Assembly: GCA_050012255.1 (NCBI GenBank)
Contig: JBEKHN010000006.1
Span: 1 to 64,000 of the forward strand
Reading direction: 5' to 3'
From: Candidatus Bathyarchaeia archaeon
GTDB taxonomy: Archaea > Thermoproteota > Bathyarchaeia > Bathyarchaeales > Bathycorpusculaceae
DNA length: 64,000 nt
The notes under the pieces are model-generated. The model was not told the DNA's origin. It did not search any database and saw nothing but the letters and a program-made list of their open reading frames with translations. Made by a program: the position numbers and the translations under genes. Shown one piece after another: positions 1 to 64,000 of this stretch. How positions within the stretch are numbered: position 1 is the stretch's first letter; every line of letters begins with the position of its first letter.

Positions 1-300
1 ACAGGTCGGACTTTATCTGCTGGGAGTGTTGGCTGCCTGAGGGGAAAGGGTCCCCAGTACGAGAGGAACGGGACGCTGTGGCCACTAGTTAACCGGTTGT
101 CCGACAGGGCAAACGCCGGGCAGCCACGCCGTTGAGAATAAGGGCTGAAAGCATCTAAGCCCGAAGTCTCTCCTGAAAATAGGCAGCCATTCCTCTAAAA
201 GAGGACGAAGGCTCCCATAAAAGATGGGTTTGATGGAACCGGGGTGTACGCTGGAAGGTTTCGACCGACCAGCTCAGCCCGCGGTCTCCAACCGCCTGAG
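1..300 (+). rRNA. rrl: 23S rRNA, 3' end (partial)
   Basis: Sarcin-ricin loop AGTACGAGAGGAAC at 56-69 and GCTGAAAGCATCTAAG at ~145-160; 3' end approximate; no 5S follows. Confidence 0.95.
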
Positions 301-451
301 GTATCAAACTATAAGCGGTGTCTGGACGATATATCGGTGAAACTTCAATGTGCCAGAAAGAGTCCGTGCATGGTGTACAGACCTTTTCGTCAAATTATGG
401 ACGAATCGTTTTTGTTAGTCCTCCACTCAAGAAATGTAGTAGTGAACCTGT

Positions 452-1306
452 GTGACCCTCATCTCAAAGTTTGACCCTTGGCGCTCTGCCCTGTGCACTT
501 GCCCCCCCAAACTGACTTTCAATCCGTACACTGGCTGCGATCACGGATGCACATACTGCTACGCCTCAAGCTACATTCCAAGGTTCTCTCAATGCAGGTC
601 CAAGAAGAATCTGATTCAAAGACTGAACAGTGAAGCGGCGAAGCTCACTGGCGAAATAATATCCATATCCAATTCTTCCGACCCTTACCCGAGGCTTGAA
701 GCCAAAATGGCTTTGATGCGCGGTTGCTTGAAAATCCTGTCAGGACACAACTGTAAGGTTCAGATAATCACAAAGTCTAGCCTTGTAGTCAGGGACATTG
801 ATCTGTTGGCAAAGATTCCTTCAATGGTTTCCCTGACAATCACAACGGACGATGATGAAACTGCAAGGATACTCGAACCGTATGCGCCTTCTGTGTCAGA
901 GCGTCTGAAGGCAGTCGAGAAACTGGTTCAGAAGGGTTTGCCGACTGCAGTGCGAATAGATCCGATTATACCCTTTGTGAATGACAACTTCAACAAATTG
1001 GTTGAAACCCTTGCAGCGTTAGGCGTCAAGCACATCACAAGCTCAACTTACAAGGTTAAGCAGGACGACTGGGGAAGGTTTAATGCTGCCATACCTGAAG
1101 TTGCCGCCAAGTTGAGACCGCTTTACTTTGAAAGGGATGAGAGAATGGCAGGCTACCTCTACTTGCCGCGTGATCTCAGGGCAAGTTTGATGGAGAAAGT
1201 TGCTGTCTCAGCTAAGAAAAACGGTATCAAGTTCGGTACATGCAGAGAGGGTTTAAGCCATTTGAACACAGGTGTGTGTGACGGCTCATGGTTGCTTGAC
1301 GAATGA
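452..1306 (+). CDS. Radical SAM protein, spore photoproduct lyase-like family
   Basis: NPYTGCDHGCTYCYA CxxxCxxC motif, SSDPY, RIDPIIP. Confidence 0.85.
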   Translation: MTLISKFDPWRSALCTCPPKLTFNPYTGCDHGCTYCYASSYIPRFSQCRSKKNLIQRLNSEAAKLTGEIISISNSSDPYPRLEAKMALMRGCLKILSGHNCKVQIITKSSLVVRDIDLLAKIPSMVSLTITTDDDETARILEPYAPSVSERLKAVEKLVQKGLPTAVRIDPIIPFVNDNFNKLVETLAALGVKHITSSTYKVKQDDWGRFNAAIPEVAAKLRPLYFERDERMAGYLYLPRDLRASLMEKVAVSAKKNGIKFGTCREGLSHLNTGVCDGSWLLDE

Positions 1307-1475
1307 TGATGTGCGCGCTAGCTTCAGCACGTCCAAACTAGTGATTTCCATTCGAATTATGATGGGCGAAAATCATAAAAGACAAAGGTTTTCTCTTGAA
1401 TTTCGGTGACGCTCTGCGTCAAAGGGAAAAGTCTCTAACAGGAAAGCAGTTCAACCTGAGAAGAAGGAAATCTCT

Positions 1476-1990
1476 TTGTCAGAGAAAAAAGAAGCAAATC
1501 CTCTGAGGAAAAGAAGAGCTCCGACAGCGTTGGCGCCATACAGACCTTCAGGCCTTTGGCTAGACTTCGACAGGATTTTGATAGGTTCCGCAGTGATTTC
1601 GAGGAACTTCTTTGGCCACTGGAGACTCCTTTAACCCGCGCACTTTCTGTGATGCCGAGCGTGGAAACCAGGGTTCCTTATGTGGACCTAGAAGATAGAG
1701 GGAAAGACTTCTTGTTAACCGCGGAGATGCCGGGCTTCAAGAAGGAGGAAGTGGACATTCAGGTAGCAGACGATGCAGTGGAGATAAAGGCTACTATGGG
1801 CTGGAAATATGACGACAAGACAAAGAGGTACATCTGCAAGGAAAGGGCGTGCGAATCGTTCTACAGAATGGTAGAGCTTCCAGAAGAAGTCAAGGCAGAC
1901 GCGGCACAAGCAAACATGAAAGACGGGGTAATAGAAGTGGTACTTCCAAAGAAAACACCGAAACAGAAGAAGAAAGTCCTTATAAAATGA
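1476..1990 (+). CDS. Hsp20/alpha-crystallin small heat-shock protein (apparent frameshift at ~1576-1579)
   Basis: AEMPGFKKEEV...FYRMVELPEEV...GVIEVVLPK in ORF 1556-1990; plausible N-terminus in another frame from TTG 1476. Confidence 0.85.
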
Positions 1991-2239
1991 CAGATCAGCA
2001 ACCCCACCTTTTTCTGAGTTTGCCGGTTCTCGTGCGGAGATGTGATTTTTTGAGTGTTGATATCAGATTCGATTTTGTGTCGGATTAGGCGACTCACGTT
2101 ACTACGCTGTTAGATATCATCAATTTTAGTTTCCTGTAAAATCAGACAAGTTACTCCCTGTCGTTCTGTGAATCAACTGATGCCTAAAATGCGCAAATAA
2201 AGAAGTAAGGGATAAATTGCCCGTATCATGTGAAAAATA

Positions 2240-2524
2240 GTGATGCTAACCCATTCTCCAATCCTCCAGGTAAGAGGCAACAGAAGGGACAGGCTCGCAA
2301 TAATCTCAGTCATGTTATCGTATGCGGCTAAGGGAGTGGGAAAAACCGAATTAATGTACAAGGTTGGGTTGAGCTCCGCCCAACTGGACAAATACATACC
2401 TGCACTCGTGAGGTCAGAACTGCTGGAAGTGTCAAACCACACGAAGAGAGATCTGTATAAGACGACCGACAAAGGTAGAAGCTTCTTAGATATTTTTGAC
2501 ACTCTGATTAGACTTCTAGACTAG
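2240..2524 (+). CDS. Winged helix-turn-helix DNA-binding protein
   Basis: RRDRLAII...KTELMYKVGLS...YKTTDKG pattern of archaeal wHTH proteins. Confidence 0.8.
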   Translation: MMLTHSPILQVRGNRRDRLAIISVMLSYAAKGVGKTELMYKVGLSSAQLDKYIPALVRSELLEVSNHTKRDLYKTTDKGRSFLDIFDTLIRLLD

Positions 2525-2603
2525 CGGAACGAACGCGATCACCTGAGAACTGAACTCTTAGTTATCTGCTTTATCGCGCGGATACGCTGAAAGGATGAAG
2601 TCT

Positions 2604-2921
2604 CTATATGATATCATGCTGCTCTAGAGCGTGATGCCCTATCTCGCAGCCTTCTTTTTCGCAAAATTCCAGAATTTTCGACACAGCTCTCAAATCGATC
2701 GCTTTTATTCTTTCTTCCTCAGGCCCAACAACTTCAATTATGACGCCTAGTCCTGCAACACCGCCCATGCACGCGTACACGTTCTTATAGATCCTTATGT
2801 CGTACTCCGGTGGAACGCCAGTTTCTTCCACCACAGATTTAATCTTGTCTATTAGAAGATCAATGCTGCGCGACTGCATCGCTTTCACGAAGTAGATCTC
2901 TCTGCAGCCGATTCGGGTCAT
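2604..2921 (-). CDS. Hypothetical protein
   Basis: 105-aa ORF overlapping the stop of the upstream Lrp-domain gene. Confidence 0.65.
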   Translation of the reverse strand: MTRIGCREIYFVKAMQSRSIDLLIDKIKSVVEETGVPPEYDIRIYKNVYACMGGVAGLGVIIEVVGPEEERIKAIDLRAVSKILEFCEKEGCEIGHHALEQHDII

Positions 2922-3160
2922 TCATATCCCTTTTTGAAAGCTATCAAAGTCACCGTTTCTTTTACGCCGCTTATCCTGCGAATCTTGTCGAAGATGAATC
3001 TGTCAAGATCATCCATCGTGTCGAATGAAGCTTCAACGTGCAAATCATAGACACCGTACGTTGGAACCGCATGGCGGACGCCTGGTATTTTCCTGACTTC
3101 CTTGAGTACTTCTTCGTCTTTTCCTGATTCAACCTTCGCCAACACGTAGGCAACCGTCAA
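2918..3160 (-). CDS. Lrp/AsnC ligand-binding domain protein
   Basis: AYVLAKVESG...YGVYDL...IRRISGVKETVTLI. Confidence 0.9.
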   Translation of the reverse strand: MTVAYVLAKVESGKDEEVLKEVRKIPGVRHAVPTYGVYDLHVEASFDTMDDLDRFIFDKIRRISGVKETVTLIAFKKGYE

Positions 3161-3236
3161 GTCTATGCCCCTCCCTGAAGGTTAACGTTCTCTTGGAGCT
3201 CGGTAATAAAGATAACGTATCCCTTAGGCGCGCCTT

Positions 3237-3815
3237 TCAGGAGCTTGGCATTATAATCGTCTGGTCATCACTGCCGTAGGTCAGCGTTTTTCCCTCCAGA
3301 TAGAGCTTGCCAACATAGGCGCACGTTATGGCATCCAGCTCGTCGGCGCTCATTGCATTAGCTATGCCCTTGATCTGCAACTTCTTCAAACCGCCTCTCA
3401 GCTTATCGAGACCTTCCTGTTTTCTGGGTATTCCTAAGACATCTTGTGCACCTCCAGGATACACTTCTATGACTTTGAAATGCTCACTTTCAAGAATTTT
3501 CCTCAGCTCTATTCCTCTGGAGGTGAGCTTTCTCATCGGACCGAGCGTAACCGGGAAGAATCTTATTCTTCTTCTCAGAAGCTCTTTGTCACATTCTCTC
3601 AAGTGTGTGCCAGTTCTTTCGTCTATGGATTTTCTTCCTGCTGGGAGGCTGAGGGGTGCATCGACGGCGACTATTTTTGGCTTGGTTTCTTGGATTTTCT
3701 TGATCATTTCTTCGTCCTTGTAGACCACAAAGGTCATGGCATTCATGTTTTCAAGGATGCAAAAACCCGTGGGTCTGGTTTCGACACCCGCTAAGTCCAA
3801 GCCGACTATTGACAT
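3237..3815 (-). CDS. DUF429 family (RNase H-like) protein
   Basis: VGLDLAG, VAVDAPLS, RECD, IEVYP, DELDA motifs. Confidence 0.85.
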   Translation of the reverse strand: MSIVGLDLAGVETRPTGFCILENMNAMTFVVYKDEEMIKKIQETKPKIVAVDAPLSLPAGRKSIDERTGTHLRECDKELLRRRIRFFPVTLGPMRKLTSRGIELRKILESEHFKVIEVYPGGAQDVLGIPRKQEGLDKLRGGLKKLQIKGIANAMSADELDAITCAYVGKLYLEGKTLTYGSDDQTIIMPSS

Positions 3816-3852
3816 GTCATCGAGACCCGCATATGATGGTTCGTGAGACGAG

Positions 3853-4326
3853 TCATGGCTCTTTCTGGAGAAAGAGAGAATACGATATTAGGTCCTCGTT
3901 CAGGTAGTCTTTTCGCAGATAGGCGTCTGAGACAGAGCCAAGTTCGATGCACATTTTGCGCATGCCAATGTTCCAAGGTCTTGTGAATAGTTTCACCTTC
4001 TTTCTTCCGATGGCTTCAGCATGTTTTATGCCTTCCTGTACAAGCTTCTTTCCGATTCCTTTTCCACGAAATGTAGACTTTACGCCTACGAGATGAATTT
4101 GCGCTGGGTGTTCTATACTCCCTTCGGTCATGGTTAAGAAGCCAGCAATTGCCGTTTCCTCGTTCTCACAGACGAGAATCTTTACATCAGGGCGCTTTGA
4201 AGATTCAATGATCTGTTCCGCTGTGATCGAGGGCATTCCTAGTGCGATTTCGTCGCTGAATGCTTCAGTGAGAATTTGGATGATAGCCGACGCATCTTTT
4301 TCGTTAGACTCTCTTATTCTGGGCAT
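3853..4326 (-). CDS. GNAT N-acetyltransferase
   Basis: Acetyl-CoA motif FRGKGIGKKL. Confidence 0.85.
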   Translation of the reverse strand: MPRIRESNEKDASAIIQILTEAFSDEIALGMPSITAEQIIESSKRPDVKILVCENEETAIAGFLTMTEGSIEHPAQIHLVGVKSTFRGKGIGKKLVQEGIKHAEAIGRKKVKLFTRPWNIGMRKMCIELGSVSDAYLRKDYLNEDLISYSLFLQKEP

Positions 4327-4351
4327 GGGAAGTCTTCATTAAACATGGAAA

Positions 4352-4368
4352 TGGTAGCCCGGGAGAGA
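4352..4368. repeat. att site: 17-bp copy of tRNA-Gln 3' end
   Basis: TGGTAGCCCGGGAGAGA identical to 42749-42765. Confidence 0.9.
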
Positions 4369-4396
4369 CCATCGCCCGAGCGAGAATTTATACCGC

Positions 4397-5755
4397 TTAA
4401 CTGTCAGCTTTAGTAGTCACTAGCTCCTTTCTCATCATGTCCTTCAGGGCTGTGCTCAGCGCCCTCACCTGGTCCTCTTCCCAATCTCTTGAGCCTACGT
4501 ATACGCGGTGAGGCTCGGCTAGGGCCTTCTTAGTGAGGATCTCTTCAGGATCCATTCCCCAGGCGCGGATGATTTCCTTGAGGGCTTCAATCTTTGACAT
4601 GCTTGTTTTGGGCCTGATGGCTAGGCCGCTGGCCGCGTAGATGTTGCGTAGAAACTCGACGCCCTTCATCTTCACGTCATGGTACGTGCTGATCTTGTGG
4701 CCCATCATATACTCGATATAGTCTTGGTTGACGCCTAAGGCAGCCAGCTGGGTGCGGAAATACTTGCGTATGCTGTGGACTCTGAGCTCGTATCTGCGGC
4801 CGTTCTGACTCTTTAGCAAGCCAGCTTCCCGGTATAGGTTGTGGATTATGCTGTGGACTCGGCTTGGTGATATCGGCTTCACTATGGCAGAGTGGGTGTT
4901 CCTGATCAATGGAGACTCCATGGTTACCTGTTCGGGGGGAGTCCGCAGTTCAGGGCTGCCAGCTCGACGTTGCGCCAGGTAGAGGCGCAGATACTCGACG
5001 GCTTCATCTCCGAGAAAAGCATCGTAGTCCGCGTATTTTCCCTTGGTGATCTCAGCTTCCACGTGGACGTGAAGGGGAACTACGCCGCGTTCCAGGTCGT
5101 CGGCAACGTGTCGGTAACACAGTCTAACTAAGGTTCCCTCTCTGAAGCCGCCCAAGGCTAGGAGCGCTACTATAACCTTATCCCTTAAGTCTGCCAAGTC
5201 GATGAGACGCTGCAGCTCTTCAGGCCTAGGCGACCGGTCGCTATAGATCACACGTTTAGACAGGCGGTAGGGAAGCTCCAGTTTGAGGCCGTTAACTCTG
5301 AAGAGGGCTTTTACTCCTTTTACGTGGTTGCTTATGGTTCCTGGAGCCAGATCCTCGGCTTGAAGGTCTCCTACAAAATCGTCTAACGCCTTGACGCGAA
5401 GGCTTAAGTTTCTCGGTTCCGGAAGATCGTCCGATGTTTTGCATTCGCTGATAAGCTGATCCGGCGTCTTCTGGATCCAGGAACAGAATCGGTGTACTCC
5501 ATACATGTACTGGTAGAGGGTGGCTGCGCTTCCGGTGTTGTGGCGTAGTAGGTGTTGGGCCAGCTTCCTGCAGCTCTGATTTATGAGAGTGAACTCGACT
5601 AGGGCAGGCATCTTCCAGCTTAGGGCGCCGATGACGTAGTTGATGAGGCTTTGTTCTCTGGGAGTTTCCGGTTTCGGCAACGTGAGGACCAGCGGCTTGT
5701 GTAGCCGGCGTCCTCTGGGACTGTGAGTGATCTCAAACGTTTCCAGTTGTGTCAC
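4397..5755 (-). CDS. Tyrosine recombinase/integrase
   Basis: GFREGTL (R), HSIRKYF (HxxR), MMGH and TYH catalytic residues; 28 bp from att. Confidence 0.93.
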   Translation of the reverse strand: MTQLETFEITHSPRGRRLHKPLVLTLPKPETPREQSLINYVIGALSWKMPALVEFTLINQSCRKLAQHLLRHNTGSAATLYQYMYGVHRFCSWIQKTPDQLISECKTSDDLPEPRNLSLRVKALDDFVGDLQAEDLAPGTISNHVKGVKALFRVNGLKLELPYRLSKRVIYSDRSPRPEELQRLIDLADLRDKVIVALLALGGFREGTLVRLCYRHVADDLERGVVPLHVHVEAEITKGKYADYDAFLGDEAVEYLRLYLAQRRAGSPELRTPPEQVTMESPLIRNTHSAIVKPISPSRVHSIIHNLYREAGLLKSQNGRRYELRVHSIRKYFRTQLAALGVNQDYIEYMMGHKISTYHDVKMKGVEFLRNIYAASGLAIRPKTSMSKIEALKEIIRAWGMDPEEILTKKALAEPHRVYVGSRDWEEDQVRALSTALKDMMRKELVTTKADS

Positions 5756-5865
5756 TTGGAGTTCACTCCGTAGAAGTGGAGGATCTCCTCGATGGCGTTG
5801 TTACTGATGCCAGCTTTTGCGAACTGCTTGATCAGTCGGCGTTTTTGAATCCAGTTTTGAATCAT
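5752..5865 (-). CDS. Small hypothetical protein upstream of the integrase (37 aa)
   Basis: MIQNWIQKRRLIKQFAKAGISNNAIEEILHFYGVNSK; stop overlaps integrase start. Confidence 0.5.
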   Translation of the reverse strand: MIQNWIQKRRLIKQFAKAGISNNAIEEILHFYGVNSK

Positions 5866-5971
5866 GTTTGTTATTCGTCCTTCCTGAGTACTCTTGTACT
5901 CAAGTACTCTCACTCTCAGCAAAGCATTTAAACGTTTAGGTACTACAGTACATAAGTGTAAGTGAATCACC

Positions 5972-6115
5972 ATGGGAAGAATCAACGCCAACATACCCAA
6001 GGAATTAGAGAAAAGGCTTAGGATGAAAGCAGCCGAAAAGTTTGTTGGGAAGAAAGGAGCCCTGGGCTTAGCCGTTACGGAAGCCGTTGATCTCTGGCTC
6101 AAACAGAATGAATAG
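5972..6115 (+). CDS. Ribbon-helix-helix-like protein (47 aa, absent from ORF track)
   Basis: MGRINANIPKELEKRLRMKAAEKFVGKKGALGLAVTEAVDLWLKQNE. Confidence 0.75.
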   Translation: MGRINANIPKELEKRLRMKAAEKFVGKKGALGLAVTEAVDLWLKQNE

Positions 6116-6136
6116 CCATCGAGCGACCCCCAGGGC

Positions 6137-6433
6137 CTATTCAAGACGCTTCATCTCCTGGATATCCGTGCGGAGAATCACCAGTCCAGAGGCTTTTGGA
6201 TCTCCACCGCGTAGAGTAGGCGGACCAGCGTCTCTATCCCAGCATACAATAATGTAGTCAGCGCAATCGTAGACGAGCCAGCCCATTGTCTCTCGAAAAG
6301 CTGGCGCCAGGCTTAGTGGATCGCTCCGATGATAGAGGACGTGGTCCCGGTAACGCACGTAGACAATGGGGCCGGGTTTAAGGCTGCGCGCATGCACGAC
6401 GTGCCTGGGGCTGGCCTGTTCTGCGATGGACAT
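6137..6433 (-). CDS. Hypothetical protein
   Basis: 98-aa ORF co-oriented with the helicase operon. Confidence 0.6.
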   Translation of the reverse strand: MSIAEQASPRHVVHARSLKPGPIVYVRYRDHVLYHRSDPLSLAPAFRETMGWLVYDCADYIIVCWDRDAGPPTLRGGDPKASGLVILRTDIQEMKRLE

Positions 6434-6436
6434 GGC

Positions 6437-6850
6437 TTAAGATTCCCCTTTCAATGAAGAAGGCAGTCCATGCCAGGCTTGGCAATGCATTATCATGTCG
6501 TGCATGGTCGACGTGAACATCTTTTTGCCTTGATTGTGGCATTTGACGCATTGGAGCATCCATTCATTGCCCTCGCGGACCGGCTGCATAAACTCGTCGA
6601 GGCCGGGTGGAACCCTAACCGATTTTGGGACATCCTCTAACGCCGGCTTTTCCGTGTTCCTGATGTCCCTCATGTCCCCGGGTTTAGGGGTTACGTCAAC
6701 GGAGCCCGTTGAGGTGGAGATTCGACCTCCCTCCACCTCAGCAGCCTTCTTTTCGACAACGGGGATAGATTTTGGCTCAGATGGAGTGGAGGAATACAGT
6801 GTTTGCCACCAAGTTAGAGCAGCGCTGCCGAGGTGATGGCTTTGGCTCAT
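6437..6850 (-). CDS. Hypothetical protein with C2H2-like zinc finger
   Basis: CVKC...HCQAWH; ATG at 6850 overlaps helicase stop. Confidence 0.6.
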   Translation of the reverse strand: MSQSHHLGSAALTWWQTLYSSTPSEPKSIPVVEKKAAEVEGGRISTSTGSVDVTPKPGDMRDIRNTEKPALEDVPKSVRVPPGLDEFMQPVREGNEWMLQCVKCHNQGKKMFTSTMHDMIMHCQAWHGLPSSLKGES

Positions 6851-9594
6851 ACGACCACCGCCAAGCCGGGCTTGGGGCTCGGCATCAGGATTTCTTGTTT
6901 GAAAACAAGTTCTAGGATGTGGTTGGGCGGAATGTCTGGCCAAGTTTTCTGGATGAAGGCTGTGAGGGCAATAAGACTGATTTCGCTGCGTTCAGTGCGG
7001 TTTGCCCGGCACCAATCTTTCACTGCTGACATTGTGTTGCTGTCTATGGTGACCCCGATGACCCCGATGACCTCAGGTTTAGAGGTCTCAGGCATTTTTT
7101 CGCCGCGAAAAGGCTTGTGACCCTTAAAAGTGAGGTCTTTAGGGTCATTGAGGTCACCATTCCTAATGTCTTTTAACCATCGTTTATAGAATCGGACGCC
7201 CTTTGGCGTGAAATAGTAACCCTTGATGGAACTCTGTATCAGACCCAACCCTTTCATCTCTTTAGCTCGTCTCTTTACAGTCTTGTCAGAAACATTCATT
7301 GATGCGGCGATTTCTTCCATTTGCGCCTGTCCATGTCTCGCTATGTGCTCGAAAAACTTGAAGAGCTCCGTGTCTCTGATTTCTCCGCCGTGTTCTTCCA
7401 TATCTTCAGCCGTCTGGGCCCCAATCATCAGCTTGAGATCAAAGTACTCTTGATCAGAAAGTGTGTGTTCTTTTTTCCAATCTTCCGTGAACTCGTCCAT
7501 TTCCATGTCGACGCCGCACTCGGTCAGCCATTGATCGGCTTGCTTAACATGTCTCTCGGTGGGCTCGGTTCCCTCAAAGAGTGCGAAACAATACGCTAAC
7601 GTCGCTACCTTGTGCGGGTTTGCCCTGAGGAAAAGCGGGATCTCCTCGTTTCCAAAGGTGAGCTCCAGCTGTTTGCTGTACTCCATTATTTTAGGCCACA
7701 GTTCCAATGGAACAGTGTAGGTGATCTCTTGGCTGAGGTTCCATCTCAGCACGTTCCACGCTGCGTTGAGGACTGCTTGGTCTTGCTCGAACAATTCTTC
7801 AATCTTCGGATCGTATCGGACGTCAGGTTTCTCTCCGTAGGTGAAGGTTACAAAAGTGAAGCGAGCTATGAATTTGGAATCGTAGACTTTGAGGGCTACG
7901 CACTTGTGAAGGTGCTGATCAAAGGGCAGAGCAGGATTGCTCAACAGTTTAAGCCTGGTCCGTCCCCAGAGTTCGCATGACTTGATCGTTGAAAGCTCTA
8001 TGATTCCGTTACGTCTACTTTCAATATGCTCGTCGAGCGCGTGCGGGAACATGTTGTCCAGAATGATGAATGAGAGATCAGCTGAGGGCAGGAGTCCTTT
8101 CCGCATAACCCAGCCTATTCCCTCAATCTTTTCCGCGCCAGCAGCCAAGCCCGCAGATGTTTTTCTTCCACTCTCATATTTGCCTGCTTTCAGCCAATCA
8201 ACGACCTCTCTTTCTCGCTGGCTTTTCGCTGTTGTTGTTTCTCCTACCTCCAGGCTTGTCATGCCTATTATTTGAGGGCCTTCTGGAGTTTTAGTCCAGA
8301 TAGGAGCCCCTATGAAGAGCAAGTCTGAGACAAATCCGCGTGTGGCTTCTAATCCTTTCAAGTTGGATTTTTTGTGTAAGGCCCTAGCAACCTTCAGGAC
8401 TGTAGCTTCGTCTTCAGTCGTGATTGAACGCAGATACTCTTTGGAGGCTTCAACGGTTTCTGCCTTAGGCATCATAACCTCGCTTTCCGCTTGAAACTCT
8501 GTGACTAAGACTCCTATTCGTCCAGTTTTTCCCCGGCAAAGCCATCCCTGACTATATATCCAGTTCGGAGATGTGCGAAGATCACATTTTTCCTGGTCGT
8601 ATACAAACCATGCCTTAGCCTCGCTTCCACGTCTGTCCGAGACTATTGCTTGCGTTATTGCAGTTTCCCTTTCTCCCCTGACTGAAACCTTGTCGCAGCC
8701 CTTTACCGTTCCATTCTGCTTTAGTATTTTCCAGGCATCCTTGGGATTATCGCTGTCAAAATACGTGGCGAAGGCTGAAGCGTCAAAGTTTTCTTTCAGA
8801 TTCATCTCATAGCCTTCGAAATTGCACACAGCACACAGGTCTTCGCGGCTTCGGTTGCAAGAAAACTCCAGCTCGAGGAACCTGCTCTGAGGAAAACCGA
8901 AGCTTTTGATCTGGATTCGACTGTTGAATTTTCTGTCACCTTGATAGGCAAAAACGTCGCTTACTTCCGCGCTTGTAGGCAGCTCAACAGGGATGTTCAC
9001 CTGTTCCTGCTCTTCTTTCTCCGACCTTTCTATTTGCCACATTTCTTCAGGCTCAGCCTGGATCACTTCAACAATTCTGGCAACGATAAGAGGAATCAGC
9101 TGCTCTTTAAACCGCAGCTTCAAAGCTCCCTTCAACTGGGGCTCTCTTTTCAACTCTTCAAGGCTGCCAACATGAAAACCCGCTGTGAGCATACGGTTTT
9201 CTTGAGTGTCAACAAGTTGGAGACGCCATGACTTCTCCTTTTCAACGAAGAGAAACAGGTCGCCCAGATCTATCGCAACGCCCTTCCGACCGTCGGAAAG
9301 GCTTGAACATGTAATCTCCGGTACGCTCAGCTTCTTTTCAGGACTGAGCCGATGCAGCAGGGCCAACTTGTGAATAAACGATTCAGCTTCTTGGCCGCCA
9401 AGACCCAGCTGTCCCGCAACAGCCTTCGCGTCTAAATCCTCTGGCTCAACACTGTTTACCTTTACGCTTTTTCCTTGAGCAGAGAATTCGTAGCCGCCTC
9501 TGACTTTTTGAAGACAGACTTCGACCTTGACGCTTGCAAGCTGCCCGTCTTTCTCCATTTCAAACTCATAGTTTTTGACAAGGGTTTTGCCCAC
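6847..9594 (-). CDS. MCM-like AAA+ replicative helicase with C-terminal wHTH
   Basis: GETTTAKSQ (Walker A-like), TSAGLAAG...GWVMRKGLLPSAD...IILDNM (MCM-type), SDKTVKRRAKEMKGLGLI HTH. Confidence 0.75.
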   Translation of the reverse strand: MGKTLVKNYEFEMEKDGQLASVKVEVCLQKVRGGYEFSAQGKSVKVNSVEPEDLDAKAVAGQLGLGGQEAESFIHKLALLHRLSPEKKLSVPEITCSSLSDGRKGVAIDLGDLFLFVEKEKSWRLQLVDTQENRMLTAGFHVGSLEELKREPQLKGALKLRFKEQLIPLIVARIVEVIQAEPEEMWQIERSEKEEQEQVNIPVELPTSAEVSDVFAYQGDRKFNSRIQIKSFGFPQSRFLELEFSCNRSREDLCAVCNFEGYEMNLKENFDASAFATYFDSDNPKDAWKILKQNGTVKGCDKVSVRGERETAITQAIVSDRRGSEAKAWFVYDQEKCDLRTSPNWIYSQGWLCRGKTGRIGVLVTEFQAESEVMMPKAETVEASKEYLRSITTEDEATVLKVARALHKKSNLKGLEATRGFVSDLLFIGAPIWTKTPEGPQIIGMTSLEVGETTTAKSQREREVVDWLKAGKYESGRKTSAGLAAGAEKIEGIGWVMRKGLLPSADLSFIILDNMFPHALDEHIESRRNGIIELSTIKSCELWGRTRLKLLSNPALPFDQHLHKCVALKVYDSKFIARFTFVTFTYGEKPDVRYDPKIEELFEQDQAVLNAAWNVLRWNLSQEITYTVPLELWPKIMEYSKQLELTFGNEEIPLFLRANPHKVATLAYCFALFEGTEPTERHVKQADQWLTECGVDMEMDEFTEDWKKEHTLSDQEYFDLKLMIGAQTAEDMEEHGGEIRDTELFKFFEHIARHGQAQMEEIAASMNVSDKTVKRRAKEMKGLGLIQSSIKGYYFTPKGVRFYKRWLKDIRNGDLNDPKDLTFKGHKPFRGEKMPETSKPEVIGVIGVTIDSNTMSAVKDWCRANRTERSEISLIALTAFIQKTWPDIPPNHILELVFKQEILMPSPKPGLAVVV

Positions 9595-9797
9595 TTCGGA
9601 AGTCTACTCCTCAGCTTTTCTTCAACTTTTGACGGAAAATCCTGTCGTCTGAATCGTAGAGCCAATAAGAATAGGCATAGCTCGTTCCACGATATCTATT
9701 GGAAATTGTTGCATTGCTCTCCCTCGCTTTCTGACGTCGGCAACCAAAAGATCCAAGACTTCGTCGTCTTCTGGTTTCTGAGTTTTTTCATCCATGG

Positions 9798-9995
9798 TCA
9801 AGGCTGGGCCTCCGGTGGTTCGGTCTGGAAGAGCTGCCTGTATAGATCTGGGGCATCGTGTTGGATCTTTTCTCGTATAGCGTCGCGTATCAAGTCAGAA
9901 ACATTGAGGTGTGCGTCCCGGGCGACGTATCTGTCCATGAGTTCCTTAAGGGTCTTGGGAAGCCATGCGCTGATTTTTACGGGTTCTTCACGCAT
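9798..9995 (-). CDS. CopG/RHH transcriptional regulator
   Basis: ISAWLPKTLKELMDRYV...NVSDLIRDAIREKI. Confidence 0.85.
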   Translation of the reverse strand: MREEPVKISAWLPKTLKELMDRYVARDAHLNVSDLIRDAIREKIQHDAPDLYRQLFQTEPPEAQP

Positions 9996-10069
9996 TCAAC
10001 ATCATCTCCTTGTCAGATAATCGGAATACGTTTAAGCAGAGGATAGGGTACCCTTTTTGTGGTGACAAT

Positions 10070-10996
10070 ATGGGTTTAATGGCAGTCTTTAGAGCCGACT
10101 TAACACCTGGGGAAATATGGGATAGAGCCCTCAACCTTGGAGGGAGAAAACTACTCGAAGGCGAACGCGGGAGCTTGATAGAGATTTGTGTGCCGGATGC
10201 TCCAAAAGCCACCGTACAGGTCTTTCCCGGTGGAGGTGTCACCATATTCTGCCCCGATCTCGAGGAACTGCGTAGGTGCGAGACCTGGGTGAACGAGAAG
10301 CTGGGAACGCCTGACAATCCAGCGCCGTTAGGGGTGTCCGTGAAGGTTATGCAACTAGGGGCAAGACCAGCGTATTACAAGTCTCTGAAAGAGATTGAGG
10401 GGATGCTTGAGAAGACTGAGTTCCCGCCAGACATTCAGCCTGATGAGTTTAAGGAGTTCGTTAAATGCGTTTTTGGGACATACTGTGAGGGAAAAGATAT
10501 CGTGATTCCAGCTTTAGCCCAAATAACAGGGCTCGATGAGGAGAAGGTGGAGAGATATCTGGATTTCATGACGAAACTGAATTTCACGCACATGAAGCCG
10601 CCCATATACCAACTTGACAAGATATGGCACATAGGATGCGGGCCAGAGGAGGATCAGCGGATGCGGTGTGAAAGCTTCGAGGGTGCGGGTGGAGCCATAC
10701 TTTTCGAGTCCGGAAAAAGGGTCTTACGCCTTTTCAGGGGACCACTTCCCGAGATACGTGGCATCTGCGAGAGGGTTGGACCATTAGTGACCTGTCCAAA
10801 ATGCAACGTTCTAATTCCATTTCGTCATGGAACTAAAGGACGTTGTCCCAGTTGCGACACCACATACTTTAGAGATCCGTCCTCAGGCAAATTAGTCCGC
10901 CTTAATCTGCTGGAGATACTCTACGAAAACCTCAGCGACCATGAAAATTCTGCCCCGCAGGAGGCCCAGCCAAGTATACGGTTCAATTTTGCGTGA
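10070..10996 (+). CDS. Hypothetical protein with C-terminal zinc ribbon
   Basis: CPKC...CPSC; ATG 10070 follows GGTGA SD. Confidence 0.65.
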   Translation: MGLMAVFRADLTPGEIWDRALNLGGRKLLEGERGSLIEICVPDAPKATVQVFPGGGVTIFCPDLEELRRCETWVNEKLGTPDNPAPLGVSVKVMQLGARPAYYKSLKEIEGMLEKTEFPPDIQPDEFKEFVKCVFGTYCEGKDIVIPALAQITGLDEEKVERYLDFMTKLNFTHMKPPIYQLDKIWHIGCGPEEDQRMRCESFEGAGGAILFESGKRVLRLFRGPLPEIRGICERVGPLVTCPKCNVLIPFRHGTKGRCPSCDTTYFRDPSSGKLVRLNLLEILYENLSDHENSAPQEAQPSIRFNFA

Positions 10997-11066
10997 GGGA
11001 TGAAGCCGCGTGGGTCGCGGGCTCTCTCTATCAGTACTCTTCAAAAGCTTGTAAATAGAGTCGAGA

Positions 11067-11672
11067 GTGCAATTCACTCAACCACGGCCTCTTGCCCCTA
11101 ACATTACCTCCGAGAAGGCGAAAATGTTGGCCGAACCACTTGACGGAAAGCAAAAAGAGAAGCTTAGGATTGAAAAGCTTGTATCTCTGCTTATTACAGA
11201 ACCAAAGACAAGAAGAGGATGGTTTGCGATAGGATATATAATGGTCCTACAAGCGTTAGTTGTTGGAGGCTTGCTTACCAGTTTCATACATGCAACCTCG
11301 GAGATGCACTTGGTGTTAGCCAATACTCTTGCGCAAGTGTTCACTACCCTAGTTGCCACTTTCCTCGCTGTCTACGGTATTCTGTTAAGCTGGCTTCTGG
11401 AAGAGCGAATCGGCAAAATCAAGTTTGCCTTGCCACTGGCAGTTACTCAGTGCAGAAACTTGCTTAAGCCTATCGCTATTTCAATGGGACTTGTGGTCTT
11501 CTTTTCAGTAGTTATAATATTTCTCGTTGAACCAATGTCCTCAAACCCCATAATTGCTACGTCCTTTCTGTTCTTGGTACTCGAGACTGCCACAGTTTCA
11601 ATCTGGTTGTTTATGATTTTTCTAACCAGAATCGTCCGTCTAACTGAGATGGTAGTTCGAGGAGGGGGCTAA
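11067..11672 (+). CDS. Hypothetical membrane protein
   Basis: About four hydrophobic segments. Confidence 0.6.
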   Translation: MQFTQPRPLAPNITSEKAKMLAEPLDGKQKEKLRIEKLVSLLITEPKTRRGWFAIGYIMVLQALVVGGLLTSFIHATSEMHLVLANTLAQVFTTLVATFLAVYGILLSWLLEERIGKIKFALPLAVTQCRNLLKPIAISMGLVVFFSVVIIFLVEPMSSNPIIATSFLFLVLETATVSIWLFMIFLTRIVRLTEMVVRGGG

Positions 11673-11674
11673 AT

Positions 11675-12157
11675 ATGCCAGAGTGCGCCTATTGTGGAAG
11701 ATTTTCGGACTATGGTGTTTGTCCATTTGACGGTATACGCCTCGAGGATTTTAATGCCCGTCGGTGTCCTGGGCCAGATGTACATGACCTTTCAGTGCCT
11801 GATGCCTATCGTCCGCAATACTCCTATTACAGCACAATGGTCGCGTGTCCTTATTGCCGTACTCCTTATTTATACGGAGACCTGAACCCAGACCTAAAAG
11901 CCCAGTTTGATCGAGAGAGGGCAGCTCGTGGTTGTTTCATTGCTACTGCAGCTTACGGCACTCCAATGGCAAAGCAGGTAATAGTTCTCAGGAAGTGGCG
12001 AGACGAGAAACTCATACGGAGCACGGGTGGTAGGGTCTTCGTCCGCTTCTATTACCTGACTAGTCCCCCCATTGCGAGAATCATCAGAAGGTCAGACAGA
12101 CTAAAAGGTTTGATGCGTCGTCTTATAACCCCGATAGTGCGGCATTTTCAACACTGA
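11675..12157 (+). CDS. CFI-box-CTERM domain protein
   Basis: GCFIATAAYGT...VLRKWRD...GRVFVRFYY..SPPIA. Confidence 0.85.
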   Translation: MPECAYCGRFSDYGVCPFDGIRLEDFNARRCPGPDVHDLSVPDAYRPQYSYYSTMVACPYCRTPYLYGDLNPDLKAQFDRERAARGCFIATAAYGTPMAKQVIVLRKWRDEKLIRSTGGRVFVRFYYLTSPPIARIIRRSDRLKGLMRRLITPIVRHFQH

Positions 12158-12170
12158 TGACGCAACGTTC

Positions 12171-12196
12171 TTGAGTGCTGAGCCCGCTAAAGGATT
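12171..12196 (+). repeat. 26-bp direct repeat, copy 1 (follows a stop codon)
   Basis: TTGAGTGCTGAGCCCGCTAAAGGATT; 25/26 identical to 13698-13723. Confidence 0.85.
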
Positions 12197-12349
12197 CAAT
12201 CTTAGTGTGCTATAAATAGCAAGTGTTATTTTCGAGAAGAGCCAGATTACCTAAGGGGGAGCCTCAAACTGGATATAACGGATATCTGGCAGGTAATTGT
12301 TAACCCGCAGATTTGGCCCGTATTTCTGACTTTCTTAGGTGGATACGTA

Positions 12350-13693
12350 ATGATGAATGTGTTCTTTGGCCATGACCGAATGAAAAGCTTCCCGGAGCTT
12401 GAACGCATATTGATAGCTTTAGGGATAGGTTTTCTTTTTGAATTTCTCATCTTCCTTCCTCCCATTACATTAGCAAATTACTGGTACCCCTTCTTGGGAG
12501 AGAATGGTAGCTTCTGGGCAGCAGCTCTTTTCTGTGCTGTAGCGGCTTGTGCTTTGTTTTATGAGATATATGGCGAACGCAGGGAAAGTTTCATTGAAGG
12601 AGCAAAGAAGATTCTGTTGATGTTGATCGCGCCTTTTTCGATTTTCGTGGTGGTTGTCCTAATCATTGGAATATGCGCCATATTCCTATATCCATTCTAT
12701 ATTACAGATCTGATTTCCAGCAGTTGGTCTTCTTTCATGGCGTTAACGCTTCTCTCTTGGGGCATGTTTCTATCTGGCGCATTCTTCCTTTTTGTCTACG
12801 TCCTGAAGTTGTCTCTTAAACAGTCTTTCAGGGAGAAGATGGCTCCACTTTTCAAGAAGCAGGCATTCATCGGCGCCATTTCAATTTCGCTATTGGTAGT
12901 GGCCGCAAGTGCTTCAGTGGTCCCCTTAGACCTTCGATTTCGAGTCTTCACACCTAGTATGGTGACTGGGTCAGAGACGTTCTCCCCAATAATGAGCATA
13001 GACAAAGGGCACTTTATAGACATGTTCATAAGCGCAACCCGAGGCCCAGGCAATAACGTATCGGCGGTGTACCAATACCATGCCCTCCTGAGCACAACGT
13101 ACAATATTTCACTTCCGACAACTAGGCTTTTCTCATCAGTTTATATCAACAACCCAAGCAACGCAAGCTTTTCAATAGGACAGTATTTCCCATCACTTCC
13201 AGATGCAGGAGAGGATTGGAAGAAAATTTATGTAACTGCTCCGGATAATGTCACGTACCAGACGATTCTTAGCAAGACAACAGGGCTCGGAAGCAAGGTT
13301 ACTGGGCTGGTTTTCTCCTTCGGCAACTTTTCAGGAAGTTCCTCGGTCTCAGTCACCTTGACCTATTGGCAAGAAATAGGCCAAAGCGACAACGTGAAAA
13401 TAGAGTACTACAATCTAACCTTCGCTAACCTGGGAAATGGCACATGGACAGAGACACATACTATCCTAATCACAAACGGTTCTAATGACACTCTCATCAT
13501 CCCTGCCATAGAATACGACCGCTTCGCTTTCGATTACGTAATAAGAAACAGCACGAACGTGTATGTGAATGGCAGTTTAGCTCCTTACGCTGAGCTTATT
13601 TCGCTGACTAGATTGGCTACGAGAGTTTGGGTGCCGCCTGGAACAATGTCCAATGTGACTATCTCTTTTCAGACAACGAGGAACCCGGAATAG
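12350..13693 (+). CDS. Multi-pass membrane protein with extracellular Ser/Thr/Asn-rich domain
   Basis: N-terminal TM segments and many NxS/T sequons in the C-terminal part. Confidence 0.7.
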   Translation: MMNVFFGHDRMKSFPELERILIALGIGFLFEFLIFLPPITLANYWYPFLGENGSFWAAALFCAVAACALFYEIYGERRESFIEGAKKILLMLIAPFSIFVVVVLIIGICAIFLYPFYITDLISSSWSSFMALTLLSWGMFLSGAFFLFVYVLKLSLKQSFREKMAPLFKKQAFIGAISISLLVVAASASVVPLDLRFRVFTPSMVTGSETFSPIMSIDKGHFIDMFISATRGPGNNVSAVYQYHALLSTTYNISLPTTRLFSSVYINNPSNASFSIGQYFPSLPDAGEDWKKIYVTAPDNVTYQTILSKTTGLGSKVTGLVFSFGNFSGSSSVSVTLTYWQEIGQSDNVKIEYYNLTFANLGNGTWTETHTILITNGSNDTLIIPAIEYDRFAFDYVIRNSTNVYVNGSLAPYAELISLTRLATRVWVPPGTMSNVTISFQTTRNPE

Positions 13694-13697
13694 ACAG

Positions 13698-13723
13698 TTG
13701 AGTGCTGAGCCCGCAAAAGGATT
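13698..13723 (+). repeat. 26-bp direct repeat, copy 2
   Basis: TTGAGTGCTGAGCCCGCAAAAGGATT, 4 bp after stop. Confidence 0.85.
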
Positions 13724-13810
13724 ACATTTCGGTGCGGCACGGACGGCTGACACAGTTCATAACAATCCACTAGTATAATTGAAAGAACCGAGGAAGGTGT
13801 ACCAGTCAAA

Positions 13811-14383
13811 ATGGATATTGAAAGACTGAGGAAATTCGCAGAATTGAACCTATGCAAAGACTGTTACCAAAAATACTTGGCGTTGATTGAACCCTCCATA
13901 AAGCGTTTCGTTTTCAAACCACTCGCTAATTGGAGAAACGTTGAATCACTCGTCACGCAAATGGTGATGATTCACAAAGGCGTCTTCAAAAGCGACGTAG
14001 TTTATATCTCGCTTGGTGAGGATGCAGAGGAAAAATGTGCGGACAAAGTCGACGTCAAGGCTTTTCGCAAGGTTCAGAAGTGGGGGTTCAAAGAGAAAAT
14101 CAAGTATCTCCATGAACACGGGATCCTACAGGACTCTTCTTACAACCTCTTGTATAGGGTGAGTGGCATCAGAAACAGGATTCACGACTGGCTCCAAGAG
14201 TTCTCTGAGCAAGACCTAGCTCTATTTGGCTGGGCCAGTGCGATAACATCGCAGATACACAGCGCCACAACGATCAAGTGGCCAACCGAAATATCTGCCA
14301 ACATCAAGTCCAACGCTGAGAAAACTGCGGAATGGTTACTGAAGAATTATCCACTTCGTAATGCCATCCATTCACTGCCGTAG
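13811..14383 (+). CDS. Hypothetical protein (weak HEPN-like RNRIH motif)
   Basis: 190-aa helical ORF. Confidence 0.6.
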   Translation: MDIERLRKFAELNLCKDCYQKYLALIEPSIKRFVFKPLANWRNVESLVTQMVMIHKGVFKSDVVYISLGEDAEEKCADKVDVKAFRKVQKWGFKEKIKYLHEHGILQDSSYNLLYRVSGIRNRIHDWLQEFSEQDLALFGWASAITSQIHSATTIKWPTEISANIKSNAEKTAEWLLKNYPLRNAIHSLP

Positions 14384-14974
14384 AACTTGCTGCGAATCCT
14401 CTGGTACGCAAAGGACGCAATGGAGGAATGCAAAAAGTCAGAAAAGAATTGTCTTTCTTGCCTTGAAGGTTTCACCCCAGCTTGCTTGCTGGGAGGATGT
14501 GGAGAGGCGGCCGCACATGCAGGAGTAGCATGTTTTACAGAAAACGGCCTACCGTCCCGGTGAAAAAGTAGTGTGTTCTCGATTGCGTTGAATGGTTGTA
14601 TACACCCCGACAGAAAAAGGGAGGGTTTGGAAGCTTCCAAACTGGAATGATGTCAGCTTGCTGTTTTCTTCTCGATAACGGATTTAGCGATATCTGCGCC
14701 ACGTCTGCCGCTTCGCGCGCGCGAGTGCGTAATCATGGACCTTATGAGGTGTTTGTGAGTAAATACCTCTCTGCCTTTTGAGTGTAGAAAGGCTATGTCT
14801 TTTCATAGGCCGGTTACATTCCGAATGAAGAGAGCAGCAGCTCTTATCATTTTTGCGGCTTGCAGGCCTAGATCTCTATCCGTTTTTTGCTGAGCATGAT
14901 GGTGCCGTTAATCTAAGTTAATAGACCCTAATCTCAAAGAAAAGGCTAGCGTGCGCCCACTCGTGATCCATCTT

Positions 14975-15153
14975 TCAATTTACCTTCGGCCTAATTTTCT
15001 TGGAGGCAAACAACGCTACTGACGATGGCACCATAATAACTACAATCCATGCTATCAAGGTAGGAAATTCGGGGATGACAAATTTAGCGCAAGGATCGCC
15101 TGGGAACTGTTCTACGGGGATATTTTGGCTGGGGAACTTAAAGCTACCTACTA
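14975..15153 (-). pseudogene. C-terminal remnant of a PEF-CTERM-type surface protein
   Basis: VIPEFP + TM helix + basic tail (KKIRPK); frame becomes unrelated at the (GC)4 tract 15154-15161. Confidence 0.6.
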
Positions 15154-15274
15154 GCGCGCGCTCGTATGGGCTCGTTTTCACCGAAGACTTTACAGAACCC
15201 TTATCTGTCATGGCGATTGGCGATAGAAAAATAATCTACGAGCCAAACAAAAATCTATGCAAACGGTTTTTTGC

Positions 15275-15865
15275 CTATGGAATCAACACCCATGTACCTG
15301 CAGTTGAATCATATCGATACCTATTCCAAGCAGCAGACACATCATCAAACTTGAACATGATTTTCTCGAACGCTTCATTGCAACCATAGAATTGTCTCAC
15401 TTCTCTTCGTAGCCAGGCTGGACGATTTGAATACCAACGGTTTAACAAGATATGGGTTAGGTTGTTGAACCCGTCAGACGGATAGCTTGTCCTGAAGTTT
15501 TCAATGACCTCTAGACCTTCAAGATATCCTGGCAGGGCCATTCGGTCTATACTTTCTTCCAGAAGGACTATTATTTGCATATCCTTTATTCCTGCACTTC
15601 CTATCTCTTGATGAACCTTCACCTTATTCTGTGCATTGTATGTGTACAAAACGACGAAAAAATGGCATTGGTTTATGAGCCTCTTGACCTTTTCTTTCCA
15701 TAGAAGCGTACCTGGTTCCTGAAAATATTCGGCAACAAGTGGATTCACGTTATTCCAAGATAGAACTTTCGCGAATATATCTACAATATTCATGTCTTCA
15801 CTAGCATGACTAATAAAGACATTGAAAGGTTGGTCCAACCCAAATTCTGACGTTCTCAGCACCAT
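15275..15865 (-). CDS. TIR domain protein
   Basis: VFISHASED...FFVVLYT...VHQEIG TIR pattern with catalytic-position Glu. Confidence 0.85.
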   Translation of the reverse strand: MVLRTSEFGLDQPFNVFISHASEDMNIVDIFAKVLSWNNVNPLVAEYFQEPGTLLWKEKVKRLINQCHFFVVLYTYNAQNKVKVHQEIGSAGIKDMQIIVLLEESIDRMALPGYLEGLEVIENFRTSYPSDGFNNLTHILLNRWYSNRPAWLRREVRQFYGCNEAFEKIMFKFDDVSAAWNRYRYDSTAGTWVLIP

Positions 15866-16328
15866 TAACTAGTAGGCAGCGTTAGAGATTAACGTTTACT
15901 GACTTACGGAAGCACGCTTTTCCAACCGCGTCAGTTTGTTGATTATTCATCATTGATCTTGCTATTCCCCGAAGTCGTTCCGAGTCGCTGCAACTTCATA
16001 AGACCGCACATGACACTAAAGGGAGGAACACCGTTTGTGAATTACCAAAAATACCTCATCATCCAAGAAAAGCCCCTCTGGTTAATAGACCTCTCAGCAA
16101 AACCCATAAGACCCTAAGGGTTAACAGAACCTAGTCGCCAAACGAGAGTTTACAGGGAGAACAACCAAACAAAGAGTTTACAGAACCTTTTTCTTAATCC
16201 ACCAGTACAAGCACATAGAGTTCAGTTTGGCTGGCGCAAATAGGGCGCGCGCGCCTGCGCACGAATGGTTTAAACCGACGTAAAGCGTAGTTTGCTTAAG
16301 AAGGAAGCCCAAGTAGAGGAGAGCAGTC

Positions 16329-17096
16329 TTGGCGGAACCAAAGCTCGAACTTGATGATTATGTCGATATCGACACGCTCAAGCAAATAGAGGATGATGAA
16401 ACGAAGATTTTGGGATATAATGTAGCCTTTACGAGACTTGACGGTTCGATTATTACACGAGGAAGTGATTATACATCCCGTCGACTCCTCAGTGGAAGCT
16501 GCGCTTTTCTTGCCCGCTTTCCGAACGGCTTTTATGAATGTCAACGTTCGGACGACGAAGCTTGCAAATTTGTCGTCAACAATCGCCGTTCCCTACTGTA
16601 CCGATGTAGAGGAGGTTTCAGTAATTTCGCAATACCAATAGAAATAGATAAGAGAATCATAGCTTGCATGTTCGGCGGGCAGTTTCTTGTTCTTGAGCCT
16701 AAACGCGCAAATCAGAAACAGCATTTCGAAGACTTTTGTCGAGATCACGAAATCCATCTCAGGGAAGGACTTGGCAGAGTTATAAAAGATGGCTTTTTCT
16801 TCAGAGGCGAGCAGATAGACGAGAGTCAAGTGGAAGAGATTGCGAAAACATGCGGTATCGATGTCTCCGAACGAGATGAGTTTGTACGCGTATACAAGAG
16901 AGAGTTCAGTTTACGAAGTGGGAGAGTATTTAATGTCGAAACGTTCATGCGAGATTTCGCGCACCTTGAAGTCATTACGAAGTTATTATCAAGCATCGGT
17001 CAGAAAATTCCCCGCCTAGAAGGAAAAAGCAACTCGGAGTATCGGACACCTCCCAATCATGGAAAGAAAGACGACGGTCCTCTCAAAAGATGGTGA
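16329..17096 (+). CDS. PocR ligand-binding (sensor) domain protein
   Basis: C...ECQRSD...YRCRGGFSNFAIPI...MFGGQF PocR signature. Confidence 0.8.
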   Translation: MAEPKLELDDYVDIDTLKQIEDDETKILGYNVAFTRLDGSIITRGSDYTSRRLLSGSCAFLARFPNGFYECQRSDDEACKFVVNNRRSLLYRCRGGFSNFAIPIEIDKRIIACMFGGQFLVLEPKRANQKQHFEDFCRDHEIHLREGLGRVIKDGFFFRGEQIDESQVEEIAKTCGIDVSERDEFVRVYKREFSLRSGRVFNVETFMRDFAHLEVITKLLSSIGQKIPRLEGKSNSEYRTPPNHGKKDDGPLKRW

Positions 17097-17406
17097 ACGC
17101 AAATTGGACAATGATGATCAAAAACCTCATTATGATACCGTGGCCTCGGCCTTTCTGGGAGTCTCAAGCACAATGATGGCAATCATTGGAAGTTTGTTAC
17201 CATTTCTAAAGATCCAAAAAGCTTTGAGCAACGCGCAGTCTTTTCTTTTTGTTTCAGTGATAGTTTTTCTCATTACGACAATCGTAGCCAGCACATTAAG
17301 CCTAATGGAGCGAAACGATACTCGGTTCAAAAGAGTTCTTTGCAAGATATCCGCGATCCCGTTGATAATTTCCACGGTAATCCTTGTCGTGATAATATTG
17401 ATTTGA
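17059..17406 (+). CDS. Small membrane protein
   Basis: Three hydrophobic segments; start uncertain. Confidence 0.55.
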   Translation: MERKTTVLSKDGERKLDNDDQKPHYDTVASAFLGVSSTMMAIIGSLLPFLKIQKALSNAQSFLFVSVIVFLITTIVASTLSLMERNDTRFKRVLCKISAIPLIISTVILVVIILI

Positions 17407-17411
17407 ACTGG

Positions 17412-17587
17412 TAGCGCGCATGCTTGTTCCGAAATTGGCTAAAAATGGTTTTTATTCTTCTTGTGGGGTTTGGGACACTTTCAGGTATCGTGCATGTCCA
17501 TGCCTTTTATGACAAGCAACTCTTCCCGAAATGCGAGAGCGGAATTAAAACCATTTTTGACCATTTTAGGAACACGCATGCGCGCTA
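17412..17587. mobile_element. 176-bp MITE-like unit with ~46-bp imperfect terminal inverted repeats
   Basis: TAGCGCGCATGCTTGTTCCGAAATTGGCTAAAAATGGTTTTTATTC ... GAATTAAAACCATTTTTGACCATTTTAGGAACACGCATGCGCGCTA. Confidence 0.7.
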
Positions 17588-17675
17588 AGCGTTGGTCATG
17601 AGGTGATACCTTAGATGAGCAGGAAAAAGATATCAGGAGGTATTTTCAACTGAATCAGCAGGGAGGGCGCTATGT

Positions 17676-19229
17676 TTGCGAAAGTGGCTGTCAAATCGGT
17701 GGAGAAGCCTTAAGAGCGCATTGTCATTCTTCAGACAGATTCAGACCCCGATCTCAATTGTAACTGCGATCGGGTATGTAGGTTCGGTTGCGTGGACCGT
17801 CGTAGAATTCTTGGGAGGGAACCACGATGAAGCACTTATGGGTGGTTTTATAGGCTTTTCCACGAGCACAGCGATTGCAGTTGCTGGTCTGTCAAGCTAT
17901 GTTAAGATAGTCAGAGAAAGTCTAGACAAAACAATGAAAGAAGTGAGTCAGACTGCACTTCACGCAATTCACGGTATTCATATACAAATGGAAAAATTGG
18001 AACCCGAATTGGCCGACATACTAATGGAACAAATGACTGACACACGAAGAGTTGCCCAGCAAATGGAGTCCTTTGTTGAAAATGAAGAATGTGAACTTTC
18101 TGTCGATTGCGCAATCGAACTGCTGACCAGATACACAGAGACTTGCACGTCAAGTATTTGGGCGACTACATTTTATGATCTGAGTAGTTGGTACGACAGT
18201 CTAGAATGGTATGAATATAGGAAGGCACAGAGAGAAAAGGTCGAAGAGGCAAAAAACAGAAGAACAAAATTCAGGCTGGTCAGGATATTTCCTCTGACTG
18301 AACAACAAATGCTCGATGATCGAATACGCATCAATATGCAGCTTCAGGCCGAATATGGCATAGAGGTACGTCTAATGGAACTGACCCAGAAGATAACTGT
18401 AAGGGATTTCGTGATATTTGATTCCAAGAAAGCCATTGAAGTACTTCAAAGAGATGAGGTAGGCCCACACGGCGAGCACAGATACTTGGCGAAGGTAACA
18501 TCGCGAAAATCGACAATCAACTCCTTCGCCACTGAGTTTAGGAGAATGGAGCAACGCACGAGGATTTTCAAGAAACCAGAGGATTTGATGAATTATAAGC
18601 CGACTGAATCCATGAAAAACTTCCAGAAACTCTTGACTATTATTCAAGAGACTTTGGACAACGGCGTAGATGTTTGTGCGACAAACATGAGCGACATAAG
18701 AGGTCTCCAAAGCGAGATGTACGAACTCTTGTTCATACTGAATAGAAAATCCCTTGGAAAGAAAACACAGCCCGCTGAGGTGGCCCGTAAAGCAAAGAGA
18801 GGGAGAATAAGGAGGATATTTGTTGCCGAGCAAAAGAAGTTAAATGAAGACGCGAGACTTCTGGACATCCTACGAGCGACACTGGAAACCAACATCAACT
18901 CAGGAATAGATGTCTATGTCCTTTTCAGAGATGACCCAAGAGTAAGCCCTGTGGAACTACAAGATTTTCTTGTCGGGGAGAACAATTTTCTGTTTGTGAA
19001 CTATGATCCAGGTTTTGGGTATGAGGATTTCTCTACAAATAAGTTCTGTGTTGTGCCTGATATACCTAGCGATGCAAAAGAGAAGAATATACTCATATAT
19101 ACGAAATCTGGTGGTAGATCTGCTGCCATAGACAACTATCAGAGGGTCTTCGAAGAGTATCTGAAACTCGCCCATAAAGTGACAAGAAGAAACTTGCCTG
19201 AATTCGTCAATGCTCTTCAGAAAGTATAG
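17676..19229 (+). CDS. Two-TM protein with two tandem DUF6879-like domains
   Basis: Repeated AT...R(L/I)xRIF...DF(V/L) pattern in both halves; family name from memory. Confidence 0.55.
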   Translation: MRKWLSNRWRSLKSALSFFRQIQTPISIVTAIGYVGSVAWTVVEFLGGNHDEALMGGFIGFSTSTAIAVAGLSSYVKIVRESLDKTMKEVSQTALHAIHGIHIQMEKLEPELADILMEQMTDTRRVAQQMESFVENEECELSVDCAIELLTRYTETCTSSIWATTFYDLSSWYDSLEWYEYRKAQREKVEEAKNRRTKFRLVRIFPLTEQQMLDDRIRINMQLQAEYGIEVRLMELTQKITVRDFVIFDSKKAIEVLQRDEVGPHGEHRYLAKVTSRKSTINSFATEFRRMEQRTRIFKKPEDLMNYKPTESMKNFQKLLTIIQETLDNGVDVCATNMSDIRGLQSEMYELLFILNRKSLGKKTQPAEVARKAKRGRIRRIFVAEQKKLNEDARLLDILRATLETNINSGIDVYVLFRDDPRVSPVELQDFLVGENNFLFVNYDPGFGYEDFSTNKFCVVPDIPSDAKEKNILIYTKSGGRSAAIDNYQRVFEEYLKLAHKVTRRNLPEFVNALQKV

Positions 19230-19256
19230 CGGACAACCACTGGTATATCCTGAAAA

Positions 19257-20492
19257 TCATTGCTTTTTCTCCGCATGATACGCGATCAAGGATTTGACAT
19301 AGTTTTCAACTTCATCCCCTAGCTCAGGTGGCAAGGAACGAAGCTGGGTCCTAGGTCTGCAAATCAATCCGTTGTATCGTCGATCCTTTCCATTTCTCCT
19401 GATCCTGCGGGCGCGAGCGCTTTCCCAAAGTTCTTTGAGAGTCTTTTTCTCCGCACCAACAAGAGAACCTATCCTTTCTTCGAACAATCCACCAGGACAT
19501 GGATAGACTTCTCCTCTGACATTAGCGTACAGTGCAAAGTTTCGCTGTCTGCAGACATGTCCGCCTGCAAAAGCTGAGACTCCTTCAAATTTGATTTTGT
19601 TTCTTGGGTTCATATTCCACCAATAAATCCTTTTCCAGAGGTCTATTTTCTCTTTTCTACAAACGTCATAGACTTCGCGTTGTTCATCCCATTTTGTCTT
19701 TCCACAGGGTATGAAGGTGACTACGAGCGGATATATATTGAGCCTTCTGAAATGAGCATACATCCTGAGAATCTCCTCGTAGTTTCTGTATTTTCCTCCC
19801 AAGACAAGAATGTCCGCTCCCAATCTGGTAGGGTTGCTCCTGTTTAGTCCGACCTCTATAAGCCTTTCAATGCAGAGCTTGCTAAACCGTGTAAAGTCAT
19901 ATCGCTCTCCTTCCTTCTGGCTGATGACTATCCGTTTTCCTTTGAAGAAGAACTTGGGCAAGCCGACGATGCGGTTTTGAAGTTCGCCTTTCAGACTGTT
20001 AACCTTGACTATGACCGAGACATCCAGGTCGCCCAAGAGGCTAGCCAAGTCGCTGCCACTCATACCGTAAATTTGATTTGAGAGTCTATCGTCTCCTATT
20101 ACATGCCCTGCTGTGAAAACCAGAGGAATCATTCCTAATCTGTGAACATACCTGAGAACTTTCAGGAACTGCCGATCTTCAAAAGGCTCGCCTTGACCCA
20201 CAAAGTGAATGGACTTACAGCCAAGTGCTTTTGCCTGCTCGATGATCTTCGTTGCCTGCGGTAGACTGATCTTGGGCAGGCCTCGGTCGCGCACGTCTTC
20301 TCTTCTAAAGCAATAGCCACAATTCAGGCTGCACTTGATTCCCCACTCGAAATCAAGCATAAGCATTCTGTCGGTGTTTTCAGCTTTTCTGATCTCTTCT
20401 TCTGAAAACGTCCATCCGCGTATACCATTAATGTATCTTGGTCGGAACGTAGCAACACCCCTTTCGCTTTCAATAGAATTACTTACGTGCAT
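19257..20492 (-). CDS. Radical SAM protein with SPASM/Twitch-like C-terminus
   Basis: CSLNCGYC, GQGEPF, C-terminal C...GEVYPC. Confidence 0.88.
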   Translation of the reverse strand: MHVSNSIESERGVATFRPRYINGIRGWTFSEEEIRKAENTDRMLMLDFEWGIKCSLNCGYCFRREDVRDRGLPKISLPQATKIIEQAKALGCKSIHFVGQGEPFEDRQFLKVLRYVHRLGMIPLVFTAGHVIGDDRLSNQIYGMSGSDLASLLGDLDVSVIVKVNSLKGELQNRIVGLPKFFFKGKRIVISQKEGERYDFTRFSKLCIERLIEVGLNRSNPTRLGADILVLGGKYRNYEEILRMYAHFRRLNIYPLVVTFIPCGKTKWDEQREVYDVCRKEKIDLWKRIYWWNMNPRNKIKFEGVSAFAGGHVCRQRNFALYANVRGEVYPCPGGLFEERIGSLVGAEKKTLKELWESARARRIRRNGKDRRYNGLICRPRTQLRSLPPELGDEVENYVKSLIAYHAEKKQ

Positions 20493-20744
20493 TCTTGATT
20501 CTGGGTTTCAATCTTCCTTCCTTTTTGTTAATGTGATAATGTAATAACTCTTCTTATTTTAGAGTATTGATTTATGACCCACTCACTGCTGTGACACGAT
20601 GATGGCCCACGCTTATTTGAGCGCGCGCGCTACCTGGAAAAGAAGGGTGATCGGAGACCAAAGCCTCGAGCTGGAAGAAGGGCAGCCCGTAGAAAGTAAC
20701 CGAGGAGTTCCGTTGGTCTGTCCATTAGGGTAGCCGAGCAACGG

Positions 20745-20855
20745 AGCCGTATCGGACCGAAGAGACGGACCGTTATGGGACCGTGAGACGGACCGTTACT
20801 GGACCGTGAGAAAACCGATTAGAAAACCGAGGGCTGGTCCATATCGGAAACCGTG
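20745..20855. repeat. Phased ACCG / 23-bp tandem repeat cluster (iteron-like)
   Basis: GAGACGGACCGTTATGGGACCGT / GAGACGGACCGTTACTGGACCGT; ACCG roughly every 11-12 bp. Confidence 0.75.
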
Positions 20856-21174
20856 GTTAAAAGCCACTGTACGGAAAATCACGGTTCCAACTCGGCACCA
20901 TGCTCGGCTTCAGAGTGGTTCCAGCCTGTCGGGGATCTTCGGCCCTTGCCAGTGGGTTGCGACAGAGTGATGTAGAAGACTAGGGCTCCCCCCGGTATTT
21001 CTGGCGGGTTTCTGTGGTTCCTTAGCTGGTTCCTTATGGTTTTTTTGTTTTTTTCTCGGCGCGCCCATTGTTTCCATTAGCCAATACTAATAGCGAACAA
21101 ACTACGTAGTTTGTCTCCATTGTTTGATGGAATTGTAGCATTATATTTATTAAGCTCAATAGTACGTTCTGTTT

Positions 21175-21740
21175 TCGTACGTTGTGCTTAAAGCAACAAC
21201 GTACAACATTGGCGGGCGACAAAATAAGCCTTACCTAGACAAAAGCCGTCTAAAACGCTTTAAAAGACATAAAGCGTTTTTACCTAAAAGGCGTTTAAGC
21301 TGTGCGGGCAATTTCCGACTCTATTAACCCTTAAACGGTTAGGTTATTCCGAGAACACAAAAATAGCCACAAAATAGGCGTTTGCAGTCAAACAACTTAC
21401 GCGCATTTTAGGCGAAACTTGTGCATTGTCGGCGGATTCCAGCCCTAGCATAAGGTTAAAAGTTGCCTAGACTGTCGGAGAAAACCTCTTTATGGAGAGG
21501 GCGTTTAACGGTCTTACCTCTTGACAGAGAAACCAAATAAAACCGCTAAAATGTGGTTTCACGTCTAAAATAGACGCATAAGCGAAAAACAGTTAAGATT
21601 TAGGCTGTTTTTCAAATAGGCGTTTCCTAATTCGCTGATTTTGTCGAAAGACCGTTGAAGCAGAATAAAGCCTATAAAATTTGATTCTAATTCAGACAGA
21701 CGCTTCTCTAAGCCGTTGTCCACAGTAATCTAGGGGCTTC
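21175..21740 (+). other. Hairpin-rich non-coding region (candidate ncRNA or ssDNA structure)
   Basis: Inverted repeats 21177-85/21196-204, 21252-61/21271-80, 21584-94/21603-13; recurrent AGGCGTTT; TTTATTAA box at ~21146. Confidence 0.45.
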
Positions 21741-21743
21741 TCT

Positions 21744-22070
21744 ATGTTGTATATAGCCAAATGTAGACGTTGCGGATACCTAGTGCACAATGAATCCTGT
21801 CCAGACCTTAAAGCTGACTTGAGTCGACACCTGAACGATTCGCACAGGGAAGGCTATGATTTTCCTCTGCATGTCACTATGAAGGACTATAAGGCTTCTT
21901 TCGTCATAACCACAATTCACGACGCTGAGGAAGTTGAAGGTATCCTATCCGTCATAAACAATCGTGGGTTTTGGGTGGCTATTCGTAGCCATCCACACCT
22001 AGAAAACACCCTTTTTTCTGGTTTGGGCAACGGGGAGTTTAAGCTCTTTCTGAAATCTGAACGGAACTAA
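21744..22070 (+). CDS. Hypothetical protein, N-terminal C2H2-like zinc site
   Basis: CRRC...HLNDSH. Confidence 0.65.
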   Translation: MLYIAKCRRCGYLVHNESCPDLKADLSRHLNDSHREGYDFPLHVTMKDYKASFVITTIHDAEEVEGILSVINNRGFWVAIRSHPHLENTLFSGLGNGEFKLFLKSERN

Positions 22071-22111
22071 CGCCGTAGAGGTTAGACTCTACACAAAAAG
22101 GAGAATATGTT

Positions 22112-22582
22112 ATGCCAAAACCACGCCAAGCTCAAACGGAAGCCGTTACTGTTCCCGCAGAGGACAGGCTAGAACTGCTAGAGGGTTTTGTGAACCTCGT
22201 TTCTGAACGATGGGGCTATCTGACAGCTCGCAGGCTGACTCAGAAGGACATGAACGAGAAGACCGCAACCGAATCTAAGGCGGCACGTGAGATTTCGAAG
22301 GCTATTGGTGAGAACGTGGAGAAGCTCATCAAGACACCTTCACAGGAAATCGCTAAGGTAGTCGTTGCCAAACGTGAAGCTCTCAAAGATGCACGGACGA
22401 CTCTGAAGGATGCCCGCAAGCCGTTCAACGAGAAGATGACACCTCTAGCCAGCATTATCAAATACTGTGACAGCGTGGCTATTCCCGACTCTCTGAAGGA
22501 GTTAGGACACCCCGTTGTCCCACGTTTCAGCCTGTCCGAATGGGCGCAGAAGGCGGTAGAGCAGACCAAGAAAAAGGCGTAA
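22112..22582 (+). CDS. Hypothetical coiled-coil protein
   Basis: 156-aa ORF with AGGAG SD, followed by CCC-polyT. Confidence 0.7.
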   Translation: MPKPRQAQTEAVTVPAEDRLELLEGFVNLVSERWGYLTARRLTQKDMNEKTATESKAAREISKAIGENVEKLIKTPSQEIAKVVVAKREALKDARTTLKDARKPFNEKMTPLASIIKYCDSVAIPDSLKELGHPVVPRFSLSEWAQKAVEQTKKKA

Positions 22583-22624
22583 GCTCTGTTTCTTGGCAAA
22601 CCCCTTTTCCCCTTTTTTCTACTT

Positions 22625-23225
22625 GCTAGAGTCAGAGTGAGTAATCACCTGACGGCATAGAAAGGCTACCTCCACGAGCAAATATCCATTCAGACAGACT
22701 AAAGAGCTTGCAATAATGTGGGTTCTCTAAAAGCCTAGTTCCCAGCCATAACCTCGTATGCGTCACCTAATTAACCCGTTACTTGTTAATGGCTTCTGAT
22801 TAGATAGAGGACGTTGGGGTTATGACGGCTGGAGATAAACCCACGTCAAAGACTTGCGTCTATGCTGTTCGCCCTAAAGGTCTGTCTAGTGTTATGACCG
22901 CCGCCTGTATGGGAAACAGGCACCACCCCAATGTAGAACACTGGACAGGTAACCGACTAGGACACCAACCGACCTTAAAGCTAATGTTTTAAGGTGATGG
23001 TAGGGCTCTCTTTTAGAGGTGATTGGCGGGGAAGCCAGTGACAAAAGAGGGATAGCCTGTTGAAACACAAAACAGAAGCCTCTTTACGTTTTGCCGCATG
23101 CTTGTAAGAGCCACCCCCAAATTCATTGTCTTGCAAGCCCTCAATTTGAGTAGGCAAACGCAGGCAGCCATGCGAAGTGATTTGCACGGTAAGGAAAAGG
23201 GGCAGGGTTAGCGTAGACGCTACAA
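22625..23225 (+). ncRNA. Candidate ~600-nt structured RNA of unknown class
   Basis: Nested helices seen by eye: GNRA hairpin 22631-53; 22718-24/22838-44; 22742-55/22816-32; 22884-93/22937-46; further helices to ~23222; no plus-strand ORF. Confidence 0.6.
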
Positions 23226-23246
23226 TGCTTTCTGGGGTGAAATGAA

Positions 23247-23372
23247 ATGGGAATAATAAGCCCACAACAGCTGTATGACGACCCGAAGCTCTGGCTGTCG
23301 GTAGACCACCAATTCCACAGTGTGCTAGGGAAGCTGATGGAAAAACTGTTTCCCGATTGGTCGGGAAACTGA
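23247..23372 (+). CDS. Small hypothetical protein (41 aa)
   Basis: MGIISPQQLYDDPKLW... preceded by GGGGTG at 23234. Confidence 0.45.
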   Translation: MGIISPQQLYDDPKLWLSVDHQFHSVLGKLMEKLFPDWSGN

Positions 23373-23512
23373 ATGCCATCGGGTGCCATTGCCTACTGTG
23401 CGATGGTCAAGAGCTTGTTCCCTGCACAAGCGGAGATGGCAAGAAGGGCCTGATTACAGGCTGGGTTGAAAAACCAGAGAAATTGCTGAACATACGAGAT
23501 GTAACCAAATAG
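23357..23512 (+). CDS. Small Cys-containing hypothetical protein (51 aa)
   Basis: ...GCHCLLCDGQELVPC...; stop abuts the next array leader; start uncertain. Confidence 0.4.
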   Translation: MVGKLNAIGCHCLLCDGQELVPCTSGDGKKGLITGWVEKPEKLLNIRDVTK

Positions 23513-23542
23513 CCCTCTTTTTTCTGTTCTGGGGTGTTCACG

Positions 23543-23695
23543 TTGAAGTATCAAGTGATTTTCACCGCAGGCTACGAAATTGATGCAAAGAACAAGAAAC
23601 AAGCCGAGGAAAAGGCGAAACTTGAGTTTGCCAAAGAATTGATAGAAGAAGGAGCAAAACGTTTTCTCGTAGACGTCATCCCGCTGAAGGGTTGA
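23543..23695 (+). CDS. Small hypothetical protein (50 aa, absent from ORF track)
   Basis: MKYQVIFTAGYEIDAKNKKQAEEKAK...; TTG after GGGGTG; TGA overlaps ligase ATG. Confidence 0.65.
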   Translation: MKYQVIFTAGYEIDAKNKKQAEEKAKLEFAKELIEEGAKRFLVDVIPLKG

Positions 23696-24693
23696 TGCAG
23701 ATGTATGTAAAGCCAATGCTGTGCCAAGAACTTGTAGTCAATGGAATACTTGAAAACAACGGACTTGACGGAGAAAAGGTGACTGCAGCATACAGGAAAG
23801 CCATAGCGGAAGCACTTCGAAAGCTAATGGCAAGAAAGTTCGTCTCCGAGAGGAAAGCTACCTGAATAGCCCTCAGATGGGACGGCACGAGAGTTCTTGT
23901 CATCAACGAAGACGGAACAATAATTCTGCAGAACCGCAACGGAATCATCTACACTATAAGGCTACCCGACATTGTAAAGCCGCTGAAAGCAATTCCTGGC
24001 AGGTGGAAGCTCGATGGCGAAGTAGTCTTCATAAGCCCTAAAACTGGGGAAGAAATGTTCACGCCCTGCCAACGCCGCTGCAGTACCCAGTATCCTGACC
24101 CATATCTTCGAGAGCAGTTTCCCGTCAAATTTGAGGTTTTCGACCTTTTAGAAGCTGGCGGATCCAATGTTGAACGGGAGCCCTACTATAAACGCAAGGA
24201 CAGGTTATACACGCTCTTGACGGTGAATACAGATGGCGACGTTGTAGAGTACGTGCCGTATGACAGCAACCTTCCAGAAGCATGGGAAGAAGCGGTCAAG
24301 CAAGACCGTGAAGGCTTAATCGTGAAACAACTCGAAAGCCCGTACGAAGAGGGCGACAGATCTTTCAACTGGCTCAAGGTAAAAAACTGGAGATTTGAAC
24401 GCTGCAATGTAGTCGGTTTTACAGCTGGCGAAAGAGCCCGCAGCCATTTCTTCGGCAGCCTTGTACTCGAGCAGAACGGCCAGTTTAGAGGATGCGCCGG
24501 CAGCGGGTTCAACGGGTGGGAACTGCGGCGTTTCAAAGACATGTTTTCAGATGCGCCAAGGGTGCCGAAGCCTTACAGTGATGAGCAAGTAGGCGAGCCC
24601 TATACAGCCGTCAAAGTCAACATTCAAGTTCTCGTGAAGTACTATCAAATCACAGAAAACAAAGTGTTTCGGTTCCCGATATTCATAGCCTAA
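23695..24693 (+). CDS. ATP-dependent DNA ligase (325 aa after removal of the 21-nt intron)
   Basis: KPML; motif I ERK[intron]WDGTR; LDGEVV; FEVFDLL; EGLIVK; WLKVK; OB-fold GSG...RFP. Confidence 0.9.
23856..23876 (+). other. Bulge-helix-bulge (BHB) intron, 21 nt, in ligase mRNA
   Basis: GAGG/CCTC 4-bp helix with AAA and AGA 3-nt bulges, inner GCTA/TAGC stem; in-frame TGA at 23863; excision restores AAA TGG. Confidence 0.82.
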
Positions 24694-24725
24694 ATCCCTT
24701 CTTTTTTCCTATTTGGGGTGTTACA

Positions 24726-24968
24726 ATGGCAATGCGAGGAAAACACACCAAGAAATTCAGGGACGAGCAAGCAGAAAACGATAGCTTCGTAAGACTTGTT
24801 GGTGGAGTCAAGAGAGCTGATCGTATGCAGCAAATCTGGAATATGAGTTATCCTCAAGGTAACTGCGGTATGTTGAAGGGAAAAAGCAAGGAAGAAGTCT
24901 TCCGCGAGAAGGCGAAAGCAGAGGGCTTCACAGACATATAGGTTAACAGGTTCTTAGACCTACCATAA
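24726..24968 (+). CDS. Hypothetical protein with probable premature TAG at 24939
   Basis: Frame continues VNRFLDLP to TAA 24968, next to the following leader. Confidence 0.55.
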
Positions 24969-25001
24969 TCTCTTTCCCTTTTTTTCTGTCGGGGTGTAAT
25001 A

Positions 25002-25802
25002 TTGCCCACATCAACGATATGGCTGAAAATAGGAAACGCAGACGTAAGAGTGTACAAGCAGAAAGTCGGCAACGCCCTGATGGTCAAAGAACCCGAATTG
25101 GTCATGCAGATAGATGACAAGCCTGTGAACAATGTTCGGATTGTGGACCAGTGCCAGTGGGTCCGCGCAGGCACAGGCGAATCATTGACGGTTGAAACCA
25201 CTTTGAAAGACGCCAAAGGAGAGCAGATACCGATCTCAGAAGGAATGTGCATCCTTCAACACTACAAAAGCATTGTTCTCAACGAGAAAGCCGAACAAGT
25301 GGAAAAGAAGAAGATTCGATTCTACCTCTTGAACCCTGACGGCAGCATCGGAGACGAGGTAGCACCGTACCCGCCCACGGAGCGGATCGAGGTCAAAGAG
25401 GACGCCTCAGAAGCCAAGGAGCCCGGAGCCGCCTACTGGATTCCGTCAACAGTCATCGAAGGGTTCTTGATAACTGAAGAGTACGAGCTGCCCGTAGCTG
25501 ACCCTCGCAACGATCCTAAGGTATGGAAGGAAGCCGAAGACGCAGCCAAACGCGATGAGATAGCGATAACCACATACTCGAACGGTGGTTTCACACTCTA
25601 CTACGCTTTTTTGGTGCCTTTTTTCACGGAAGGACAGTTTGAGTGGTTGCTGAGGATCAGCAACAAGAAGGTAGAGCACCGTTGCTTGCACGACATACCG
25701 GCGCCTACACCTGTGCCTATTCGCCCGGTGAAGACACTCGAGACTCTGCCTCCGATTCAAGCCCTGCTGACCGTGCCGACGTCGAAAAAGAAGAAGCAAT
25801 AA
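25002..25802 (+). CDS. Divergent Ku-like DNA end-binding protein (putative)
   Basis: By-eye match to prokaryotic Ku core: TERIEVKE...WIPSTVIEGFLITEEYELP...VWKEAEDAAKRDEIAITTYSNGGFTLYYAFLVP; basic C-terminal tail. Confidence 0.55.
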   Translation: MPTSTIWLKIGNADVRVYKQKVGNALMVKEPELVMQIDDKPVNNVRIVDQCQWVRAGTGESLTVETTLKDAKGEQIPISEGMCILQHYKSIVLNEKAEQVEKKKIRFYLLNPDGSIGDEVAPYPPTERIEVKEDASEAKEPGAAYWIPSTVIEGFLITEEYELPVADPRNDPKVWKEAEDAAKRDEIAITTYSNGGFTLYYAFLVPFFTEGQFEWLLRISNKKVEHRCLHDIPAPTPVPIRPVKTLETLPPIQALLTVPTSKKKKQ

Positions 25803-25852
25803 AAGCCTAAAACTTCCCTCTTTTTTCTGTTTGGGGTGTCATCATAAAGCAG

Positions 25853-26452
25853 TTGACATTATCCAGAGATATCAGCATCAGCGGAAACTCTAAGCAGATA
25901 GCGAAGGCAAAGAAGATTCTGAGCCCTATGCTGAATCGCCTTGAGACGCTGAACGTGGTGCAAGCAAGACTGAGTCTCCAGGACGCCATCGACGACAACA
26001 CTCTGTACGCATCTATTCTGTTCAGAGGACAGGTGGTGTGGGGCAGAAAAAGAATCACAAACAATCTCAAGCGCATAATCGCAAGAGGCCAGCTCTACGG
26101 GAACAAACAGGTCAAGTGGATGCGTGTGAACCCAAACATTTGCTTACCATCCGTGCCGCAAGATTTCAAGCCGATACTTTCCGAGTACTTCTATCAGTTC
26201 TTAACCATGTGCTGCGGCAGCAACCCGCATTACAGTCGCGCCGGCTGGATAGGCATCTACCCAACCTTAGCCGATCTGAAACGATTCTTCATGAAGAACG
26301 AGCACGGCAAGCAGGTGTCCGACTATGTCCCGGACTGGAAAGCAGACGCACAAAGAGTGGTGGAAGACATCGAACGCATGCTCTACCCCTTCCGAAGCTA
26401 CCTAAAAGCCAAAGAAAAAGAAGAAGCACGTCGACAACACCGCATACGTTGA
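25853..26452 (+). CDS. Hypothetical protein, paralogue A
   Basis: LSEYFYQFLTMCCGSNPHYSRAGW shared with the next gene. Confidence 0.75.
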   Translation: MTLSRDISISGNSKQIAKAKKILSPMLNRLETLNVVQARLSLQDAIDDNTLYASILFRGQVVWGRKRITNNLKRIIARGQLYGNKQVKWMRVNPNICLPSVPQDFKPILSEYFYQFLTMCCGSNPHYSRAGWIGIYPTLADLKRFFMKNEHGKQVSDYVPDWKADAQRVVEDIERMLYPFRSYLKAKEKEEARRQHRIR

Positions 26453-26486
26453 AGCTCCCTCTCCTTTTTCTCCTTGGGGTGAAACA

Positions 26487-27080
26487 TTGGAGAAAACATT
26501 GCTCGGCGGTCCAGCGTCATTTCGAGATCACGCACGAATCCGGATCATAGGAAAAAAGGCTGACGTGGAAAAGGCCGAAACAGCATTAAAAGCTATTGCC
26601 GATTTACAGTCTCTTCCCGAGCCTAAGGCTCGCTTAGAGATCCAGAGGATAATTGAAGAACAGGATTTGAAGGCACACATATTATTTGACGGAAACACCG
26701 TTTGGAACACGAAACCTATTCTCGCAAATCTGAAGAGAATAATGGAGCACGGAACACTCTACAACGGAAAAAAACCAGCTTACGTTCCGATAGGCAGCAT
26801 GTTACGCATGCCAGTTGTTGGGGAATGCATACTCTCCGACTACTTCTACGATTTCCTGCACCTAGAATGCGGAAGCATAGCACACTACAGCAAGCAGGGC
26901 TGGGTGACCGAGTACCCGACTGTTGAGGATCTCAAAGCATTCTTTCAGAAAAACGAGTTCGGCAAAAGAGTCTTAGACAACATTCCAGGTTGGATGACTG
27001 ATGCCAAGAGAGTTGTCGAGGAGATTGAACAGATGCTGTTTCCGCTCCGGAGTTTCATTAAAAGCAAGCAGAACGCTTAA
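26487..27080 (+). CDS. Hypothetical protein, paralogue B
   Basis: LSDYFYDFLHLECGSIAHYSKQGW. Confidence 0.75.
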   Translation: MEKTLLGGPASFRDHARIRIIGKKADVEKAETALKAIADLQSLPEPKARLEIQRIIEEQDLKAHILFDGNTVWNTKPILANLKRIMEHGTLYNGKKPAYVPIGSMLRMPVVGECILSDYFYDFLHLECGSIAHYSKQGWVTEYPTVEDLKAFFQKNEFGKRVLDNIPGWMTDAKRVVEEIEQMLFPLRSFIKSKQNA

Positions 27081-27108
27081 TCCCTTTTTTTCTGTTTGGG
27101 GTGTCCCT

Positions 27109-27480
27109 ATGGGAGCTACATCAGTAAAAGTCGCAAGGATTCCGAATTGTGACTTCTGCAAAATGGACGGCGTAGACAGACCAGCGAAATATGATGGCAG
27201 GACTGAAGCGGGACCTTGGGCTAATATGTGTCAGGAACACTTTGGCCAGCATGGTGTGGGCTTAGGCGAAGGCAGAGGGCAAATGCTTGAGCTCCAACCG
27301 AAACTCACGGCCAAGAAATCCAATGAGGTCCCGACTGTTGAAGTGCCGCTGAGTCTTGACGATGCTTGCGAGGTCCAGTGTCCTCACTGTGGCGAGAGCA
27401 GAACCGTAGAACCTGACGCAAACTACGTTGTGACCTGTGAAGGCTGCGGCAACAAATATGAGGTCGCATCGGCAATCTGA
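27109..27480 (+). CDS. Zinc-binding hypothetical protein
   Basis: CDFC...YDGRT..GPWANMCQEH and CPHC...CEGC; ATG 27109 after leader. Confidence 0.75.
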   Translation: MGATSVKVARIPNCDFCKMDGVDRPAKYDGRTEAGPWANMCQEHFGQHGVGLGEGRGQMLELQPKLTAKKSNEVPTVEVPLSLDDACEVQCPHCGESRTVEPDANYVVTCEGCGNKYEVASAI

Positions 27481-27522
27481 GCAAACAATCTTAAATTCTC
27501 TTTTTTCTGTTTGGGGTGTAAA

Positions 27523-28587
27523 ATGAAACAGTTATTTCCAGAAGACGACACAAAACCACACTTTTCACTGAAGGAAATGCGGCCAATACCTGCTGCAAAG
27601 GGACCTAAGAGAGCACTGCTTGAACTTATGGACGAAGTTGAAATGAAAATACATCATTTCAGGAAAGAATGCTGGAACATAACAATAGAGCTCCTAGCCG
27701 ACTATCTAGGGTTAATGTCGAACCCTTGGAAATACAGTCTCCCAGACGCAAAATGGGCGGGACCGATAAGTAAACCAAGCTATCACGGTCTCCAGCAACT
27801 CAAGGGACAGGTTCCAACAAACCTGATAGAACAGTATGTTAAGGAAGCCAAAGCCAAACCGTGGGACTACCCCGGCGAAATCTTCATCGAAGAGGAATTG
27901 GCAGGCAGAAGTAACAGGCTGGGACAAATGCTGACACCTAAGCAGATAGTAGATTTTATGATAAAGACACTAAACATTGGGCAAATAAAACAGAATGCTT
28001 TCGGAAGGCCCGATGAGAGGACCGAGGCTTGGCTGAGTGTTGAAGCATTGGCTTATGAACATGCCCTGTCTAAGCTGTCAAGAGGTCTTCTCACGGAACA
28101 TCAGCACCACAGACGCATTGTAGATGTTGAACCAGTATGGGAAAAGTACACTATAAAGCCTCAAACCGTGCTAGAACCTGCGGTTGGTACAGGCCGATTT
28201 CTGATTGAAGCAACTGTACTGGAGCCCAAGGCACCTATGGTGTTGTTCGGAATTGAAATAGACCTCTCACTTTATCGTGCATGCCTTGTAAACATGGCAA
28301 TGTTCAGCAATCATCCATACAGCATAGTGTGTGCGGACACGCTGATGGTCGCCCCGCCTTTTTGTGGTCCGGGAAGCAAGCTCTGGGACTACGGCAATCA
28401 GTGGGATCCTCCGGACATCTCTATGTTTTATTGGAAACCAACACCGCCATTCAAGTTCTCACTGGCAGAATTGGCAAAGACAAGAAAGGAACAACCACTT
28501 GGACCACAACAAGTAGCAATCATGCCTGAAACACCGCCGGCATTCTCTCTTGCACAGTTTGTAAAAGCGAAAAAGAAGCAGACGTAA
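27523..28587 (+). CDS. N-6 DNA methyltransferase-like (HsdM-type SAM-binding part)
   Basis: GQMLTPKQIVDFM, VLEPAVGTGRFL, LFGIEID...ACLVNM, CADTL. Confidence 0.75.
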   Translation: MKQLFPEDDTKPHFSLKEMRPIPAAKGPKRALLELMDEVEMKIHHFRKECWNITIELLADYLGLMSNPWKYSLPDAKWAGPISKPSYHGLQQLKGQVPTNLIEQYVKEAKAKPWDYPGEIFIEEELAGRSNRLGQMLTPKQIVDFMIKTLNIGQIKQNAFGRPDERTEAWLSVEALAYEHALSKLSRGLLTEHQHHRRIVDVEPVWEKYTIKPQTVLEPAVGTGRFLIEATVLEPKAPMVLFGIEIDLSLYRACLVNMAMFSNHPYSIVCADTLMVAPPFCGPGSKLWDYGNQWDPPDISMFYWKPTPPFKFSLAELAKTRKEQPLGPQQVAIMPETPPAFSLAQFVKAKKKQT

Positions 28588-28623
28588 ATCCCTCTTTTTT
28601 CTATTCTGGGGTGTAATGTTGGA

Positions 28624-29247
28624 ATGGTTGAGCATCTCTTGGAAGTGATACAGAGGCCTCACGTTCTGCGTGACCGAGTTCATCCGCAAAGGGAATCGAA
28701 TGTAACCCAGCCATCGAAGACGTCACAGAATCTTCAGTACCTCTTGGATCGTGTCAGGATGCGCAAATGGGTCTATGCAGTGCACGATGATTTGATGGAA
28801 GCCATCATTGAACTTCGACATGAAGTGAAGTTTATCGAGCATCTGCCGGGCTGCTGGCTCTGGAAAATGGAGCTCCAGCTGGACGTGGAGCGGTACTGTG
28901 GAAACCATTCATTCTGGTATGTGGGTCTTGAAAACAGCGAGTACCTGGAAAGACGATATCGCAGCTGTCCCAAGGAGCGGAACTACGTGATACCATCGTA
29001 CTGGGAGCAGCTTCAGTACTACAGAGAGCACGGCAGCCTAGACAGCATGGAAAACACAACGGTGCAGTTCATTCTTGACAGGGCAAAATGGGCTTACAGG
29101 ATCTGTGGAAAACAGATAAGGCTGGCCAGACGATTACTCCGCATGGTGAGAAACTGGAATTTCAGTGACCCTAACATGATCTGCGAATTCAACAGAATAT
29201 ACGAACGCCTAGGAATGTACGATGTAGCCCTTCCCTTCGAAGTCTAA
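28624..29247 (+). CDS. Hypothetical protein
   Basis: 207-aa ORF in array; start uncertain. Confidence 0.6.
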   Translation: MVEHLLEVIQRPHVLRDRVHPQRESNVTQPSKTSQNLQYLLDRVRMRKWVYAVHDDLMEAIIELRHEVKFIEHLPGCWLWKMELQLDVERYCGNHSFWYVGLENSEYLERRYRSCPKERNYVIPSYWEQLQYYREHGSLDSMENTTVQFILDRAKWAYRICGKQIRLARRLLRMVRNWNFSDPNMICEFNRIYERLGMYDVALPFEV

Positions 29248-29279
29248 CCCTTCCCACTTTTTCTATCGGGGTGAAACAC

Positions 29280-29735
29280 ATGCCAACAATAAGAAGTGAA
29301 TATGGCTTTGACCAGTTCACAACTCTATTACAGAAATTCGCATATGAAGTAGCTATGGATGCCGTGACAGACCTACGACACGACCATGTTCGAATAGATA
29401 TTGGTGGCCACAGATTCCAATATGTTGATACTGGCAAGTACATGCTTAGGTTCTCTCCGTCAAGGATCAGTTTTATGAAGCAAGATAAGACAGACCACTG
29501 GAGCTTTGAAATTGAAGAGAAACTCTACATGACGAGCAATCACCGTACCAAAATATCTTTTATAGTGGCAGTTGAGTCGGTGTACGACGAAAAGACACAG
29601 CGTTACATCGAGCACGACCGCAGGGAAAAGGAGAAAGCACGAGAAAAAGAGATCCGCGAGTTCATAGAGAAAATGATGACTCAAAACTCAATGAAGCCGA
29701 TGCCCAGATTCTCGTTAAAGACCGGACCCGCCTAG
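29280..29735 (+). CDS. Hypothetical protein
   Basis: ATG 6 nt after GGGGTG. Confidence 0.65.
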   Translation: MPTIRSEYGFDQFTTLLQKFAYEVAMDAVTDLRHDHVRIDIGGHRFQYVDTGKYMLRFSPSRISFMKQDKTDHWSFEIEEKLYMTSNHRTKISFIVAVESVYDEKTQRYIEHDRREKEKAREKEIREFIEKMMTQNSMKPMPRFSLKTGPA

Positions 29736-29771
29736 ACAACCAGTATATTCCTCCCTTTTTTCTATCTCGGG

Positions 29772-30116
29772 GTGAACAAAATCAACAACCTTCAAATGAA
29801 ACATCTGTTGAAGCTCTGTAAGAAACATGAAATTGATCCCTACGAAATAGACAGCACTTTATCCTACTCTGAAGTCAAGAAACACATACAATCCCTCATC
29901 ATAAGCCCTGAAAAGGACTTGGACAAGTGGGATTCCGCGGAAGAACAGTACCTCAAGGACCATCCTCTCTGGAACTACATCATGAACACATCGAAGACCA
30001 GACACAGGAAAGTCCCTCCTGAACTGGAAGGATTCTCACTGAGGGCTTATGCGCAAAGCTTAAAAACACAGGCTAACCGTTCTCCGTTCTCTCCGAATGA
30101 ATGCTTAAATACGTAA
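29772..30116 (+). CDS. Hypothetical protein
   Basis: 114-aa ORF after leader. Confidence 0.6.
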   Translation: MNKINNLQMKHLLKLCKKHEIDPYEIDSTLSYSEVKKHIQSLIISPEKDLDKWDSAEEQYLKDHPLWNYIMNTSKTRHRKVPPELEGFSLRAYAQSLKTQANRSPFSPNECLNT

Positions 30117-30154
30117 TAACCCTCCTTTCTCTTTGTACGAAGTGGGGTGGTACG

Positions 30155-30361
30155 TTGGGTAAAAAGAAAACAGCCAGCCAAGCAACTGAACGACTCAATC
30201 TGTATCTCGAACCAGACTTAGCAAGGAAACTCAGCAACTATTGCCTTGCAGTAGAGAACAAGCAGCAGAGAATAATCACACACATTAAACACAAAATAAC
30301 TAAAAAGGCACTGGAAGAATGGCTCGAGAAACACGCTGACGACCTGACTATAAAACTCTAA
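30155..30361 (+). CDS. Small RHH-like protein
   Basis: RLNLYLEPDLARKL...ITKKALEEWL; TTG after GGGGTG. Confidence 0.6.
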   Translation: MGKKKTASQATERLNLYLEPDLARKLSNYCLAVENKQQRIITHIKHKITKKALEEWLEKHADDLTIKL

Positions 30362-30423
30362 TCCTCCCATTGAAGCGTAAAATCACACAACTAAATCCCT
30401 CCTTTTTATTTCGGGGTGAGAAA

Positions 30424-30915
30424 ATGTTTGAACAAACCCTTTTCGAAATAGTGTCAGCAGGGCTGTTCGCCGCGGCCCTGGTCCACGGAATGCGCAGGTA
30501 CAATCCGCGCCGGCTGCTCATCGCGTTGGCGACCGTGGCTGTGTTGATGATCGCTGAGGAAAACGCTGTCATGATGCTGACGAACAACTACGCATACTAC
30601 GAGTATCACCTGTGGGTCGGCCGGTTGCCCGTGGCCATCATCCTATCCTGGTTGGTCGTGGTTTATCTCGGATCTCAGCTGTCAGATGTCGTTAAAAATC
30701 GATTTCTAGGAGCCCTAATCACTTCAAGCATCGACCTGGTCCTGGAACCCGCCGCGTACTATTGGGGGCTGTGGGTGTGGTATCCGACGACCGTTTACTC
30801 ACCGGTGAGCTACTTCAATGCTCCCATATACAACGGTGTCGGATGGTTCCTTTTCACGCTGATCGGAGTACTGATACTGAACAAAATGTGTACCTGCCAT
30901 TCTCGCGTTCCGTAA
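30424..30915 (+). CDS. Carotenoid-biosynthesis (CruF-like) membrane protein family
   Basis: LPVAIILSW...DLVLEP...GLWVW...P.YN.VGWF. Confidence 0.7.
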   Translation: MFEQTLFEIVSAGLFAAALVHGMRRYNPRRLLIALATVAVLMIAEENAVMMLTNNYAYYEYHLWVGRLPVAIILSWLVVVYLGSQLSDVVKNRFLGALITSSIDLVLEPAAYYWGLWVWYPTTVYSPVSYFNAPIYNGVGWFLFTLIGVLILNKMCTCHSRVP

Positions 30916-30952
30916 TCACCCCTTTTTTACACTTTCTTGTCTATTGTCGGAT

Positions 30953-31231
30953 TAGCGCGCTGCCTTGTCCCGAAATTGGTCTAAAATGGTCATAATTCCT
31001 ATTTTCGGGTTTAGGGACAGTTTTGAGGCATATATCTGTTTTTAGTCCTCCTCTGCGCTTTGACGTCCCAGACGGACTAGATGTAGCTTCAACAGCTTAT
31101 GGGAGAACTCTACTTCCATCGAGCTTTGATGGAACCCCGTGATTTGCCATCTTTCAACGCGGTCAAGATTACCCGTCAAACAAGCTCAAATCAAGCTCCA
31201 ATAGACAAAAGAAGAATAAAAACCATTTTTA
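30953..31231. repeat. Second, right-truncated copy of the MITE-like unit
   Basis: Left end TAGCGCGCTGCCTTGTCCCGAAATTGGTCTAAAATGG; 31211-31231 is the exact reverse complement of 17440-17460. Confidence 0.65.
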
Positions 31232-31346
31232 CAGAGAAGATTTGCCGCAAAACGTGAATTAGTTTAATCATTCTAGGACAGAAACAAAAAAAAGACAGAA
31301 ATCTTAAATCTGCATAGCAATGGAACCTTTTTGAGGTGAATAGAAT

Positions 31347-31724
31347 ATGCCTAAGTTTTTCGAAAGAAAAAATACCCCAACTTGTAAAGATTGTGCATAC
31401 GTTGAAGACGTATTCAATTTCTGGGTTCGCAAAAGACCTGATTTAAGGGGAGACCAACTTAGCCAACTTCTCAAGGGAATGCCTTTGACTTTTATTTGTC
31501 GAAGAATAGATAAGCACTTCAATAGCTGGAAAGAGGTTTCTGAAAATCCTAAATGTAACCATTTTCTTAAAGGCTGTCGTTCAATATCAGTCGAAGAGCA
31601 AGAACATTTCCTAGATAGAGACTTGCAACGAAAGAACTATGTAGCATCCATTTTGACTTCAATAATAATTATGACTTTTACAGTTGTCATTGCTTTTGCA
31701 AGCCTTAGAGGAATTCTTTTTTAG
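31347..31724 (+). CDS. Hypothetical protein with Cys motifs and C-terminal TM
   Basis: CKDC...C...C; hydrophobic tail. Confidence 0.6.
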   Translation: MPKFFERKNTPTCKDCAYVEDVFNFWVRKRPDLRGDQLSQLLKGMPLTFICRRIDKHFNSWKEVSENPKCNHFLKGCRSISVEEQEHFLDRDLQRKNYVASILTSIIIMTFTVVIAFASLRGILF

Positions 31725-32485
31725 AAGAAGAGAAAAGCCTAAGCCATACAATAGAAAAGGCTCTAGTCAAGCTGAAAGAGGATGCAGTACGGTAAGCACT
31801 AGCATGACTTCGAAAATGAGGTGTCCTTTAGGTCTTATTTGAAGGCTTGAATAACTCTTGTTGAACACAAGGCAAAGAGAGGCTATGTATATTTACCATC
31901 ATTTTGGTGAATGTTGCTGAGTGTTCAATTAAAACAATGTAACTCTTCGAAAACTACCAGAGGGATGTCACTATTTCGAAATTCCCATCATTTTTCCATA
32001 CGAAAGAAGTGACCTACTTCTGGTCTTTCTCGAAATATTGTGGAAATCATGTTGAACACGTCCAACAATATAACCAAAGAAAAGAGGCGCATAGTAATGG
32101 GCAAATGCGAAAAGAGCCACGAAAAGAGTTTGTTTCTGAATTTGCAGTTTGATTGAGTCAATATAAAATCGGAAGATTTCGGAAAACTTTAATAGGATGT
32201 CCTGACACTACGAATTGAGGGGGGCAAGCAATAAGAGAGCGGGAAAGTGATGTGATGGATAGATTTCAGCCATTCTCGGTGGAAGCCAGCCGAGCCTATT
32301 CATCCTTCACCCCGAGAGATGCATAATCTAATATACGTTGGCTATTTCAACCTTGTGCCCCAAAACTGGTTCTAGTCAAACTGAAGCGCGCGCGCATCGC
32401 GGAGCCTTACACTGGGACCTTCAGCTTAACCCCCCACAGTTCGAGAAAGGCGGACACTCCAAGAAGGCCGAAAGCTGACGCGAGG

Positions 32486-32576
32486 CCTAAAATTGTCCCC
32501 AAATCACAAAAGACGATCGATCGAAAAGACGAATTAAGACCATTTTTAACCATTTTCGGAACGGGCATGCGCGCTA
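32486..32576 (-). repeat. Third copy of the MITE-like terminal repeat (inverted)
   Basis: GAATTAAGACCATTTTTAACCATTTTCGGAACGGGCATGCGCGCTA; supplies the TAG stop of the UvrD gene. Confidence 0.7.
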
Positions 32577-35339
32577 TTTCCGTGAGCATATCTTTTGCCA
32601 GTCACAGTAAACGCAATTCCTTGAGGGCTTGGGAGTAAAGGCGCGATCGATTATACGTGAGATTGCATGACTTGCTTCTTTTGTGGCTTTCTCAAGATGA
32701 AGAGGAGCAATCTTTACGTATTCTTTCTGACGCTTGTGCTTTCGGTCTAGATGGTGAATGCATGCGCGCTTAGGGTTCAGGCCTAGTGATCTGAGACAAG
32801 CAATGGCATAGAGCCTCAGCTGCAATTCATAGTCCTTCTTGTACAGATCGTCAGTTTCTTTCTCGGTTTTGAAATCTATGATTTCGACCTCCTTCACATT
32901 TCCTTTCTCATCGAGTTTTTTCAGAAGGTCGATTTGCCCTGTTATCAGAGCTTCGCCAAGGACGAGCTCGAATCTTTTTTCGGTTTCAAGCACCTTTGTG
33001 AAGTCTGTCTTGTTTACCATCACATAGTTCTTGATTACTCTCTTTCCAGCTTTTTTCAGGTTGTCGGTAATCTTGGTCGTTGCATATCTTAAGAAGAAGT
33101 ATTTGTCAAAAAGCCCGTCTATGCTCGGCTCATCAGGGATTTTCTTACTGGTAATGAAGTCTTTGTAGATGATGTTAAGTATGTTGTGGAGTCTCGTTCC
33201 ATATCCGAATGCTGGCGGGACGCCTGCTTGATATCCATAAATGTTTCTGAGTAGATAGTCGTAGCCACATCTTCTGTAGCAGTTAATGTCGCTGAAGGAA
33301 GTGGGGAATATGCTACCGCTGATTTTTCTTGCAGGATATCCTGAGCGTTTCCTTGTTATGACCGCGTTGTGAGAGAAATTGGCGCAATGTGCGAGTTCGC
33401 CCATGAAAGGATGCGGTTCGAAAGCCGCCGGGCGCTTGTATGGGGTTCCATCTTTCTTTTTTCGTTTTGCTGAGCCCGTTATGAAAAGGTATTTCATGGA
33501 CCTCGTTATCGCAGTGTAATAGACTCTTCTCTCATCTTCTATGTCGCCCTCATACTTAGCTACGTCATATAGTTTCTCATCGATCAGGGTTCCCCCGAAC
33601 GCTCTGTGTCTTTCCTTGACAAAGCTTGGAATGAAGACCACAGGAAATTCAAGGCCTTTTGCCCGGTGTATTGTTAGGACTTTGACCGCGTTTATGAGTG
33701 CAGGATCATTGTGGCTGGTGTCTGCGTAGCTGTGCTTGCCGTAACCTTCGACAAACCCGAAGAAGTATTTGACTTCTGAAGCGCGCAGTCTTATCCACAC
33801 AGATTCATAGTCTGCTATTGCGCGGCTCAGGATCGCTAGGTTGTAGTTGTAGACATCGCGAAATTCGAATCTGTCAGCCCCAAAAGCTTGGATTATCTCA
33901 TGGAAATATGGTTGCAGGCCATATGCAAGATAGCCTCGTTTGCCTGTAGCCATGATCTTGCGAACAGCTTTCTTCATTCTCCCGAGAATTCTGACAAAGC
34001 GTCGTGCGTCAGACTTAGGATATTCACGTTTTGGAAAGACGGTGGTATATTCTGTCATTAACTCTCTGCTGGTCACTGTGTTGTCTTCAAAGGACAGGTT
34101 GAACAGATATGCCAAGCACTTCAGACTCAGTACGACCTCAGGTCTATTGAACACTTCTTCGCCTATGTCGAGGACGCAGTCGATGCCTTCCTCATCTAAG
34201 CGTCTGACTATCTTGGCGGCTTCGTCTCGTTTTCGGGTCAGGATCGCAAAGTCACCATATGATAGGGAAAACGGTGTGCCCTTCTTATCGCAAAAATCAG
34301 TTCCAGAAAGTGCTCCGATTCTGTCGACTATGAATGAAAACTCGTCATCTTCGGTGTCAAAATGGGTGTAGAACAGGTCATCGTTTTGAGGCTTGTTGGC
34401 CTGCTTCTTGCTGGGTTTCATTTCTTTGCGAAGCCTTCGTTTGTTATGTCTAATGAAATTCTTTGCGCAATCGATGATCTGAGATGTGCTCCTGAAATTA
34501 TGGGGAATAGGTACCGTGATCACATTATGATAGTTCTTCGGGAAGTTGATGATGTTATCAACAGTGGATCCGCGCCAGTTGTATACGCATTGATCGTCGT
34601 CGCCGACCACGCAAAGACTCCTGCCCCCTTTGGAGATCAGTTTTATCAACTTCTCCTGAAGAGGGTCCACGTCTTGATATTCATCCACTATGAGGTGCTG
34701 TACCTTTTCATGAAGCCTCTTTCTAGCGTCTTTGCTTTTCTCAAGTAGATCCACAAGACGATATATCATCGAAGTGAAATCGAGAAATCTATCTCTGTCC
34801 AAGAATGCATCATATTCATTACAACATCTCCGGAAATCCTTGTTTGAGAGGTCACTGGGGTTGACGTTTTCCATTCGCAGAATGTCATAGCTGTTTGAGA
34901 ATTCGAGAATGGTGTGAAACTTGCCGCCATCTTCCAGTTGAGGAAGGTTGGAATAGTTGTAGCGACGTGGCATTGCGAGAAAGGCCACTCTTTTTGGTTC
35001 GTCAAGTACATCGTAGCCTCTGTAATGGGGCTCGAGCTCTTTGAGCATCTCAAAACAGAAGCTATGTATTGTCCCAACGTACATGTCCCCTAGATCAGCC
35101 TTACTCGGACATTCTCTATCAAGAATGGATCTTATACGCGCTTTCAGTTCTTCAGCTGCCTTTTCAGTGAAAGTGAATGCAACGATTGACGCTGGTTTTT
35201 CGCCTTTTTTTACTAGTTCGGCGATTCTACTTGAAACAACTTCGGTTTTTCCTGATCCTGCACATGCAATGACCTGCAGATTGCCGGATAGATTGTTGAC
35301 GGCCTTCTTTTGTTGCTTTGTGAAAGGGAATTTTGGCAA
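32574..35339 (-). CDS. UvrD/PcrA SF1 helicase fused to C-terminal PD-(D/E)XK nuclease with Cys cluster
   Basis: ACAGSGKT, VDEYQD, VGDDDQ, TIHRAKGLEF, GQIDL...IIDFKT, CVYCDWQKIC. Confidence 0.93.
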   Translation of the reverse strand: MPKFPFTKQQKKAVNNLSGNLQVIACAGSGKTEVVSSRIAELVKKGEKPASIVAFTFTEKAAEELKARIRSILDRECPSKADLGDMYVGTIHSFCFEMLKELEPHYRGYDVLDEPKRVAFLAMPRRYNYSNLPQLEDGGKFHTILEFSNSYDILRMENVNPSDLSNKDFRRCCNEYDAFLDRDRFLDFTSMIYRLVDLLEKSKDARKRLHEKVQHLIVDEYQDVDPLQEKLIKLISKGGRSLCVVGDDDQCVYNWRGSTVDNIINFPKNYHNVITVPIPHNFRSTSQIIDCAKNFIRHNKRRLRKEMKPSKKQANKPQNDDLFYTHFDTEDDEFSFIVDRIGALSGTDFCDKKGTPFSLSYGDFAILTRKRDEAAKIVRRLDEEGIDCVLDIGEEVFNRPEVVLSLKCLAYLFNLSFEDNTVTSRELMTEYTTVFPKREYPKSDARRFVRILGRMKKAVRKIMATGKRGYLAYGLQPYFHEIIQAFGADRFEFRDVYNYNLAILSRAIADYESVWIRLRASEVKYFFGFVEGYGKHSYADTSHNDPALINAVKVLTIHRAKGLEFPVVFIPSFVKERHRAFGGTLIDEKLYDVAKYEGDIEDERRVYYTAITRSMKYLFITGSAKRKKKDGTPYKRPAAFEPHPFMGELAHCANFSHNAVITRKRSGYPARKISGSIFPTSFSDINCYRRCGYDYLLRNIYGYQAGVPPAFGYGTRLHNILNIIYKDFITSKKIPDEPSIDGLFDKYFFLRYATTKITDNLKKAGKRVIKNYVMVNKTDFTKVLETEKRFELVLGEALITGQIDLLKKLDEKGNVKEVEIIDFKTEKETDDLYKKDYELQLRLYAIACLRSLGLNPKRACIHHLDRKHKRQKEYVKIAPLHLEKATKEASHAISRIIDRAFTPKPSRNCVYCDWQKICSRK

Positions 35340-35492
35340 TTTGCCTCACACAAAGGTAGGAAAAGGAAGAGTTATTAGATTTGCGCATTGACCATTCGCA
35401 TTGAGAGTCAGATTAAGACGGGCGTGACAGTATTGCAACTCCACTTTTCTGATAAGGACGGGTCTTTGTTGGCTTTTCAGAATGCGCACAGA

Positions 35493-36131
35493 ATGTTCAA
35501 TATCATATCCAAGACGTGGAATCCGGTAGTCGGGTGTCTGCATTCGTGTTCCTATTGCTGGGCAAGAAGACTGGTGGGCACTAGGCTGAAGAACTCGGAG
35601 AAGTATAAAGATGGTTTCACACCCAAACTTGTTGAGAAGGAACTGAGAAAGAGATTCTACAATCAGTTTGTTTTTGTCTCTGACATGGGTGACCTATTTG
35701 GAGAATGGGTGCCCTCAGAATGGATAACGAAAGTATTGGATACTGTCAGACAAAACCCTGACAGTACATTCCTATTCTTGACTAAGAACCCAGGAAAATA
35801 TAAGGAATTCCTTGGTTTGTTTCCTGAAAACATAGTTCTTGGAGCCACACTGGAATCCAATAGAGAATACGCAGTCTCCAAGGCCCCTTTGCCCTTTGAG
35901 AGGTACAGAAGCATGGCAGACATTCAATTCGATCACAAGCTTGTCTGTATAGAGCCGATAATGGACTTTGATCTGGAAACGTTTGTTCAATGGATCAAGG
36001 ACATAAAACCATCAGTAGTCTATGTTGGATATGACAACTATAACAACAGGCTCACTGAACCCAATCTGACCAAAACTGAACAGCTAATAGATCAACTAAG
36101 TGCCTTTACAAAGGTGAAGACAAAGTTTTAA
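35493..36131 (+). CDS. DUF5131 (phage Gp37/Gp68-like) radical SAM protein
   Basis: TWNPVVGCLHSCSYCWA, FVSDMGDLF, FLTKNP; start approximate. Confidence 0.85.
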   Translation: MFNIISKTWNPVVGCLHSCSYCWARRLVGTRLKNSEKYKDGFTPKLVEKELRKRFYNQFVFVSDMGDLFGEWVPSEWITKVLDTVRQNPDSTFLFLTKNPGKYKEFLGLFPENIVLGATLESNREYAVSKAPLPFERYRSMADIQFDHKLVCIEPIMDFDLETFVQWIKDIKPSVVYVGYDNYNNRLTEPNLTKTEQLIDQLSAFTKVKTKF

Positions 36132-36231
36132 GCGCGCGAAAAGACAGAGGGGTGCACGAGGAGCGTTGGCTGTTAAAGTCTTATTAGAGTAGTGCCCGCA
36201 CTGCTTTAGCGAGTTTAGGAGATCGGACAGA

Positions 36232-37305
36232 ATGGAGCGCACCGTTGCCGTCAGCTACCTGCAAAACATTATGGGAAGTAACAAGGCCATGGGGCTTGTC
36301 GCTCAAGCTGATTTTCAAAAATGGGTACATGAGTGCGGTGGCAATGTCGAAAGAAAGTACTTTAATGGTTGCTGGGTTATGTCTCCGAAGGGTTCAACCG
36401 CAAACAAGAGAATGTGTTTTTTTGTTCATGAGAAAATTGAGACAAAAGAAGCACTTCAATCTGCCGTTGATTCCTTGATTTTGAATAGAGGTTTTCATGG
36501 TCTTTGCGGTTCTATGGTTCGGTCCGGATTCGGTGTTTTCCACTGCTTTGCGATTGGCAACTCCAATACTGGGAACCTCGGGGATCTAGAATGGACATTG
36601 TACAGATATCGAAACGAGAATCTTAGCCAAATAGACGCTCAGCAACTCTTTGCGATCTGGCCAGGAAGAGGAAGAGCAGGCCGCAGGGCTGCATGGGATG
36701 CTCGCGTCATAGACAGGTACCAAGTTCTCGATCTCCACGTCCTCGAATCGCTCGTGTTGAATCAAGTCTTCTTTAATTCATTCGTTAAAGAACTGATGAA
36801 AAAGCCTGTTGCCGATCCCTATGATGTCGATGGCTTTTTTGTTTCATATGAAGGAAAGATCCTGCCGTTGGAGATAAAGGAAAAATTTCCTTTTGAGGCA
36901 AATAGGGTCAAGCTTCTTGGAATTGACGCGGGGAGAATACTCATGCTGATGCGGATATGTCTTCCTTTGGACTGTAATGGTCTCTACATAATTAGGGAAG
37001 TTGAGGATTCTCCGCAGAGACGTTTTGTGGGTTGGAAAATGACGACCCTTGATTCTATAGTCATGAACTCCAACTGGACCCTTCAAGCTGGCGGTACAGG
37101 CATGACAGGTGGTCCAACACAGACCGTGACATTTCCATACGAGTGCTTTTCAGATCTCAATGCACAGACATTTTCTGATGAAAGCCTGCATAGAATCAGC
37201 GAATTTTCGAAGATTATCAAGGAAAAGGCAGCTGCTTTTCAAGACGGGGTTGAGAGATTTATTGAGTCTGCTTCATCTCAATCTCAGCGGAGCCTACCTG
37301 CTTGA
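36232..37305 (+). CDS. Putative PD-(D/E)XK restriction endonuclease
   Basis: PYDVDG...LEIKEK; converges on the C5 methyltransferase. Confidence 0.6.
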   Translation: MERTVAVSYLQNIMGSNKAMGLVAQADFQKWVHECGGNVERKYFNGCWVMSPKGSTANKRMCFFVHEKIETKEALQSAVDSLILNRGFHGLCGSMVRSGFGVFHCFAIGNSNTGNLGDLEWTLYRYRNENLSQIDAQQLFAIWPGRGRAGRRAAWDARVIDRYQVLDLHVLESLVLNQVFFNSFVKELMKKPVADPYDVDGFFVSYEGKILPLEIKEKFPFEANRVKLLGIDAGRILMLMRICLPLDCNGLYIIREVEDSPQRRFVGWKMTTLDSIVMNSNWTLQAGGTGMTGGPTQTVTFPYECFSDLNAQTFSDESLHRISEFSKIIKEKAAAFQDGVERFIESASSQSQRSLPA

Positions 37306-38362
37306 GAATGCTGTCCCCAATTGCTTTGGCAAGAAGCACAGGAACTGCATTACCGACTTGCCTGTACTGGAACTGGAATTTGACATAGTTCAGGGCCATT
37401 ATGGGTCCGCAGAAAACGTAGTCGGTTGGAAAACTCTGAAGCGTTGCGACCTCTCTAACTGTTCCCGTTCTTGGTTCCGAAGGATGCGTCCAGTCATCTC
37501 GACAATGTCCGGTTATGCATCTCGACGGTTTGTCCAAGTCGTCTCTAAACCTCCAGTTCTTCCAAGCAGAGCCCGGAGCTAAACTTGCCAGTTTCTTCTT
37601 TTTCTTTTCGGTATGTCTTGGCATGTCCTGATTCGGCATGTCTGGCGTCAGCTTCGAGAATGCCTGTCTGATTGTGACATACAGCGGGAGTCCGAGAAGA
37701 TTATGCACTGGAGAATACGTTGGTTCAGGGAACCTCAGAAGGAGCCCATCTCTCGAACCAAGAAGAAACAACCGCTTTCTTATTTGGGGAACACCATAGT
37801 TGGCCGAATTTAGTATTTGGGGATTCACTTTGTAGTCAAGTGAGCTGAAAGCATCCAGCACTCTTTGAAAGACCTCGCCACCCGCTTTGTTCAGCAGTCC
37901 GGGCACATTTTCCATGAGGAAAGCTCTTGGGCGAATCTCTCTTACGAATCGACGGAAGTGAAGGAACAAGTTATCGCGGGGGTCGTCAACTGACCTGCCT
38001 CCTTTAGGGATCTTTGCTATAGTAAAGGATTGACATGGAGGGCCTCCCGCGATTAGATCTATCTGTTCTTTTTCCAATCGTATAGATTTCAGAACTTTCG
38101 ACACGTCTAGTTTCGTGATGTCTCTTCGAAAGACCTTTGCATCTGGAAAGTATTTGGGGGCATTACGTCGCAACGTCTGGCAGCAATATTTGTCGATTTC
38201 CACCAAGGCTGTTGTCGAGAACCCTGCCGCTTCGAGACCTAGAGCTAGCCCCCCAGCACCCGCGAAGAGTTCGATTGATTTGGGCCTTCTCTCCATGATG
38301 ATACAACTGCTCAATTCTTCTTTTATATTTGGTGCCTTCTCATATATGAATCGGTAGGACAC
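37259..38362 (-). CDS. dcm: DNA (cytosine-5)-methyltransferase
   Basis: ELFAGAGG, GGPPCQSF, MENVPG, PQIRKR, QVGNAVP. Confidence 0.95.
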   Translation of the reverse strand: MSYRFIYEKAPNIKEELSSCIIMERRPKSIELFAGAGGLALGLEAAGFSTTALVEIDKYCCQTLRRNAPKYFPDAKVFRRDITKLDVSKVLKSIRLEKEQIDLIAGGPPCQSFTIAKIPKGGRSVDDPRDNLFLHFRRFVREIRPRAFLMENVPGLLNKAGGEVFQRVLDAFSSLDYKVNPQILNSANYGVPQIRKRLFLLGSRDGLLLRFPEPTYSPVHNLLGLPLYVTIRQAFSKLTPDMPNQDMPRHTEKKKKKLASLAPGSAWKNWRFRDDLDKPSRCITGHCRDDWTHPSEPRTGTVREVATLQSFPTDYVFCGPIMALNYVKFQFQYRQVGNAVPVLLAKAIGDSILKQVGSAEIEMKQTQ

Positions 38363-38364
38363 CG

Positions 38365-39024
38365 ATGGAAGCTTCGGTCAAGGCCAAATCTGCCTTTGCA
38401 GCGTTGCTTTTGGAGTGGTACCAGAAGAACGGCCGGTGTTTTCCGTGGAGGAACAAGAAAGATCCTTATCAAATCCTGATAGCTGAAATAATGCTTCAGC
38501 GTACAAGAGCGGGTCAGGTTGTCCCTGTTTATCTGAATTTTCTTCGAGATTTTCCAACCATAAATGCGTTGAAAAAGGCACCGGTTGAGCGGATTGAGCG
38601 ATATTTCGGCAAGTTGGGGCTACGTTGGAGGGCCGGTCGAGTTAAACAAATGGCAGAAGACATCGCTGAAAGGTTCAAATCTGGGATCCCATCTGATCGT
38701 GAGCAACTTCTTTCCATTCCATCGATTGGAGATTACATTGCTGACGCCATGCTGGCATTTGCCTATGGGAAAAACGTTGCAGTGGTCGACTCGAACGTCT
38801 GCAGGGTAATTGGTAGAGTGTTCGGTCTTGACTCGAAAAGGGAAGCAAGAAGGAAACTGCTATTCAGGAATATTCCGAATAGTCTGCTTCCCGCTGGAAA
38901 GGCGAGGGAGTTTAACTGGGCGATGATAGATCTTGCTTCGCTTGTATGTCTGCCAAGAAAACCTCTGTGCTCGAAATGTCCACTCAACAGGGTCTGTGAT
39001 TTCGCTCAAACTCTTAGCTTTTAA
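38365..39024 (+). CDS. HhH-GPD DNA glycosylase, MutY/MIG (T:G mismatch) type
   Basis: FPWR...AEIMLQRT, VDSNVCRV, CLPRKPLCSKCPLNRVC 4Fe-4S; lacks MutY C-terminal domain. Confidence 0.88.
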   Translation: MEASVKAKSAFAALLLEWYQKNGRCFPWRNKKDPYQILIAEIMLQRTRAGQVVPVYLNFLRDFPTINALKKAPVERIERYFGKLGLRWRAGRVKQMAEDIAERFKSGIPSDREQLLSIPSIGDYIADAMLAFAYGKNVAVVDSNVCRVIGRVFGLDSKREARRKLLFRNIPNSLLPAGKAREFNWAMIDLASLVCLPRKPLCSKCPLNRVCDFAQTLSF

Positions 39025-39039
39025 ATTCCGAGCGGTCCA

Positions 39040-40386
39040 TTGACGAATCAATCATCATGTTGCCCGAGCATGCAACAAACATTTTTCGGCACCCTCAAGG
39101 TCATCGATAATATCATGACCGTGTTCCTCACAGATTTCATCGACAACGATTTTGCGATGAAGAGCCAAGACCACCGTGTGGCCGTTGCAGGATTCGTTGA
39201 CCACGATATTCCTCAACGATTGGCCTCGGCAGAAAGTTTCCTGAGCGGCGCTGACGCTTTTCTTAACAGATTCTCGCTTTCCCCTCCCGATGAACGTAAA
39301 GAGAAGATGAAACAGGAATTTGGGAATGATCTGGCCAATTTTCTTTTCATAAGCTCGGTCTTAAACTATGGCAACATAGGAACTTCTGAAACTCTTTTTC
39401 TGAATCTGATGGATTTGTATCGAAGATATCGGTTTCTTTTTCGGCCGAACGATCAGTTCTGGGTTAAGCTTCGACAGATGAATGCAGAGCAGTCAAAAAG
39501 AGTTATGGAGAGTCTTCTAGTCCCGTTGAGTGGGTTGTTCAGAACAGATTTCAGAAAAGTGATAGTCCCTAGTTGGACGGCCAGCATAAACTTCATTCGA
39601 AATGCCTGCGAGGGCGATTCCGGTAACCTATTCCATCATATCGCTAGATCCTTGATGATAAATGAAGATAATCCGTCGGCTCTTGCAATAATACAAGGTT
39701 TACTTAGTGGTAAAGGAAGAAACAGGGTCAAAAAGCAACTTGGCATGAATTTCGCGTTGGGACCCAAGACGGTTTTACTTCTATTGTCAGTAATGACGGA
39801 AAATCGCCGGGGATTCGGCGTTTTGAGAGGTGTGACGAGGGAGCAGATCAAAGAGTTGAAAGCCCCAGTAGACTCGGCCGTTGTCAGGGTGATGCTCAAT
39901 ACAGGCTTAGTCAAGATAACCTTTGTCAATCCAACACTAGCACAGGGGAAGCTTGCTAGGACAGATCTAACGGATGTCTGTCAGCGCGGAATGGACTTGT
40001 TAGCAGAAAGGCTAGGCATTCTGCCTATCGAATTAGATGAATACGTGTGGGCAATAGGGACGATACCGTGCAAGCATCGGGGTGCCTTCTGTTTCATCTG
40101 TCCGCTGACTGAAATCTGCGATTCTTGGAGGCAGGGATACGTAAGAGAAAGCAGTGGAGCTGAGTATCTCAATAGGTGCTTCTCGTTCGCAAGGCCGCAA
40201 ACAGAAAAGAATGCATTATACTTGCGAGGGTGTCAAACATGTCCTCAACAGTCATCTTGCATACTTATCGATGCCGAAAGGGGGATTCGGCATCCAAGAT
40301 ACGGGCCGGAGTATTTGTCGAGACGGTTTAGCAGTTTAGCCGAAAAATTGCTCCCAGAAGAACTTGAAAGGATCGTGACATCCTAG
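39040..40386 (+). CDS. Hypothetical HhH-glycosylase-like protein with Fe-S loop
   Basis: LGPKT...APVDSAVVRV...LDEYVWAIG..PC....CFICPL...C. Confidence 0.6.
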   Translation: MTNQSSCCPSMQQTFFGTLKVIDNIMTVFLTDFIDNDFAMKSQDHRVAVAGFVDHDIPQRLASAESFLSGADAFLNRFSLSPPDERKEKMKQEFGNDLANFLFISSVLNYGNIGTSETLFLNLMDLYRRYRFLFRPNDQFWVKLRQMNAEQSKRVMESLLVPLSGLFRTDFRKVIVPSWTASINFIRNACEGDSGNLFHHIARSLMINEDNPSALAIIQGLLSGKGRNRVKKQLGMNFALGPKTVLLLLSVMTENRRGFGVLRGVTREQIKELKAPVDSAVVRVMLNTGLVKITFVNPTLAQGKLARTDLTDVCQRGMDLLAERLGILPIELDEYVWAIGTIPCKHRGAFCFICPLTEICDSWRQGYVRESSGAEYLNRCFSFARPQTEKNALYLRGCQTCPQQSSCILIDAERGIRHPRYGPEYLSRRFSSLAEKLLPEELERIVTS

Positions 40387-40407
40387 CAATATTGAAGATG
40401 AATCGTT

Positions 40408-40686
40408 TCAGGTTATTTCTCCGCTATGAAAATCAAAATCGATTTTGCTTCGCACAATTCTGTAGCGTATATCCCTTTCTCTATTGTCATAGTATTTTTC
40501 CACAAGTCCTGCGGCCGCGAGTTTCTCGAGAGCCCTGTAGACGGATTCTCTGTACTTAATTTGGAATCCCCGTAGGTTAAGCTGGTCAAGAACCTCCCTA
40601 ACGGTCTTTGATTTAACTGCCAATATTTTGATGATTTCGATTCGTGTTCCGGAACTCAAAGCTGCGAATATTTTTTGCGGTTGCAT
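40408..40686 (-). CDS. ArsR-like wHTH regulator
   Basis: IFAALSSGTRIEII...VYRALEKLAAAGLV. Confidence 0.85.
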   Translation of the reverse strand: MQPQKIFAALSSGTRIEIIKILAVKSKTVREVLDQLNLRGFQIKYRESVYRALEKLAAAGLVEKYYDNRERDIRYRIVRSKIDFDFHSGEIT

Positions 40687-40801
40687 TGCATTTCTAGCAG
40701 AAGATTGCAGGATATATCACTTTGTTGCGTACTCAGACAACAAAGGCATTTCATTCTGGGTTAACAAAAGCAAGATGCTGTTGTAACGGCGACTACGAAG
40801 G

Positions 40802-41029
40802 ATGGAGAAGAAAATGCCATTTGAGAGCCTATCGCACAGACACACAGTCTCTATTGGAGACTTCCCCTCACAATGGCTTCCGTTTATCCATCTTTATGAC
40901 GCGGATCTCATCATGTTTCCACTTCAGTATTTTCATATCCTCTCTCCTGATCTCAAGGCGGGGCAGTCACCGGGAACGGATGACAGGGTCTTTGGCTACA
41001 TAGAGAGAACACGCTTTGTGGATTCACGA
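40802..41029 (+). pseudogene. Gene fragment ending at a (GC)5 tract
   Basis: ORF runs into GCGCGCGCGC (41030-39) and then into a repeat shared with 61420-61440. Confidence 0.45.
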
Positions 41030-41136
41030 GCGCGCGCGCTAACTTTTCCGCAAAACCAAATATGCCGAAGGCATTATGTCGAAAGTGCAGAACAGAAAAA
41101 CAAGTTCTTAATACCGAGTTGAATGCCTATTAAAGC

Positions 41137-41598
41137 TTAGAATTTTTTTCGGAAGCCGTTTGAGAGTTTGGGTCTTCCAGCTAAGTATCGATACAAGAGA
41201 TAAGTTTCCAATTTTGGGTCTTTGGACTCTGCGTTTATCATGTGAAGTAGCAGAAATAGTGCTGTATTTGGACTTTCGTTAGAGATAACGGCGAGAGTGC
41301 CGTCAATTATTATTCCTTTTTTTGTCAAGTCTGTATTAAAGAGAAGGTCGGTGTTCAGCATTGCCTCTCTTATTTTGTGGATTTCTTCATAATTTTGCGC
41401 TTTAGCTACTCGGATTATTTCAGACCTGATGTTATTCCAATTTTGCTTACTGACTATGGCAAACGCTGTTTTCCTATCTGAGGGGTATTGAGTATCAATC
41501 GCCTCCTTCACCCAGCTGACTACCTCTTCTGCTGAATGTTTCTCGAGGTTTTGAAGAGCTTTTATTTTCGTTTTCGCTTCTAAGTACATATCAGTCAT
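41137..41598 (-). CDS. Hypothetical protein
   Basis: 153-aa ORF. Confidence 0.6.
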   Translation of the reverse strand: MTDMYLEAKTKIKALQNLEKHSAEEVVSWVKEAIDTQYPSDRKTAFAIVSKQNWNNIRSEIIRVAKAQNYEEIHKIREAMLNTDLLFNTDLTKKGIIIDGTLAVISNESPNTALFLLLHMINAESKDPKLETYLLYRYLAGRPKLSNGFRKKF

Positions 41599-41797
41599 TT
41601 TGTCTTCCCAGCTATTTAGTATTGCAAGCGTTTAAGCGTTGTTTTTGTCAGCCATAAGGGTATAACGGAAGCGCGAGCACTTAGCCATCACCGAAAGTTG
41701 ACATGGAGAAGGTTTCACCGAAGACTTGACAGCTCCCGAGTCTAACAAAGACAGAAATCTTAAAACAGCATAGCAACAGAGGACAAGTGCAGAGATT

Positions 41798-42175
41798 ATG
41801 GAAATAACAGAAAAAGAAAGACTAATGCTCACTAAGAAAAAAGAGCTAATATGTGGATTAACGCTGAAAGTTTTGGATATGGCACATGACCCAGAATGTT
41901 CCTTAGAAATTAAGAAGACTGTGACAACTATATTATCAGAACTAAATACAATAGCATCTTATTCAAATTCCAAAAATCACGGTTTAGATAGATTTGAAGA
42001 CGGTGCCAATATAATTTTCAAACACTTTGACCTTAAAGAGTACGTTCTTGCCGAGTGTATGTGTGAAGTTTTCTGCAATGCGGTGAATTCCGTAAGATTC
42101 GATTTTACGAAGAAAGGGTTAAAGATACGCTTCCCTAAGATAAATCTCAATCTGGGTTTCATCACCAACAAGTAA
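41798..42175 (+). CDS. Hypothetical protein
   Basis: 125-aa ORF with flanks shared with 31347-31724. Confidence 0.6.
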   Translation: MEITEKERLMLTKKKELICGLTLKVLDMAHDPECSLEIKKTVTTILSELNTIASYSNSKNHGLDRFEDGANIIFKHFDLKEYVLAECMCEVFCNAVNSVRFDFTKKGLKIRFPKINLNLGFITNK

Positions 42176-42328
42176 CAAAAGGCTCTAGTCAAGCTGAAAG
42201 AGGGTTAATAGAAATCTTTAATCTGCACAACACCATAAGACAAACTAGAGGTTCAAAAATGACTCCACAAGTTCCGTCACCGTCAAAACGCTAAGGAGAA
42301 AGCCGATGCTAGAAGTCTGCGCGCGCGC

Positions 42329-42623
42329 TCATTATTTGAACTGAATCAGACGTTCTTTTCTGTGTTTGTTCATTATGCGAATTTGACCCTTCTTGACTCT
42401 TTGCATAACTTTCCATTATTCTCAATACGACTACTCCGAATGAATCTGGCTTCAATAAACTCCCAACGCCGAACACACCCAAAGCACCCGTAAAAACCGA
42501 AAGTGTGAGACTGGATATATTCCAACCATAATTGATTGCTAGGTAGCCCGCAAAAATCCCAAGTAAGATAGAACCCAGTAGGCAGATTGCTCCCCCAGCA
42601 TACACTTCTTCTCTTTTCTTGTA
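42329..42623 (-). pseudogene. Internal membrane-protein fragment bounded by (GC)n tracts on both sides
   Basis: Two TM helices, no own start or stop; tracts at 42319-28 and 42624-35. Confidence 0.6.
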
Positions 42624-42748
42624 GCGCGCGCGCGCTGACGTGTAGAATATCCTTAGTGTAGTGGTATTCCATTGTGGCCTTCCAATGTCGGAGGGTGTGG
42701 AAGAACATAAAAAAAGGGGAAACTCCGTATAAATTCGCGCTTGAGCGT

Positions 42749-42824
42749 TGGTAGCCCGGGAGAGATTCGAACTCTCGTCAGCGGCTCCAGAGGCCGCCAT
42801 GTTTGACCACTGCACCACCGGGCT
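42749..42824 (-). tRNA. tRNA-Gln(CTG)
   Basis: AGCCCGG...GCGGC CT CTG GA GCCGC...GTTCGAATC...CCGGGCT ACCA; 76 nt, encoded CCA. Confidence 0.95.
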
Positions 42825-42906
42825 TTGTCACAAAGGGATCAAACAATGAAGTTCGGGATAAATACTTTAGTGCGGAATGGGGAAGGATGAAAACAACGTG
42901 TGCTTC

Positions 42907-43110
42907 CTATTTTTGCTTCTTCAGCGTCTCTTCGATGCAGTGGCATTCTTGGGCGCCGGGGTACCATTCTTCGCAGCACCAAAGCGTTGACACTATTGCG
43001 TCTTGGTTCTTCAAGTATCGTCTGGTGCAGAACACTTGGCATGGGAAGTCGTAGGCGTTGTGGCTGGTGCAGTTTCCGCAGAATTTGTGTTTGGAAGGTT
43101 TCTTCTTCAT
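42907..43110 (-). CDS. Small Cys-rich hypothetical protein
   Basis: CGNC..H...C...CC...CHC; follows the dys stop. Confidence 0.65.
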   Translation of the reverse strand: MKKKPSKHKFCGNCTSHNAYDFPCQVFCTRRYLKNQDAIVSTLWCCEEWYPGAQECHCIEETLKKQK

Positions 43111-43117
43111 GCGGATT

Positions 43118-44140
43118 TCACTCCTTAACGATGGGGTCTTCGAATTTCACGTTCCGCGCTCGCTTGAAGTCTTTGCCGAGTCTCTCCACGACTGAGGCCA
43201 CGATCGTTGGGAAGACGATCATCGCGTCGCTGATGACCATTACTTTGTCTGCTTGACCCTTCAGCTTCCCCCAGCTGACGGTCTCTTCGAGTGTCGATCC
43301 TGAAAGCCCACCCGTTTCTGGGCGGTCCATAGTTATCACGACGGCGTAGTCTATGCCTGACTTTGTGGCCAGGGCTGCTGACTGTATGGTGTTTCTCGGC
43401 ACTCCACCGCCTATGACTATCATGCCGTTTCTGGAAGCGCCTCGACAGATGCTGATTATTTCCGACACGTCTTTGAAGCTGTCTACGACCAGCGTGTTCT
43501 TAAAAGCCCTGCGAGAGGCGTGGAGATGGTAGATGTAACCGAATTCTGAGTCGCGGACCGCTGGAATAAAAATTGGGGCTTTTGCTTCGTAGGCCGCGCG
43601 CAGAATCGAATTAGGGTCTTTGAGTCTTCTGCCCAGTTCCCAAGCAAAATCCCTCGAGGACAGAGGCTTCCCCTTGGATTCTGTGGCCATCTGGTCGTAT
43701 ATTTTCACGAGCTCACAGTCGAGTTTTATGAAGTCTTCCTCTGGGACGAAGACGTCGTATATGCGGTAGGTATGGTTTTTGTAGAGCATGTAATCGTCTA
43801 CAAACCAGTGTCCTTTGTAGTGGTGGCCTCCTATGGCTTCTAAGGCGTCGTGAACCATGTTTGCTCCCGTTGTTACGAGGACGTCGATGAGGTTTTCACG
43901 AATCATGTCTGCAATCAGCGAGCGCATGCCTGCTGGAACCATGGCTCCTGCTAGGGCTAAGAAAACCGTGCAATCGTCGTCCCGAACCATGCGCTCGTAG
44001 ATGTCGCATGCCGTTGAAACTCTTCCTGCCCCGAAGGATCCCGAGTTTTGAAACTGTCGAACGAGCTGGTCTACGGTGAGTCTTCCCCTGATTCTCATGT
44101 GTTTCACTTGCTCGCGAAGGATCTCTTTCCTCTGCATCAA
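43118..44140 (-). CDS. dys: Deoxyhypusine synthase
   Basis: VTTGANMVHD, GGGVPRN, GGLSGSTLEETVSWGK. Confidence 0.92.
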   Translation of the reverse strand: MMQRKEILREQVKHMRIRGRLTVDQLVRQFQNSGSFGAGRVSTACDIYERMVRDDDCTVFLALAGAMVPAGMRSLIADMIRENLIDVLVTTGANMVHDALEAIGGHHYKGHWFVDDYMLYKNHTYRIYDVFVPEEDFIKLDCELVKIYDQMATESKGKPLSSRDFAWELGRRLKDPNSILRAAYEAKAPIFIPAVRDSEFGYIYHLHASRRAFKNTLVVDSFKDVSEIISICRGASRNGMIVIGGGVPRNTIQSAALATKSGIDYAVVITMDRPETGGLSGSTLEETVSWGKLKGQADKVMVISDAMIVFPTIVASVVERLGKDFKRARNVKFEDPIVKE

Positions 44141-44259
44141 AATACACGCTCAGAATCTCACTCTTTGGTTGACTAAGAAGAAATATTTTGCTGTGCTGCT
44201 GCGTTAGTGAAGATTGAGATTAGAGGGGGACAGATTCTGCGTCTGAGATGAGAGTTGGC

Positions 44260-44727
44260 TCATTTGACAACCAAGACTGGGCAGTGTGCGTTTTTTATGA
44301 CGCCTTCGCTGACGCTTCCCATGAGAAGCTCTCTTATCCTGCTTATGCCTCTGGCACCCATAACTATCAAGTCGAACTCTCCTTCTTTTGCCAGTGCGAC
44401 GGTTTCCTGCACGGTGTTTCCTTCCCTGAGAGTAGTTTCGACCCTAACGTTTGCAGACTTGGCTTTCTGCTCACCCTCTGTTAGAATTCTGTTACCAACC
44501 ATGCGTGCGGCCTCGACTATCTTCGCGACTTCTGCGGAGGTTACAACGGGAACTCCTGCTGGGGTCAGAGTAGTCGGTTCAGGAGCAATCACAGCTGGCA
44601 CAGTGACAGAGTAAACATGGAGTAGCGTCATCTTTGCGCCAAATTTCTTGGCGATTTGAGTTGCAGTTTCTAAGGCTCTCTCTGAATGTTCTGAACCGTC
44701 TAAAAGGACCAAAACCTTCTCAAACAT
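44260..44727 (-). CDS. Universal stress protein
   Basis: DGSEHS...DLIVMGARG...GSVSEGV...CPVLVVK. Confidence 0.93.
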   Translation of the reverse strand: MFEKVLVLLDGSEHSERALETATQIAKKFGAKMTLLHVYSVTVPAVIAPEPTTLTPAGVPVVTSAEVAKIVEAARMVGNRILTEGEQKAKSANVRVETTLREGNTVQETVALAKEGEFDLIVMGARGISRIRELLMGSVSEGVIKNAHCPVLVVK

Positions 44728-44827
44728 TTTGGCTGCTCCCGCACAGAAACTGCTGTACAGTTTCAGATATAACCTTTGAATTCTTTTAAACTAGGCGTTA
44801 TGGCGGGCTTAAGGTTTGGGTTTTTTG

Positions 44828-45061
44828 TTAGAGTAGGGCGAAGCTTGTTGACTTTATTCTTCCCTTGGTGTCAACGATAACTTCGAACCTCTCAGCCCAT
44901 GGGTGTCCTTCCAGGTCTATTGGGCACGTGCCCCGGATTACCCAGATGTCGTTGTTGTGGTCGACTCCGGATACTTCCACGTTGGGGGTGTTCTTCCTTT
45001 TCTTTAGAAAATCAATCGCTATCTGCTGGGCTGATTCTACGCTGATGCTCTTTTCCTTCAC
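44828..45061 (-). CDS. Hypothetical protein
   Basis: 77-aa ORF, PepSY-like pattern. Confidence 0.6.
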   Translation of the reverse strand: MKEKSISVESAQQIAIDFLKKRKNTPNVEVSGVDHNNDIWVIRGTCPIDLEGHPWAERFEVIVDTKGRIKSTSFALL

Positions 45062-45248
45062 CGCGTTTCCTCCGAAGCGTTGGTTTCACTATCTTCATGA
45101 GCGGCATAAAAAGGGTTATGAACGAGGAATATTTAGCGAAAATAAGTGCGACTGGAGTGGCAATGTGTTTCTGCTTATGCTTCGATAGGTTCAAATCAGC
45201 AGACGCTTATCGTAGAATTGATGCAGTTCTGGCTGGAAAAGGAATGTC

Positions 45249-46322
45249 ATGAGCGAAAGGAAGAGGATAATATTCCATTTGGACATGGACCATTTTTTCT
45301 CGGCGGTTGAGGAGGGGGAGCATCCGGAGCTCAAGGGTAAGCCTGTCATTGTTGGGGCTGCCCCCCTGGGTGGAAAGGGCAGAGGGGTTGTGAGCACTAG
45401 TAACTACGAGGCTAGGAAGTTCGGAGTGAGGTCGGGTATGCCTATTTCTAGGGCTTGGAAGCTTTGTCCACAGGGGGTCTATTTGCCTGTCAATTATGAG
45501 CTGTATGCAAGGGTCTCTAACGAGATAATGGATATTCTGCGGAAATACGCTGACAAGTTTGAACAGTGGGGTATCGACGAAGCCTTCCTTGATGTGTCCT
45601 CAAGAGTGAGAGATTATGCGGAAGCGGGAGCTTTGGCACGGGAGATAAAGAGGAAAATCTACGAGAACGAAGGGCTGACTTGCTCGATAGGGGTAAGCTC
45701 AAACAAGCTCGTCGCCAAAATAGTCAGCGAAGCCCAGAAGCCCGACGGTCTGACAATTGTCAGGGAGGAGGCTGTTGAAAAGTTTCTTGCTCCTCTTCCA
45801 GTTCGGAGGTTGCTGGGCGTCGGAAGGAAGACTGGGCAGATACTCGAAGAGATGGGCATAAAGACCATTGAAGACCTAGCTCATTTTGACCCTGCGGTCT
45901 TGGCTGAATCTTTCGGTGTCATGGGCACTCAGCTTTACCTTATGGCTCATGGGATTGATAGAAGTGAGGTTGAGGAAAGAAGTGAGGTCAAATCCATCGG
46001 GCGAGACGTGACTTTTCCGGAGGATACCGACGACTTCGGCTATGTTTTGAATACTTTGTACGGGCTTTCTGAGGAGGTGAGCAGGAACGTTTTGGACCAG
46101 CGGCTTTACTTTAAGACGGTAACGGTTAGGGTGCGTTACGAGAATTTTGAAACGCACACACATGGCAAGACCCTGCCTTTCATGACAGACCGTTTGCAGG
46201 ATTTGAAGAAAGCCTCTGGGGAACTGATGCAATCTTATCTTAAACCTAGCAGGAAAGTCAGGCTCGTCGGCGTCAGAGTGTCCAGTCTTGTTTCGGGTTT
46301 CAAGCAGAAGAAGCTGCTCTAG
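45249..46322 (+). CDS. dinB: Y-family DNA polymerase IV (DinB/Dpo4)
   Basis: HLDMDHFF, YEARKFGVRSGM, GIDEAFLD, KPDG. Confidence 0.95.
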   Translation: MSERKRIIFHLDMDHFFSAVEEGEHPELKGKPVIVGAAPLGGKGRGVVSTSNYEARKFGVRSGMPISRAWKLCPQGVYLPVNYELYARVSNEIMDILRKYADKFEQWGIDEAFLDVSSRVRDYAEAGALAREIKRKIYENEGLTCSIGVSSNKLVAKIVSEAQKPDGLTIVREEAVEKFLAPLPVRRLLGVGRKTGQILEEMGIKTIEDLAHFDPAVLAESFGVMGTQLYLMAHGIDRSEVEERSEVKSIGRDVTFPEDTDDFGYVLNTLYGLSEEVSRNVLDQRLYFKTVTVRVRYENFETHTHGKTLPFMTDRLQDLKKASGELMQSYLKPSRKVRLVGVRVSSLVSGFKQKKLL

Positions 46323-46463
46323 TCCGCTGTGGGCTGATGGGAACTATCTTTCATGTGGGAGCAGGATCTGGACTTTGCGATCTGGCCAACAATAGTTATT
46401 AATAAGACATTTGAGAAATTCTGTGCGTTCAGATTATAGAGCGAAGGCGAAAGGGTAAGGAAG

Positions 46464-48029
46464 ATGCCGGCTAAGTCGGGCGTGAAGGTTGTGCTGACTG
46501 CTTCAGCGACGGAGATGAGTGACTTTGCCGATAATCCCTTTGTTGCCTTCGCAGGTGGTTTTGCCAAGGGACCAGTGCCTTTGTGGTTTTTGAGGAGAGC
46601 ATTGTACCCACCGGTCGAACGGAATGACGGTGACGGAAGGGCAAAGTATGCGCCCTACGGTTTAAGGAAGGTTGAAGCTCTGCTCTTGCAGAATGGTTTT
46701 GAAGAGTCAGAAGTGGCGGTCGTTCATCCGAGCAACCTTGACGAGTTCGTTGGGCCGAACACGAAGGTCGTAGGCATAACTTCCATGGACCCCACTGGAA
46801 TGGCATACGTTAGCAAGACATATTCTTCAATAGTCGGCGGTGGAGAGCCGATGAACGCTATTGAATTCAAAAAGCTGATCAAGCACAGGAGTATCCGAAG
46901 ATATAGGCCTAAGGTGATCGTTGGAGGCTTCGGGTCTTGGCAGCTGGAACGGAAGAGAGTGGCTGAAAGATACGGTGTGGACTGCGTGGTCATCGGTGAG
47001 GGGGAAACGGCTGTCACAAATGTTTTCAAGAAGGCCGTGAACGGTGAACCCGTTCCCCGCGTCGTTCGTGTCAGGAGCAGCGTTGAATGTGACAAAGTGC
47101 CGCTTATCAGGCATCCAGCGATCCACGGCTGCGTGGAAATCTCCAGAGGCTGCGGTAGAAATTGCCAGTTCTGCACTCCTACGATGCAGAAAAAGCGGGA
47201 TGTGCCGCTGGAAAGGATACTGAAGGAAGTTGAAGTCACTACAAAGGGAGGATCCCCTCGTATCACGCTGGTGACTGAGGACCTTTTCCTTTATGGTTCG
47301 AAGGATCCTGGTTTTGTACCAAACAGAGAGGCTGTTGTGAGGCTGGTTAGGAGCGTGGCGTCGGTTCCAGGGGTCAAGGCTGTGCAGCCGTCGCACAGTT
47401 CTTTGGCTCCCGTTGTTGCTGACCCTGCGATGGTCAAGGAAGTTGCTGACGTTCTGATTGAGCACAACTGGTATTATCACGGGAAAAAGAGGATTGTGAC
47501 TTCTGAAGTGGGGTTGGAGACTGGCAGCGTTAGGCTCATGCGGAAGTACATGGCTGGGAAGATGCTTCCCTTCAAGCCTGAGCAGTGGAAGGAAGTCGTG
47601 GCTCAATCCTTTGGAATAATGAATGATAACGACTGGTACCCTCTTGCCACGCTGATAATTGGGCTCCCAGATGAACGTGAAGAAGATGTTTTGGAGACGC
47701 TTGGACTGATGGATGACCTGAGGGATTACAGCGCCTTCTATGTTCCTCTGTTCTTTGTTCCCCTAGAGAATTGTCTCCTGATGAACGGGCGTGGAGCGGA
47801 GCTTGATTCTCTCACGAAGGCGCGGTGGGAGCTTTTCGCGCGTTCCTGGGAATACAACGTCAGGATATGGGGAGACACTTTCTTGCAGCACAGGATTCCG
47901 AACCCGCTGCTCTTCAAGCTCGTGAAGAGGGTGGCGATCCCCTTCGGCGGCAAAGTTGCAGGATTATATTATGGAATGAAGCACGGCGAAGAAATGGAGA
48001 AGGCCATCTGGCGGATGGCAAACGCCTGA
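46464..48029 (+). CDS. Radical SAM protein (B12-binding-like N-terminus)
   Basis: APYGLRKVEA, EISRGCGRNCQFC. Confidence 0.88.
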   Translation: MPAKSGVKVVLTASATEMSDFADNPFVAFAGGFAKGPVPLWFLRRALYPPVERNDGDGRAKYAPYGLRKVEALLLQNGFEESEVAVVHPSNLDEFVGPNTKVVGITSMDPTGMAYVSKTYSSIVGGGEPMNAIEFKKLIKHRSIRRYRPKVIVGGFGSWQLERKRVAERYGVDCVVIGEGETAVTNVFKKAVNGEPVPRVVRVRSSVECDKVPLIRHPAIHGCVEISRGCGRNCQFCTPTMQKKRDVPLERILKEVEVTTKGGSPRITLVTEDLFLYGSKDPGFVPNREAVVRLVRSVASVPGVKAVQPSHSSLAPVVADPAMVKEVADVLIEHNWYYHGKKRIVTSEVGLETGSVRLMRKYMAGKMLPFKPEQWKEVVAQSFGIMNDNDWYPLATLIIGLPDEREEDVLETLGLMDDLRDYSAFYVPLFFVPLENCLLMNGRGAELDSLTKARWELFARSWEYNVRIWGDTFLQHRIPNPLLFKLVKRVAIPFGGKVAGLYYGMKHGEEMEKAIWRMANA

Positions 48030-48039
48030 CTTTTGATCA

Positions 48040-48312
48040 CTATTTTGGTTTTTTCTTCTTTGCTCGTCGAATCTCGAACACGACGGGGTTCTCGCCGTCT
48101 GGGCACGCGTTGAAGATGACGTCTTTGTCTTCAGCCCAAGGAAAATCGGCGTCGTAACGCATCGCGTAGACTTTTGGAAGCAGAACCATCAAGGCGCTGT
48201 AGCAGATGTCTCCTTTGACGGTTCTCCCGTCGAAGACAATCTTATCGCCGACTCTGTGTCCGAAGTTGCACTTCCCTTTCTGACTCTTCACTGTCACTTC
48301 GACGACAGACAT
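48040..48312 (-). CDS. TIGR04076-like Cys-containing protein
   Basis: GKCNFGHRVGD...IC...CPDGENPVVFEI. Confidence 0.8.
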   Translation of the reverse strand: MSVVEVTVKSQKGKCNFGHRVGDKIVFDGRTVKGDICYSALMVLLPKVYAMRYDADFPWAEDKDVIFNACPDGENPVVFEIRRAKKKKPK

Positions 48313-48325
48313 GCTTGTTCACCCA

Positions 48326-48652
48326 TTATTCTCCAACTGCCTCTGGGTATTTCTCTCTTATCTCTTCGTCTGCTATCTTCGCGATCATCGCGCTAGAGAT
48401 GAGCACGTGTTTGACCCCTCTGAGGGCAGCCAAGTCTGCGGGTTTCTGGTCCTGTGTGACCAGCAAGAGGTTGTTTCTTCTCGCGAACTCGACTATGTCC
48501 TTGTCTTTCGCTCCTTTCAGGCCAACATTCTGTGCGGTCACTGCTTCCCAGCCTAGGGTTTCAAAGTACTCTTTCAAGCCTGCGTACATTTCGTCGAGCA
48601 GAAGCTTCAATCCTGCCGCCTCTTCGGTCGGTCTTAGATGTGCAGTGTTCAC
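48326..48652 (-). CDS. DUF5615 PIN-like protein
   Basis: LLLDEM...KDKDIVEFA...LVTQD; start uncertain. Confidence 0.8.
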   Translation of the reverse strand: MNTAHLRPTEEAAGLKLLLDEMYAGLKEYFETLGWEAVTAQNVGLKGAKDKDIVEFARRNNLLLVTQDQKPADLAALRGVKHVLISSAMIAKIADEEIREKYPEAVGE

Positions 48653-49060
48653 CTATTTAGACGCTTCCACAAGTCTTGGCTGACGCTACATCCCTGTATT
48701 CGCGTTTTGACCCCGTCTATTCCACCCTCCCCCTCCCCCCTAGGGTACTAGTACTGCACGTAGGCTTTCGTGAAGGCCCTAGTGGATTGGCGTGGGTCCG
48801 AGGCCAGGTGTGTGCGGAAGGCTTCGCAGAGGGTCTTGGCAAGGGTCGTAACTTTTCAATGCACTCCAACATCAAGCCGCTTACTGGTTTCAGCTGCCCC
48901 GCGCAGACCTTGCCGACACGCCTGTCCCTCCCCTCCAGGGTGCCCGTTCTTACTAGACTATATCGAAGAAACTGCCGCATCCGGCCTCTTCTGCTGTTTC
49001 GGCCGCTGGGAGAAAAGTCTTTAGGACGACAGGGGTTACGTAAGCTTGAGGTTGTAACGT

Positions 49061-50047
49061 TTGGTCTCTTTGAGGGCTTTGGCCCCTTCTTTGACGCGGA
49101 TCACGGTGGCTGCTGCTGTCGGAGCGGCTTTGCACATCGGCCAAGGGAATGCCGATTTGGTGGATGCGAAGGCTGTCGAGTTTTCGAGAGCTGTGCTGGC
49201 TCAGACGGATGTTGAAGGAGAAGTGATTGCTTGTGAAGGGCCTAAGGACAATGCGCCTGCGTTCCTGCGCAGAGAACTTGTGGGAACCGGGAAGGGCCCG
49301 AAGGTTCAGTTCGTCATCGACCCAGTTGACGGCACAACAGCTGCCTCAAAGGGCAGAAAAGACGCGATCTCGGCTCTCGCGTGTGCACCAGCAGGATGCT
49401 TCCAAGTGCTTCCAGACGACGGATACTACTTCAAGGTGGCAACGGATCACCGTTCAATCGGAAAAATCTCGTTAGAAATGTCGGTGGACGACATTGTGCG
49501 CACGGTTGCCCGCGAAAAGGGCTTGCCCCTTGAGAACTTCACCGTCATAATGTTGGAACGCGACAGGCACACGGGGATTCTGCAAAGTCTGAGAAAGCTG
49601 GGCGTAAGGATAATTCTCATTCCCGACGGTGACATCGCAGGAGCGGTTGTCACGTGCCGACCAGGCTCAGGCATTGACCTTCTCGTCGGTGCAGGCGCAG
49701 GTCCAGAAGCGACCATTGCTGCAACAGCGATCAAGTGTCTGGGAGGCACGATGCTCGTCAAGGTTTGGAGAGACGAGAAAGATGATCAGAAACGGCTGGA
49801 AAGGTTGGCTACCGAAGGAGTAGACGTGGACAAGACTTATAGCGAAGACGAGCTTGCCAAGGGCAACGAACTTGTCTTTGCAGCCTCAGGCGTGACGAAG
49901 GGCGAACTCTTAGACGGCGTGCGTTTCATCCCAGAAGGCGCCGTGGTGAACTCCCTTTGCATGCGATTACCCAGCGGAACAGTGGAAAAGTCTGAAACGA
50001 CTTTGCGCTTCAAAGGACACCCCGTGTACAAGAAGTTCCTACCATGA
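49061..50047 (+). CDS. glpX: Fructose-1,6-bisphosphatase class II
   Basis: EGPKDNAP, IDPVDGT, DGDIAG, FAASGVTKG. Confidence 0.92.
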   Translation: MVSLRALAPSLTRITVAAAVGAALHIGQGNADLVDAKAVEFSRAVLAQTDVEGEVIACEGPKDNAPAFLRRELVGTGKGPKVQFVIDPVDGTTAASKGRKDAISALACAPAGCFQVLPDDGYYFKVATDHRSIGKISLEMSVDDIVRTVAREKGLPLENFTVIMLERDRHTGILQSLRKLGVRIILIPDGDIAGAVVTCRPGSGIDLLVGAGAGPEATIAATAIKCLGGTMLVKVWRDEKDDQKRLERLATEGVDVDKTYSEDELAKGNELVFAASGVTKGELLDGVRFIPEGAVVNSLCMRLPSGTVEKSETTLRFKGHPVYKKFLP

Positions 50048-50465
50048 TCCTGTGGCGAAAGAGTTTGAAAGTGGAAATGCTGGGAAAGTGTACGCGGTTC
50101 GAAGCCCAATCTGGCTTTGATGAGGAGTTGGGAAAGTGACTGGAAAGACGACCACTTTGCCTTGCGGATGCAAGTATCAAGACGACGGATACATGGTTGT
50201 TCGTGTCCATGAATGCGCTTACCACATGCAGAGACGAACAAGAAAGCGACCGTACCGGCCTAAGGCTGAGTGCGTAAGGCCCTAAACGCTCGCCAAAACA
50301 AGTCTTTACCCAAACTGGTGAAGCCAAATCTATGGCAAATCTGATTTCAGTGTCGAGCGCGCCGATAGCTGGCTATGGCAACAAAGTCTTGGATAAAATC
50401 AGAAGAAAGTGGAAGTTATTGTTGCAAGCGGTTGATTTCCAAGCTTTACGGAGTGCCTGAACGAG

Positions 50466-51122
50466 ATGGTTAACAGTAGGATGATTGTGTTTGCTCCCCA
50501 CCCAGACGATGAAACGTTGGCCTGCGGCGGAACCATGCTTAGAAAAATCCAAGAAGGGTTTGATGTCCACGTCGTTGTCATGACGGATGGGCGCCATTCT
50601 CATGATGTCACGCTTGGCCTCGCGGAGCCTTCGCCTGAAACAATAGCGGAAATACGTGCGACAGAGTTTAGCGAAGCCACCCGTGTCTTGGGAGTCAATC
50701 TTAGTAATCTGCTTCTCCTGGGGTTTGAGGATGGCAAGCTAAGGGAGCAAATGAGTGAAGCAAGAGAAAGGACTGTTCGGATTCTTCGCGAGGTGCGTCC
50801 AGTCGAGATATACGTGCCTTACAGAGACGACGCCAATGAAGATCACCGGACAACTTACGAAATCGTTGCTGGCAGTGTCAGGGAAGCTGATCTGCTCCCT
50901 AAAATGTACGAATACTCCGTATGGAATGGAAAGATCCCTCGCCCAGGATTGAAAGTGTTTGTGATGGATATTCACGGGGAATTGGGAAGAAAAATGGAAG
51001 CCATCTCCAAATACAAGAGTCAGATCTCAACGTGTTTTCCAAAGCAGGAAAAAGCAGTCCTAAGCGAAGAGTTCGTAAACATGTTCCGTTCTGAAAGTGA
51101 AGTATTCTACACAAAACAATAA
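50466..51122 (+). CDS. PIG-L/LmbE family deacetylase
   Basis: APHPDDE, MTDG, DH, YKSQ. Confidence 0.9.
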   Translation: MVNSRMIVFAPHPDDETLACGGTMLRKIQEGFDVHVVVMTDGRHSHDVTLGLAEPSPETIAEIRATEFSEATRVLGVNLSNLLLLGFEDGKLREQMSEARERTVRILREVRPVEIYVPYRDDANEDHRTTYEIVAGSVREADLLPKMYEYSVWNGKIPRPGLKVFVMDIHGELGRKMEAISKYKSQISTCFPKQEKAVLSEEFVNMFRSESEVFYTKQ

Positions 51123-51361
51123 CCAAGACCCATAACGTGCTTGTCTTGCACGCGCGCTGTTCTGGAGCTTCCTTCGTTGCTTATTCCGCCCCCGTCTATG
51201 ATAGTGACGTTGTTGGCAGTGGTGGTCCGCAGAAGAAAACGCATGTTCTAGTACCCTCTGCATAAGAGAAACTTGAAGCACCAGACTCCTGACATAGAAA
51301 GTGCCTCTGCATGACTTTGGCACAGAATGTCTTAAGAATGATCCCCCTGCTTGATATGTGC

Positions 51362-51994
51362 ATGACAAAGCTGTATTTTCTCGGCGGGGAAGATGTGGCA
51401 GAAAGAGACTCTAGAGAAATCAATGAAAAAGCGTTTATGGAAGCTGGTGGGACACCTGTTGTTCTGATTTTCAATTGGACAGCAGAATCGGCTGACAAAA
51501 TGGGAAAATACGGGAAGATAATGGTTGATTACTTTGAAGACATTGGTGCAAGCGCTGTCGAATTTGCAGAACGTTCAGATTCGTCGGAAGAAATTGCTCA
51601 GAAGGCTAAGCGTTCAGATTTGATATACCTGCCCGGCGGAGTCACGAGAATTCTGCTTGAACGTATACTAGATGCAAAAGTCGACAGCTTGTTGCGAGAA
51701 TACGACAAAATCATCGTTGGAAACAGTGCAGGTGCCCTAGCGCTTGGCAGAGACTGCATACTCACCAGAGGTAAACTCAACAAGAGAACCGTGATAATTC
51801 CAGGCCTCGGTCTGGTGGACTTCAGTGTTAAAGTTCACTACAAAGCTTCAAGGGACCGCGAATTGAAACAGCTTTCATACGCAAGAACAATATACGCCAT
51901 CCCCGAGCGCTGTGCACTCATTTATGACGGCGGCTCTGTATCCGGCATTGGGGACATCTACCTGTTTCAAAACGGAGAGAAGACCAAGCAGTGA
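51362..51994 (+). CDS. Peptidase S51 (dipeptidase E/cyanophycinase-like)
   Basis: IYLPGG, GNSAGA, GLGLV, VHY. Confidence 0.88.
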   Translation: MTKLYFLGGEDVAERDSREINEKAFMEAGGTPVVLIFNWTAESADKMGKYGKIMVDYFEDIGASAVEFAERSDSSEEIAQKAKRSDLIYLPGGVTRILLERILDAKVDSLLREYDKIIVGNSAGALALGRDCILTRGKLNKRTVIIPGLGLVDFSVKVHYKASRDRELKQLSYARTIYAIPERCALIYDGGSVSGIGDIYLFQNGEKTKQ

Positions 51995-52125
51995 ATGGAA
52001 ACATTTGCTCAGAGTCTAAGCTTCTCTGAACTTGTTGAAGCCTATTATTTCTTTGATGGTCTTCCTTTTTCTGGTCGTCAGGCAACGGCGAAAATCCTCC
52101 TTCTTGCTGCTGGATGCAGTACCGC

Positions 52126-53091
52126 TCAGAGCAAAAACTTGCTTACCAACAACACGATAGAGATTATGCTGTAAGTCTGTGTGATCATCATTATCCACTG
52201 AGGATTGTGTGCAGACAGACGCACGATGTTTGCCTCAGTGCTACTGCTCTTCGATACCATGAATTCTTTGGAAAGCGAGTAGAGCTTCCTGAACTCTGTC
52301 AACACAACAGATCCGGCAACTGGTATAGCAACTAAGAGAACAGCCAAGAATAAGTGTTGAGCGTAAGCGAATTGCAGAAGGAATGCAAGCGCAGTGAGCG
52401 CTGCTCCTGCAGTTAGAAGTGCCATGGCGATCAGTGATGCTTTAACGAGACCCACGTGCACCGTCAATGTTTCGATGCCCATTGCTTTGTCTCCGAAGTA
52501 GTCTCGGATTTCAGTCGGTACGATCACGCCGTACACTGTCAGAGCGAGCCCTGTGAGCGACATGAGAAAGAAGGGGTTCATTTCCGTTGTGAAGGTGTAG
52601 TAGGCGAATAGCACCGGGAAAAAGGCGAGTACGAGAATTAACGAGATCGGAGCTAGCCAATTTCTGGATTTCAGTCTTATTGGCGGAAGAGAGTAGGCAC
52701 AGCCCAGACAGATTCCGACTATCCACAGAAGTAGCAAAACAGGCTTCTGCAGAATCAGCATGAACAGAAAGACCAGAATCAGCGTAAGAGCAAATTCGAT
52801 GATAAGCGCCTTTTTCAGTCTGTCTGCTCCAAAAAAATTCATTGCTTCCACAAGCTGTTTCTTGCGCTCATCCTTTGAATCTAATTCACGGTCCGAGAGA
52901 GTGTTGGCTTGTGCACCAATAGCAGAGCTTAGATTGATTATTGCAAAGGACAAAACTATCATAACCACCAAGCCACTAACACTTGTAGACAGTGTTGCTC
53001 CCCAAGCAAGTCCCATAATGAGCGAACCCAAATTCGGCAGCAGAAACTCTGCTCTGGAAACAGTACCGAACAATCGTACGGTTTCGAACAT
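52126..53091 (-). CDS. UbiA prenyltransferase family
   Basis: NTLSDRELD, YSLPPIRLK, EIRDYFGDKAMG; ATG 53091 preferred. Confidence 0.88.
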   Translation of the reverse strand: MFETVRLFGTVSRAEFLLPNLGSLIMGLAWGATLSTSVSGLVVMIVLSFAIINLSSAIGAQANTLSDRELDSKDERKKQLVEAMNFFGADRLKKALIIEFALTLILVFLFMLILQKPVLLLLWIVGICLGCAYSLPPIRLKSRNWLAPISLILVLAFFPVLFAYYTFTTEMNPFFLMSLTGLALTVYGVIVPTEIRDYFGDKAMGIETLTVHVGLVKASLIAMALLTAGAALTALAFLLQFAYAQHLFLAVLLVAIPVAGSVVLTEFRKLYSLSKEFMVSKSSSTEANIVRLSAHNPQWIMMITQTYSIISIVLLVSKFLL

Positions 53092-53308
53092 GGCATTGCC
53101 AAGAGGGCTATAAGATCTAGGAGAATAAAAAGCGCATGCTAAAAGTAACACTATTTGTAATGGTAAAAGGTAATTAGGTGAACCTTCTGGCCGAACTCGC
53201 GTACGCATTAGGTTCGAAATTTCGAAGTTTTGTGGAAGGCAGAGTTTCTTGAGAAGTGAATGCGAAATCGTTAAAACCCCGTGTTACAAATTCAACTGAG
53301 GGGTTCTT

Positions 53309-54541
53309 ATGATTAACAATCGAAGGTACCTGTTCACTTCGGAGTCTGTGGCAGAAGGTCATCCAGACAAGGTCGCCGACCAGATATCAGATGCTGTCCT
53401 TGATGCTGTCTTAAGCAAGGATCCTAAAGCAAGAGTTGACTGTGAAACACTGGTGATGCAAGGAAACGTGATAGTCACTGGTCAGATCACGACGTCTTGC
53501 TACGTGGACATTCCCTGCATTACTAGAAAAACTCTGAAGGAAATAGGCTTGGATAACGCCAAAGATGGAATGGACTGGGAGACCTGTGGCGTGTTGGTTT
53601 CGATAACCGAGCAGTCCCCAGATATTGCCATGGGAGTCAACGAGTCCGAGGCTCATGAACAGGGAGCTGGAGACCAAGGAATGGTGTTCGGCTATGCCAC
53701 AAACGAGACGAAGGAATTGATGCCTTTGCCGATCATGTTTGCGCACAACCTTGTGAGACGACTTTCCGAGTGCAGAAAGAACAGAATTTTGCCATACCTG
53801 AGGCCAGATGGCAAGTCACAAGTCACGGTTGAGTATGCTGGTGGAAAACCAAAAAGAGTGGAGGCCGTTGTGATAGCTGCTCAACACGTTGAGAGCGTTA
53901 ACAGAGAGAAGATGAAGGAAGACGTGATAAATCAAGTCATAAGAAAGGTCATACCTTCCGGCATGTTGGACAAGGAAACAAAATACTACGTTAATGAGAC
54001 TGGAAGGTTCGTTGTCGGAGGAACTCTAGCAGATTCAGGTTTAACCGGAAGAAAAATAATAGTCGACACCTACGGAGGCGTCGGCAGCCACGGTGGAGGA
54101 TGCTTTTCAGGAAAAGACCCATCAAAAGTCGATAGATCTGGCTGTTACATGGCAAGGTACATTGCAAAAAACGTCGTAGCAGCAGGTCTGGCAGACCAGT
54201 GCGAGGTCCAGATATCTTATGCAATTGGCCTCGCACAGCCAGTTTCTGTGATGGTAAACACGTTTGGCACAGGAAAGATACCTGACGAAAGAATTCTCGA
54301 ATTAGTGCGAACACATTTCGACTTAAGACCCAAAGCAATAATAAATCATCTGAATTTGCTCAGACCAATATACAGAAAAACGGCTGTGTTTGGGCACTTT
54401 GGCAGAGACGACCCAGACTTCACATGGGAAAAAACCGACAAAGCAGAGATTCTCAAGAAGCACGCCAGATTACCACGACCAGCTCAGAACTGTAGTAAGA
54501 GACAGGAACCAAGGCGTGGTTTTCATGAATCTTCAGGATAG
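53309..54541 (+). CDS. metK: S-adenosylmethionine synthetase, bacterial/eukaryotic type
   Basis: [49 protein letters not shown]. Confidence 0.96.
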
Positions 54542-55262
54542 GCTCGTAATTGTCACTGGTGCTTCTTCAGGGATAGGTCTGGCGACAGCTAGACTTCTCG
54601 CTAAACAGGGCGCGAAACTGGCTCTCGTCTCCCGTTCAAAAGGGGAGTTGGAGCAGCTCTCAGATGATCTTCCAGGCTCGTTAGCGGTTCCCGCCGACAT
54701 GACGAGAATCTATGATATCGAGAGCATGATTAGACGGACGATGGAGCACTTCGGGAGAATCGACGTTCTAATGAACTGTGCAGGTCAGGGATATGACGCT
54801 CCAGTTGAGAAGACTAACATTGACACTTTCCATCACATCTTCGACTTGGACGTGGTGGGCCCGGTTGTCGCGATGGAGCTGGTGATTCCTATCATGAGGA
54901 ACCAGGGCGGAGGAACGATTGTCAACGTTAGCTCTGGCACTGCCCTGATGTATTTGCCGTACAACGGTGCATATTCGGCCTTAAAACGCGCGCTTGCTAA
55001 TATCAGTTTGACTGCAAGGGAGGAGTTGAAGAAGGACAACATTGTTGTCAGTGTCGTGTACCCGTACATGACGCTCACGAATTTCGAGAAGAACACGATT
55101 AAAGATGCTGTTCCCGAGGGAGGGGAGCAGGATGGTGGCCCTCCTTTTCCAGCTGACACGGCAGAGTATGTGGCTCAGAAGATACTGGAAGGAATAGAAA
55201 GCGGAGAAGCAGAAATCTTCGCCCACGATTGGATGAAGAAAAGAGCCGACGCAAACCCCTAA
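54525..55262 (+). CDS. Short-chain dehydrogenase/reductase
   Basis: [17 protein letters not shown]. Confidence 0.92.
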
Positions 55263-55425
55263 CCTCGCTACTTCGACGCTTTTAGATATTCTGAGAAACC
55301 CCTGCTAGTGGATCAATTTGAACAAGCGTTAATCAGTAAGATGCTGCAGCTTCAGCGCAGGCTAGACTTATATGCGAAAATTCATCTAGAGGAAAATCAC
55401 AGGCGCAAGTGGTTCAAGTTGGGAG

Positions 55426-56154
55426 ATGATGGTTATGGCTGATGTCTTGAAAATCATTCAGCAGAGACGGTCAATCAGGGTTCCTTTTAATCCGAATCGT
55501 CCAGTTTCCAAGGAGAACCTGAGGCAGATCCTCGAGGCGACGCGTTGGGCGCCGACGGCTCACAACATGCAGAACTTCGAAATTCTTGTCGTTGATGACA
55601 AGGAGGTTCTGGAGGAGATTGGAAAAATCAAATCCCGTGTGTCGGAAGCGTTCATCCGTGAGAACTACCAGCAGCTGTCATTCTCGGAAGAGGAGTTGCT
55701 TCAGAAGAAGGTCGGAATCCTCGGCACCAATTTTCCGCCGGATTGGAGGGATCCTGACAAGCTGGACAAGGCTGTTCGTGAGAGCACGCCTTCGCCCCTG
55801 AACCAACGCATCAGAGGTAGTCCGCTGCTGCTGATAGTGATTTATGATTCTAGGAAGAAAGCGCCTGCTTCCGAGGGGGATGTTTTGGGTTTCATTAGCC
55901 TGGGCTGTGTGATGGAGAACATGTGGCTTATGGCCCAGTCGCTTGGGATAAGCGTTCACATATTGAGTGTGTTCAGCGGAGATGCCGTGGAAAAAGAGGT
56001 GAAGCGAATTCTCAACATCCCTGAAAACATGAAGGTTGCTTTTGCCATCCGTCTGGGATACCCCGTCTCCAGGCCGGCTAAACACCTGAGAGTGCGCCGT
56101 GACATGGAAATGCTCACGCATCATAATGGGTTTGGGAACAAGGGCTTCAGTTGA
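55426..56154 (+). CDS. Nitroreductase family protein
   Basis: RRSIR, WAPTAHNMQ, ENMWLMAQSLG, RLGYP. Confidence 0.92.
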   Translation: MMVMADVLKIIQQRRSIRVPFNPNRPVSKENLRQILEATRWAPTAHNMQNFEILVVDDKEVLEEIGKIKSRVSEAFIRENYQQLSFSEEELLQKKVGILGTNFPPDWRDPDKLDKAVRESTPSPLNQRIRGSPLLLIVIYDSRKKAPASEGDVLGFISLGCVMENMWLMAQSLGISVHILSVFSGDAVEKEVKRILNIPENMKVAFAIRLGYPVSRPAKHLRVRRDMEMLTHHNGFGNKGFS

Positions 56155-56182
56155 GAAAACCTTGTCTTGTTTTCGCGCGCGC

Positions 56183-56227
56183 TGGTGGACCGGTGGGGAC
56201 TTGAACCCCAGACCTCCTGAGTGCAAG
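56183..56227 (-). repeat. att site: 3' half of tRNA-Ala(TGC)
   Basis: Reverse complement CTTGCACTCAGGAGGTCTGGGGTTCAAGTCCCCACCGGTCCACCA; 5' half absent. Confidence 0.85.
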
Positions 56228-57076
56228 ATGATTAATGATGCAATATGGGAAAACTTTGGTACTTGGCTATTGAAAACACACAAACAAAGGAATGCAAAAG
56301 AAGCTCTAAGAAATGCTAAGAAGTATGCTGCAATCCTGGAAAAACCCAGCATGGCTTCACAGCTTCTAATGTTAAACAAAGACCTTAGAAGAGTAGCAAT
56401 GAGTTCACTGAGCAATCTATCCAAGTATTTAGGAGTCTATGATCAATGGAAACAGACAATAAGAAATTATGGCTTGAAATGGGAAAACACAACCAGTCTA
56501 GAAACATTTCTCAGCATTCTAAACAGCAATCTGGAAGAGACAGAAATCTGGCTTAGACAAGTCATTAAGAAGCTACCGAGTGACTACTCTACAATTTTGG
56601 TATTTGATGTCTTAACTGGATTGAGACCCAGTGAAGCAGCAATGTCATGCAAACTGATAACAGACCTTTCAAACATGAACAAGCTGGACTCGTATCTGGA
56701 TGGAGATCTAATGATGTTACAGCATTTCAGATTTCCAGACTTGTTCCTAAGGAAATCAAAGAATGCATACATATCATTCATAACCCCAGAACTGCTTCAG
56801 CTTGTTCTGAGAACAAAACCAAGTATCAAATATTCAGCAATAGACACAATGATTGGCAGACAGGGTTTCAATACCAGAACAAAGCAGTTGAGAAAACTCT
56901 ATGCAACCAGGCTGAGAAACGATTTGCCTCAAGAGCTCGTTGATTTATTGCAGGGAAGAATAAGCCAAACGATATTTATGAAATTCTACTATAAGCCTCT
57001 ACTAAGAGACATCCAACAGAAAACAATCAAAGCACTGCAACCTCTACAAATGGAACTCCTGTCTCAAATACAGTGA
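56183..57076 (+). CDS. SSV1/pTN3-type tyrosine integrase, C-terminal fragment int(C)
   Basis: Frame runs through the att (WWTGGDLNPRPPECK); TGLRPSEA, KNAYISF, LRKLYAT, LQGR, YY. Confidence 0.88.
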   Translation, partial: WWTGGDLNPRPPECKMINDAIWENFGTWLLKTHKQRNAKEALRNAKKYAAILEKPSMASQLLMLNKDLRRVAMSSLSNLSKYLGVYDQWKQTIRNYGLKWENTTSLETFLSILNSNLEETEIWLRQVIKKLPSDYSTILVFDVLTGLRPSEAAMSCKLITDLSNMNKLDSYLDGDLMMLQHFRFPDLFLRKSKNAYISFITPELLQLVLRTKPSIKYSAIDTMIGRQGFNTRTKQLRKLYATRLRNDLPQELVDLLQGRISQTIFMKFYYKPLLRDIQQKTIKALQPLQMELLSQIQ

Positions 57077-57279
57077 GTCCTAGAAACCATGCTCATAAGA
57101 GACTACTGAAGCCCATCATCCAGCAGAACTCAGAGACAGAACACTCAAAGCAATATCAGAGCTAGAACAAACACTAAACTAAGTGTTGAAACAAACCGAA
57201 ACACTTCTCCCTCTTTTCCATGTATACAGAACTACGGTGAAAAACTTCTAGAGGGTCTTTGAAATCTTTGAAGGAAGCT

Positions 57280-57813
57280 TTAGGCTTTTGATTGTTGAAG
57301 CTGTTGTTCTCTTTTCTTCAGTTCGTTGTATAGATATTCAAACTGCTGTAGTGACCTTGGAGACTGGAACTGTTTTCTATATCCGTCTACTACCAGCTTG
57401 ATTTTTTCCCATAGAGGTATAGCTATATAGCCAAAGAGGTCGTCAACTAATCCGAGGTCTATGAGCTTTCTATTCAGAAGCACGCCTATTTGTTCGAACA
57501 TCACGTTGACTATGCTCATACCGATAATTTCTGGTGAATCAACAAACCCCGTAGTAGTAGAATAATACTTTTTCACGAATTCATCATAGTCCTTGAAATC
57601 CAAGTTGAACGTTCTTGTCAAGGCTTTCCAGAATTCTTCACTACCAAAAGTTGAGTAAATTCTCATAAGAAGGTCTGCTTGCCTTGTCTCAATTTCTGCT
57701 TGTCTCGTCTTACTCTGATGTCTTATCTCCAGAACGTAGTAGACAACCCCAACTAACACACCTGCTGCTGCCACCATTGCAGAAATCTCGGTTATGTCAA
57801 CCATTCTTAACAC
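57280..57813 (-). CDS. DUF4760-like N-anchored membrane protein, copy 1
   Basis: SAMVAAAGVLVGVVYY...FEQIGVL...FEYLYNELKKR. Confidence 0.75.
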   Translation of the reverse strand: MLRMVDITEISAMVAAAGVLVGVVYYVLEIRHQSKTRQAEIETRQADLLMRIYSTFGSEEFWKALTRTFNLDFKDYDEFVKKYYSTTTGFVDSPEIIGMSIVNVMFEQIGVLLNRKLIDLGLVDDLFGYIAIPLWEKIKLVVDGYRKQFQSPRSLQQFEYLYNELKKREQQLQQSKA

Positions 57814-58373
57814 CTAGAAGACTCGTCAGGAGAATTAGAATCTAAGACTGCTGGGAGAATTGCTTTCGCCCAAGTTTTCCTTAGTTGTGGTTCTTTTCTC
57901 AGAAGCTCATTATGGAGATACTCGAATCCCGCCCCTAACACTGGTTCATTGAGTTCTCTTCTAAATCCCACTGTCAGTGGCTTGGTCTTTTCATAGATTT
58001 CCTTAATCGCTGAAACTCCAAAGACATCGTAGGTCAAGCCTAGGTCAATGTGTTTTCTGTAGAGAAGAGTGCCAACCAATTCAAAGAATCCACAAACAGT
58101 AGAGATTGCCTTGTTAATTTCTAGCCTTGCTTCGGAATGTCGTGGATAATTCTTTAGGAAGTCCTCGTAGTCTTTGAATTGCAGCCTCATGATTTTCGAG
58201 AATGCATCTTGAAATTCGTTGCTATGCAACCTTGAATACAGTCTTATGAGTAGGTCTGTCTGCTTCTGCTCGTGAAGATGCCTAAGCTCCAAAACAGTCA
58301 AGGCAACACCTATCAACACACCTATTGCTGCAACAATAGCTGAAATAGAAGGTATGTCCAACATCCTTGTCAC
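57807..58373 (-). CDS. DUF4760-like protein, copy 2
   Basis: SAIVAAIGV...FELVGTL...FEYLHNEL. Confidence 0.75.
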   Translation of the reverse strand: MTRMLDIPSISAIVAAIGVLIGVALTVLELRHLHEQKQTDLLIRLYSRLHSNEFQDAFSKIMRLQFKDYEDFLKNYPRHSEARLEINKAISTVCGFFELVGTLLYRKHIDLGLTYDVFGVSAIKEIYEKTKPLTVGFRRELNEPVLGAGFEYLHNELLRKEPQLRKTWAKAILPAVLDSNSPDESSRC

Positions 58374-58493
58374 CCAGAAGACAAGATTAGGTGAGATCAG
58401 TATTAAAGACTACATCATAAACCATGAAAAGAACATCAAATAGAAAAGAAGCCCAATAGTAGCTTATTATGTTAATAACAGACAGAATATTGT

Positions 58494-59036
58494 TTACTTC
58501 TTTTCAGTCCTTGTCAGTATCTTTGGTTCTTTCCACTCTTCCCTGAGGATGCTGTAGACAAAGGAATCTCTCCATTCTCCTCTCGTGAAGAAGTTTCTAC
58601 GATGTGTTCCTTCCTTCTTGAAACCAACTTTCTCTAAGACCTTCTGAGAGGCTACATTTCTAGGGTCTGTCTGAGCTTGAACACGGCCTATGTCTTTGGA
58701 GAGAAACAAGTAATCCACCATAATTTTGACAGCTTCAGAGCAGTAGCCTTTCCCCCTCTCGTTTGGCACCAAACTGTAGCCGATTTCTAGTTGCCTACCT
58801 GCAATGTGTAGGACGTAGAAATGGGCTATGAAACCAATTTTGCTTCCATCTTTCTTCTCTATTATGAATGGTTTCAGCTCGTTAGGGTTCTCGAGCATCT
58901 TTTCTATATCTGTTCTGGACCCCTGATGCAAGGGATTGTATTCACCGAAGACCTCAGGCTTGTTGAACCATTCTGCAAATAATGGCAGATCCTCTTTCTC
59001 TATAGTTCTCAGATTTACATTCTTACCTTCAAGCAA
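58494..59036 (-). CDS. RimJ/RimL-type GNAT, copy 1
   Basis: EIGY...ERGKGY...NVASQKVLEKVGF..EG. Confidence 0.9.
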   Translation of the reverse strand: MLEGKNVNLRTIEKEDLPLFAEWFNKPEVFGEYNPLHQGSRTDIEKMLENPNELKPFIIEKKDGSKIGFIAHFYVLHIAGRQLEIGYSLVPNERGKGYCSEAVKIMVDYLFLSKDIGRVQAQTDPRNVASQKVLEKVGFKKEGTHRRNFFTRGEWRDSFVYSILREEWKEPKILTRTEKK

Positions 59037-59347
59037 CCTCTTTCACCTTTGATTCTTGTCTTCTTGTTTCAGTTCTTATGACTTGTGGAAACATCCATGA
59101 ACGAAACACTGGCAGCGCCAAATAGCTCTATCCATGAGAACCAATCTCAGATTCCTTCTCACAAGGACTAGGCATGGATTCAATATCTCTACTATTATTT
59201 CAACGATGCTAAGAGACCTATCATTAGAGTGCCTGGTAGGCCAAAGGTAAAATACTATGCATTTTCGAAGTCACAAACTTCTAGGGAGTCCCTGAAAAGG
59301 AAAGTTCACAGAGAAAGAAAAGGAAGGAAGCTATTTTCATCAAGCTG

Positions 59348-60013
59348 TTATTTTAGCTCAAATGTATGGATAGCATCGAGTTTTGGATATTTTTTGAATA
59401 AGTGAGCGTTCACTAACTCTATGGAATTAACAGCTATTTTTCCAAACTCTGTGTCCCTCAGCTTTTCTAGGTGACTAATTAGTCTGGTGAAATCCTTATT
59501 CTTCTGAAAATGCATTATGCTGATGTGAGGCAAGAAAGGATAGTCAAATTTCCTCTCTATCATCTCGTGTATTGTTTGTAGTCTTCCAAATATTTCTTCG
59601 ATTTTGCCTCCATCATGAACCTCCACGAAGACAACATCAGGGAAAATGTTGAGTTTAGAAAGGAAAACGTCAAATCTGCTAAATGGTTGTAAGACTTCTT
59701 TCGCTTGATTGATTATTCTTTGCAGGTTCTCAATCAAAATATCGTCTTCATATTTCTCTGATTTTGCTAGGAATCCAAGTCCCATTACGGATATGTGAAA
59801 ATAGTCTTTTGGGAATGGGGCTACACAAGAAATAGTGGATAGCCTATTCTGAATTTCAACTATCTTCTCAATCAGTTCTTCATTTCTGATTCTTACATGA
59901 AAAGTCAGATATTGACTTCTTCCTTTGGTCCAATCATTGTCAATCCAATATTTCTTTACATTCAATTGGATATTCTTTCTTCTTTCCCAAACATCCCTGA
60001 ATCTGTTGTTCAT
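59348..60013 (-). CDS. 2H phosphoesterase (2'-5' RNA ligase family)
   Basis: Two HxS motifs: FHISV and PHISI. Confidence 0.85.
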   Translation of the reverse strand: MNNRFRDVWERRKNIQLNVKKYWIDNDWTKGRSQYLTFHVRIRNEELIEKIVEIQNRLSTISCVAPFPKDYFHISVMGLGFLAKSEKYEDDILIENLQRIINQAKEVLQPFSRFDVFLSKLNIFPDVVFVEVHDGGKIEEIFGRLQTIHEMIERKFDYPFLPHISIMHFQKNKDFTRLISHLEKLRDTEFGKIAVNSIELVNAHLFKKYPKLDAIHTFELK

Positions 60014-60229
60014 ATACTGAATTGATAATCCTTTTCGCCTAAAGTCTTTTTGAACTATGCAGTTCAGTTAGTGCACACTACAGCACATCAAAAACACTCA
60101 AACAACCAGAACAGTCATTCAACACTATCGCAACAATTCGACAAAACAAAATTAATCTATCCTTATGCACACACTTTCTGAACTACGATGAAAAACTTCT
60201 ACAGACCCTCTGAAATCTTTGGAGAAATG

Positions 60230-60697
60230 CTAGGTTTTTGGTTGTTGAAGCTTCTGGTCTCTTTTCTTCAGTTCATTATAGAGATACTCGAACCAAAAGC
60301 ATTTGTCTGAATGCATTTCTTTAAGTGTAGACTCGTTCTTTTCCCATACCTGTTTCACTGGTTCAGCGAACAGTTCTCTAGCCATATCTATGTCCAAGAG
60401 TTTTCTATAGAGTAACAACCCGACTTCTTCATAGTATGTGCTCATTTTAAGAAGCTCCTTCCAACCTTGTCCCTTGATATATTCATTGAAGTCTTTCTCT
60501 CCCCTGACCTTCAGTTGATACCAGTAATTCATGACCTCTTCAGTCAATATCCCTTGGTATAATCTCAAGGTAAGGTCTGTTTGCCTTGTTCTGTTCTGAT
60601 TTCTCATATCAAGTATATAGTAGACAACACCAACTAGCACACCAGCAGCAGCTACCATTGCTGAAACAGAAGTTACGTCAAACTCCATTTGTTTCAC
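60230..60697 (-). CDS. DUF4760-like protein, copy 3
   Basis: Same N- and C-termini as 57280-57813. Confidence 0.75.
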   Translation of the reverse strand: MKQMEFDVTSVSAMVAAAGVLVGVVYYILDMRNQNRTRQTDLTLRLYQGILTEEVMNYWYQLKVRGEKDFNEYIKGQGWKELLKMSTYYEEVGLLLYRKLLDIDMARELFAEPVKQVWEKNESTLKEMHSDKCFWFEYLYNELKKRDQKLQQPKT

Positions 60698-60818
60698 CCA
60701 AAAGACCAGATAACCCGCAATCAGTATTAAAGACTACATCACAAACCATGAAGAGAATGATTATTTAGAAAAGAAGCCTAATCTAAGCTCTATATGTTAA
60801 TAACAGACAGAATATTGT

Positions 60819-61379
60819 TTACTTCTTTTCGGTCCTTGTCAGTATCTTTGGTTCTTTCCACTCTTCTCTGAGGATGCTGTAGAGATGGTAATCGGTCCAT
60901 GCTCCTCGCACGAACAGCAGTTTTCGAATAGTCCCTTCTATCTTTAAGCCTGCTTTCTCCAAAACTTTCTGTGCCGTTTTGTTCCTTACATTTGTGCATG
61001 CTTGTATACGACCAATGTTTTTTGAGAGAAATAGGTAATCAACCATTAACTGAGTCGCTTCTGCTCCGTATCCTTTCCCTCTTTCGCTAGGAACAAAAAA
61101 GCAACCGATTTCCATCACCCCGTATGGCTGATTAATAAAATGCCAGACAAACCCCATTCTATTTCCGTCCTTCTTCTGAACTATAAACTTCTTCCACTCA
61201 ATCGAAATCGCTATGTTCGGGGGATTGTCAAAATTTTGCATCAATCCTGACTTCGAAGTCTGCTCAAATACAGGATTGCTGTATTCCCCCCAGAAATACA
61301 TGTTATTGAAGCATTCAGCTAGAAAATCAATGTCGTCTCTCTCCAAAACCCTCAGATTCACAGTCTTCCCTTCAAGCAA
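60819..61379 (-). CDS. RimJ/RimL-type GNAT, copy 2
   Basis: MLEGK.VNLR...ERGKGYG...REEWKEPKILT. Confidence 0.9.
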   Translation of the reverse strand: MLEGKTVNLRVLERDDIDFLAECFNNMYFWGEYSNPVFEQTSKSGLMQNFDNPPNIAISIEWKKFIVQKKDGNRMGFVWHFINQPYGVMEIGCFFVPSERGKGYGAEATQLMVDYLFLSKNIGRIQACTNVRNKTAQKVLEKAGLKIEGTIRKLLFVRGAWTDYHLYSILREEWKEPKILTRTEKK

Positions 61380-61452
61380 ATCAAGTCACCATTCAAACCA
61401 ATTACTTTCGGTTCAGCTATAACTTTTCCGCAAAACCAAAAACTGACTATCT

Positions 61453-62004
61453 TCAAGCGGTTTTTGTCAGTATTTTTGGTTCTTTCCATTCTTCTCTTAG
61501 AATGCTGTGGAGATAGTGATCAGTCCATACTCCTCTAACGAGCGTAAGTTTTCGGATAGTCCCTTCTATTCTGAAACCTGCTTTCTCCAGAACCCTCTGT
61601 GACGCTTTGTTCCCCACGTTTGTCGTTGCTTCTATCCGAACGATGTCTTTAGAGAGAAATAGATAATCAACCATTAACTGGACTGCTTCTGTTCCATATC
61701 CTTTCCCCCTTTCGCTGGGAAGAAGAAAGTACCCGATTTCCATCGTCCCGTATGGCTGATTAGTCCTGTGATGGACAAGCCCAATTCTGGTTCCGTCCTT
61801 CTTCTGAATGATGAACATCTTTAAGCCAAGCATTTTTTGAAACTCTGTAGGATTATCAAAACTCTTCATCCATTCTGACTTCGACATCTGCTCCTCAATT
61901 GGGATGTAATCCGCACAGAAACCCCCGTCATTATGGCATCCAACCTCAAAATCAATGTCATCACTCTCAATTACCCTCAGATTCACAGTCCTACCTTCAA
62001 GCAA
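61453..62004 (-). CDS. RimJ/RimL-type GNAT, copy 3
   Basis: MLEGRTVNLR...ERGKGYG...REEWKEPKILT. Confidence 0.9.
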   Translation of the reverse strand: MLEGRTVNLRVIESDDIDFEVGCHNDGGFCADYIPIEEQMSKSEWMKSFDNPTEFQKMLGLKMFIIQKKDGTRIGLVHHRTNQPYGTMEIGYFLLPSERGKGYGTEAVQLMVDYLFLSKDIVRIEATTNVGNKASQRVLEKAGFRIEGTIRKLTLVRGVWTDHYLHSILREEWKEPKILTKTA

Positions 62005-62079
62005 CTCAGTTCACCAAACCACAGAGTCACTTTCGGTTCAGCTATAACTTTTCCGCAAAGTAGGAGAACTGAAAAACCT

Positions 62080-62841
62080 TCAAGCTCTTTTTGTCAGTAT
62101 CTTTGGTTCTTTATCAATAACAGCTATGTATGCTGAGTCACCAGAATCTATGAATTCCCTGATCTTCCATCCTGTTCCTTTGAGTATCTCTTCCATTTCT
62201 TTCTTGGATACTATCAGGTAATCGAACCATCTGCCAACGCATTTCCTGAATCTTATTCTTACTCTTAACTGTCCTGCCATTCTGCCTTTTTTCTTGTTGA
62301 GCTTGTGATATTCCAAGTGGTCAGGATTGTCAGTCTTGTATGTGTCACGAGTACTGGCAATAATCAATCCATTCTTGGAAGTCATTCTATGAAACTTCTT
62401 CAGCAATCTTCTTGCCTTCTTGAAACTGCCAAACAGCCCAAAATTGCTTCCCATCATAATAATCGTGTCGAAGGAATTGGGCTTGAAATTCAATTCTTCA
62501 ATTGACATAACTCTTGCCCGTTTCAAGCCTCTCAACTTGCAGATTTTGATCGCAAGAGGAGAACTGTCAATTCCCAACACGTCAAAACCCATCTTCTGCA
62601 AATACGGAGAATGCCTACCAGCTCCGCAACCGATGTCCAAAACCCTTCCTTTCACGAATTCCATAGCCTTTCTATCAATGAGATCCCAATTTTCATACTC
62701 TGAAAAATAGAATCCTGGACCCTTTGGGGATGCATTAAAGTAGCCATCATCCCTTTCCACTATCTCAGAAGCTTCTTCACGTTTGTAGCAAGCCCACATC
62801 TCCTGACCAAACGTATCTTCCTCAGGCTCAAGTTTCTTCAT
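62080..62841 (-). CDS. Class I SAM-dependent methyltransferase
   Basis: [19 protein letters not shown]. Confidence 0.9.
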
Positions 62842-63392
62842 GTCAAATCATTGATTACATCTTTTCCTGTTTCAGTTCTTATGACTTGTGCTAATCCGAC
62901 AATTTAACATCGAAAATCATGTCCAGCCACTTTTAATGTCAAGAACAGCATGTCAAGTGGAGCACTTACGATTAAAAAAGTCTGTCTTCAGAGTTTGACC
63001 TTTGCTTTCTAGAAGTGGAAAATCCAGATATCTGGCTGTAGCAGTGTTTTAAACGGTCCTAGCAATTGGAAAAGAAACACACAAAGCAAATGGAATGCAT
63101 CTCTCATGAAGACAGAAAGAGAGAAGCAAACAAACCTTTGTACCTTGCTAGGTATGAATGAATACAATCCTTTTCTTATTAATTGAACATGTTGCACGCC
63201 CACACATGCATAGACACAATGATGTACTCCAATACAACAAGGTTCATTGAAGAAACAAACCTGATTTCCTTCTTCTTACAGAAGCTAAGCATAGACCAAT
63301 ATCTCCTATTGTTATCTCAACGATGCTAAGAAACAATCATCAGAATACCAGGTATTCGCAAGGAGGAATTCCTAGCAGCTACGATGACTGCT

Positions 63393-63767
63393 CTACCTCC
63401 ATTTATGAGGTGTAAATCTACTCTTAGGAACTGCTTTTCTGTTGTAAGAGGCTAGTCCAAACTTGTGCAATATTCTTAGCAGTATGGATGCTTGGTGCAT
63501 AATCTCTCTGTGACTAAACTCCCTGCCGTTCCAGGTTTCTTTGGTAGTAAACAACTGTCCATCCTTGATTATGAGTAATGGCTTTCCTGGATACCGATAG
63601 AATATCATGCCAGACTCATCCCATATTTCTGGAATTGCTTTAACCGACAACTCATCGAAAAGTCCTTTGATTGAATCAGCATCAAAGTTGGATAGTTTAT
63701 ACCCATAGTATCTAACTATCCTATTCTTCTGATATTCAATGGGAGTGACTAATTCTAACTCACTCAA
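63393..63767 (-). CDS. Hypothetical protein
   Basis: 124-aa ORF; no recognisable motif. Confidence 0.6.
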   Translation of the reverse strand: MSELELVTPIEYQKNRIVRYYGYKLSNFDADSIKGLFDELSVKAIPEIWDESGMIFYRYPGKPLLIIKDGQLFTTKETWNGREFSHREIMHQASILLRILHKFGLASYNRKAVPKSRFTPHKWR

Positions 63768-64000
63768 ATCTTGACCATTCCGAACTAAGCCTGGATTAGT
63801 ACTCGATCATTTAGAAGACATATCATACTATATCTGCTCTGTGTAGATACACAGTTAGTGCATAGGCTTTCTATGGACAAACAATGGAGATCAACATATG
63901 CAAAAGCACCCTAACTTACTCTTTATAATAGAATGACCCTCCATCACTTCTAATGTCACGTTCTAAATCGGGAGTCACATTCTGGACAGAAGCTATAGAA

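Follow-up and report, generated by a model that had tools for sequence, protein, structure and literature searches.

Alternating GC tracts as candidate break scars in a Bathyarchaeia genome and its relatives

REPs are extragenic, imperfect palindromes of about 20–40 nt with a conserved head that are mobilised by RAYT (Y1) transposases. Adjacent deletions are a known trait of IS5-family elements such as IS903, and the additions known from NHEJ are one to a few nucleotides, not a fixed palindrome. Ku-LigD NHEJ scars comprise deletions, DNA capture, and short additions where the joined ends have little homology; one report describes how bacterial NHEJ takes up foreign DNA at breaks (PMC6379672). 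Excision footprints of Tc1/mariner, hAT, and other cut-and-paste elements, which are sealed by end joining, are stereotyped insertions of a few nucleotides with A/T or TA on their flanks; they are allelic with an element that has inverted repeats and the same tip letters. HIP1 (GCGATCGC) and the alternate iterated palindromes of cyanobacteria are 8-bp GC-rich palindromes, lineage-specific and in more than 15-fold excess, according to PMC5861425 and PMC4390886; a term search of the latter gave no GCGCGC motif. HIP1 is abundant within genes and conserved beyond neutral expectation, both within and between ORFs (PMC5861425). REP/BIME sequences are intergenic iterated palindromes hit by specific IS elements (PMC1525189).

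Short alternating GC tracts in the genome of a Candidatus Bathyarchaeia archaeon (here G000) share some of these traits: the size, excess, and lineage specificity of HIP1, the intergenic position and IS hits of REP/BIME, the flanks and allelic element of excision footprints, and the junctions of NHEJ scars. In our preferred reading, each tract is a copy of a single short palindromic unit, (T)A(GC)4-5T(A), and a neutral scar made anew at a broken and rejoined site; to end joining as the mechanism we give a probability of about 0.4.

Tracts in the window and in the genome

The window is the whole stretch of DNA that was analysed, 64,000 nucleotides long. A maximal-run scan detected nine alternating G/C runs of at least 8 nt, all at the positions listed in an earlier note on this DNA, and six of the nine were 10 nt long. 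The window contained no G/C run of at least 8 nt beyond 14714-56182, which agrees with the note's remark that the host stretches lack long runs. The first tract, (CG)5 at 14714..14723 (10 nt), lies in DNA without alignment to G001, a complete congener with 93% identity. The second, (GC)4 at 15154..15161 (8 nt), lies within an 86-aa open frame (14975-15235, minus strand) and may mark where a PEF-CTERM gene was truncated. The C-terminal part of this frame showed PEF, a hydrophobic stretch, and a basic tail. The frame crosses 15154, but no NCBIfam match supported PEF-CTERM. The (GC)5 tracts at 16245..16254 and 20621..20630 (10 nt each) are situated, respectively, between genes for a TIR-domain protein (15275-15865, minus strand) and a PocR-domain protein (16329-17096), and downstream of the gene for a radical-SAM protein (19257-20492, minus strand). 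The window also encodes a C5 cytosine methylase and, next to it, an HhH-GPD glycosylase; the methylase is in strain-specific DNA.

At 32386..32395, a (GC)5 tract (10 nt) is located exactly at the truncation point of a MITE. Its right flank matches the interior of a 305-bp MITE, and homology to the MITE copy C10:82711-82870 holds from the first base on. This disrupted MITE (30955..32574) consists of a left inverted end at 30955 and a right part of 179 nt at 32396-32574, separated by 1.36 kb of other DNA. Similarly, the (GC)5 tract at 41030..41039 (10 nt) adjoins a repeat (41040-41100) with further copies at 61404-61440 and on contig C14, and homology begins at the first base past the tract. The breaks claimed in the earlier note, among them the cut at 32386 and the start after 41039, were confirmed. 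The 295-bp fragment 42329-42623 is edged by (GC)5 on the left (42319..42328, 10 nt) and by (GC)6 on the right (42624..42635), which is one of only two 12-nt runs genome-wide. A tRNA-Gln (CTG; 42749..42824, minus strand) follows after 113 nt; it is the first feature of a block colinear with G001 and the slightly more distant G007, and synteny picks up again here. The last tract (56174..56182, 9 nt) adjoins a 43-nt direct repeat (56184-56226, second copy C6:64390-64432), and G001 carries 2,035 bp at the same place.

An assembly or sequencing artefact at low-complexity sites is hardly credible. Every genome used is a metagenome assembly (MAG), which would fit such an artefact. Nevertheless, 38 tracts were kept at orthologous sites of two genomes with independent assemblies, one of which is a single contig of 2.35 Mb. 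A second assembler gave a 10.2-kb contig, built independently from the run that is probably the source, which matched 40900-42777 and the three window tracts in it with 0 differences. Lengths of 8–10 nt are also far under assembler word sizes, and neither reads nor independent assemblies gave any sign of misassembly.

The tracts had been described as a feature of the island; instead, they proved to be genome-, genus-, and partly class-wide. The window density (9 per 64 kb) is close to the genome average (393 runs of at least 8 nt per 2.35 Mb), and the 'host' stretches flanking the island are themselves mostly without congener alignment (26% and 9% aligned). All ten congeners searched were enriched, as were several other Bathyarchaeia lineages; across the class, 20 of 201 genomes showed enrichment and 181 did not. 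The count of GCGCGCGC in G000, set against a Markov expectation as the earlier note had suggested, was 434 versus about 25–31 (orders 1–3), an at least 15-fold excess. Other alternating dinucleotides in G000 showed no comparable excess, and the enrichment was confined to strictly alternating words. Run lengths were 8 nt (201 runs), 9 nt (123), 10 nt (63), and 11 nt (2), with a sharp cut-off at 10, and the canonical form was (T)A(GC)4-5T(A). A usual length of 10 nt is thus valid for the window, but genome-wide the main length is 8 nt. The G..C phase prevailed among the 8-mers (176 vs 25), and A occupied position −1 in 62% of tracts. T was over-represented at −2, giving TA on 25–32% of sides compared with 5% background, and no conserved flank information was found past −2 and +2. 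The A..T-flanked form was enriched in 5/5 congeners tested.

Tract density per 100 kb was 1.6 in conserved coding DNA, 26 in conserved intergenic DNA, 10 in non-conserved ORFs, and 120 in non-conserved intergenic DNA. The value for conserved genes is at chance level, whereas that for non-conserved intergenic DNA is 75 times higher; this result is in favor of the reading as breaks, for which frequencies in core genes had been named as a check. The tracts were mainly extragenic (20–28% in long ORFs vs a coding fraction of 82%), with no bias by spacer type or gene ends. At 39 same-length sites, divergence was 0.061 in tracts and 0.069 in flanks. At this equal pace of divergence, the tracts behave like neutral scars rather than a motif under selection.

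By contrast, a host-selected iterated palindrome of the HIP1 or REP kind, serving methylation, protein binding, or nucleoid structure, would make the link with breaks a by-product of variable spacers and IS attraction. The octameric, lineage-wide, 15-fold excess is in line with this reading, as are the window's methylase and glycosylase and the use of tracts as IS targets, a property of REPs (PMC1525189). Conservation no better than in flanks, when HIP1 sites are conserved, disagrees with it, as do the chance level in conserved genes, the lack of spacer or gene-end bias, and the strain-specific setting of the methylase. Moreover, tracts arise as insertions and deletion filler and not by point substitution, and we consider selection to be quite improbable.

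Breaks, indels and polarised events

The earlier claim that tracts mark module junctions and truncation points held genome-wide against controls. In the whole-genome comparison, which was made with one congener (G001), only 35/382 tracts were in a colinear same-length context, compared with 334/800 intergenic controls (P = 2e-33). A position at most 2 nt from an alignment-block end was observed for 13.1% of tracts and 1.0% of controls (P = 4e-18), a 13-fold enrichment. In an unbiased survey of 225 indels of at least 50 bp, 39 had a tract at most 6 nt from the short-allele junction, where chance gives 0.4–2.4%. In 34 of these 39, the long allele had no GC run at the segment borders. These results support the tracts as break scars. 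Scars at gene-internal deletions, short replacements, truncated mobile elements, and edges of strain-specific segments are the best explanation of the pattern.

Firmly polarised events comprise two deletions and one insertion. At C4:3100 and C11:34962, G000 has lost DNA from within a gene and carries filler at the junction. Since the Pfam domains DUF6125 and DUF998 run continuously across the junction in the long allele, the short allele is derived by deletion. The insertion, 15 nt at C3:19943, is absent from G001 and G007 alike. Three more clean insertions of 6–8 nt were seen at sites lacking GCGC, and 3/4 clean insertions had no TA duplication. The novel nucleotides at junctions were typically A(GC)3-5T. 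According to a tally from the junction output, 7/38 junctions had at least 3 nt of the tract in common with the ancestral flank (P = 1.6e-4).

The earlier note had suggested that the tracts stem from filled-in CGCG overhangs. Self-restriction of this type (BssHII-type G^CGCGC) with fill-in and rejoining predicts exactly the G..C phase and the 10-nt maximum, as cohesive religation would give 6 nt, slipped annealing 8, and full fill-in 10. The suggestion fails at the 34/39 long alleles, whose breakpoints are not at GCGCGC, and it leaves the A/T flanks unaccounted for. By arithmetic from the counts, GCGCGC outside long tracts occurs at the expected frequency, which gives no hint that a restriction system acts on it. 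We regard self-restriction as very improbable.

In the interior of a UbiA-family gene (52180..53190, minus strand; ORF 52126-53208), both G001 and G007 have A(GC)4 where G000 has about 1,013 bp, a difference that may reflect either gain or loss. Sharing of the tract with the more distant G007 may indicate that DNA is also inserted at tracts. The site would suit a crossover or landing site of site-specific or targeted recombination that swaps gene cassettes, with the tract as the empty state. Whole genes are enclosed in many variable segments, tracts bound short modules (42319/42624) and flank the edges of islands beside tRNA or att repeats, and an IS family most likely targets tracts, all of which would fit. 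On the other hand, long alleles with no GC run at either border (34/39) are unlike any known conservative recombination, no flank conservation exists past the A/T, and the two deletions fall within protein domains. Short same-length replacements also occur beside pure insertions of 6–15 nt, and no recombinase was linked to the trait. Cassette swapping therefore appears improbable to us.

The IS5/IS1182-like element and its MITEs

A 172-bp MITE at 17414..17585 has inverted ends of about 44 nt (GCGCGC-ATGC-TTGTTCCGAAATT) with flanks TA..TA and belongs to an IS5/IS1182-like IS/MITE superfamily. The family carries GCGCGC at both ends, preceded by (T)A, and the IS itself has inverted ends of about 44 nt. 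Its transposase matched PF05598 (DUF772; 7.6e-11) and PF01609 (DDE_Tnp_1; 1.1e-11), while the NCBIfam IS1182 and IS5 models stayed below cut-off with the N-terminal ORF alone as query. The 6+6 nt of GCGCGC ends, compared with an 8-nt empty site, lead us to infer a 4-bp GCGC target duplication, although GCGCGC could instead be the element's own. Tract and MITE were allelic at one position in 3/4 informative polymorphic sites. At C3:43050, the tract is present in G001 and the more distant G007 and the MITE in G000 only, and the MITE more parsimoniously appears to have inserted into an older tract. Most likely, the IS/MITE family inserts into tracts.

The reverse relation, in which tracts are excision footprints of cut-and-paste elements with (T)A-GCGCGC ends (this IS, its MITEs, or unrecognised relatives), had been raised for the MITE but is weakened, and we consider it rather unlikely. 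Insertion, sometimes with adjacent deletion, would be followed by excision, and 4–5 terminal nt per donor end would be rejoined to A(GC)4-5T. End matches with GCGCGC behind (T)A amounted to 125 in G000 and 96 in G001. The A and T form part of the scar, the 10-nt ceiling and G..C phase fit 5+5 nt from two ends, and the allelic sites are consistent with this course. However, tract numbers were uncoupled from the element: alternating words versus strict IS ends were 359 vs 2 in G009, 254 vs 0 in G008, and 128 vs 0 in G004. The IS-end profile gave 0 matches near 9–10 tracts at the G008 and G009 loci examined, and 21/393 tracts in G000 were within 100 nt of an IS end. Transposase homologues were present in 6/20 enriched and 36/181 non-enriched genomes, and none in family f34. 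Because tracts decay neutrally, production would have to continue in lineages poor in the element, and the IS copies of G000 and G001 are interrupted by stops. A never-occupied MITE site was seen in one case only, with a messy alignment. The order of events at C3:43050, the 3/4 clean insertions without TA duplication, and the several events required per deletion scar also disagree with footprints.

End joining and the comparison with known systems

As the generating process, we favor end-joining filler over transposon footprints. In the proposed reaction, both 3' ends would gain a short tail, often A and then alternating G/C. Because (GC)n can pair with itself, such tails would let any two ends anneal, sometimes from pre-existing GC microhomology. 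The paired tails would be extended or filled to a stable duplex of 8–10 bp and ligated. Finished tracts would then become preferred insertion sites for the IS5/IS1182-like IS/MITE, with the central GCGC duplicated. Simple A-tailing does not explain the T at −2 (TA excess), the (T)A-GCGCGC shared with IS/MITE ends leaves room for an element-derived origin, and the few firmly polarised events and the UbiA tract common to G001 and G007 also weigh against filler, as do the use of MAGs throughout, the estimated contamination of 5% for G000, and the whole-genome comparison with a single congener.

The only candidate pathway found was a complete PrimPol-Ku-ligase/PE operon on another contig than the window (G000 C10:11503-14557), a gene set of the Ku-LigD type (Ku, ligase, polymerase, phosphoesterase). 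The window's own ligase ORF is a truncated fragment. The trait did not track Ku: 5/55 Ku-positive and 15/146 Ku-negative genomes were enriched, counts in which MAG incompleteness could hide some Ku genes. The link to Ku and ligase that had been proposed is thus not borne out. The responsible enzyme probably provides a function that is specific to the lineage or moves horizontally. More tentatively, and rather unlikely in its full form, this may be a new end-joining chemistry, in which self-complementary G/C tails make any ends 'sticky', the ends are sealed, and an A(GC)4-5T barcode is left at every rearrangement; the patchy spread across Bathyarchaeia families would suggest that a polymerase or nuclease moves horizontally.

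If the tracts are scars of repair or rearrangement, they constitute a natural barcode from which past deletions, replacements, and insertions could be read directly in the sequence of uncultured archaea, and metagenome reads could reveal very recent ones. The writing of a fixed palindrome at junctions would be a novel biochemistry of DNA repair or transposition, in a phylum without a cultured model, and a tract-specific IS family would exemplify an 8-bp-targeted transposase. The analysis also shows that a palindrome can be strongly over-represented without being under selection as a motif.

Compared with the described systems, the tracts differ from Ku-LigD NHEJ scars in that Ku presence does not follow the trait in the 201 genomes. 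Our literature search returned no report of transposon footprints on a comparable scale in prokaryotes, and the tracts differ from known footprints by an abundance uncoupled from the element, by the lack of a regular target duplication, and by the many cases at kilobase deletions and inside domains. Compared with REP/REPIN sequences, the unit is shorter (8–12 nt) and has no further conserved flank. Unlike HIP1, the tracts have no more than chance density in conserved genes, decay at the pace of their flanks, and originate as insertions or deletion filler.

Alternating GC tracts in the window and in the genome

The earlier note had listed nine alternating G/C runs in the window, and all nine were found, at 14714, 15154, 16245, 20621, 32386, 41030, 42319, 42624, and 56174, with lengths of 10, 8, 10, 10, 10, 10, 10, 12, and 9 nt, respectively. 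No other alternating G/C run of 8 nt or more (a tract, hereafter) was present in the rest of the window. It corresponds to the initial 64 kb of contig C6 in an assembly of 2.35 Mb and 38 contigs, which yielded no 16S rRNA gene of archaeal type. Genome-wide, 393 runs of at least 8 nt were counted. Their spacing was one per 6 kb, compared with one per 7 kb in the window, and the suggestion that tracts are specific to the island was not upheld.

Most tracts were 8 nt (n = 201), 9 nt (n = 123), or 10 nt (n = 63) long, and longer runs were scarce (11 nt, n = 2; 12 nt, n = 2; 14 nt, n = 1; 16 nt, n = 1). The word GCGCGCGC occurred 434 times in the genome against 25–31 expected from Markov orders 1–3, and no other alternating dinucleotide showed a comparable hump in the same genome count. 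Among G/C-only runs, enrichment was restricted to strictly alternating words; transition variants one mismatch away were about 2-fold enriched, and this excess is a decay halo. The phase beginning with G and ending with C prevailed (176 vs 25 for 8-mers, 55 vs 8 for 10-mers). The tracts were preceded by A and followed by T in about 60% of cases each, and no conserved letters were seen farther out. The earlier note had read the 10-nt length common in the window as the product expected from fill-in and blunt joining of CGCG overhangs; genome-wide, lengths peak at 8 nt. An origin by restriction plus fill-in is highly unlikely.

Misassembly, a concern raised earlier, was not indicated. Window positions 40900–42777 were matched with 0 differences by a separately built 10.2-kb contig of the probable source run (coverage of the window by run X8 was limited to repeats and tRNA). 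Conservation of tracts at orthologous sites of separately assembled genomes likewise speaks against an artefact.

Rearrangement junctions, alternative alleles and decay

The reference for comparison was G001, a single-contig congener of 2,346,764 bp that is ~93% identical to the source genome, G000. Using 300-nt flanks, a colinear context of the same length in G001 was found for 35 of 382 tracts, compared with 334 of 800 random intergenic positions (P = 2e-33) and 241 of 400 coding control positions; for 142 tracts just one flank was located. Megablast block ends lay within 2 nt of 13.1% of tracts, compared with 1.0% and 0.2% in these two control sets (P = 4e-18). These controlled comparisons bear out the claim that tracts sit at junctions and breaks. 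Among flanks with any paralogous copy, the copy started at position 1 for 54 of 214 tract flanks and 100 of 308 control flanks; controls lying inside repeats start there as well, so these counts do not bear on whether copies end exactly at tract boundaries.

About three quarters of the tracts lay outside long ORFs, although 82% of the genome falls within an approximate gene set. Relative to G001, ORF DNA held 1.6 tracts per 100 kb where aligned, close to the Markov expectation, and 10 where unaligned; the corresponding densities in intergenic DNA were 26 and 120. Equal abundance in core genes, which the earlier note had named as a refuting result, was thus not observed. Tract density was the same whether the genes bordering a spacer were tandem, divergent, or convergent, and the distance of tracts to starts or stops was not fixed, so a role as promoter or terminator was not retained.

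Indels were also surveyed independently of tracts. An earlier chaining of megablast HSPs was too strict (8 indels, compared with 37 tract-linked ones known), and 120-nt probes placed every 120 nt were used instead; they detected 256 indels of at least 50 bp, of which 225 were analysed. A tract lay within 6 nt of the short-allele junction in 39 of the 225 (17%), against 0.4–2.4% by chance. In 34 of these 39, GC runs were absent from both borders of the long allele; collapse of a target duplication therefore does not account for the tract. Junction nucleotides matching neither flank were typically A(GC)3-5T. At non-IS junctions, at least 3 nt of the tract were common to the ancestral flank in 7 of 38 cases (P = 1.6e-4, by our own count), a sign of some use of GC microhomology.

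At 110 sites (54 G000 tracts and 56 G001 tracts) the flank alignments ended no more than 6 nt from the tract. The tract was conserved at 38, the other genome had the same length at 31, four were clean insertions of 6–15 nt, and 37 faced a longer sequence. The 31 same-length sites mostly showed 1–2 point changes, with a few clustered replacements of 8–20 nt. The longer sequences measured 0.1–3.3 kb and were largely single-copy and ORF-rich. We regard it as distinctly unlikely that tracts are sites of cassette exchange.

The polarity of some events could be judged. At G000 C4:3100 a full DUF6125 domain (aa 64–222) of the G001 long allele spans the junction at aa 203, and at C11:34962 a DUF998 domain (aa 24–197) in the long allele spans the junction at aa 163. 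Because these Pfam domains cross the junctions, both tract alleles are gene-internal deletions. Several further long-allele frames extend 140–475 nt into conserved flank. At C3:19943 the tract is absent from both G001 and another congener, G007, and therefore represents a 15-nt gain in G000. At window positions 52180–53190, G000 has a UbiA-family gene where G001 and G007 have A(GC)4; just 6 and 16 codons of the gene lie outside the variable segment, and its Pfam domain lies entirely within it.

Across 39 sites of strictly equal length, tracts diverged by 0.061 per site (20/330) and flanks by 0.069 (216/3,120, over 40 nt each side), and 14 of the 20 changes in tracts were C>T or G>A. Because these values are so similar, the tracts are not conserved as a motif. 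This flank-like divergence makes a palindrome iterated under selection highly unlikely. Because tracts decay like their flanks, their abundance needs ongoing production, and this holds also for congeners only 70–79% identical to G000. The tract is thus a stereotyped palindrome written at rearrangement junctions and afterwards decaying neutrally.

Mobile elements, Ku and the distribution of tracts

An IS5/IS1182-like superfamily carries inverted ends of ~44 nt starting GCGCGC-NNGC-NTGTNCC-NAAA. G000 had 125 end matches and 41 pairs, chiefly MITEs of 160–310 bp, and G001 had 96 end matches and 31 pairs. Both genomes also have a 1.08-kb copy whose DUF772 + DDE_Tnp_1 transposase gene is split into two frames. 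In the window, one MITE occupies 17414–17585 and a disrupted one 30955–32574, with the tract at 32386 as its truncation point. Two G001 units between GCGCGC-type inverted ends look like composite or cargo-carrying elements: one of 1.77 kb (1558993–1560761) with a MEDS/HTH protein, the other of 7,987 bp (556672–564658) with a permease, an oxidoreductase, and an aminotransferase-like gene.

MITE and tract can be allelic at the same position. At C3:43050, G000 has a MITE with 6+6 GC letters, G001 has TA-GCGCGCGC-TA, and the slightly more distant G007 (~92% identity, vs 93–94%) has an 8-nt tract in decay. Most simply, the MITE inserted into a pre-existing tract and duplicated 4 bp; the tract states may instead stem from two independent excisions. 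The GC-run length beside the conserved IS core and at paired ends fits GCGCGC within the element and central insertion into A(GC)4T alike.

All 10 congeners searched were enriched (29–464 words each), and five other genera of the family had 2–14 words. Among genomes of the genus, seven had 68, 24, 22, 9, 3, 2, and 1 strict IS ends, and four had none. Three congeners, G009, G008, and G004, had 359, 254, and 128 words against few or no strict IS ends; the loci examined in G008 and G009 held 9–10 tracts yet no IS-end profile match. Strict IS-end numbers do not explain the tract trait. Tracts as transposon footprints, suggested by the shared position and letters, are therefore possible but on balance unlikely.

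A complete PrimPol-Ku-ligase/PE operon lies on contig C10 (11503–14557; locus L140:1504–4558), encoding a LigD-type primase-polymerase (287 aa), Ku (306 aa), and a fusion of ligase and 3'-phosphoesterase domains (464 aa), followed by a DUF72 gene. Ku was present in 8 of 11 genus genomes, 0 of 15 neighbours, and 55 of 201 sampled genomes of the class. Enrichment of AGCGCGCGCT (10 copies or more and no less than 5-fold the reversed control) was found in 20 of the 201, in families f1, f25, f34, f26, f28, and f35; Ku was present in 5 of these 20 and absent from 15, and transposase homologues, with intact forms of 330–342 aa among them, occurred in 6 of the 20, compared with 36 of the 181 others. 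Neither Ku nor transposase presence explains the trait. One f25 genome, G106, has 14 intact copies (342–360 aa frames) of an IS-transposase homologue on several contigs, 106 AGCGCGCGCT copies, and Ku. G021, from another family of the order, had 53 GCGCGCGC words, many overlapping in longer (GC)n runs (e.g., C8:28423–28436 and C25:70055–70066), no AGCGCGCGCT, and no Ku; its runs look like a different, microsatellite-like phenomenon.

Origin of the tracts and their setting

We favour, at roughly 40%, an origin as end-joining filler. Broken ends would be tailed with self-complementary G/C, and the tailed ends would pair, leaving filler at the junction. One event per scar would suffice, pure insertions, replacements, and deletions would be accommodated alike, and the IS would not be needed. 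However, the responsible enzyme is missing, the T at −2 is unexplained, and the IS tips carry identical letters. Literature searches covering the motif, archaeal deletion-junction filler DNA, Bathyarchaeia insertion sequences, and prokaryotic excision footprints turned up no account of such tracts; comparison drew on PMC5861425, PMC4390886, PMC1525189, PMC6379672, and PMC13343696.

Other features of the window were recorded. Positions 4397–5755 and 15275–35339 hold a tyrosine integrase, a TIR-domain protein, a DUF5131 gene, radical-SAM genes, a 921-aa UvrD-helicase/PD-(D/E)XK fusion, and a truncated ATP-dependent ligase (24055–24693). This content, not shared with G001, is like that of a defence or mobile island. 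NCBIfam models did not confirm the PEF-CTERM assignment. A 43-nt perfect direct repeat (56184–56226 and C6:64390–64432) encloses ~8.2 kb of low GC (39–41%) that resembles an integrated element bounded by att repeats; the repeat copies are conserved in all congeners searched. Short sequences at 41040–41100, 31755–31781 (identical to 42177–42203), and 42177–42282 are repeated many times in G000 and G001, and their summed depth in metagenome contigs was very high (~600 at 41034–41100). Between 50377 and 50482, G001 has ~35.6 kb (1042926 to 1078526) absent from G000; a GCGCGC 6-mer of G000 lies at 50357–50362. At 37259–39024, in strain-specific DNA, a minus-strand C5 cytosine DNA methylase and an HhH-GPD base-excision glycosylase are placed back to back, an arrangement reminiscent of the pairs formed by a methylase and a T:G mismatch repair gene.

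Follow-up and report, generated by a model that had tools for sequence, protein, structure and literature searches.

Large, highly structured RNAs without an assigned function are rare and fall into a handful of bacterial classes. OLE RNA is embedded in an operon beside the gene of its protein partner, GOLLD and ROOL RNAs form RNA-only cages and are often carried by mobile elements or prophages, and HEARO or omega RNAs adjoin or surround an HNH-containing ORF on mobile elements. We know of no large structured RNA in archaea beyond rRNA, RNase P RNA and SRP RNA. In the available parts of two reports, the OLE RNA of Bacillota is about 600 nt long and forms a ribonucleoprotein with Oap proteins (PMC9723947, PMC12054373). 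The available part of a third describes homo-oligomeric structures of GOLLD and ROOL RNAs (PMC12286853).

The first 64,000 nucleotides of the Bathyarchaeia contig JBEKHN010000006.1, called the window here, were analyzed. Positions 22620–23225 almost certainly encode a genuine structured RNA of a new family. Like OLE RNA, it is a structured, putatively operon-embedded RNA of about 600 nt with many conserved single strands and unknown chemistry. However, it did not match the Rfam OLE model, it is archaeal and lies on a mobile element, and the protein encoded upstream, P156, had no family match and is no relative of the Oap proteins. GOLLD and ROOL are also very large, ornate RNAs of unknown function, but they are bacterial and their Rfam models did not match the archaeal RNA. 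The latter is found in tight linkage with a single protein gene and with the ribosome-binding site of the gene that follows. Phage group I introns with HNH ORFs share with it a pseudoknotted RNA of several hundred nt, a mobile element as carrier and HNH-like ORFs in loops, whereas the archaeal RNA lies between genes in every allele and no splice sites were identified. The HEARO/omega RNAs of IscB-type elements are likewise structured RNAs beside or around an HNH ORF on a mobile element, but here the HNH-like ORFs occurred in 2 of about 70 loci, encoded 135–141 aa without RuvC, and were accompanied by no HEARO match. No description of this RNA was found in full-text searches of article bodies or in passages of PMC10848311.

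The window opens inside an archaeal LSU rRNA, whose 3′ end it includes (1–311), and also contains one tRNA; these two were its sole Rfam matches at the gathering score. A plus-strand gene array extends from about 21744 to about 31700. The majority of its genes have no known family, and its members include a zinc-finger-like 108-aa protein, P156, an ATP-dependent DNA ligase, a methyltransferase-like protein and zinc-ribbon proteins. The RNA element lies between the P156 gene and the next small ORF (23247–23372). Related elements encode a tyrosine integrase, a 163-aa protein and the zinc-finger protein on the upstream side, and the ligase and a 257-aa protein on the downstream side. The integrase and the 163-aa protein were not found in the window's genome, and the window's element contains no recognizable replication gene. 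An empty site that would delimit the element was sought in same-genus genomes, where only short multi-copy repeats matched.

By DNA search the RNA element was single-copy in its own genome, and no copy was found in 60 related genomes or, by blastn, in a phage collection. A word-indexed search returned 69 homologues of P156, one of which is labelled as a Bathyarchaeia MAG protein. With an alignment of 26 P156 homologues as query, 111 related stretches were retrieved from metagenome contigs (80 of them were kept), together with three loci in Bathyarchaeia/Bathyarchaeota MAGs; neither IMG/VR nor the phage collection contained P156 relatives. In most loci, blastn with the window's stretch gave matches just 3′ of the P156 homologue at 65–97% identity. 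An nhmmer profile detected the RNA element in every distinct locus with enough sequence behind the P156 homologue: 78 of 78 for a minimum of 60 nt, 74 of 74 for 300 nt and 70 of 70 for 650 nt. Every match was on the plus strand, no RNA-less allele occurred among the 78 loci, and three copies lay on one 2.23-Mb contig. In Bathyarchaeia-like archaea, an integrase-type mobile element carries the RNA as a constant part.

Its length is about 0.62 kb in the window and 0.65–0.95 kb in relatives. When 71 distinct downstream stretches were aligned with MAFFT, occupancy was 0.85–0.99 over most of 22623–23240, lower inside the variable insert of helix H2, and below 0.4 after 23243. A motif scan of IMG/VR gave one match, which lay inside an unrelated coding gene and was not recognized by the RNA model. 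A covariance model of the 3′ sub-domain (R1) gave one weak match (E 6.8e-4) in 150 sampled genomes of the class.

A preliminary description, made from the letters of the window, had proposed a novel large non-coding RNA at 22625–23225. This proposal was borne out by its presence in all loci examined, by plus-strand covariation and by the absence of an Rfam family for the window and 20 homologues. The plus strand of this stretch folded at −202.7 kcal/mol, compared to −176.8 ± 9.4 for 20 dinucleotide shuffles (z −2.77), with 1 of the 20 shuffles equally good; the minus strand gave z −1.66. The folding energy was suggestive but did not decide the matter. For the comparative analysis, the window and 57 full-length homologues (58 sequences, alignment A2) were folded with RNAalifold on well-occupied columns, which gave a consensus of 145 pairs in 30 helices. 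In this consensus 89.0% of cells were paired, compared to 39–46% after the 3′ partner was slid by 1–3 columns; both-side changes were found in 99 of the 145 pairs and 1119 cells, compared to 165–283 cells in slid controls and 346 in shuffles; and none of 500 shuffles reached any measure, although these controls overstate the significance somewhat because pairs were counted on the very alignments that yielded the consensus and because the sequences share ancestry. The sub-domain 22869–23055 was realigned with 46 of the 58 sequences (alignment A3), leaving out five with a different 3′ domain and seven with long inserts. It was 92.3% paired compared to 36–46% in slid controls, with compensatory changes in 31 of 42 pairs. 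G-U or U-G cells numbered 896 and A-C or C-A cells 243; therefore, the plus strand is the folded strand. As evidence at the sequence level, the comparative data are decisive for an RNA.

The stretch had also been described as free of plus-strand ORFs, and it proved to be as described. Many stops occurred in all six frames of 22560–23300, no ORF was consistent across homologous stretches, and on the plus strand a single ORF (22822–22992, 56 aa) reached 30 aa with most of its length inside the element. Column variability by codon phase was 0.96/0.95/0.90 in the RNA and its 1/3 peak ranked 70 of 306, which indicates no 3-nt period. The P156 gene served as a control in a motif-anchored stretch, with phases of 0.43/0.36/1.15 and a 1/3 peak ranking 1 of 68. 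A protein-coding gene or pseudogene was rejected on the lack of a consistent ORF and of a third-position signal relative to this control.

The preliminary description could not match the RNA to RNase P, SRP, tRNA or an intron class, which agreed with the searches. Rfam 15 (4227 families) gave nothing at the gathering score for the RNA stretch. At E ≤ 10, 22400–23500 gave three chance matches of 13–18 bits, far under threshold, and at E ≤ 5, 20 homologous loci (54 kb) gave two unrelated chance matches outside the element. RNase P RNA did not match even at E ≤ 10. In RNase P RNA, the P4 pseudoknot joins a 5′ GGAAAG-type strand to a 3′ ACAGAA...-type strand, which GAAAGG and ACAGAA of the archaeal RNA resemble, but the strand after ACAGAA (23078–23085) pairs with 23196–23203 in a covarying helix and not with the 5′ GAAAGG; an RNase P-like RNA was rejected. 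A group II intron or retroelement RNA was rejected as no group II model matched; no reverse transcriptase domain was found in the window's neighbours or in representatives of 14 conserved neighbour-gene clusters of related loci. A simple k-mer scan of the genome found no CRISPR array and no CRISPR-DR family matched the RNA, and H1 as a CRISPR-repeat mimic was dropped on these grounds.

The RNA is predicted to comprise two domains, H1 and H2 followed by a closed multi-helix 3′ domain with a pseudoknot (Table 1).

Table 1. Features of the RNA element and its relatives. Coordinates refer to the window, or to the locus named.
Feature	Position	Strand	Remarks
P156 gene, 156 aa	22112..22582	+	always precedes the RNA
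C-rich/oligo-T tract	22603..22619	+	between P156 stop codon and RNA; conserved in homologues
H1, 5′ hairpin	22624..22657	+	13 pairs, 12 changed on both sides; about 97% of cells paired
Joining region GGCAUAGAAAGGCUACCUCC ... AGACAGACUAAAG	22658..22716	+	columns invariant or nearly so
H2, long stem	22717..22845	+	22717–22735 × 22827–22845; 16 pairs, 8 changed on both sides
Variable insert within H2	22736–22826	+	occupancy drops
Helix ATAACCTC/GGGGTTAT of the preliminary description			located in the variable insert
H2 3′ strand, 18-nt motif GGCUGGAGAUAAACCCAC	22827–22844	+	recombination point between modules
5′ strands of helices closing the 3′ domain	22854..22875	+	partners in 23204–23222 (helices 10–12)
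H3, long stem	22879..22954	+	inner stem 22903–08/22916–21
Pseudoknot, 5 bp	CCGCC 22898–22902 (H3 internal loop) × GGCGG 23025–23029 (H5 loop)	+	45 sequences
H4 hairpin	22963..23006	+	8 of 10 pairs compensatory
H5 hairpin, loop GAUUGGCGGGG	23008..23049	+	6 of 7 pairs compensatory
Conserved single strand ...AAACACAAAACAGAAG	23050..23077	+
H6 domain	23078..23203	+	closing helix 23078–85/23196–203; also 23087–96/23153–60
H6 apical hairpin	23100–09/23129–38	+	near-invariant loop CCACCCCCAA (23111–23120)
H7	23167–76/23181–90	+	inside H6 domain
3′ strands of domain-closing helices, or local AGCG-UAGA-CGCU hairpin	23204..23225	+	3′ end of conserved element
GGGGUG Shine-Dalgarno and ATG (23247) of next small ORF (23247–23372)	23234..23249	+	abuts the RNA
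Loop inserts	L043:4174–4558, L043:4747–5154; L066:5991–6416		two sites in L043, one site in L066
Ligase Lys-site inserts	L007–L011, L013, L016, L019, L026, L031, L040, L042, L080, L083
Second-site ligase inserts	L020, L028, L037, L053, L055, L057, L066, L067, L080

The CCC/poly-T tract that had been noticed ahead of the element was present and conserved in homologues. Other array genes are preceded by the same kind of C-rich/oligo-T tract, which serves either as punctuation between genes or as a weak archaeal terminator. The joining region after H1 contains an anti-SD-like ACCUCC (22668–22673). A helix between 22668–22672 and 23234–23238 was about 90% paired with little covariation, nearly all of its changes being one-sided. 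Most helices read by eye in the preliminary description were conserved with compensatory changes. These were GTCAG-A-GTGA/TCAC-CTGAC (22631–22653), GTGGGTT/AACCCAC (22718–24/22838–44), GTCTAGTGTT/AACACTGGAC with the inner GCCTGT/ACAGGC, ACCTTAAA/TTTAAGGT, CTCTTTT/AAAAGAG, and GCTTGTAAGA/TCTTGCAAGC. The CCAGCC/GGCTGG helix was not conserved, with 52.6% pairing at the control level. The same 52.6%, again at the control level, was found for the suggested pseudoknot or switch AGACAGAC/GTCTGTCT, and the alignment supported the 22898–22902 × 23025–23029 pseudoknot instead. The terminal AGCG/CGCU hairpin stood in part: it was 78% paired, but its arms can pair with 22854–22865 instead.

In the 3′ domain, helix 12 (22872–75 × 23204–07) was 95.5% paired with all four pairs changed on both sides. 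In A3, helix 2 of H3 had 12 pairs (10 compensatory, 98.9% paired) and helix 4 had 5 of 6 compensatory. The pseudoknot was 100% paired in its 45 sequences; one pair was C-G in 35 and U-A in 10, and another was C-G in 37 and U-G in 8. A mutual-information scan for further tertiary pairs gave mostly phylogenetic noise, the pseudoknot excepted. The block 23063–23082 had the highest identity to the window among 20-nt blocks (0.82). In the H6 domain (helices 23–30), compensatory changes were found in 10 of 11 pairs of helix 27 and 10 of 10 of helix 30, and alignment columns A512, C514, C515 and C517 were invariant.

The RNA was modular. In loci L083 and L022, the 97% identity to the window was confined to the part from 22826 on, and their P156 proteins were about 54% identical. 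About half of the homologues carried the 18-nt H2 3′ strand in duplicate; a T-run followed the first copy. The 18-nt motif GGCUGGAGAnAAGCCCAC was found twice in L026, L013, L016 and about 25 other loci, about 235–345 nt after the P156 stop. Its copies were separated by 62–218 nt that included a T-run and a hairpin of the AGCG..CGCU type. The window has a single copy of the 18-nt motif and no T-run. The duplication is either an attenuator-like alternative pairing or a leftover of recombination; covariation, from an alignment read by eye, appears to favour the second copy as the H2 partner. Five full-length homologues (L031, L039, L076, L033 and L068) had a different 3′ domain, and in L014 the RNA past H1 was replaced by a gene for a 712-aa OLD-like (AAA_15 + TOPRIM) ATPase/nuclease (L014:5794–7932), at a site that may be a cargo hotspot. 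Therefore, the 3′ domain is dispensable to the element.

Compactly folded functional RNAs tolerate inserts in peripheral loops. Here, inserts of about 385–440 nt closed by perfect stems were found in the loops of H3 and H6, with the flanking RNA kept. Their ORFs of 135–141 aa carried CxxC...HH...CxxCH motifs; the Pfam HNH match was sub-threshold (best E 0.0011), and the motif of the L066 ORF was recognized by eye only. Shorter inserts in L037, L053 and L055 shared borders with the L043 insert and may be remnants.

Transcript evidence came from three metatranscriptome runs of one study, through contigs of near relatives only, and these libraries may hold DNA. One 693-nt contig was colinear from inside P156 into the RNA (22282–22978), passing through the 22603–22619 tract. 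The two other runs covered only 22856–23115, with depths of about 37–39 in X2 and about 10 in X3. No joint was seen in these contigs, whose coverage is incomplete; neither this nor the parts of the stretch that lack contigs count as evidence. They hint at transcription and read-through, short of proof.

The preliminary description had found no Shine-Dalgarno sequence, which was right for the element itself; at its 3′ edge stands the GGGGTG belonging to the ORF that follows (23234–23239). The SD pattern was matched in 45 of 61 homologues, four of the 45 at an internal site, and in 41 of the 45 a start codon followed 2–15 nt past the match. Among the 16 non-matching rows, 13 had by eye a T or C after GGGGTG. 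The family of the downstream ORF differed from locus to locus, and the SD still abutted the RNA 3′ end. Both the CACCCC loop and the SD were invariant. The pairings that would mask the SD are nearly invariant G and C runs, so covariation cannot support masking.

P156 belongs to a family of 86 clusters at 50% identity in a profile search of 1.84 billion proteins. Its relatives were all stand-alone proteins of about 135–190 aa, except for fragments, some longer forms and two long but weak outliers, and they share a conserved C-terminal motif ...YCDSVAIPDSLKELGHP..PRFSLSEW. The AF2 model (pLDDT 75) displayed long coiled-coil-like helices. No family beyond noise was found in Pfam, PHROG, NCBIfam or PADLOC, and the structure search gave nothing at E ≤ 0.001, only coiled-coil look-alikes at E ≥ 0.09. 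An Atlas search with P156 and the 266-aa neighbour gave no usable lead.

The ATP-dependent DNA ligase gene (23692–24693) was split at the motif I catalytic Lys codon (ERK|WDGTR) by a 21-nt insert with an in-frame TGA (23857–23877). Inserts of 20–112 nt occurred at the same site in 14 other loci. All 15 fitted the archaeal hBHBh′ motif, whose central and inner helices showed compensatory changes, and removal of the insert restored ...ERKWDGTR..., as in the uninterrupted genes of L020, L021, L036 and L067 in the same scan. An RNA-library contig was colinear, that is unspliced, across the Lys site. These inserts fit putative bulge-helix-bulge (BHB) introns, which in protein genes are known from crenarchaeal cbf5 according to the available part of PMC2738675. 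A second ligase site (...FTPCQ|RRCATQ...) had frame-shifting inserts of 16–17 nt in nine loci. These showed a central helix of 4 bp (UGCC/GGCA), two bulges of 3 nt and a very small inner hairpin, but the outer helix was weak (2 of 4 pairs) and none of the nine passed the strict BHB filter; they are likely micro-introns.

For the function of the RNA, we favour an RNA that binds P156 over a cis-acting leader, and a leader over a ribozyme or intron-like RNA. The RNA would be transcribed by read-through from the P156 gene, within the plus-strand operon of the element, and would fold compactly, tolerating large inserts in peripheral loops. By analogy with OLE RNA and its neighbour-encoded proteins, it may then form a ribonucleoprotein with the coiled-coil P156. 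This proposal is tentative, though it falls only a little short of an even call; P156 has no recognizable RNA-binding fold, and its linkage to the RNA is possibly mere adjacency. C-rich anti-SD-like segments (22668–22673 or the loop 23111–23120) could mask the GGGGUG site in the folded or bound state, and assembly of the particle would gate translation of the variable downstream early genes. The two parts combined, a ribonucleoprotein that also gates downstream translation, are possible but doubtful. As the best explanation overall, a new-family RNA with this mechanism is about as apt to be right as wrong, a figure that compromises between identity and mechanism.

A purely cis-acting giant leader or intercistronic regulator, which would never be a separate molecule, could instead sense a ligand, a protein or temperature and control downstream translation or read-through by alternative pairings. 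We hold this to be conceivable, with doubt prevailing. The RNA fills the entire gap from the poly-T tract after P156 to the next SD, so there is no room for its own promoter or terminator. The anti-SD-like segments are conserved, the AGCG/CGCU hairpin and the long-range helices are alternative pairings, and the second H2 3′ strand with its T-run in about half of the homologues has an attenuator-like layout. However, the window itself lacks the duplicated motif and T-run, depth in two of the RNA runs was confined to the RNA and not its flanks (a weak hint), and the RNA has 620–950 nt, a pseudoknot and about 30 helices. We know of no leader or riboswitch of such size. The riboswitch models of Rfam matched neither 22400–23500 nor the 20 homologous loci. 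It is very unlikely that the stretch is a catalytic or self-processing RNA, such as a very divergent group I-like intron or other ribozyme, including an RNA excised and circularized by the archaeal splicing endonuclease. Homing-endonuclease genes sit in peripheral loops of group I introns, and the HNH-like ORFs here lie in hairpin-closed peripheral loops; size and pseudoknotted core fit as well, and the same element appears to use BHB introns in its ligase gene. Against this reading, no Rfam intron or ribozyme model matched the window or 20 homologues, the RNA interrupts no gene, RNA-less alleles were absent among the 78 loci, and the RNA contigs, incomplete in coverage, contained no joint. 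The group I intron core is a P3–P7 pseudoknot arrangement with a G-binding site. A group I intron was rejected because the RNA is intergenic (stop codon to next SD), is present in 78 of 78 loci and gave no Intron_gpI match, and its pseudoknot joins the H3 internal loop to the H5 loop, not P3/P7. Both borders were scanned for BHB motifs in 61 loci, and poly-U with AGGAAA-GGGG, found in about half of these loci, was all that emerged. This sole recurrent candidate consists of low-complexity U and purine runs, and the cut would remove the 3′ strands of covarying helices 10–12, separating them from their partners; BHB excision of the whole RNA found no support.

On a bolder reading, no large catalytic or architectural RNA peculiar to archaeal mobile elements had been found before this one, which would be a new ribozyme or an RNA machine with P156. 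It would act on element or host nucleic acids (processing, ligation, replication priming or counter-defence), and the conserved single strands and pseudoknot would form its active site; we think this unlikely. That the stretch works as DNA (an origin, or an attachment or recombination site) or is a decayed protein gene, its fold being incidental, is scarcely credible. The 22827–22844 motif is indeed a recombination breakpoint that is duplicated in many loci, and the window's element has no recognizable replication gene. However, compensatory changes that keep G-U pairs on one strand (896 vs 243 cells) fit RNA only, iteron-like repeats as a possible origin mark lie away from the RNA (21200–21650), and a decayed gene is contradicted by the lack of codon periodicity and of a conserved ORF.

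Whether bound by P156 or not, the RNA is a concrete target for cryo-EM, probing and biochemistry: about 145 of its pairs are supported, it has a pseudoknot, some 80 natural variants can serve structural studies, P156 is a candidate partner, and its genetic context in mobile elements of uncultivated Bathyarchaeia is defined. Archaeal mobile elements carry RNA machinery overlooked by protein-centred annotation, and the same elements also hold candidate BHB introns inside a protein gene.

Further observations concern the rest of the array and its surroundings. ORFs 25853–26452 (199 aa) and 26487–27080 (197 aa) are adjacent and fall in one protein cluster; they are thus tandem paralogues without a known function. 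A 1.2-kb ORF-poor stretch (20550–21740) lies at the array's left end; it is one that contains tandem 23-nt repeats with GGACCGT (20738–20807), short tandem 10-mers, at least four copies of AGGCGTTT (21289–21625) and several inverted repeats, and that may be a control or origin region. Short, partly palindromic repeats of about 130–280 nt at 17411–17590, 30953–31231 and 32395–32580 have many copies genome-wide and in same-genus genomes, and look like MITEs.

Follow-up and report, generated by a model that had tools for sequence, protein, structure and literature searches.

A 21-nt sequence that interrupts the catalytic lysine codon of an ATP-dependent DNA ligase gene is very probably a real mRNA intron, spliced by the tRNA-splicing endonuclease (EndA) and RtcB. 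The gene lies in the analyzed window, a stretch of 64,000 nt that opens with the 3' end of an archaeal 23S rRNA and belongs to a host genome (Candidatus Bathyarchaeia archaeon) of 2.35 Mb in 38 contigs. The ligase would apparently be the third gene family with an EndA-spliced mRNA intron, and apparently the first with such an intron on a mobile element. Cleavage and ligation, as well as their positions, are predicted from the sequence of the window and of its relatives.

The reading frame of the ligase was followed from the ATG at 23695, which overlaps the TGA stop of an upstream 53-aa ORF (ATG 23701 is an alternative start for exon 1; homologues have the N-terminus M-(I/L/Y)-K-P-M-L-C). This frame reads ...ARKFVSERK-AT*IALR-WDGTRVLVINEDG..., the asterisk denoting a stop, and its motif I stretch in unspliced form is ...FVSERK-AT*IALR-WDGTR, with a 21-nt insert (23856-23876) inside the motif and an in-frame TGA at 23863-65. 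In the ORF listing the gene was represented by no more than two pieces, of 57 aa and of 212 aa (24055..24693), in agreement with the expectation of the preliminary description that automatic annotation would not recognise it as an intact gene. The coding parts and the insert are located as follows.

23695-23855, forward strand: ligase exon 1, ending in AA, bases 1-2 of the catalytic Lys codon
23856-23876 (equivalent 23857-23877), forward strand: putative BHB (bulge-helix-bulge) intron, 21 nt, with TGA at 23863-65
23877-24693, forward strand: ligase exon 2, Lys codon base 3, then WDGTR..., stop TAA at 24691-93

Exon 2 matched PF01068 (4.4e-26), phrog_114 (1.2e-27) and ligases of known structure in the PDB (1.6e-21; archaeal, e.g. 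2cfm), and these matches identify the gene as an ATP-dependent DNA ligase with a PF01068 nucleotidyltransferase domain. When the frame was read through the stop (X at that position), the PF01068 match rose to 2.5e-28 and covered residues 31-230 (profile 4-204); since it spans both pieces, exon 1 and exon 2 form one adenylation domain. OB domain profiles remained under their cut-offs (PF04679, 20.4 bits; PF14743, 18.3 bits), and the alignment to PDB ligases reached the C-terminus. Aligned with 2cfm, the genomic reading has the Arg of ALRWDG where the structure has the Lys of EIKYDGAR, so that the unspliced form is without a nucleophile lysine at motif I; the motif I Lys (ExKxDGxR) is present only after intron removal. 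Splicing in silico joins 161 and 817 nt into an ORF of 325 aa without any stop, and residues 5-325 of this product aligned with an uninterrupted ortholog at 67% identity.

The predicted fold around the insert is made up of the following elements.

23838-23848, forward strand: outer exon-exon helix, 5' strand, pairs with 23878-23888
23850-23853, forward strand: central 4-bp helix, 5' strand GAGG (exon), pairs with 23871-23874
23854-23856, forward strand: 5' bulge AAA, predicted cut between 23855 and 23856
23857-23870, forward strand: inner hairpin GCTA-CCTGAA-TAGC with a 6-nt loop (from the fold)
23871-23874, forward strand: central 4-bp helix, 3' strand CCTC (intron; from fold and covariation)
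23875-23877, forward strand: 3' bulge AGA, predicted cut between 23876 and 23877
23878-23888, forward strand: outer exon-exon helix, 3' strand (from fold and consensus structure)

The unconstrained MFE structure of 23835-23895 consisted of a helix, a 3-nt bulge, a 4-bp helix, a 3-nt bulge and a helix. Re-reading of the sequence confirmed all letters and coordinates of the preliminary description, and its BHB elements (GAGG/CCTC, AAA, AGA and GCTA/TAGC with the 6-nt loop) were recovered unchanged in the MFE fold. Its exon-exon stem, described there as weak, has in fact 3+5+2 bp (first 23846-48/23878-80, next 23840-44), with U23845 and A23849 as single unpaired bases. The latter is opposite the 3' bulge, which is formally a 1x3 loop, and the motif as folded is a relaxed BHB, not a strictly canonical one. 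BHB motifs are described as being cut after the second bulge nucleotide (PMC2738675). In silico, cutting after base 2 of each bulge removes 23856-23876 as originally proposed and brings AA next to A TGG (K-W), giving the Lys codon AAA and the motif E-R-K-W-D-G-T-R within the stop-free 325-aa ORF; cuts that remove 23857-23877 lead to an identical product. The stability of the fold was ordinary (z = -1.04; 29 of 200 shuffles folded equally well), so this single sequence proves nothing by itself, and the significance of the motif comes from its relatives.

A scan of metagenome contigs yielded 38 ligase loci, 35 of them covering the site. An insert between bases 2 and 3 of the Lys codon was present in 20 of the 35 (one identical to the window), with 17 distinct core sequences, and the other 15 were uninterrupted, reading (A/S/G)E(R/W/L/M/E)K(W/F/Y/L/H)DG. 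The ligase gene was found in three of 401 sampled genomes of the class (G000, G420 and G307): G420 carried a 25-nt insert at the same place of the Lys codon, and G307 was uninterrupted, as was the ligase of G044, from the same order (GETKFDGTR). Insert lengths were 16, 19, 20, 21, 25, 26, 81, 82, 86, 88, 90, 91, 94, 95, 112, 146 and 247 nt. Of these lengths, 14 out of 17 are no multiple of three and break the frame, whereas the inserts of 21, 81 and 90 nt hold in-frame stops; removal at the predicted cuts rebuilt AAA and E-x-K-x-D-G-x-R in silico in every allele. The long introns have a common core, and matches to Rfam among them numbered zero at E <= 0.1 (11 loci). Copies of the intron sequences were found neither elsewhere in the host genome nor at other positions of the fetched loci, and there is thus no direct sign of mobility between sites. 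A search for ligase relatives among viral contigs found none.

In order to follow the helices across alleles, pairs were counted from anchors on the Lys codon and on the W/F/Y codon, because in the MAFFT alignment the 5' side of G420 was shifted by one column. The central four pairs were formed in 65 of 68 cells over the 17 distinct sequences. Shuffling the 3' halves among sequences gave a mean of 53.7 pairs, and none of 2000 shuffles reached 65, a comparison that overstates independence since the alleles are related. When the 3' partner was slid by 1-2 nt, overall pairing dropped from 147/170 to 71-83/170. Fourteen of the 17 distinct alleles had all four central pairs and the other three had three of four; G420 likewise had 4/4. 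The variants of this helix were GAGG/CCTC, ACGG/CCGT, GCGG/CTGC, GCGG/CCGT, GTGG/CCAT, GCAG/CTGC and GGAG/CTCC, and GCCG/CGGC in G420. As the codon before Lys varies (Arg, Trp, Gln, Glu, Pro), the intron strand changes to match, and the compensated exon codon changes were CGG/CCGT, TGG/CCAT, CAG/CTGC, GAG/CTCC and CCG/CGGC. Pairs 1-3 of the inner helix were kept in all 17 distinct alleles, and each of them occurred as 2-4 pair types. The 5' bulge was AAA throughout (17/17), and the 3' bulge occurred as AGA, AAA, CAA, ACA or CCA; only its last A was invariant, which is the base that a cut after bulge base 2 would contribute to the Lys codon AAA.

The same helix-bulge-helix-bulge-helix arrangement was the RNAalifold consensus of seven short-intron versions; of its 14 pairs, 7 had undergone compensatory changes, two of these in the exon-exon helix. 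Unconstrained MFE folding showed the BHB in 13 of the 17 distinct alleles (it was absent in L034, L038, L049 and L046). In intron alleles the outer exon-exon helix had 5-7 of 7 pairs; exon-exon complementarity averaged 6.33/7 in intron alleles (12 distinct flanks) against 4.33/7 in intronless ones (12 distinct, L043 being merged with L033, whose flanks are identical), a descriptive comparison, as the alleles are related. The homologues include both intronless alleles (E-x-K-W/F/Y-D-G) and covarying BHB pairs, the two things that the preliminary description had looked to it for.

With regard to the enzymes, two EndA genes (PF01974) were found in the host genome, encoding 185 and 189 aa. The 185-aa protein was closest to crenarchaeal catalytic subunits (2cv8, 2e-39; 3p1z_B, 3e-37) and its alignment had no gaps over the specificity loop of the A. 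pernix enzyme, where K39-P-K41 matched K44-P-R46; this loop and its Lys confer broad specificity (PMC3241643). In the 189-aa paralog, Thr occupies the position of the M. jannaschii catalytic His, and this protein looks like a structural beta subunit. Judging from these alignments, the host EndA is a two-subunit (alpha-beta)2 enzyme with a broad-specificity loop, in which the 185-aa protein is alpha. Relaxed BHB motifs are cut by (alpha-beta)2 enzymes (PMC3241643, PMC6379350) and likewise by epsilon2 enzymes (PMC6379350, PMC5829648). The genome also encodes RtcB (PF01139, 5.8e-179), which completes the tRNA-splicing machinery on which the original proposal depended. ARAGORN placed introns in 17 of 45 host tRNAs, a rough figure, as ARAGORN is not tuned to the non-canonical introns of archaea.

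In the proposed mechanism, the ligase gene would be transcribed together with its 21-nt intervening sequence, and in the pre-mRNA the intron would fold with the adjoining ends of exons 1 and 2 into a slightly relaxed BHB. The host (alpha-beta)2 EndA would cut between 23855 and 23856 and between 23876 and 23877, and RtcB would join the exons, giving the AAA codon of the adenylylation lysine and a 325-aa ligase. From unspliced mRNA only a 56-aa peptide ending at the TGA would be made, and its read-through would put Arg at the nucleophile position.

One metatranscriptome, in the form of contigs only and containing 31% of the sampled words, was compared with 23400-24900. Four of its contigs, with 90-99% identity, covered 23514-24900. 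The contig across the site (327 nt, spanning 23668-23997 at a depth of ~5) came from a ~94% identical relative and kept the 21 nt, and the differences listed for it left 23833-23899 unchanged. No joint was reported, and spliced RNA was thus not seen. As the one piece of RNA evidence, this contig speaks weakly against splicing; contigs drop minor variants, and the spliced form is not thereby shown to be absent. Unspliced RNA, or DNA, is present in the RNA library, given that RNA libraries can hold DNA.

The surroundings of the ligase gene were delimited by comparison with two genomes of the same genus (G001 and G007), which match window positions 1-4368 and 42749 onward without the stretch between; in G001, both flanks abut with a 17-bp overlap. 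The following features mark this stretch.

4352-4368, forward strand: left 17-bp direct repeat, a copy of the tRNA-Gln 3' end (repeat match)
4369-42748, no strand given: integrated island with the ligase, 38.4 kb, absent at the DNA level from G001 and G007
4397-5755, reverse strand: tyrosine integrase beside the left repeat (PF00589, 5.3e-11)
42749-42824, reverse strand: tRNA-Gln(CTG), whose 3'-terminal 17 nt (42749-42765) are the right repeat

These borders indicate that the ligase lies in an island integrated at tRNA-Gln, and the mobile element first assumed now has defined limits. The neighbours of the ligase are conserved in G044. Capsid, portal and terminase genes were not recognised among 37 ORFs compared with Pfam or PHROGs, which cover archaeal virus proteins poorly, and the PHROG matches were only phrog_114 (the ligase) and phrog_23287 (unknown function). 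With no structural hallmark recognised, the term "integrated element" is safer than "provirus".

A real intron could double as a regulated switch that confines ligase production to times when splicing capacity or RNA folding allows it, such as when the element is induced or resides in a suitable host. Such a role would be in keeping with the predicted inability of unspliced mRNA to give active enzyme, with the persistence of the intron in many lineages despite intronless alleles, and with the unspliced form being what assembled from the RNA library. However, intron interiors are not conserved between close relatives: those of L037 (20 nt) and L039 (82 nt), separated by a dS of 0.27, are unrelated, which argues against a conserved sensor. 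Moreover, the intronless alleles indicate that the intron is dispensable, and a switch is considered unlikely. Most likely, the intron is an insertion of selfish or neutral nature that persists and evolves fast. Its place in an indispensable codon forces its precise removal, and a regulatory use, if any, would be secondary.

The coding sequence of the intron-bearing alleles is well preserved. Apart from the irregular L046, all intron alleles, 16 in number, had an open exon 2; 12 of the 16 reached a stop at 269-275 aa and four ran off their contigs. The dN/dS values were 0.058-0.210 in 16 calculable pairs (two pairs were saturated), indicating that these alleles are under purifying selection. 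Inserts that break the frame of functional genes must be removed. An alternative view, in which the gene is a pseudogene with a disabling 21-nt insertion in decaying cargo and a BHB-like fold by coincidence, would account for the in-frame stop, the unremarkable z-score of the fold, the insert retained in the RNA-library contig and the position of the gene in an accessory island. Nevertheless, it is very improbable in the face of 16 independent intron alleles with both exons open and dN/dS of 0.06-0.21, in which the inserts always occupy one phosphodiester position and the helices covary; random insertions would not have one site, one geometry and an invariant last A in common. The placement of a BHB intron in the catalytic Lys codon, as originally proposed, is strengthened by this selection together with the covariation, the frame-breaking lengths at a fixed site and the intronless alleles.

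Translational bypass, a hop of the T4 gene 60 type in which the ribosome leaves at AAA and lands past the insert without any splicing, would fit an insert that begins directly after the Lys codon and forms a hairpin, and inserts that in some alleles end in AAA (e.g. L037). Yet many alleles, that of the window among them, have AGA, ACA, CAA or CCA as landing triplet, with which peptidyl-tRNA-Lys could not re-pair; the take-off codon is followed by GCT, not by a stop; and the inserts reach 146-247 nt. The 4-bp helix between 3-nt bulges, with its exon changes compensated by the intron, has no role in hopping, and this explanation is scarcely plausible. Recoding or read-through of the TGA into a ligase with a 7-residue insertion, which the in-frame window insert with its single TGA would allow, is almost certainly wrong, as TGA is the stop of the adjoining upstream gene, 14 of the 17 insert lengths break the frame, and read-through puts Arg instead of Lys opposite the catalytic K in ligases of known structure. 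Two further candidates were rejected. One was an in-frame insertion that is tolerated; the other was a DNA transposon bounded by terminal inverted repeats, against which it speaks that the supposed repeat pairs an exon codon with the intron and covaries with amino-acid changes, unlike the end of a transposon.

Putative introns of the same kind were also found at other positions of the ligase family. Three loci without an insert in the Lys codon (L050, L051 and L052) had a 16-nt insert between FTPCQ and RRC (TGCC-AAA-hairpin-GGCA-AAA), and L046 had a further 65-nt insert between IYT and IRLP (CTAC-ACA...GTAG-AAA). At both extra sites, removal at the same bulge positions restored the conserved frame; L046 was irregular in that its helix was weak and a second 3' site, lying internally, offered an alternative. 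In a tree of 28 exon-2 proteins, which left out L046, L050, L051, L052 and L066 (short frames) and the duplicates L040, L041, L048 and L057, the Lys-codon intron required at least three changes, and well-supported branches forced at least two. It was present in the main 66-100% clade and in a clade of L053, L054 and L062 nested among intronless alleles.

Inteins and homing introns likewise lodge in indispensable codons. Tentatively, and with somewhat less than an even chance of being right, BHB introns might be recurrently inserting and quickly replaced elements in protein genes of archaeal mobile elements, with a preference for indispensable codons. If true, the ligase family would be a natural series for working out the mechanism of BHB-intron gain, with its three insertion sites, its two or more separate gains or losses of the Lys-codon intron and its unrelated intron interiors in close relatives. 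This reading also hints that, among these archaea and the elements they carry, mRNA splicing is much commoner than the two known cases would suggest.

Those two cases, cbf5 and HVO_1309, are given in a 2023 review as the only archaeal mRNAs known to be spliced by the tRNA endonuclease, with more expected (PMC10485636). No report of a BHB intron in a DNA ligase or in a mobile-element or virus gene was found in the full-text literature, subscription journals and supplements being outside this scope. The closest case is cbf5 of Crenarchaeota (Desulfurococcales, Sulfolobales), a protein gene with a short intron and, as in the ligase, a relaxed BHB at its borders and predicted cuts between bulge residues 2 and 3 (PMC2738675). 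The cbf5 intron, too, falls within a catalytic codon (that of an Asp, as against the Lys of the ligase), occurs in hosts with hetero-oligomeric EndA, and is patchy across lineages, with varying lengths of which some preserve the frame (PMC2738675). In contrast to cbf5, the ligase is on an integrated mobile element instead of being a core cellular gene, belongs to another host lineage, has at least three insertion sites in its family, and shows a far wider range of intron sizes at one site (16-247 nt). Splicing of cbf5 is backed by cDNA and in-vitro cleavage, while that of the ligase is predicted.

HVO_1309 of Haloferax volcanii is, like the proposed ligase transcript, an archaeal mRNA serving as EndA substrate, and its spliced form was seen in RNA-seq (PMC10485636). 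Its host enzyme is of the alpha2 type, unlike that of the ligase, and as far as described in the review the gene is not on a mobile element and the intron not at a catalytic codon (PMC10485636). An archaeal rudivirus has putative introns of 12 bp (Peng et al., cited in PMC2738675). Those inserts resemble the ones in the ligase in being short, in having been proposed as introns and in interrupting protein-coding genes of mobile or viral DNA from archaea; according to the same source (PMC2738675), in which no BHB evidence was seen, they keep the frame and their splicing is not shown, whereas the ligase inserts are mostly frame-breaking, with a covarying BHB. With archaeal tRNA and rRNA BHB introns the ligase shares motif, enzymes and cut positions; unlike in these, the substrate would be an mRNA, with exon-side helices built from coding sequence. 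Splicing of HAC1/XBP1 proceeds by IRE1 and tRNA ligase or RtcB, the latter being the ligating enzyme in metazoa, and switches the protein product. It resembles the ligase case as a protein-only, structure-guided excision of a small mRNA intron, and differs from it in its endonuclease IRE1, its twin stem-loops, its eukaryotic setting and its proven regulatory role.

The ligase alleles offer a ready comparative series, with intronless versions, 17 lengths at one site, two extra sites and compensatory exon-intron changes. With it, the features of the BHB that an (alpha-beta)2 enzyme needs in mRNA become testable, as do intron gain and loss and the reason why catalytic codons are occupied. Because gene callers shorten or drop such genes (here to a 212-aa fragment), accessory genes of uncultured archaea may be systematically under-annotated. 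A genome-wide scan for BHB motifs that join ORFs returned 157,737 structural and 5,110 strict candidates, too unspecific for counting, and 23856-23876 was the shortest strict candidate in the window.

Inserts of the bulge-helix-bulge (BHB) type were found in the ATP-dependent DNA ligase gene at positions other than the catalytic lysine codon, in alleles from other metagenomes (L046 and L050 to L052, ligase-bearing loci on metagenome contigs):

L050, 3196-3211; L052, 3196-3211; also L051: BHB-type insert of 16 nt
L046, 3078-3142: BHB-type insert of 65 nt

Removal of the 16-nt insert from its three alleles restored the reading FTPCQ|RRC, and removal of the 65-nt insert from L046 restored IYT|IRLP. 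The latter allele also carried an insert of 247 nt at the lysine codon (L046 2753-2999), composite in appearance, in which the terminal helix formed only three of four pairs and the exon strand was paired, in the MFE fold, with an internal CCGC-AAA-UGGCG that resembles a second 3' splice site and is followed by an AT-rich, tandem-like stretch. Possibly this intron is nested, or in decay. An intronless ligase ortholog, lacking any insert at the lysine codon, was present on a 5.2-kb contig (L024, identical to L060) that was deposited in a genome bin labelled Thermotogae bacterium and also occurred in the metagenome collection; since its relatives are archaeal elements, this contig may have been mis-binned.

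Upstream of the ligase, between ORFs of 156 and 53 aa, a region of approximately 700 nt (22610-23296) contained no + strand ORF longer than 62 aa and had no match in an Rfam search. Its DNA identity to related elements was 68-79% (L039, L036, L052, L038, L048, L034, L035 and L065), with tblastx matches in every frame, and it is a candidate for a non-coding RNA, an origin or a regulatory region of the element. Intergenic, and recurrent in the window as well as present in related loci, was a T-run followed by GGGGTG approximately 5-8 nt 5' of start codons, probably a terminator or promoter T-tract combined with a Shine-Dalgarno-like site:

23514-23540: T-run + GGGGTG
24694-24722: T-run + GGGGTG
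21.7-30 kb: the same motif, 5' of most + strand genes

The ligase lies on an island of 38.4 kb integrated at tRNA-Gln (4352-42765), with an integrase and 17-bp direct repeats, whose cargo included:

15275-15865, minus: TIR-domain protein
19257-20492, minus: radical SAM/SPASM protein
27511-28584: N6-methylase-like protein
32574-35339, minus: UvrD-PD-(D/E)XK helicase-nuclease
37259-38362, minus: C5 DNA methylase
38365-39021: HhH-GPD glycosylase

Two neighbouring paralogous genes (25853-26452 and 26487-27080; 199 and 197 aa) shared motifs such as YFY.FL...CGS..HYS..GW, and neither had a match in Pfam and PHROG searches. Repeats common to same-genus genomes were also detected in the window. Short ones, of approximately 45-180 nt (17411-17589, with inverted ends, and 42175-42263), occurred in those genomes in several copies and both orientations. 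A repeat of approximately 250 nt (48683-48930), which appears to be MITE-like or derived from an IS, was represented by dozens of copies across the same-genus genomes G001 and G007 at 73-87% identity.

Follow-up and report, generated by a model that had tools for sequence, protein, structure and literature searches.

A putative, very divergent Ku subfamily encoded beside a LigD-type ligase on small mobile elements of Bathyarchaeia

The Ku proteins of actinophages (Corndog, Omega and others) are ordinary, readily recognized members of their family that rely on the LigD of the host, and end joining by phage Ku reportedly circularizes the phage genome (Pitcher et al., 2006). Prokaryotic Ku acts on DNA ends as a homodimeric ring, and its C-terminal arm binds DNA and both recruits and stimulates the ligase (as outlined in PMC1378119 and PMC9638933). 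Gam of phage Mu is a distant, small relative of Ku on a mobile element, and it binds DNA ends as a homodimer (in the account given by PMC1378119). Among archaea, Ku was found together with LIG in 10 of 243 (as given in PMC7719229), and a 2025 survey counted 19 archaeal Ku proteins and 11 viral ones, all of the latter from actinophages (as given in PMC11936186).

During our analysis of a stretch of 64,000 nucleotides of DNA from a Candidatus Bathyarchaeia archaeon (hereafter "the window"), we noted a gene whose product invites comparison with each of these systems. The window is contig C6 of a 2.35-Mb genome in 38 contigs; the 3' end of a 23S rRNA of archaeal type lies at its start, and it contains one tRNA-Gln. 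Like prokaryotic Ku (PF02735, TIGR02772; 8v53 and 9i91; the Ku of the host itself), the Ku-like protein is a single-domain protein of ~260 aa with a basic tail at its C terminus and a LigD-type ligase encoded next to it, and the two are similar at the profile level from the N-terminal strand across the core. Unlike prokaryotic Ku, it is missed by the standard models, has an extra stretch of ~35 residues, and is borne by a mobile element. It shares with the actinophage Ku proteins a place on a mobile genome, but it is very divergent, occurs in an archaeal host, and comes with a ligase encoded by the element itself. The likeness to Gam is that of a distant, small relative of Ku on a mobile element that would bind DNA ends as a homodimer; the Ku-like protein has no sequence match to any Gam family, and it has a ligase at its side where Gam has none dedicated to it. 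As in the archaeal non-homologous end-joining (NHEJ) sets (Methanocella; contig C10 of the present host), a Ku-like protein and an ATP-dependent ligase are found together in an archaeon; the Methanocella-type sets are chromosomal and canonical, whereas the pair described here is element-borne, divergent, a second pair, and made up of genes that carry candidate introns. The features of the locus are collected in Table 1.

Table 1. Features of the window at and around the Ku-like gene (positions in the window).
Feature	Position	Strand	Remarks
Co-oriented gene array of the mobile element carrying the Ku-like/ligase pair	21744..30361	+	Synteny with metagenome loci, G522 and G555
Ligase, first part	23692..23856	+	Ends ...FVSERK (motif I lysine codon)
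Candidate bulge-helix-bulge mini-intron, 21 nt, in ligase motif I	23857..23877	+	In-frame TGA 23863-23865
Ligase, second part (WDGTR... to stop)	23878..24693	+	Nucleotidyltransferase and OB domains; PF01068 E 1.1e-15, PF04679
71-aa ORF between ligase and Ku-like gene	24726..24941	+	Relatives in 7/40 loci searched
Intergenic T-run and GGGGTG box	24975..24996	+	Just 5' of Ku-like start
Ku-like gene	25002..25802	+	266 aa, TTG start, uninterrupted in the window copy; 48 homologous clusters and homology chain to Ku
Paralogous pair in array	25853-26452 and 26487-27080	+	
Zinc-ribbon gene in array	~27109-27480	+	
N6-methylase-like gene in array	27511-28587	+	

The Ku-like gene is a real, conserved gene and more than a chance open frame. 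On the same strand, 308 nt separate its start from the end of the ligase frame upstream, in agreement with the distance of about 300 bp and the 266-aa length given in the initial annotation of this DNA, and the N-terminal strand and basic tail claimed there are both in the ORF, the former as IWLKIGNADVRVYK and the latter as the C-terminal KKKKQ. The stretch that had been read by eye as a Ku core, TERIEVKE...YYAFLVP, corresponds to residues 126-206. The TTG start is sound because a Shine-Dalgarno-like GGGGTG box ends 5 nt 5' of it and because this start position, with MP[TSL]..., is shared by most of the full-length homologues. A word-indexed search (431 candidates) recovered homologues in 48 clusters at E<=0.001, with identities of 37-100%; all 48 are metagenomic, a Pfam domain was found in 0/48, and the sole names given to them are "hypothetical protein". 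Exhaustive searching of 1.84 billion representatives with phmmer yielded 37 proteins at E<=0.001, of which 15 were at <=1e-10 and 4 at <=1e-30. The alignment of the close family, A1 (32 members), has 16 invariant columns. Copies of the gene occur in 37 metagenome loci, the window's own contig among them, and in genomes G000, G522, G199, G385, and G555.

Direct comparisons of this protein with Ku were negative. The initial annotation had proposed a search with Pfam PF02735 as a check of its Ku assignment; the Ku-like protein itself fell below that model (0 matches) and matched 0 Pfam families overall, and none of 32 close relatives matched Pfam Ku. Likewise, no family was found in PHROGs (E<=0.1), 0 NCBIfam families were matched (TIGR02772 Ku included), PADLOC returned nothing for the protein, and PDB searches with the Ku-like sequence and with the close-family profile gave noise only. 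BLASTP against the canonical Ku of the host was not significant (E 0.35), and an HMM built from 62 archaeal Ku scored the protein at -1.8 bits. The ESM Atlas model of the protein had a pLDDT of 0.31 and no usable neighbors. When profiles were compared with hhalign, A1 did not reach significance against a shallow Ku alignment of sequences >=70% identical (E 0.056), nor against the set that replaced it, 62 more diverse canonical archaeal Ku translated from their loci (E 0.13). Addition of intermediates to A1 (41 sequences, no bridging members, see below) gave P 0.0043 and a score of 27.9 against the same 62 archaeal Ku. Among viral sequences, tblastn of the Ku-like protein and of its distant relative P0074 against 50,697 phage records gave no match, and neither did IMG/VR scans with the close-family profile A1 and with profile A7.

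The relationship to Ku is instead an indirect one, demonstrated through more distant members of the family. The Ku-like protein matches P0074 with E 3.3e-5 over 1.84 billion proteins (residues 136-249 versus 114-227), and P0074 exceeds the Pfam Ku cut-off (27 bits versus 25, E 4.8e-6, residues 76-203); the region of P0074 that is matched by the Ku-like protein overlaps its Ku domain. Pfam Ku was matched by 4 of 19 distant representatives, namely P0074, P0081 (0.005), P0050 (0.011), and P0079 (0.059), and the weak match of P0050, an intermediate member, lies in its N-terminal half. A search seeded with eight such distant proteins (alignment A4) led to 39 "bridging" proteins (alignment A5), 14 of which bear a precomputed PF02735 tag. 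Pfam Ku was matched at E<=0.1 by 17 of the 39, the best at 4.6e-8, and no other Pfam family was matched by more than two members. That the window's family is clearly homologous to this bridging subgroup is indicated by the hhalign comparisons of A1 with A4 (Prob 99.8, E 7.3e-30, 163 columns) and with A5 (Prob 99.7, E 6.6e-26), and of the 41-sequence set with A5 (E 8.7e-33). Neither the bridging subgroup nor Ku has an equivalent of residues ~52-86 (~35) of the Ku-like protein.

The bridging subgroup in turn leads to Ku by several routes. Its A5 profile, run against 177,635 distinct PDB sequences, had only 2 matches at E<=10, and both are bacterial proteins named "Non-homologous end joining protein Ku" (8v53 and 9i91, E 0.0012). 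The same two entries came first, at E 0.011, when all members were pooled (A8, 80 sequences with the window protein first), and the next match had an E of 5.4. Bridging members scored up to 19.8 bits with the HMM of 62 archaeal Ku, and hhalign aligned A5 with those Ku sequences with Prob 93.5 and P 2.2e-7. For the pooled 80-sequence profile the corresponding values were Prob 88.4 and P 2.8e-6 over 146 columns, in an alignment that spans the N-terminal strand to YYAFLVP; the real score was 48.4, as compared with 14.0 for reversed Ku and a mean of 14.9 and maximum of 25.4 for 40 column shuffles. In its register, IWLKIG..VRV is set against IWSGTVTIGLVNVPVRL of Ku, EEYELP against RSYILTP, and YYAFLVPF against EYPVLVHPY, and this register of the pooled family on archaeal Ku is the one that had been drawn by eye. 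P0074 also pointed to Ku in the ESM Atlas. By features, Ku clusters had the top score (0.95, with 205 features in common), and the Ku family or clan was shared by 9 of the 10 best matches; by structure, all 5 rows for its model (TM 0.47-0.49) were Ku and were graded "meets the bar for a name".

Several of these lines rest on one chain of relatives, and all of them lead to Ku and to nothing else. We consider it very probable, on the strength of this chain, that the Ku-like protein is a member of the Ku superfamily whose divergence has carried it beyond the reach of standard models. The name "Ku-like" that was first given to it thus stands by way of transitive and pooled-profile homology; its footing in the protein alone does not, as the latter matches no Ku profile. 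There is little probability in the opposite reading, that the protein has no relationship to Ku and that a chance or convergent beta-rich pattern has been mistaken for one in a protein with an unrelated role in the element. Such a reading can point to the fact that neither the protein nor its close family matches Ku directly with significance, and against it speak the Pfam matches, the PDB-wide profile search, the shuffle-controlled hhalign comparison, the language-model and predicted-structure neighbors of a clear relative, and the identity of the partner gene, which is the one expected of a Ku.

That partner is a ligase. An intact homologue of it has as its best NCBIfam match TIGR02779 NHEJ_ligase_lig, "non-homologous end-joining DNA ligase" (E 4.4e-42), with 144 bits, which is below the curated cut-off of 227.75, and its best PDB match is the LigD ligase domain of M. 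tuberculosis (1vs0, E 3.3e-19). From these similarities the element ligase is classed as a predicted ATP-dependent enzyme of the LigD-LIG type. It consists of nucleotidyltransferase and OB domains only, and no polymerase or phosphoesterase partner was recognized among the element genes that were scanned.

Linkage of the Ku-like gene to the LigD-type ligase is near-obligate. In a tblastn survey, the ligase was found near the Ku-like gene in 25 of the 37 metagenome loci, including all those whose flanks are both 2.6 kb or longer (15/15) and all with at least 2 kb upstream (21/21); the 12 loci that lack it all have an upstream flank of <1.75 kb. The two genes are 35-1526 nt apart and always on the same strand, with the ligase upstream 22 times and downstream 3 times. 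The 25 linked loci are not 25 independent events, as some are near-duplicates (e.g., L096, L097, and L098). Among the five genomes with the Ku-like gene, the ligase adjoins it in four (G000, G522, G385, and G555), and in G199 no ligase was found near the Ku-like gene, the only two PF01068 matches of that genome being on other contigs. The co-occurrence in related elements that the initial annotation named as a check is seen in 15/15 loci with enough flank and in 4/5 genomes. Contig scans for further gene context with the bridging protein P0239 and with A7 returned no loci.

We think it likely that the gene encodes a very divergent Ku-superfamily protein that is carried on a small mobile element, forms a ring homodimer, and joins ends with the ligase of the same element. 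In this scheme, the Ku-like gene belongs to a small mobile element that has inserted into a Bathyarchaeia-like chromosome, and the product of the gene would form a ring-shaped homodimer that threads onto the ends of double-stranded DNA. The conserved C-terminal tail, TLPPIQALL...KKKK, would help DNA binding and recruit the neighboring minimal LigD-type ligase, a role that suits it because of the precedent of the C-terminal arm of Ku, and the recruited ligase would then seal the ends. Likely uses of such a system may be the circularization or re-joining of element DNA and the repair of breaks made by host nucleases. The anti-restriction, anti-CRISPR, and circularization roles that were suggested at first, and the gating of activity by splicing, are, like end binding itself, putative.

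The same pair of genes could be read in two other ways. A Ku-fold end binder resembling Gam might cap the linear ends of the element and block host exonucleases without any joining, the ligase serving separately. Gam is an orthologue of Ku that acts as a homodimer and protects linear Mu DNA (as described in PMC1378119 and PMC8987985), the element lies amid defense-like host genes that include a UvrD/PD-(D/E)XK helicase-nuclease, and the Ku-like gene of G199 has no adjoining ligase. We regard this capping role as unlikely, however, since the near-obligate linkage to a LigD-type ligase (15/15 and 21/21) is the expectation for a joining pair, Pfam and PHROGs gave no match to Gam (Phage_Mu_Gam) or to another family at E<=0.1, and PADLOC was likewise silent on the protein. 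The second possibility is that the protein is an accessory of the ligase in element replication or integration, a DNA-encircling or DNA-binding loader for the sealing of nicks instead of a break factor. Such a role would fit a ligase without a DNA-binding domain of its own, and it would fit the gene neighborhood: both genes share a conserved array with one for a methylase-like protein, and in G522 they have ParB-like and AEP primase-like genes in their vicinity. It is improbable nonetheless, as the nearest named relatives of the ligase are NHEJ ligases and as known Ku proteins load from DNA ends and not at nicks. End joining by the Ku-like protein and its ligase is the reading that we favor.

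The ligase gene is itself unusual in that its motif I is interrupted in the window. In 7 loci the ligase is intact and reads through the canonical motif I (...ERK|WDGTR...), and in the window and two other loci 21 nt lie exactly between the codons for K and W. A further 15 loci have inserts of 20 to 580 nt at the same K|W site, mostly not multiples of three in length, and the ligase of G555 has 25 nt there. Minimum-free-energy folds of the inserts of 20, 21, 74, 82, 90, 92, 94, and 100 nt share a common architecture, in which an outer helix is followed by a helix of 4 bp with a 3-nt bulge at either end, the two bulges being on opposite strands, and then by an inner helix; the 95-nt insert did not fold in this way, and the 101-nt insert did so only with the register shifted. 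Covariation is seen in the 4-bp helix between inserts (GAGG/CCUC, ACGG/CCGU, GCGG/CCGU, and GCAG/CUGC). This is the geometry of the bulge-helix-bulge motif that the archaeal splicing endonuclease uses, and the host genome encodes two genes with an EndA catalytic domain as well as RtcB. The description of the ligase as intron-containing is thus borne out to the extent of a motif I insert with intron-like geometry, by its fold and by the intact relatives. In our scheme, the insert in the ligase message would probably be removed by the host splicing endonuclease and RtcB before active enzyme could be made.

The Ku-like gene, which is uninterrupted in the window, is split in some relatives. It is split after residue 198 in L103 and L106 (by ~49 nt) and in L104 and L111 (by ~703 nt), at a site inside the most conserved block of the family (GGF|..YYAF), and in L107 only the first part of the gene was seen. 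The insert of L104 contains a LAGLIDADG ORF (E 8.4e-6). Homologues of 197-198 aa fit gene calls of the first exon of such split genes. The 5' edge of the insert coincides with an AAA bulge of the predicted fold, next to a helix of 4 bp, and the 3' edge is non-canonical in the minimum-energy fold. In one RNA library, contigs of a relative span the ligase as well as positions 25374-25580 of the Ku-like gene and contain no joints. The single contig that crosses the ligase insert (n=1) retains it, which counts against efficient splicing, in a type of data that cannot reveal rare forms; the unspliced frame carries a TGA. Such contigs prove neither transcription nor the absence of splicing, because DNA may have been carried over into the library.

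These inserts allow a more speculative proposal, which we put forward tentatively and think less likely to be right than wrong. Small Bathyarchaeia elements may carry a self-sufficient two-gene end-joining kit, both genes of which are targets of mobile bulge-helix-bulge introns (some with LAGLIDADG homing endonucleases) at their most conserved codons; with the kit, the element would circularize or re-seal its DNA and survive host nucleases, and splicing would tie its expression to the RNA-processing state of the host. This tie would follow if active ligase, and in some relatives the Ku-like protein, could be made only after splicing by the host endonuclease.

Overall, we place the window protein in a new, very divergent Ku subfamily that occurs in an element-borne pair of Ku and ligase genes, with a function that we infer. 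Some of the bridging proteins already have an automatic Ku tag; the family of the window has none. In a literature search, neither a Ku encoded by an archaeal virus or element nor such a pair was encountered, in publications whose supplementary tables may list some, and the main text of a paper on Bathyarchaeia viruses (PMC10848311) contains no mention of ligase, Ku70, intron, end joining, or NHEJ. If our reading is correct, at least 48 clusters of an unannotated Ku subfamily, carried with its own ligase by archaeal mobile elements, would widen the range of Ku, sequence models would be undercounting the family, and a minimal two-protein joining system would be available for laboratory tests. 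It also bears on the movement of Ku genes between lineages. The gene for cbf5 is a protein-coding substrate of the archaeal splicing endonuclease (as described in PMC2738675), and the split ligase, together with the split Ku-like gene of some relatives, would, if true, add protein-coding substrates beyond it.

The distribution of the family is sporadic and element-borne. Members were found in 4 of 401 genomes sampled from the host's class, and one further carrier, G555, came to light when 61 genomes from the family of the host were searched at the DNA level; this sporadic pattern is as expected of a mobile element, and it agrees with the mobile module that was first proposed. The array keeps its gene order in many metagenome loci as well as in G522 and G555, and the flanking genes of the window at 17676, 19257, 30370, and 31347 have no counterpart in those loci or those two genomes. 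In the surroundings are genes for an integrase, a TIR protein, a viperin-like radical-SAM protein, a UvrD/PD-(D/E)XK protein, and a C5 methylase, and scattered genes for integrase, ParB-like, AEP-primase-like, tubulin-like, and LAGLIDADG proteins are found near relatives of the Ku-like gene. A 46-nt direct repeat at 17542 and 32531 was considered as a pair of att sites and rejected, because it lies within a ~180-nt repeat that occurs in many genomes and in both orientations. Inverted repeats within the element are weak, and an Rfam scan of 20.4-30.5 kb gave no match.

The host also carries a canonical Ku followed by a ligase on contig C10. As a canonical Ku beside a ligase is already present, a second such set is not obviously needed by the host. 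Canonical Ku is absent from G522, G199, and G385. In the host's phylum, 2 of 151 sampled genomes have Ku, in keeping with the statement of the initial annotation that Ku plus an ATP-dependent ligase is uncommon in archaea.

A smaller observation concerns the sequences that precede the genes of the array. A T-run and GGGGTG box, like that 5' of the Ku-like gene, stands before ~10 array genes. Genome-wide, exact matches to the box all fall between 23.5 and 29.8 kb of this contig (5/5), and the reversed control gave 0.

Comparison with related metagenome loci revealed that motif I of the ATP-dependent ligase gene of the mobile element is interrupted by a small insert, and that the same site is filled in many relatives. 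The insert falls precisely at the junction of the motif's Lys codon with its Trp codon. Its length varies from 20 to 580 nt, and most of these lengths are not divisible by three. Seven loci had a ligase without the insert. Most of the insert forms that were folded adopted a helix-bulge-helix-bulge-helix shape, and the central 4-bp helix covaries between forms. Based on this fold and covariation, the insert is a candidate for an archaeal splicing-endonuclease intron, which here would interrupt a protein-coding gene carried by a mobile element. The host genome carries two EndA genes and an RtcB gene. In one RNA-library contig the insert was retained.

The ligase frame was observed to have an additional break in four loci (L079, L083, L094 and L110), in which it moves by one near residue 79 (numbering of the ligase from genome G522). 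In L083, L079 and L110 a gap of ~13 nt separates the two aligned ligase pieces; in L094 the pieces overlap. Possible causes of this break are decay, a frameshift or another small insert.

The Ku-like gene is uninterrupted in the window, and in four related loci it is split after residue 198, a point within its most conserved block. Two insert sizes, ~49 nt and ~703 nt, were seen there, and the insert in L104 contains a LAGLIDADG homing-endonuclease ORF. Separately from the element, a canonical Ku (140.9 bits) is encoded on another contig of the window's own genome, where it is preceded by a 287-aa ORF and directly followed by an ATP-dependent ligase. Ku was found in just 2 of the 151 genomes sampled from the phylum.

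The surroundings of the element contain genes for an integrase, a TIR-domain protein, a viperin-like radical-SAM protein and a C5 cytosine methylase, as well as one that joins a UvrD helicase to a PD-(D/E)XK nuclease (GajB-like). Taken as a set, they resemble a defence or mobile island. Immediately downstream of the Ku-like gene is a pair of paralogous genes of ~198 aa each; these had no family match and no PDB match, and relatives were present in 18 of the 40 loci searched. The box CCCTCTTTTTTCTGTTYGGGGTG lies upstream of about ten array genes and looks like a terminator-like T-run fused to an element-specific ribosome-binding site. All five exact matches to the box pattern in the 2.35-Mb genome fall within the region occupied by these genes, and the reversed pattern, used as a control, had no matches in that genome.

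An ORF-poor region of the element contains a stretch of ~417 nt having 97% identity to contig C206 of genome G555, compared to just 66–72% for the flanking genes. The stretch is also kept at 68–85% in several metagenome loci, and an Rfam scan of it returned no match. Two short repeats are scattered through many genomes of the host's family. The longer, ~280 nt, has 79–92% identity and several copies per genome, and the ends of the shorter, ~180 nt, match in either orientation, in the manner of a miniature inverted-repeat element.

Coordinates of the features described (window positions unless a locus is named)
Feature	Coordinates	Remarks
Ligase motif I insert	23857-23877	in ligase 23692-24693; site also filled in L077, L083, L084, L087, L092, L093, L095-L098, L100-L103, L106, L108, L112, L120
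Ku-like gene inserts	L103:1879-1927, L106:6595-6643, L104:5994-6696, L111:175-877	correspond to window codon 199
Canonical Ku region	L001:575-3539	host contig C10 (genome G000)
Genes around element	4397-5755, 15275-15865, 19257-20492, 32574-35339, 37259-38362	
Paralogous gene pair	25853-26452, 26487-27080	
Upstream box	23513-29775	+ strand
Conserved stretch	22826-23242	
Repeat, ~280 nt	30952-31231	
Repeat, ~180 nt	17405-17589, 32395-32577	

DNA sequencing run X1 holds 93% of the window's words. Its contigs of a related copy, at window positions 23809-23867 and 24243-24437, had a depth of ~120, versus ~15 for the window's own sequence, and therefore a relative of the element outnumbers this host copy in that sample by a wide margin.
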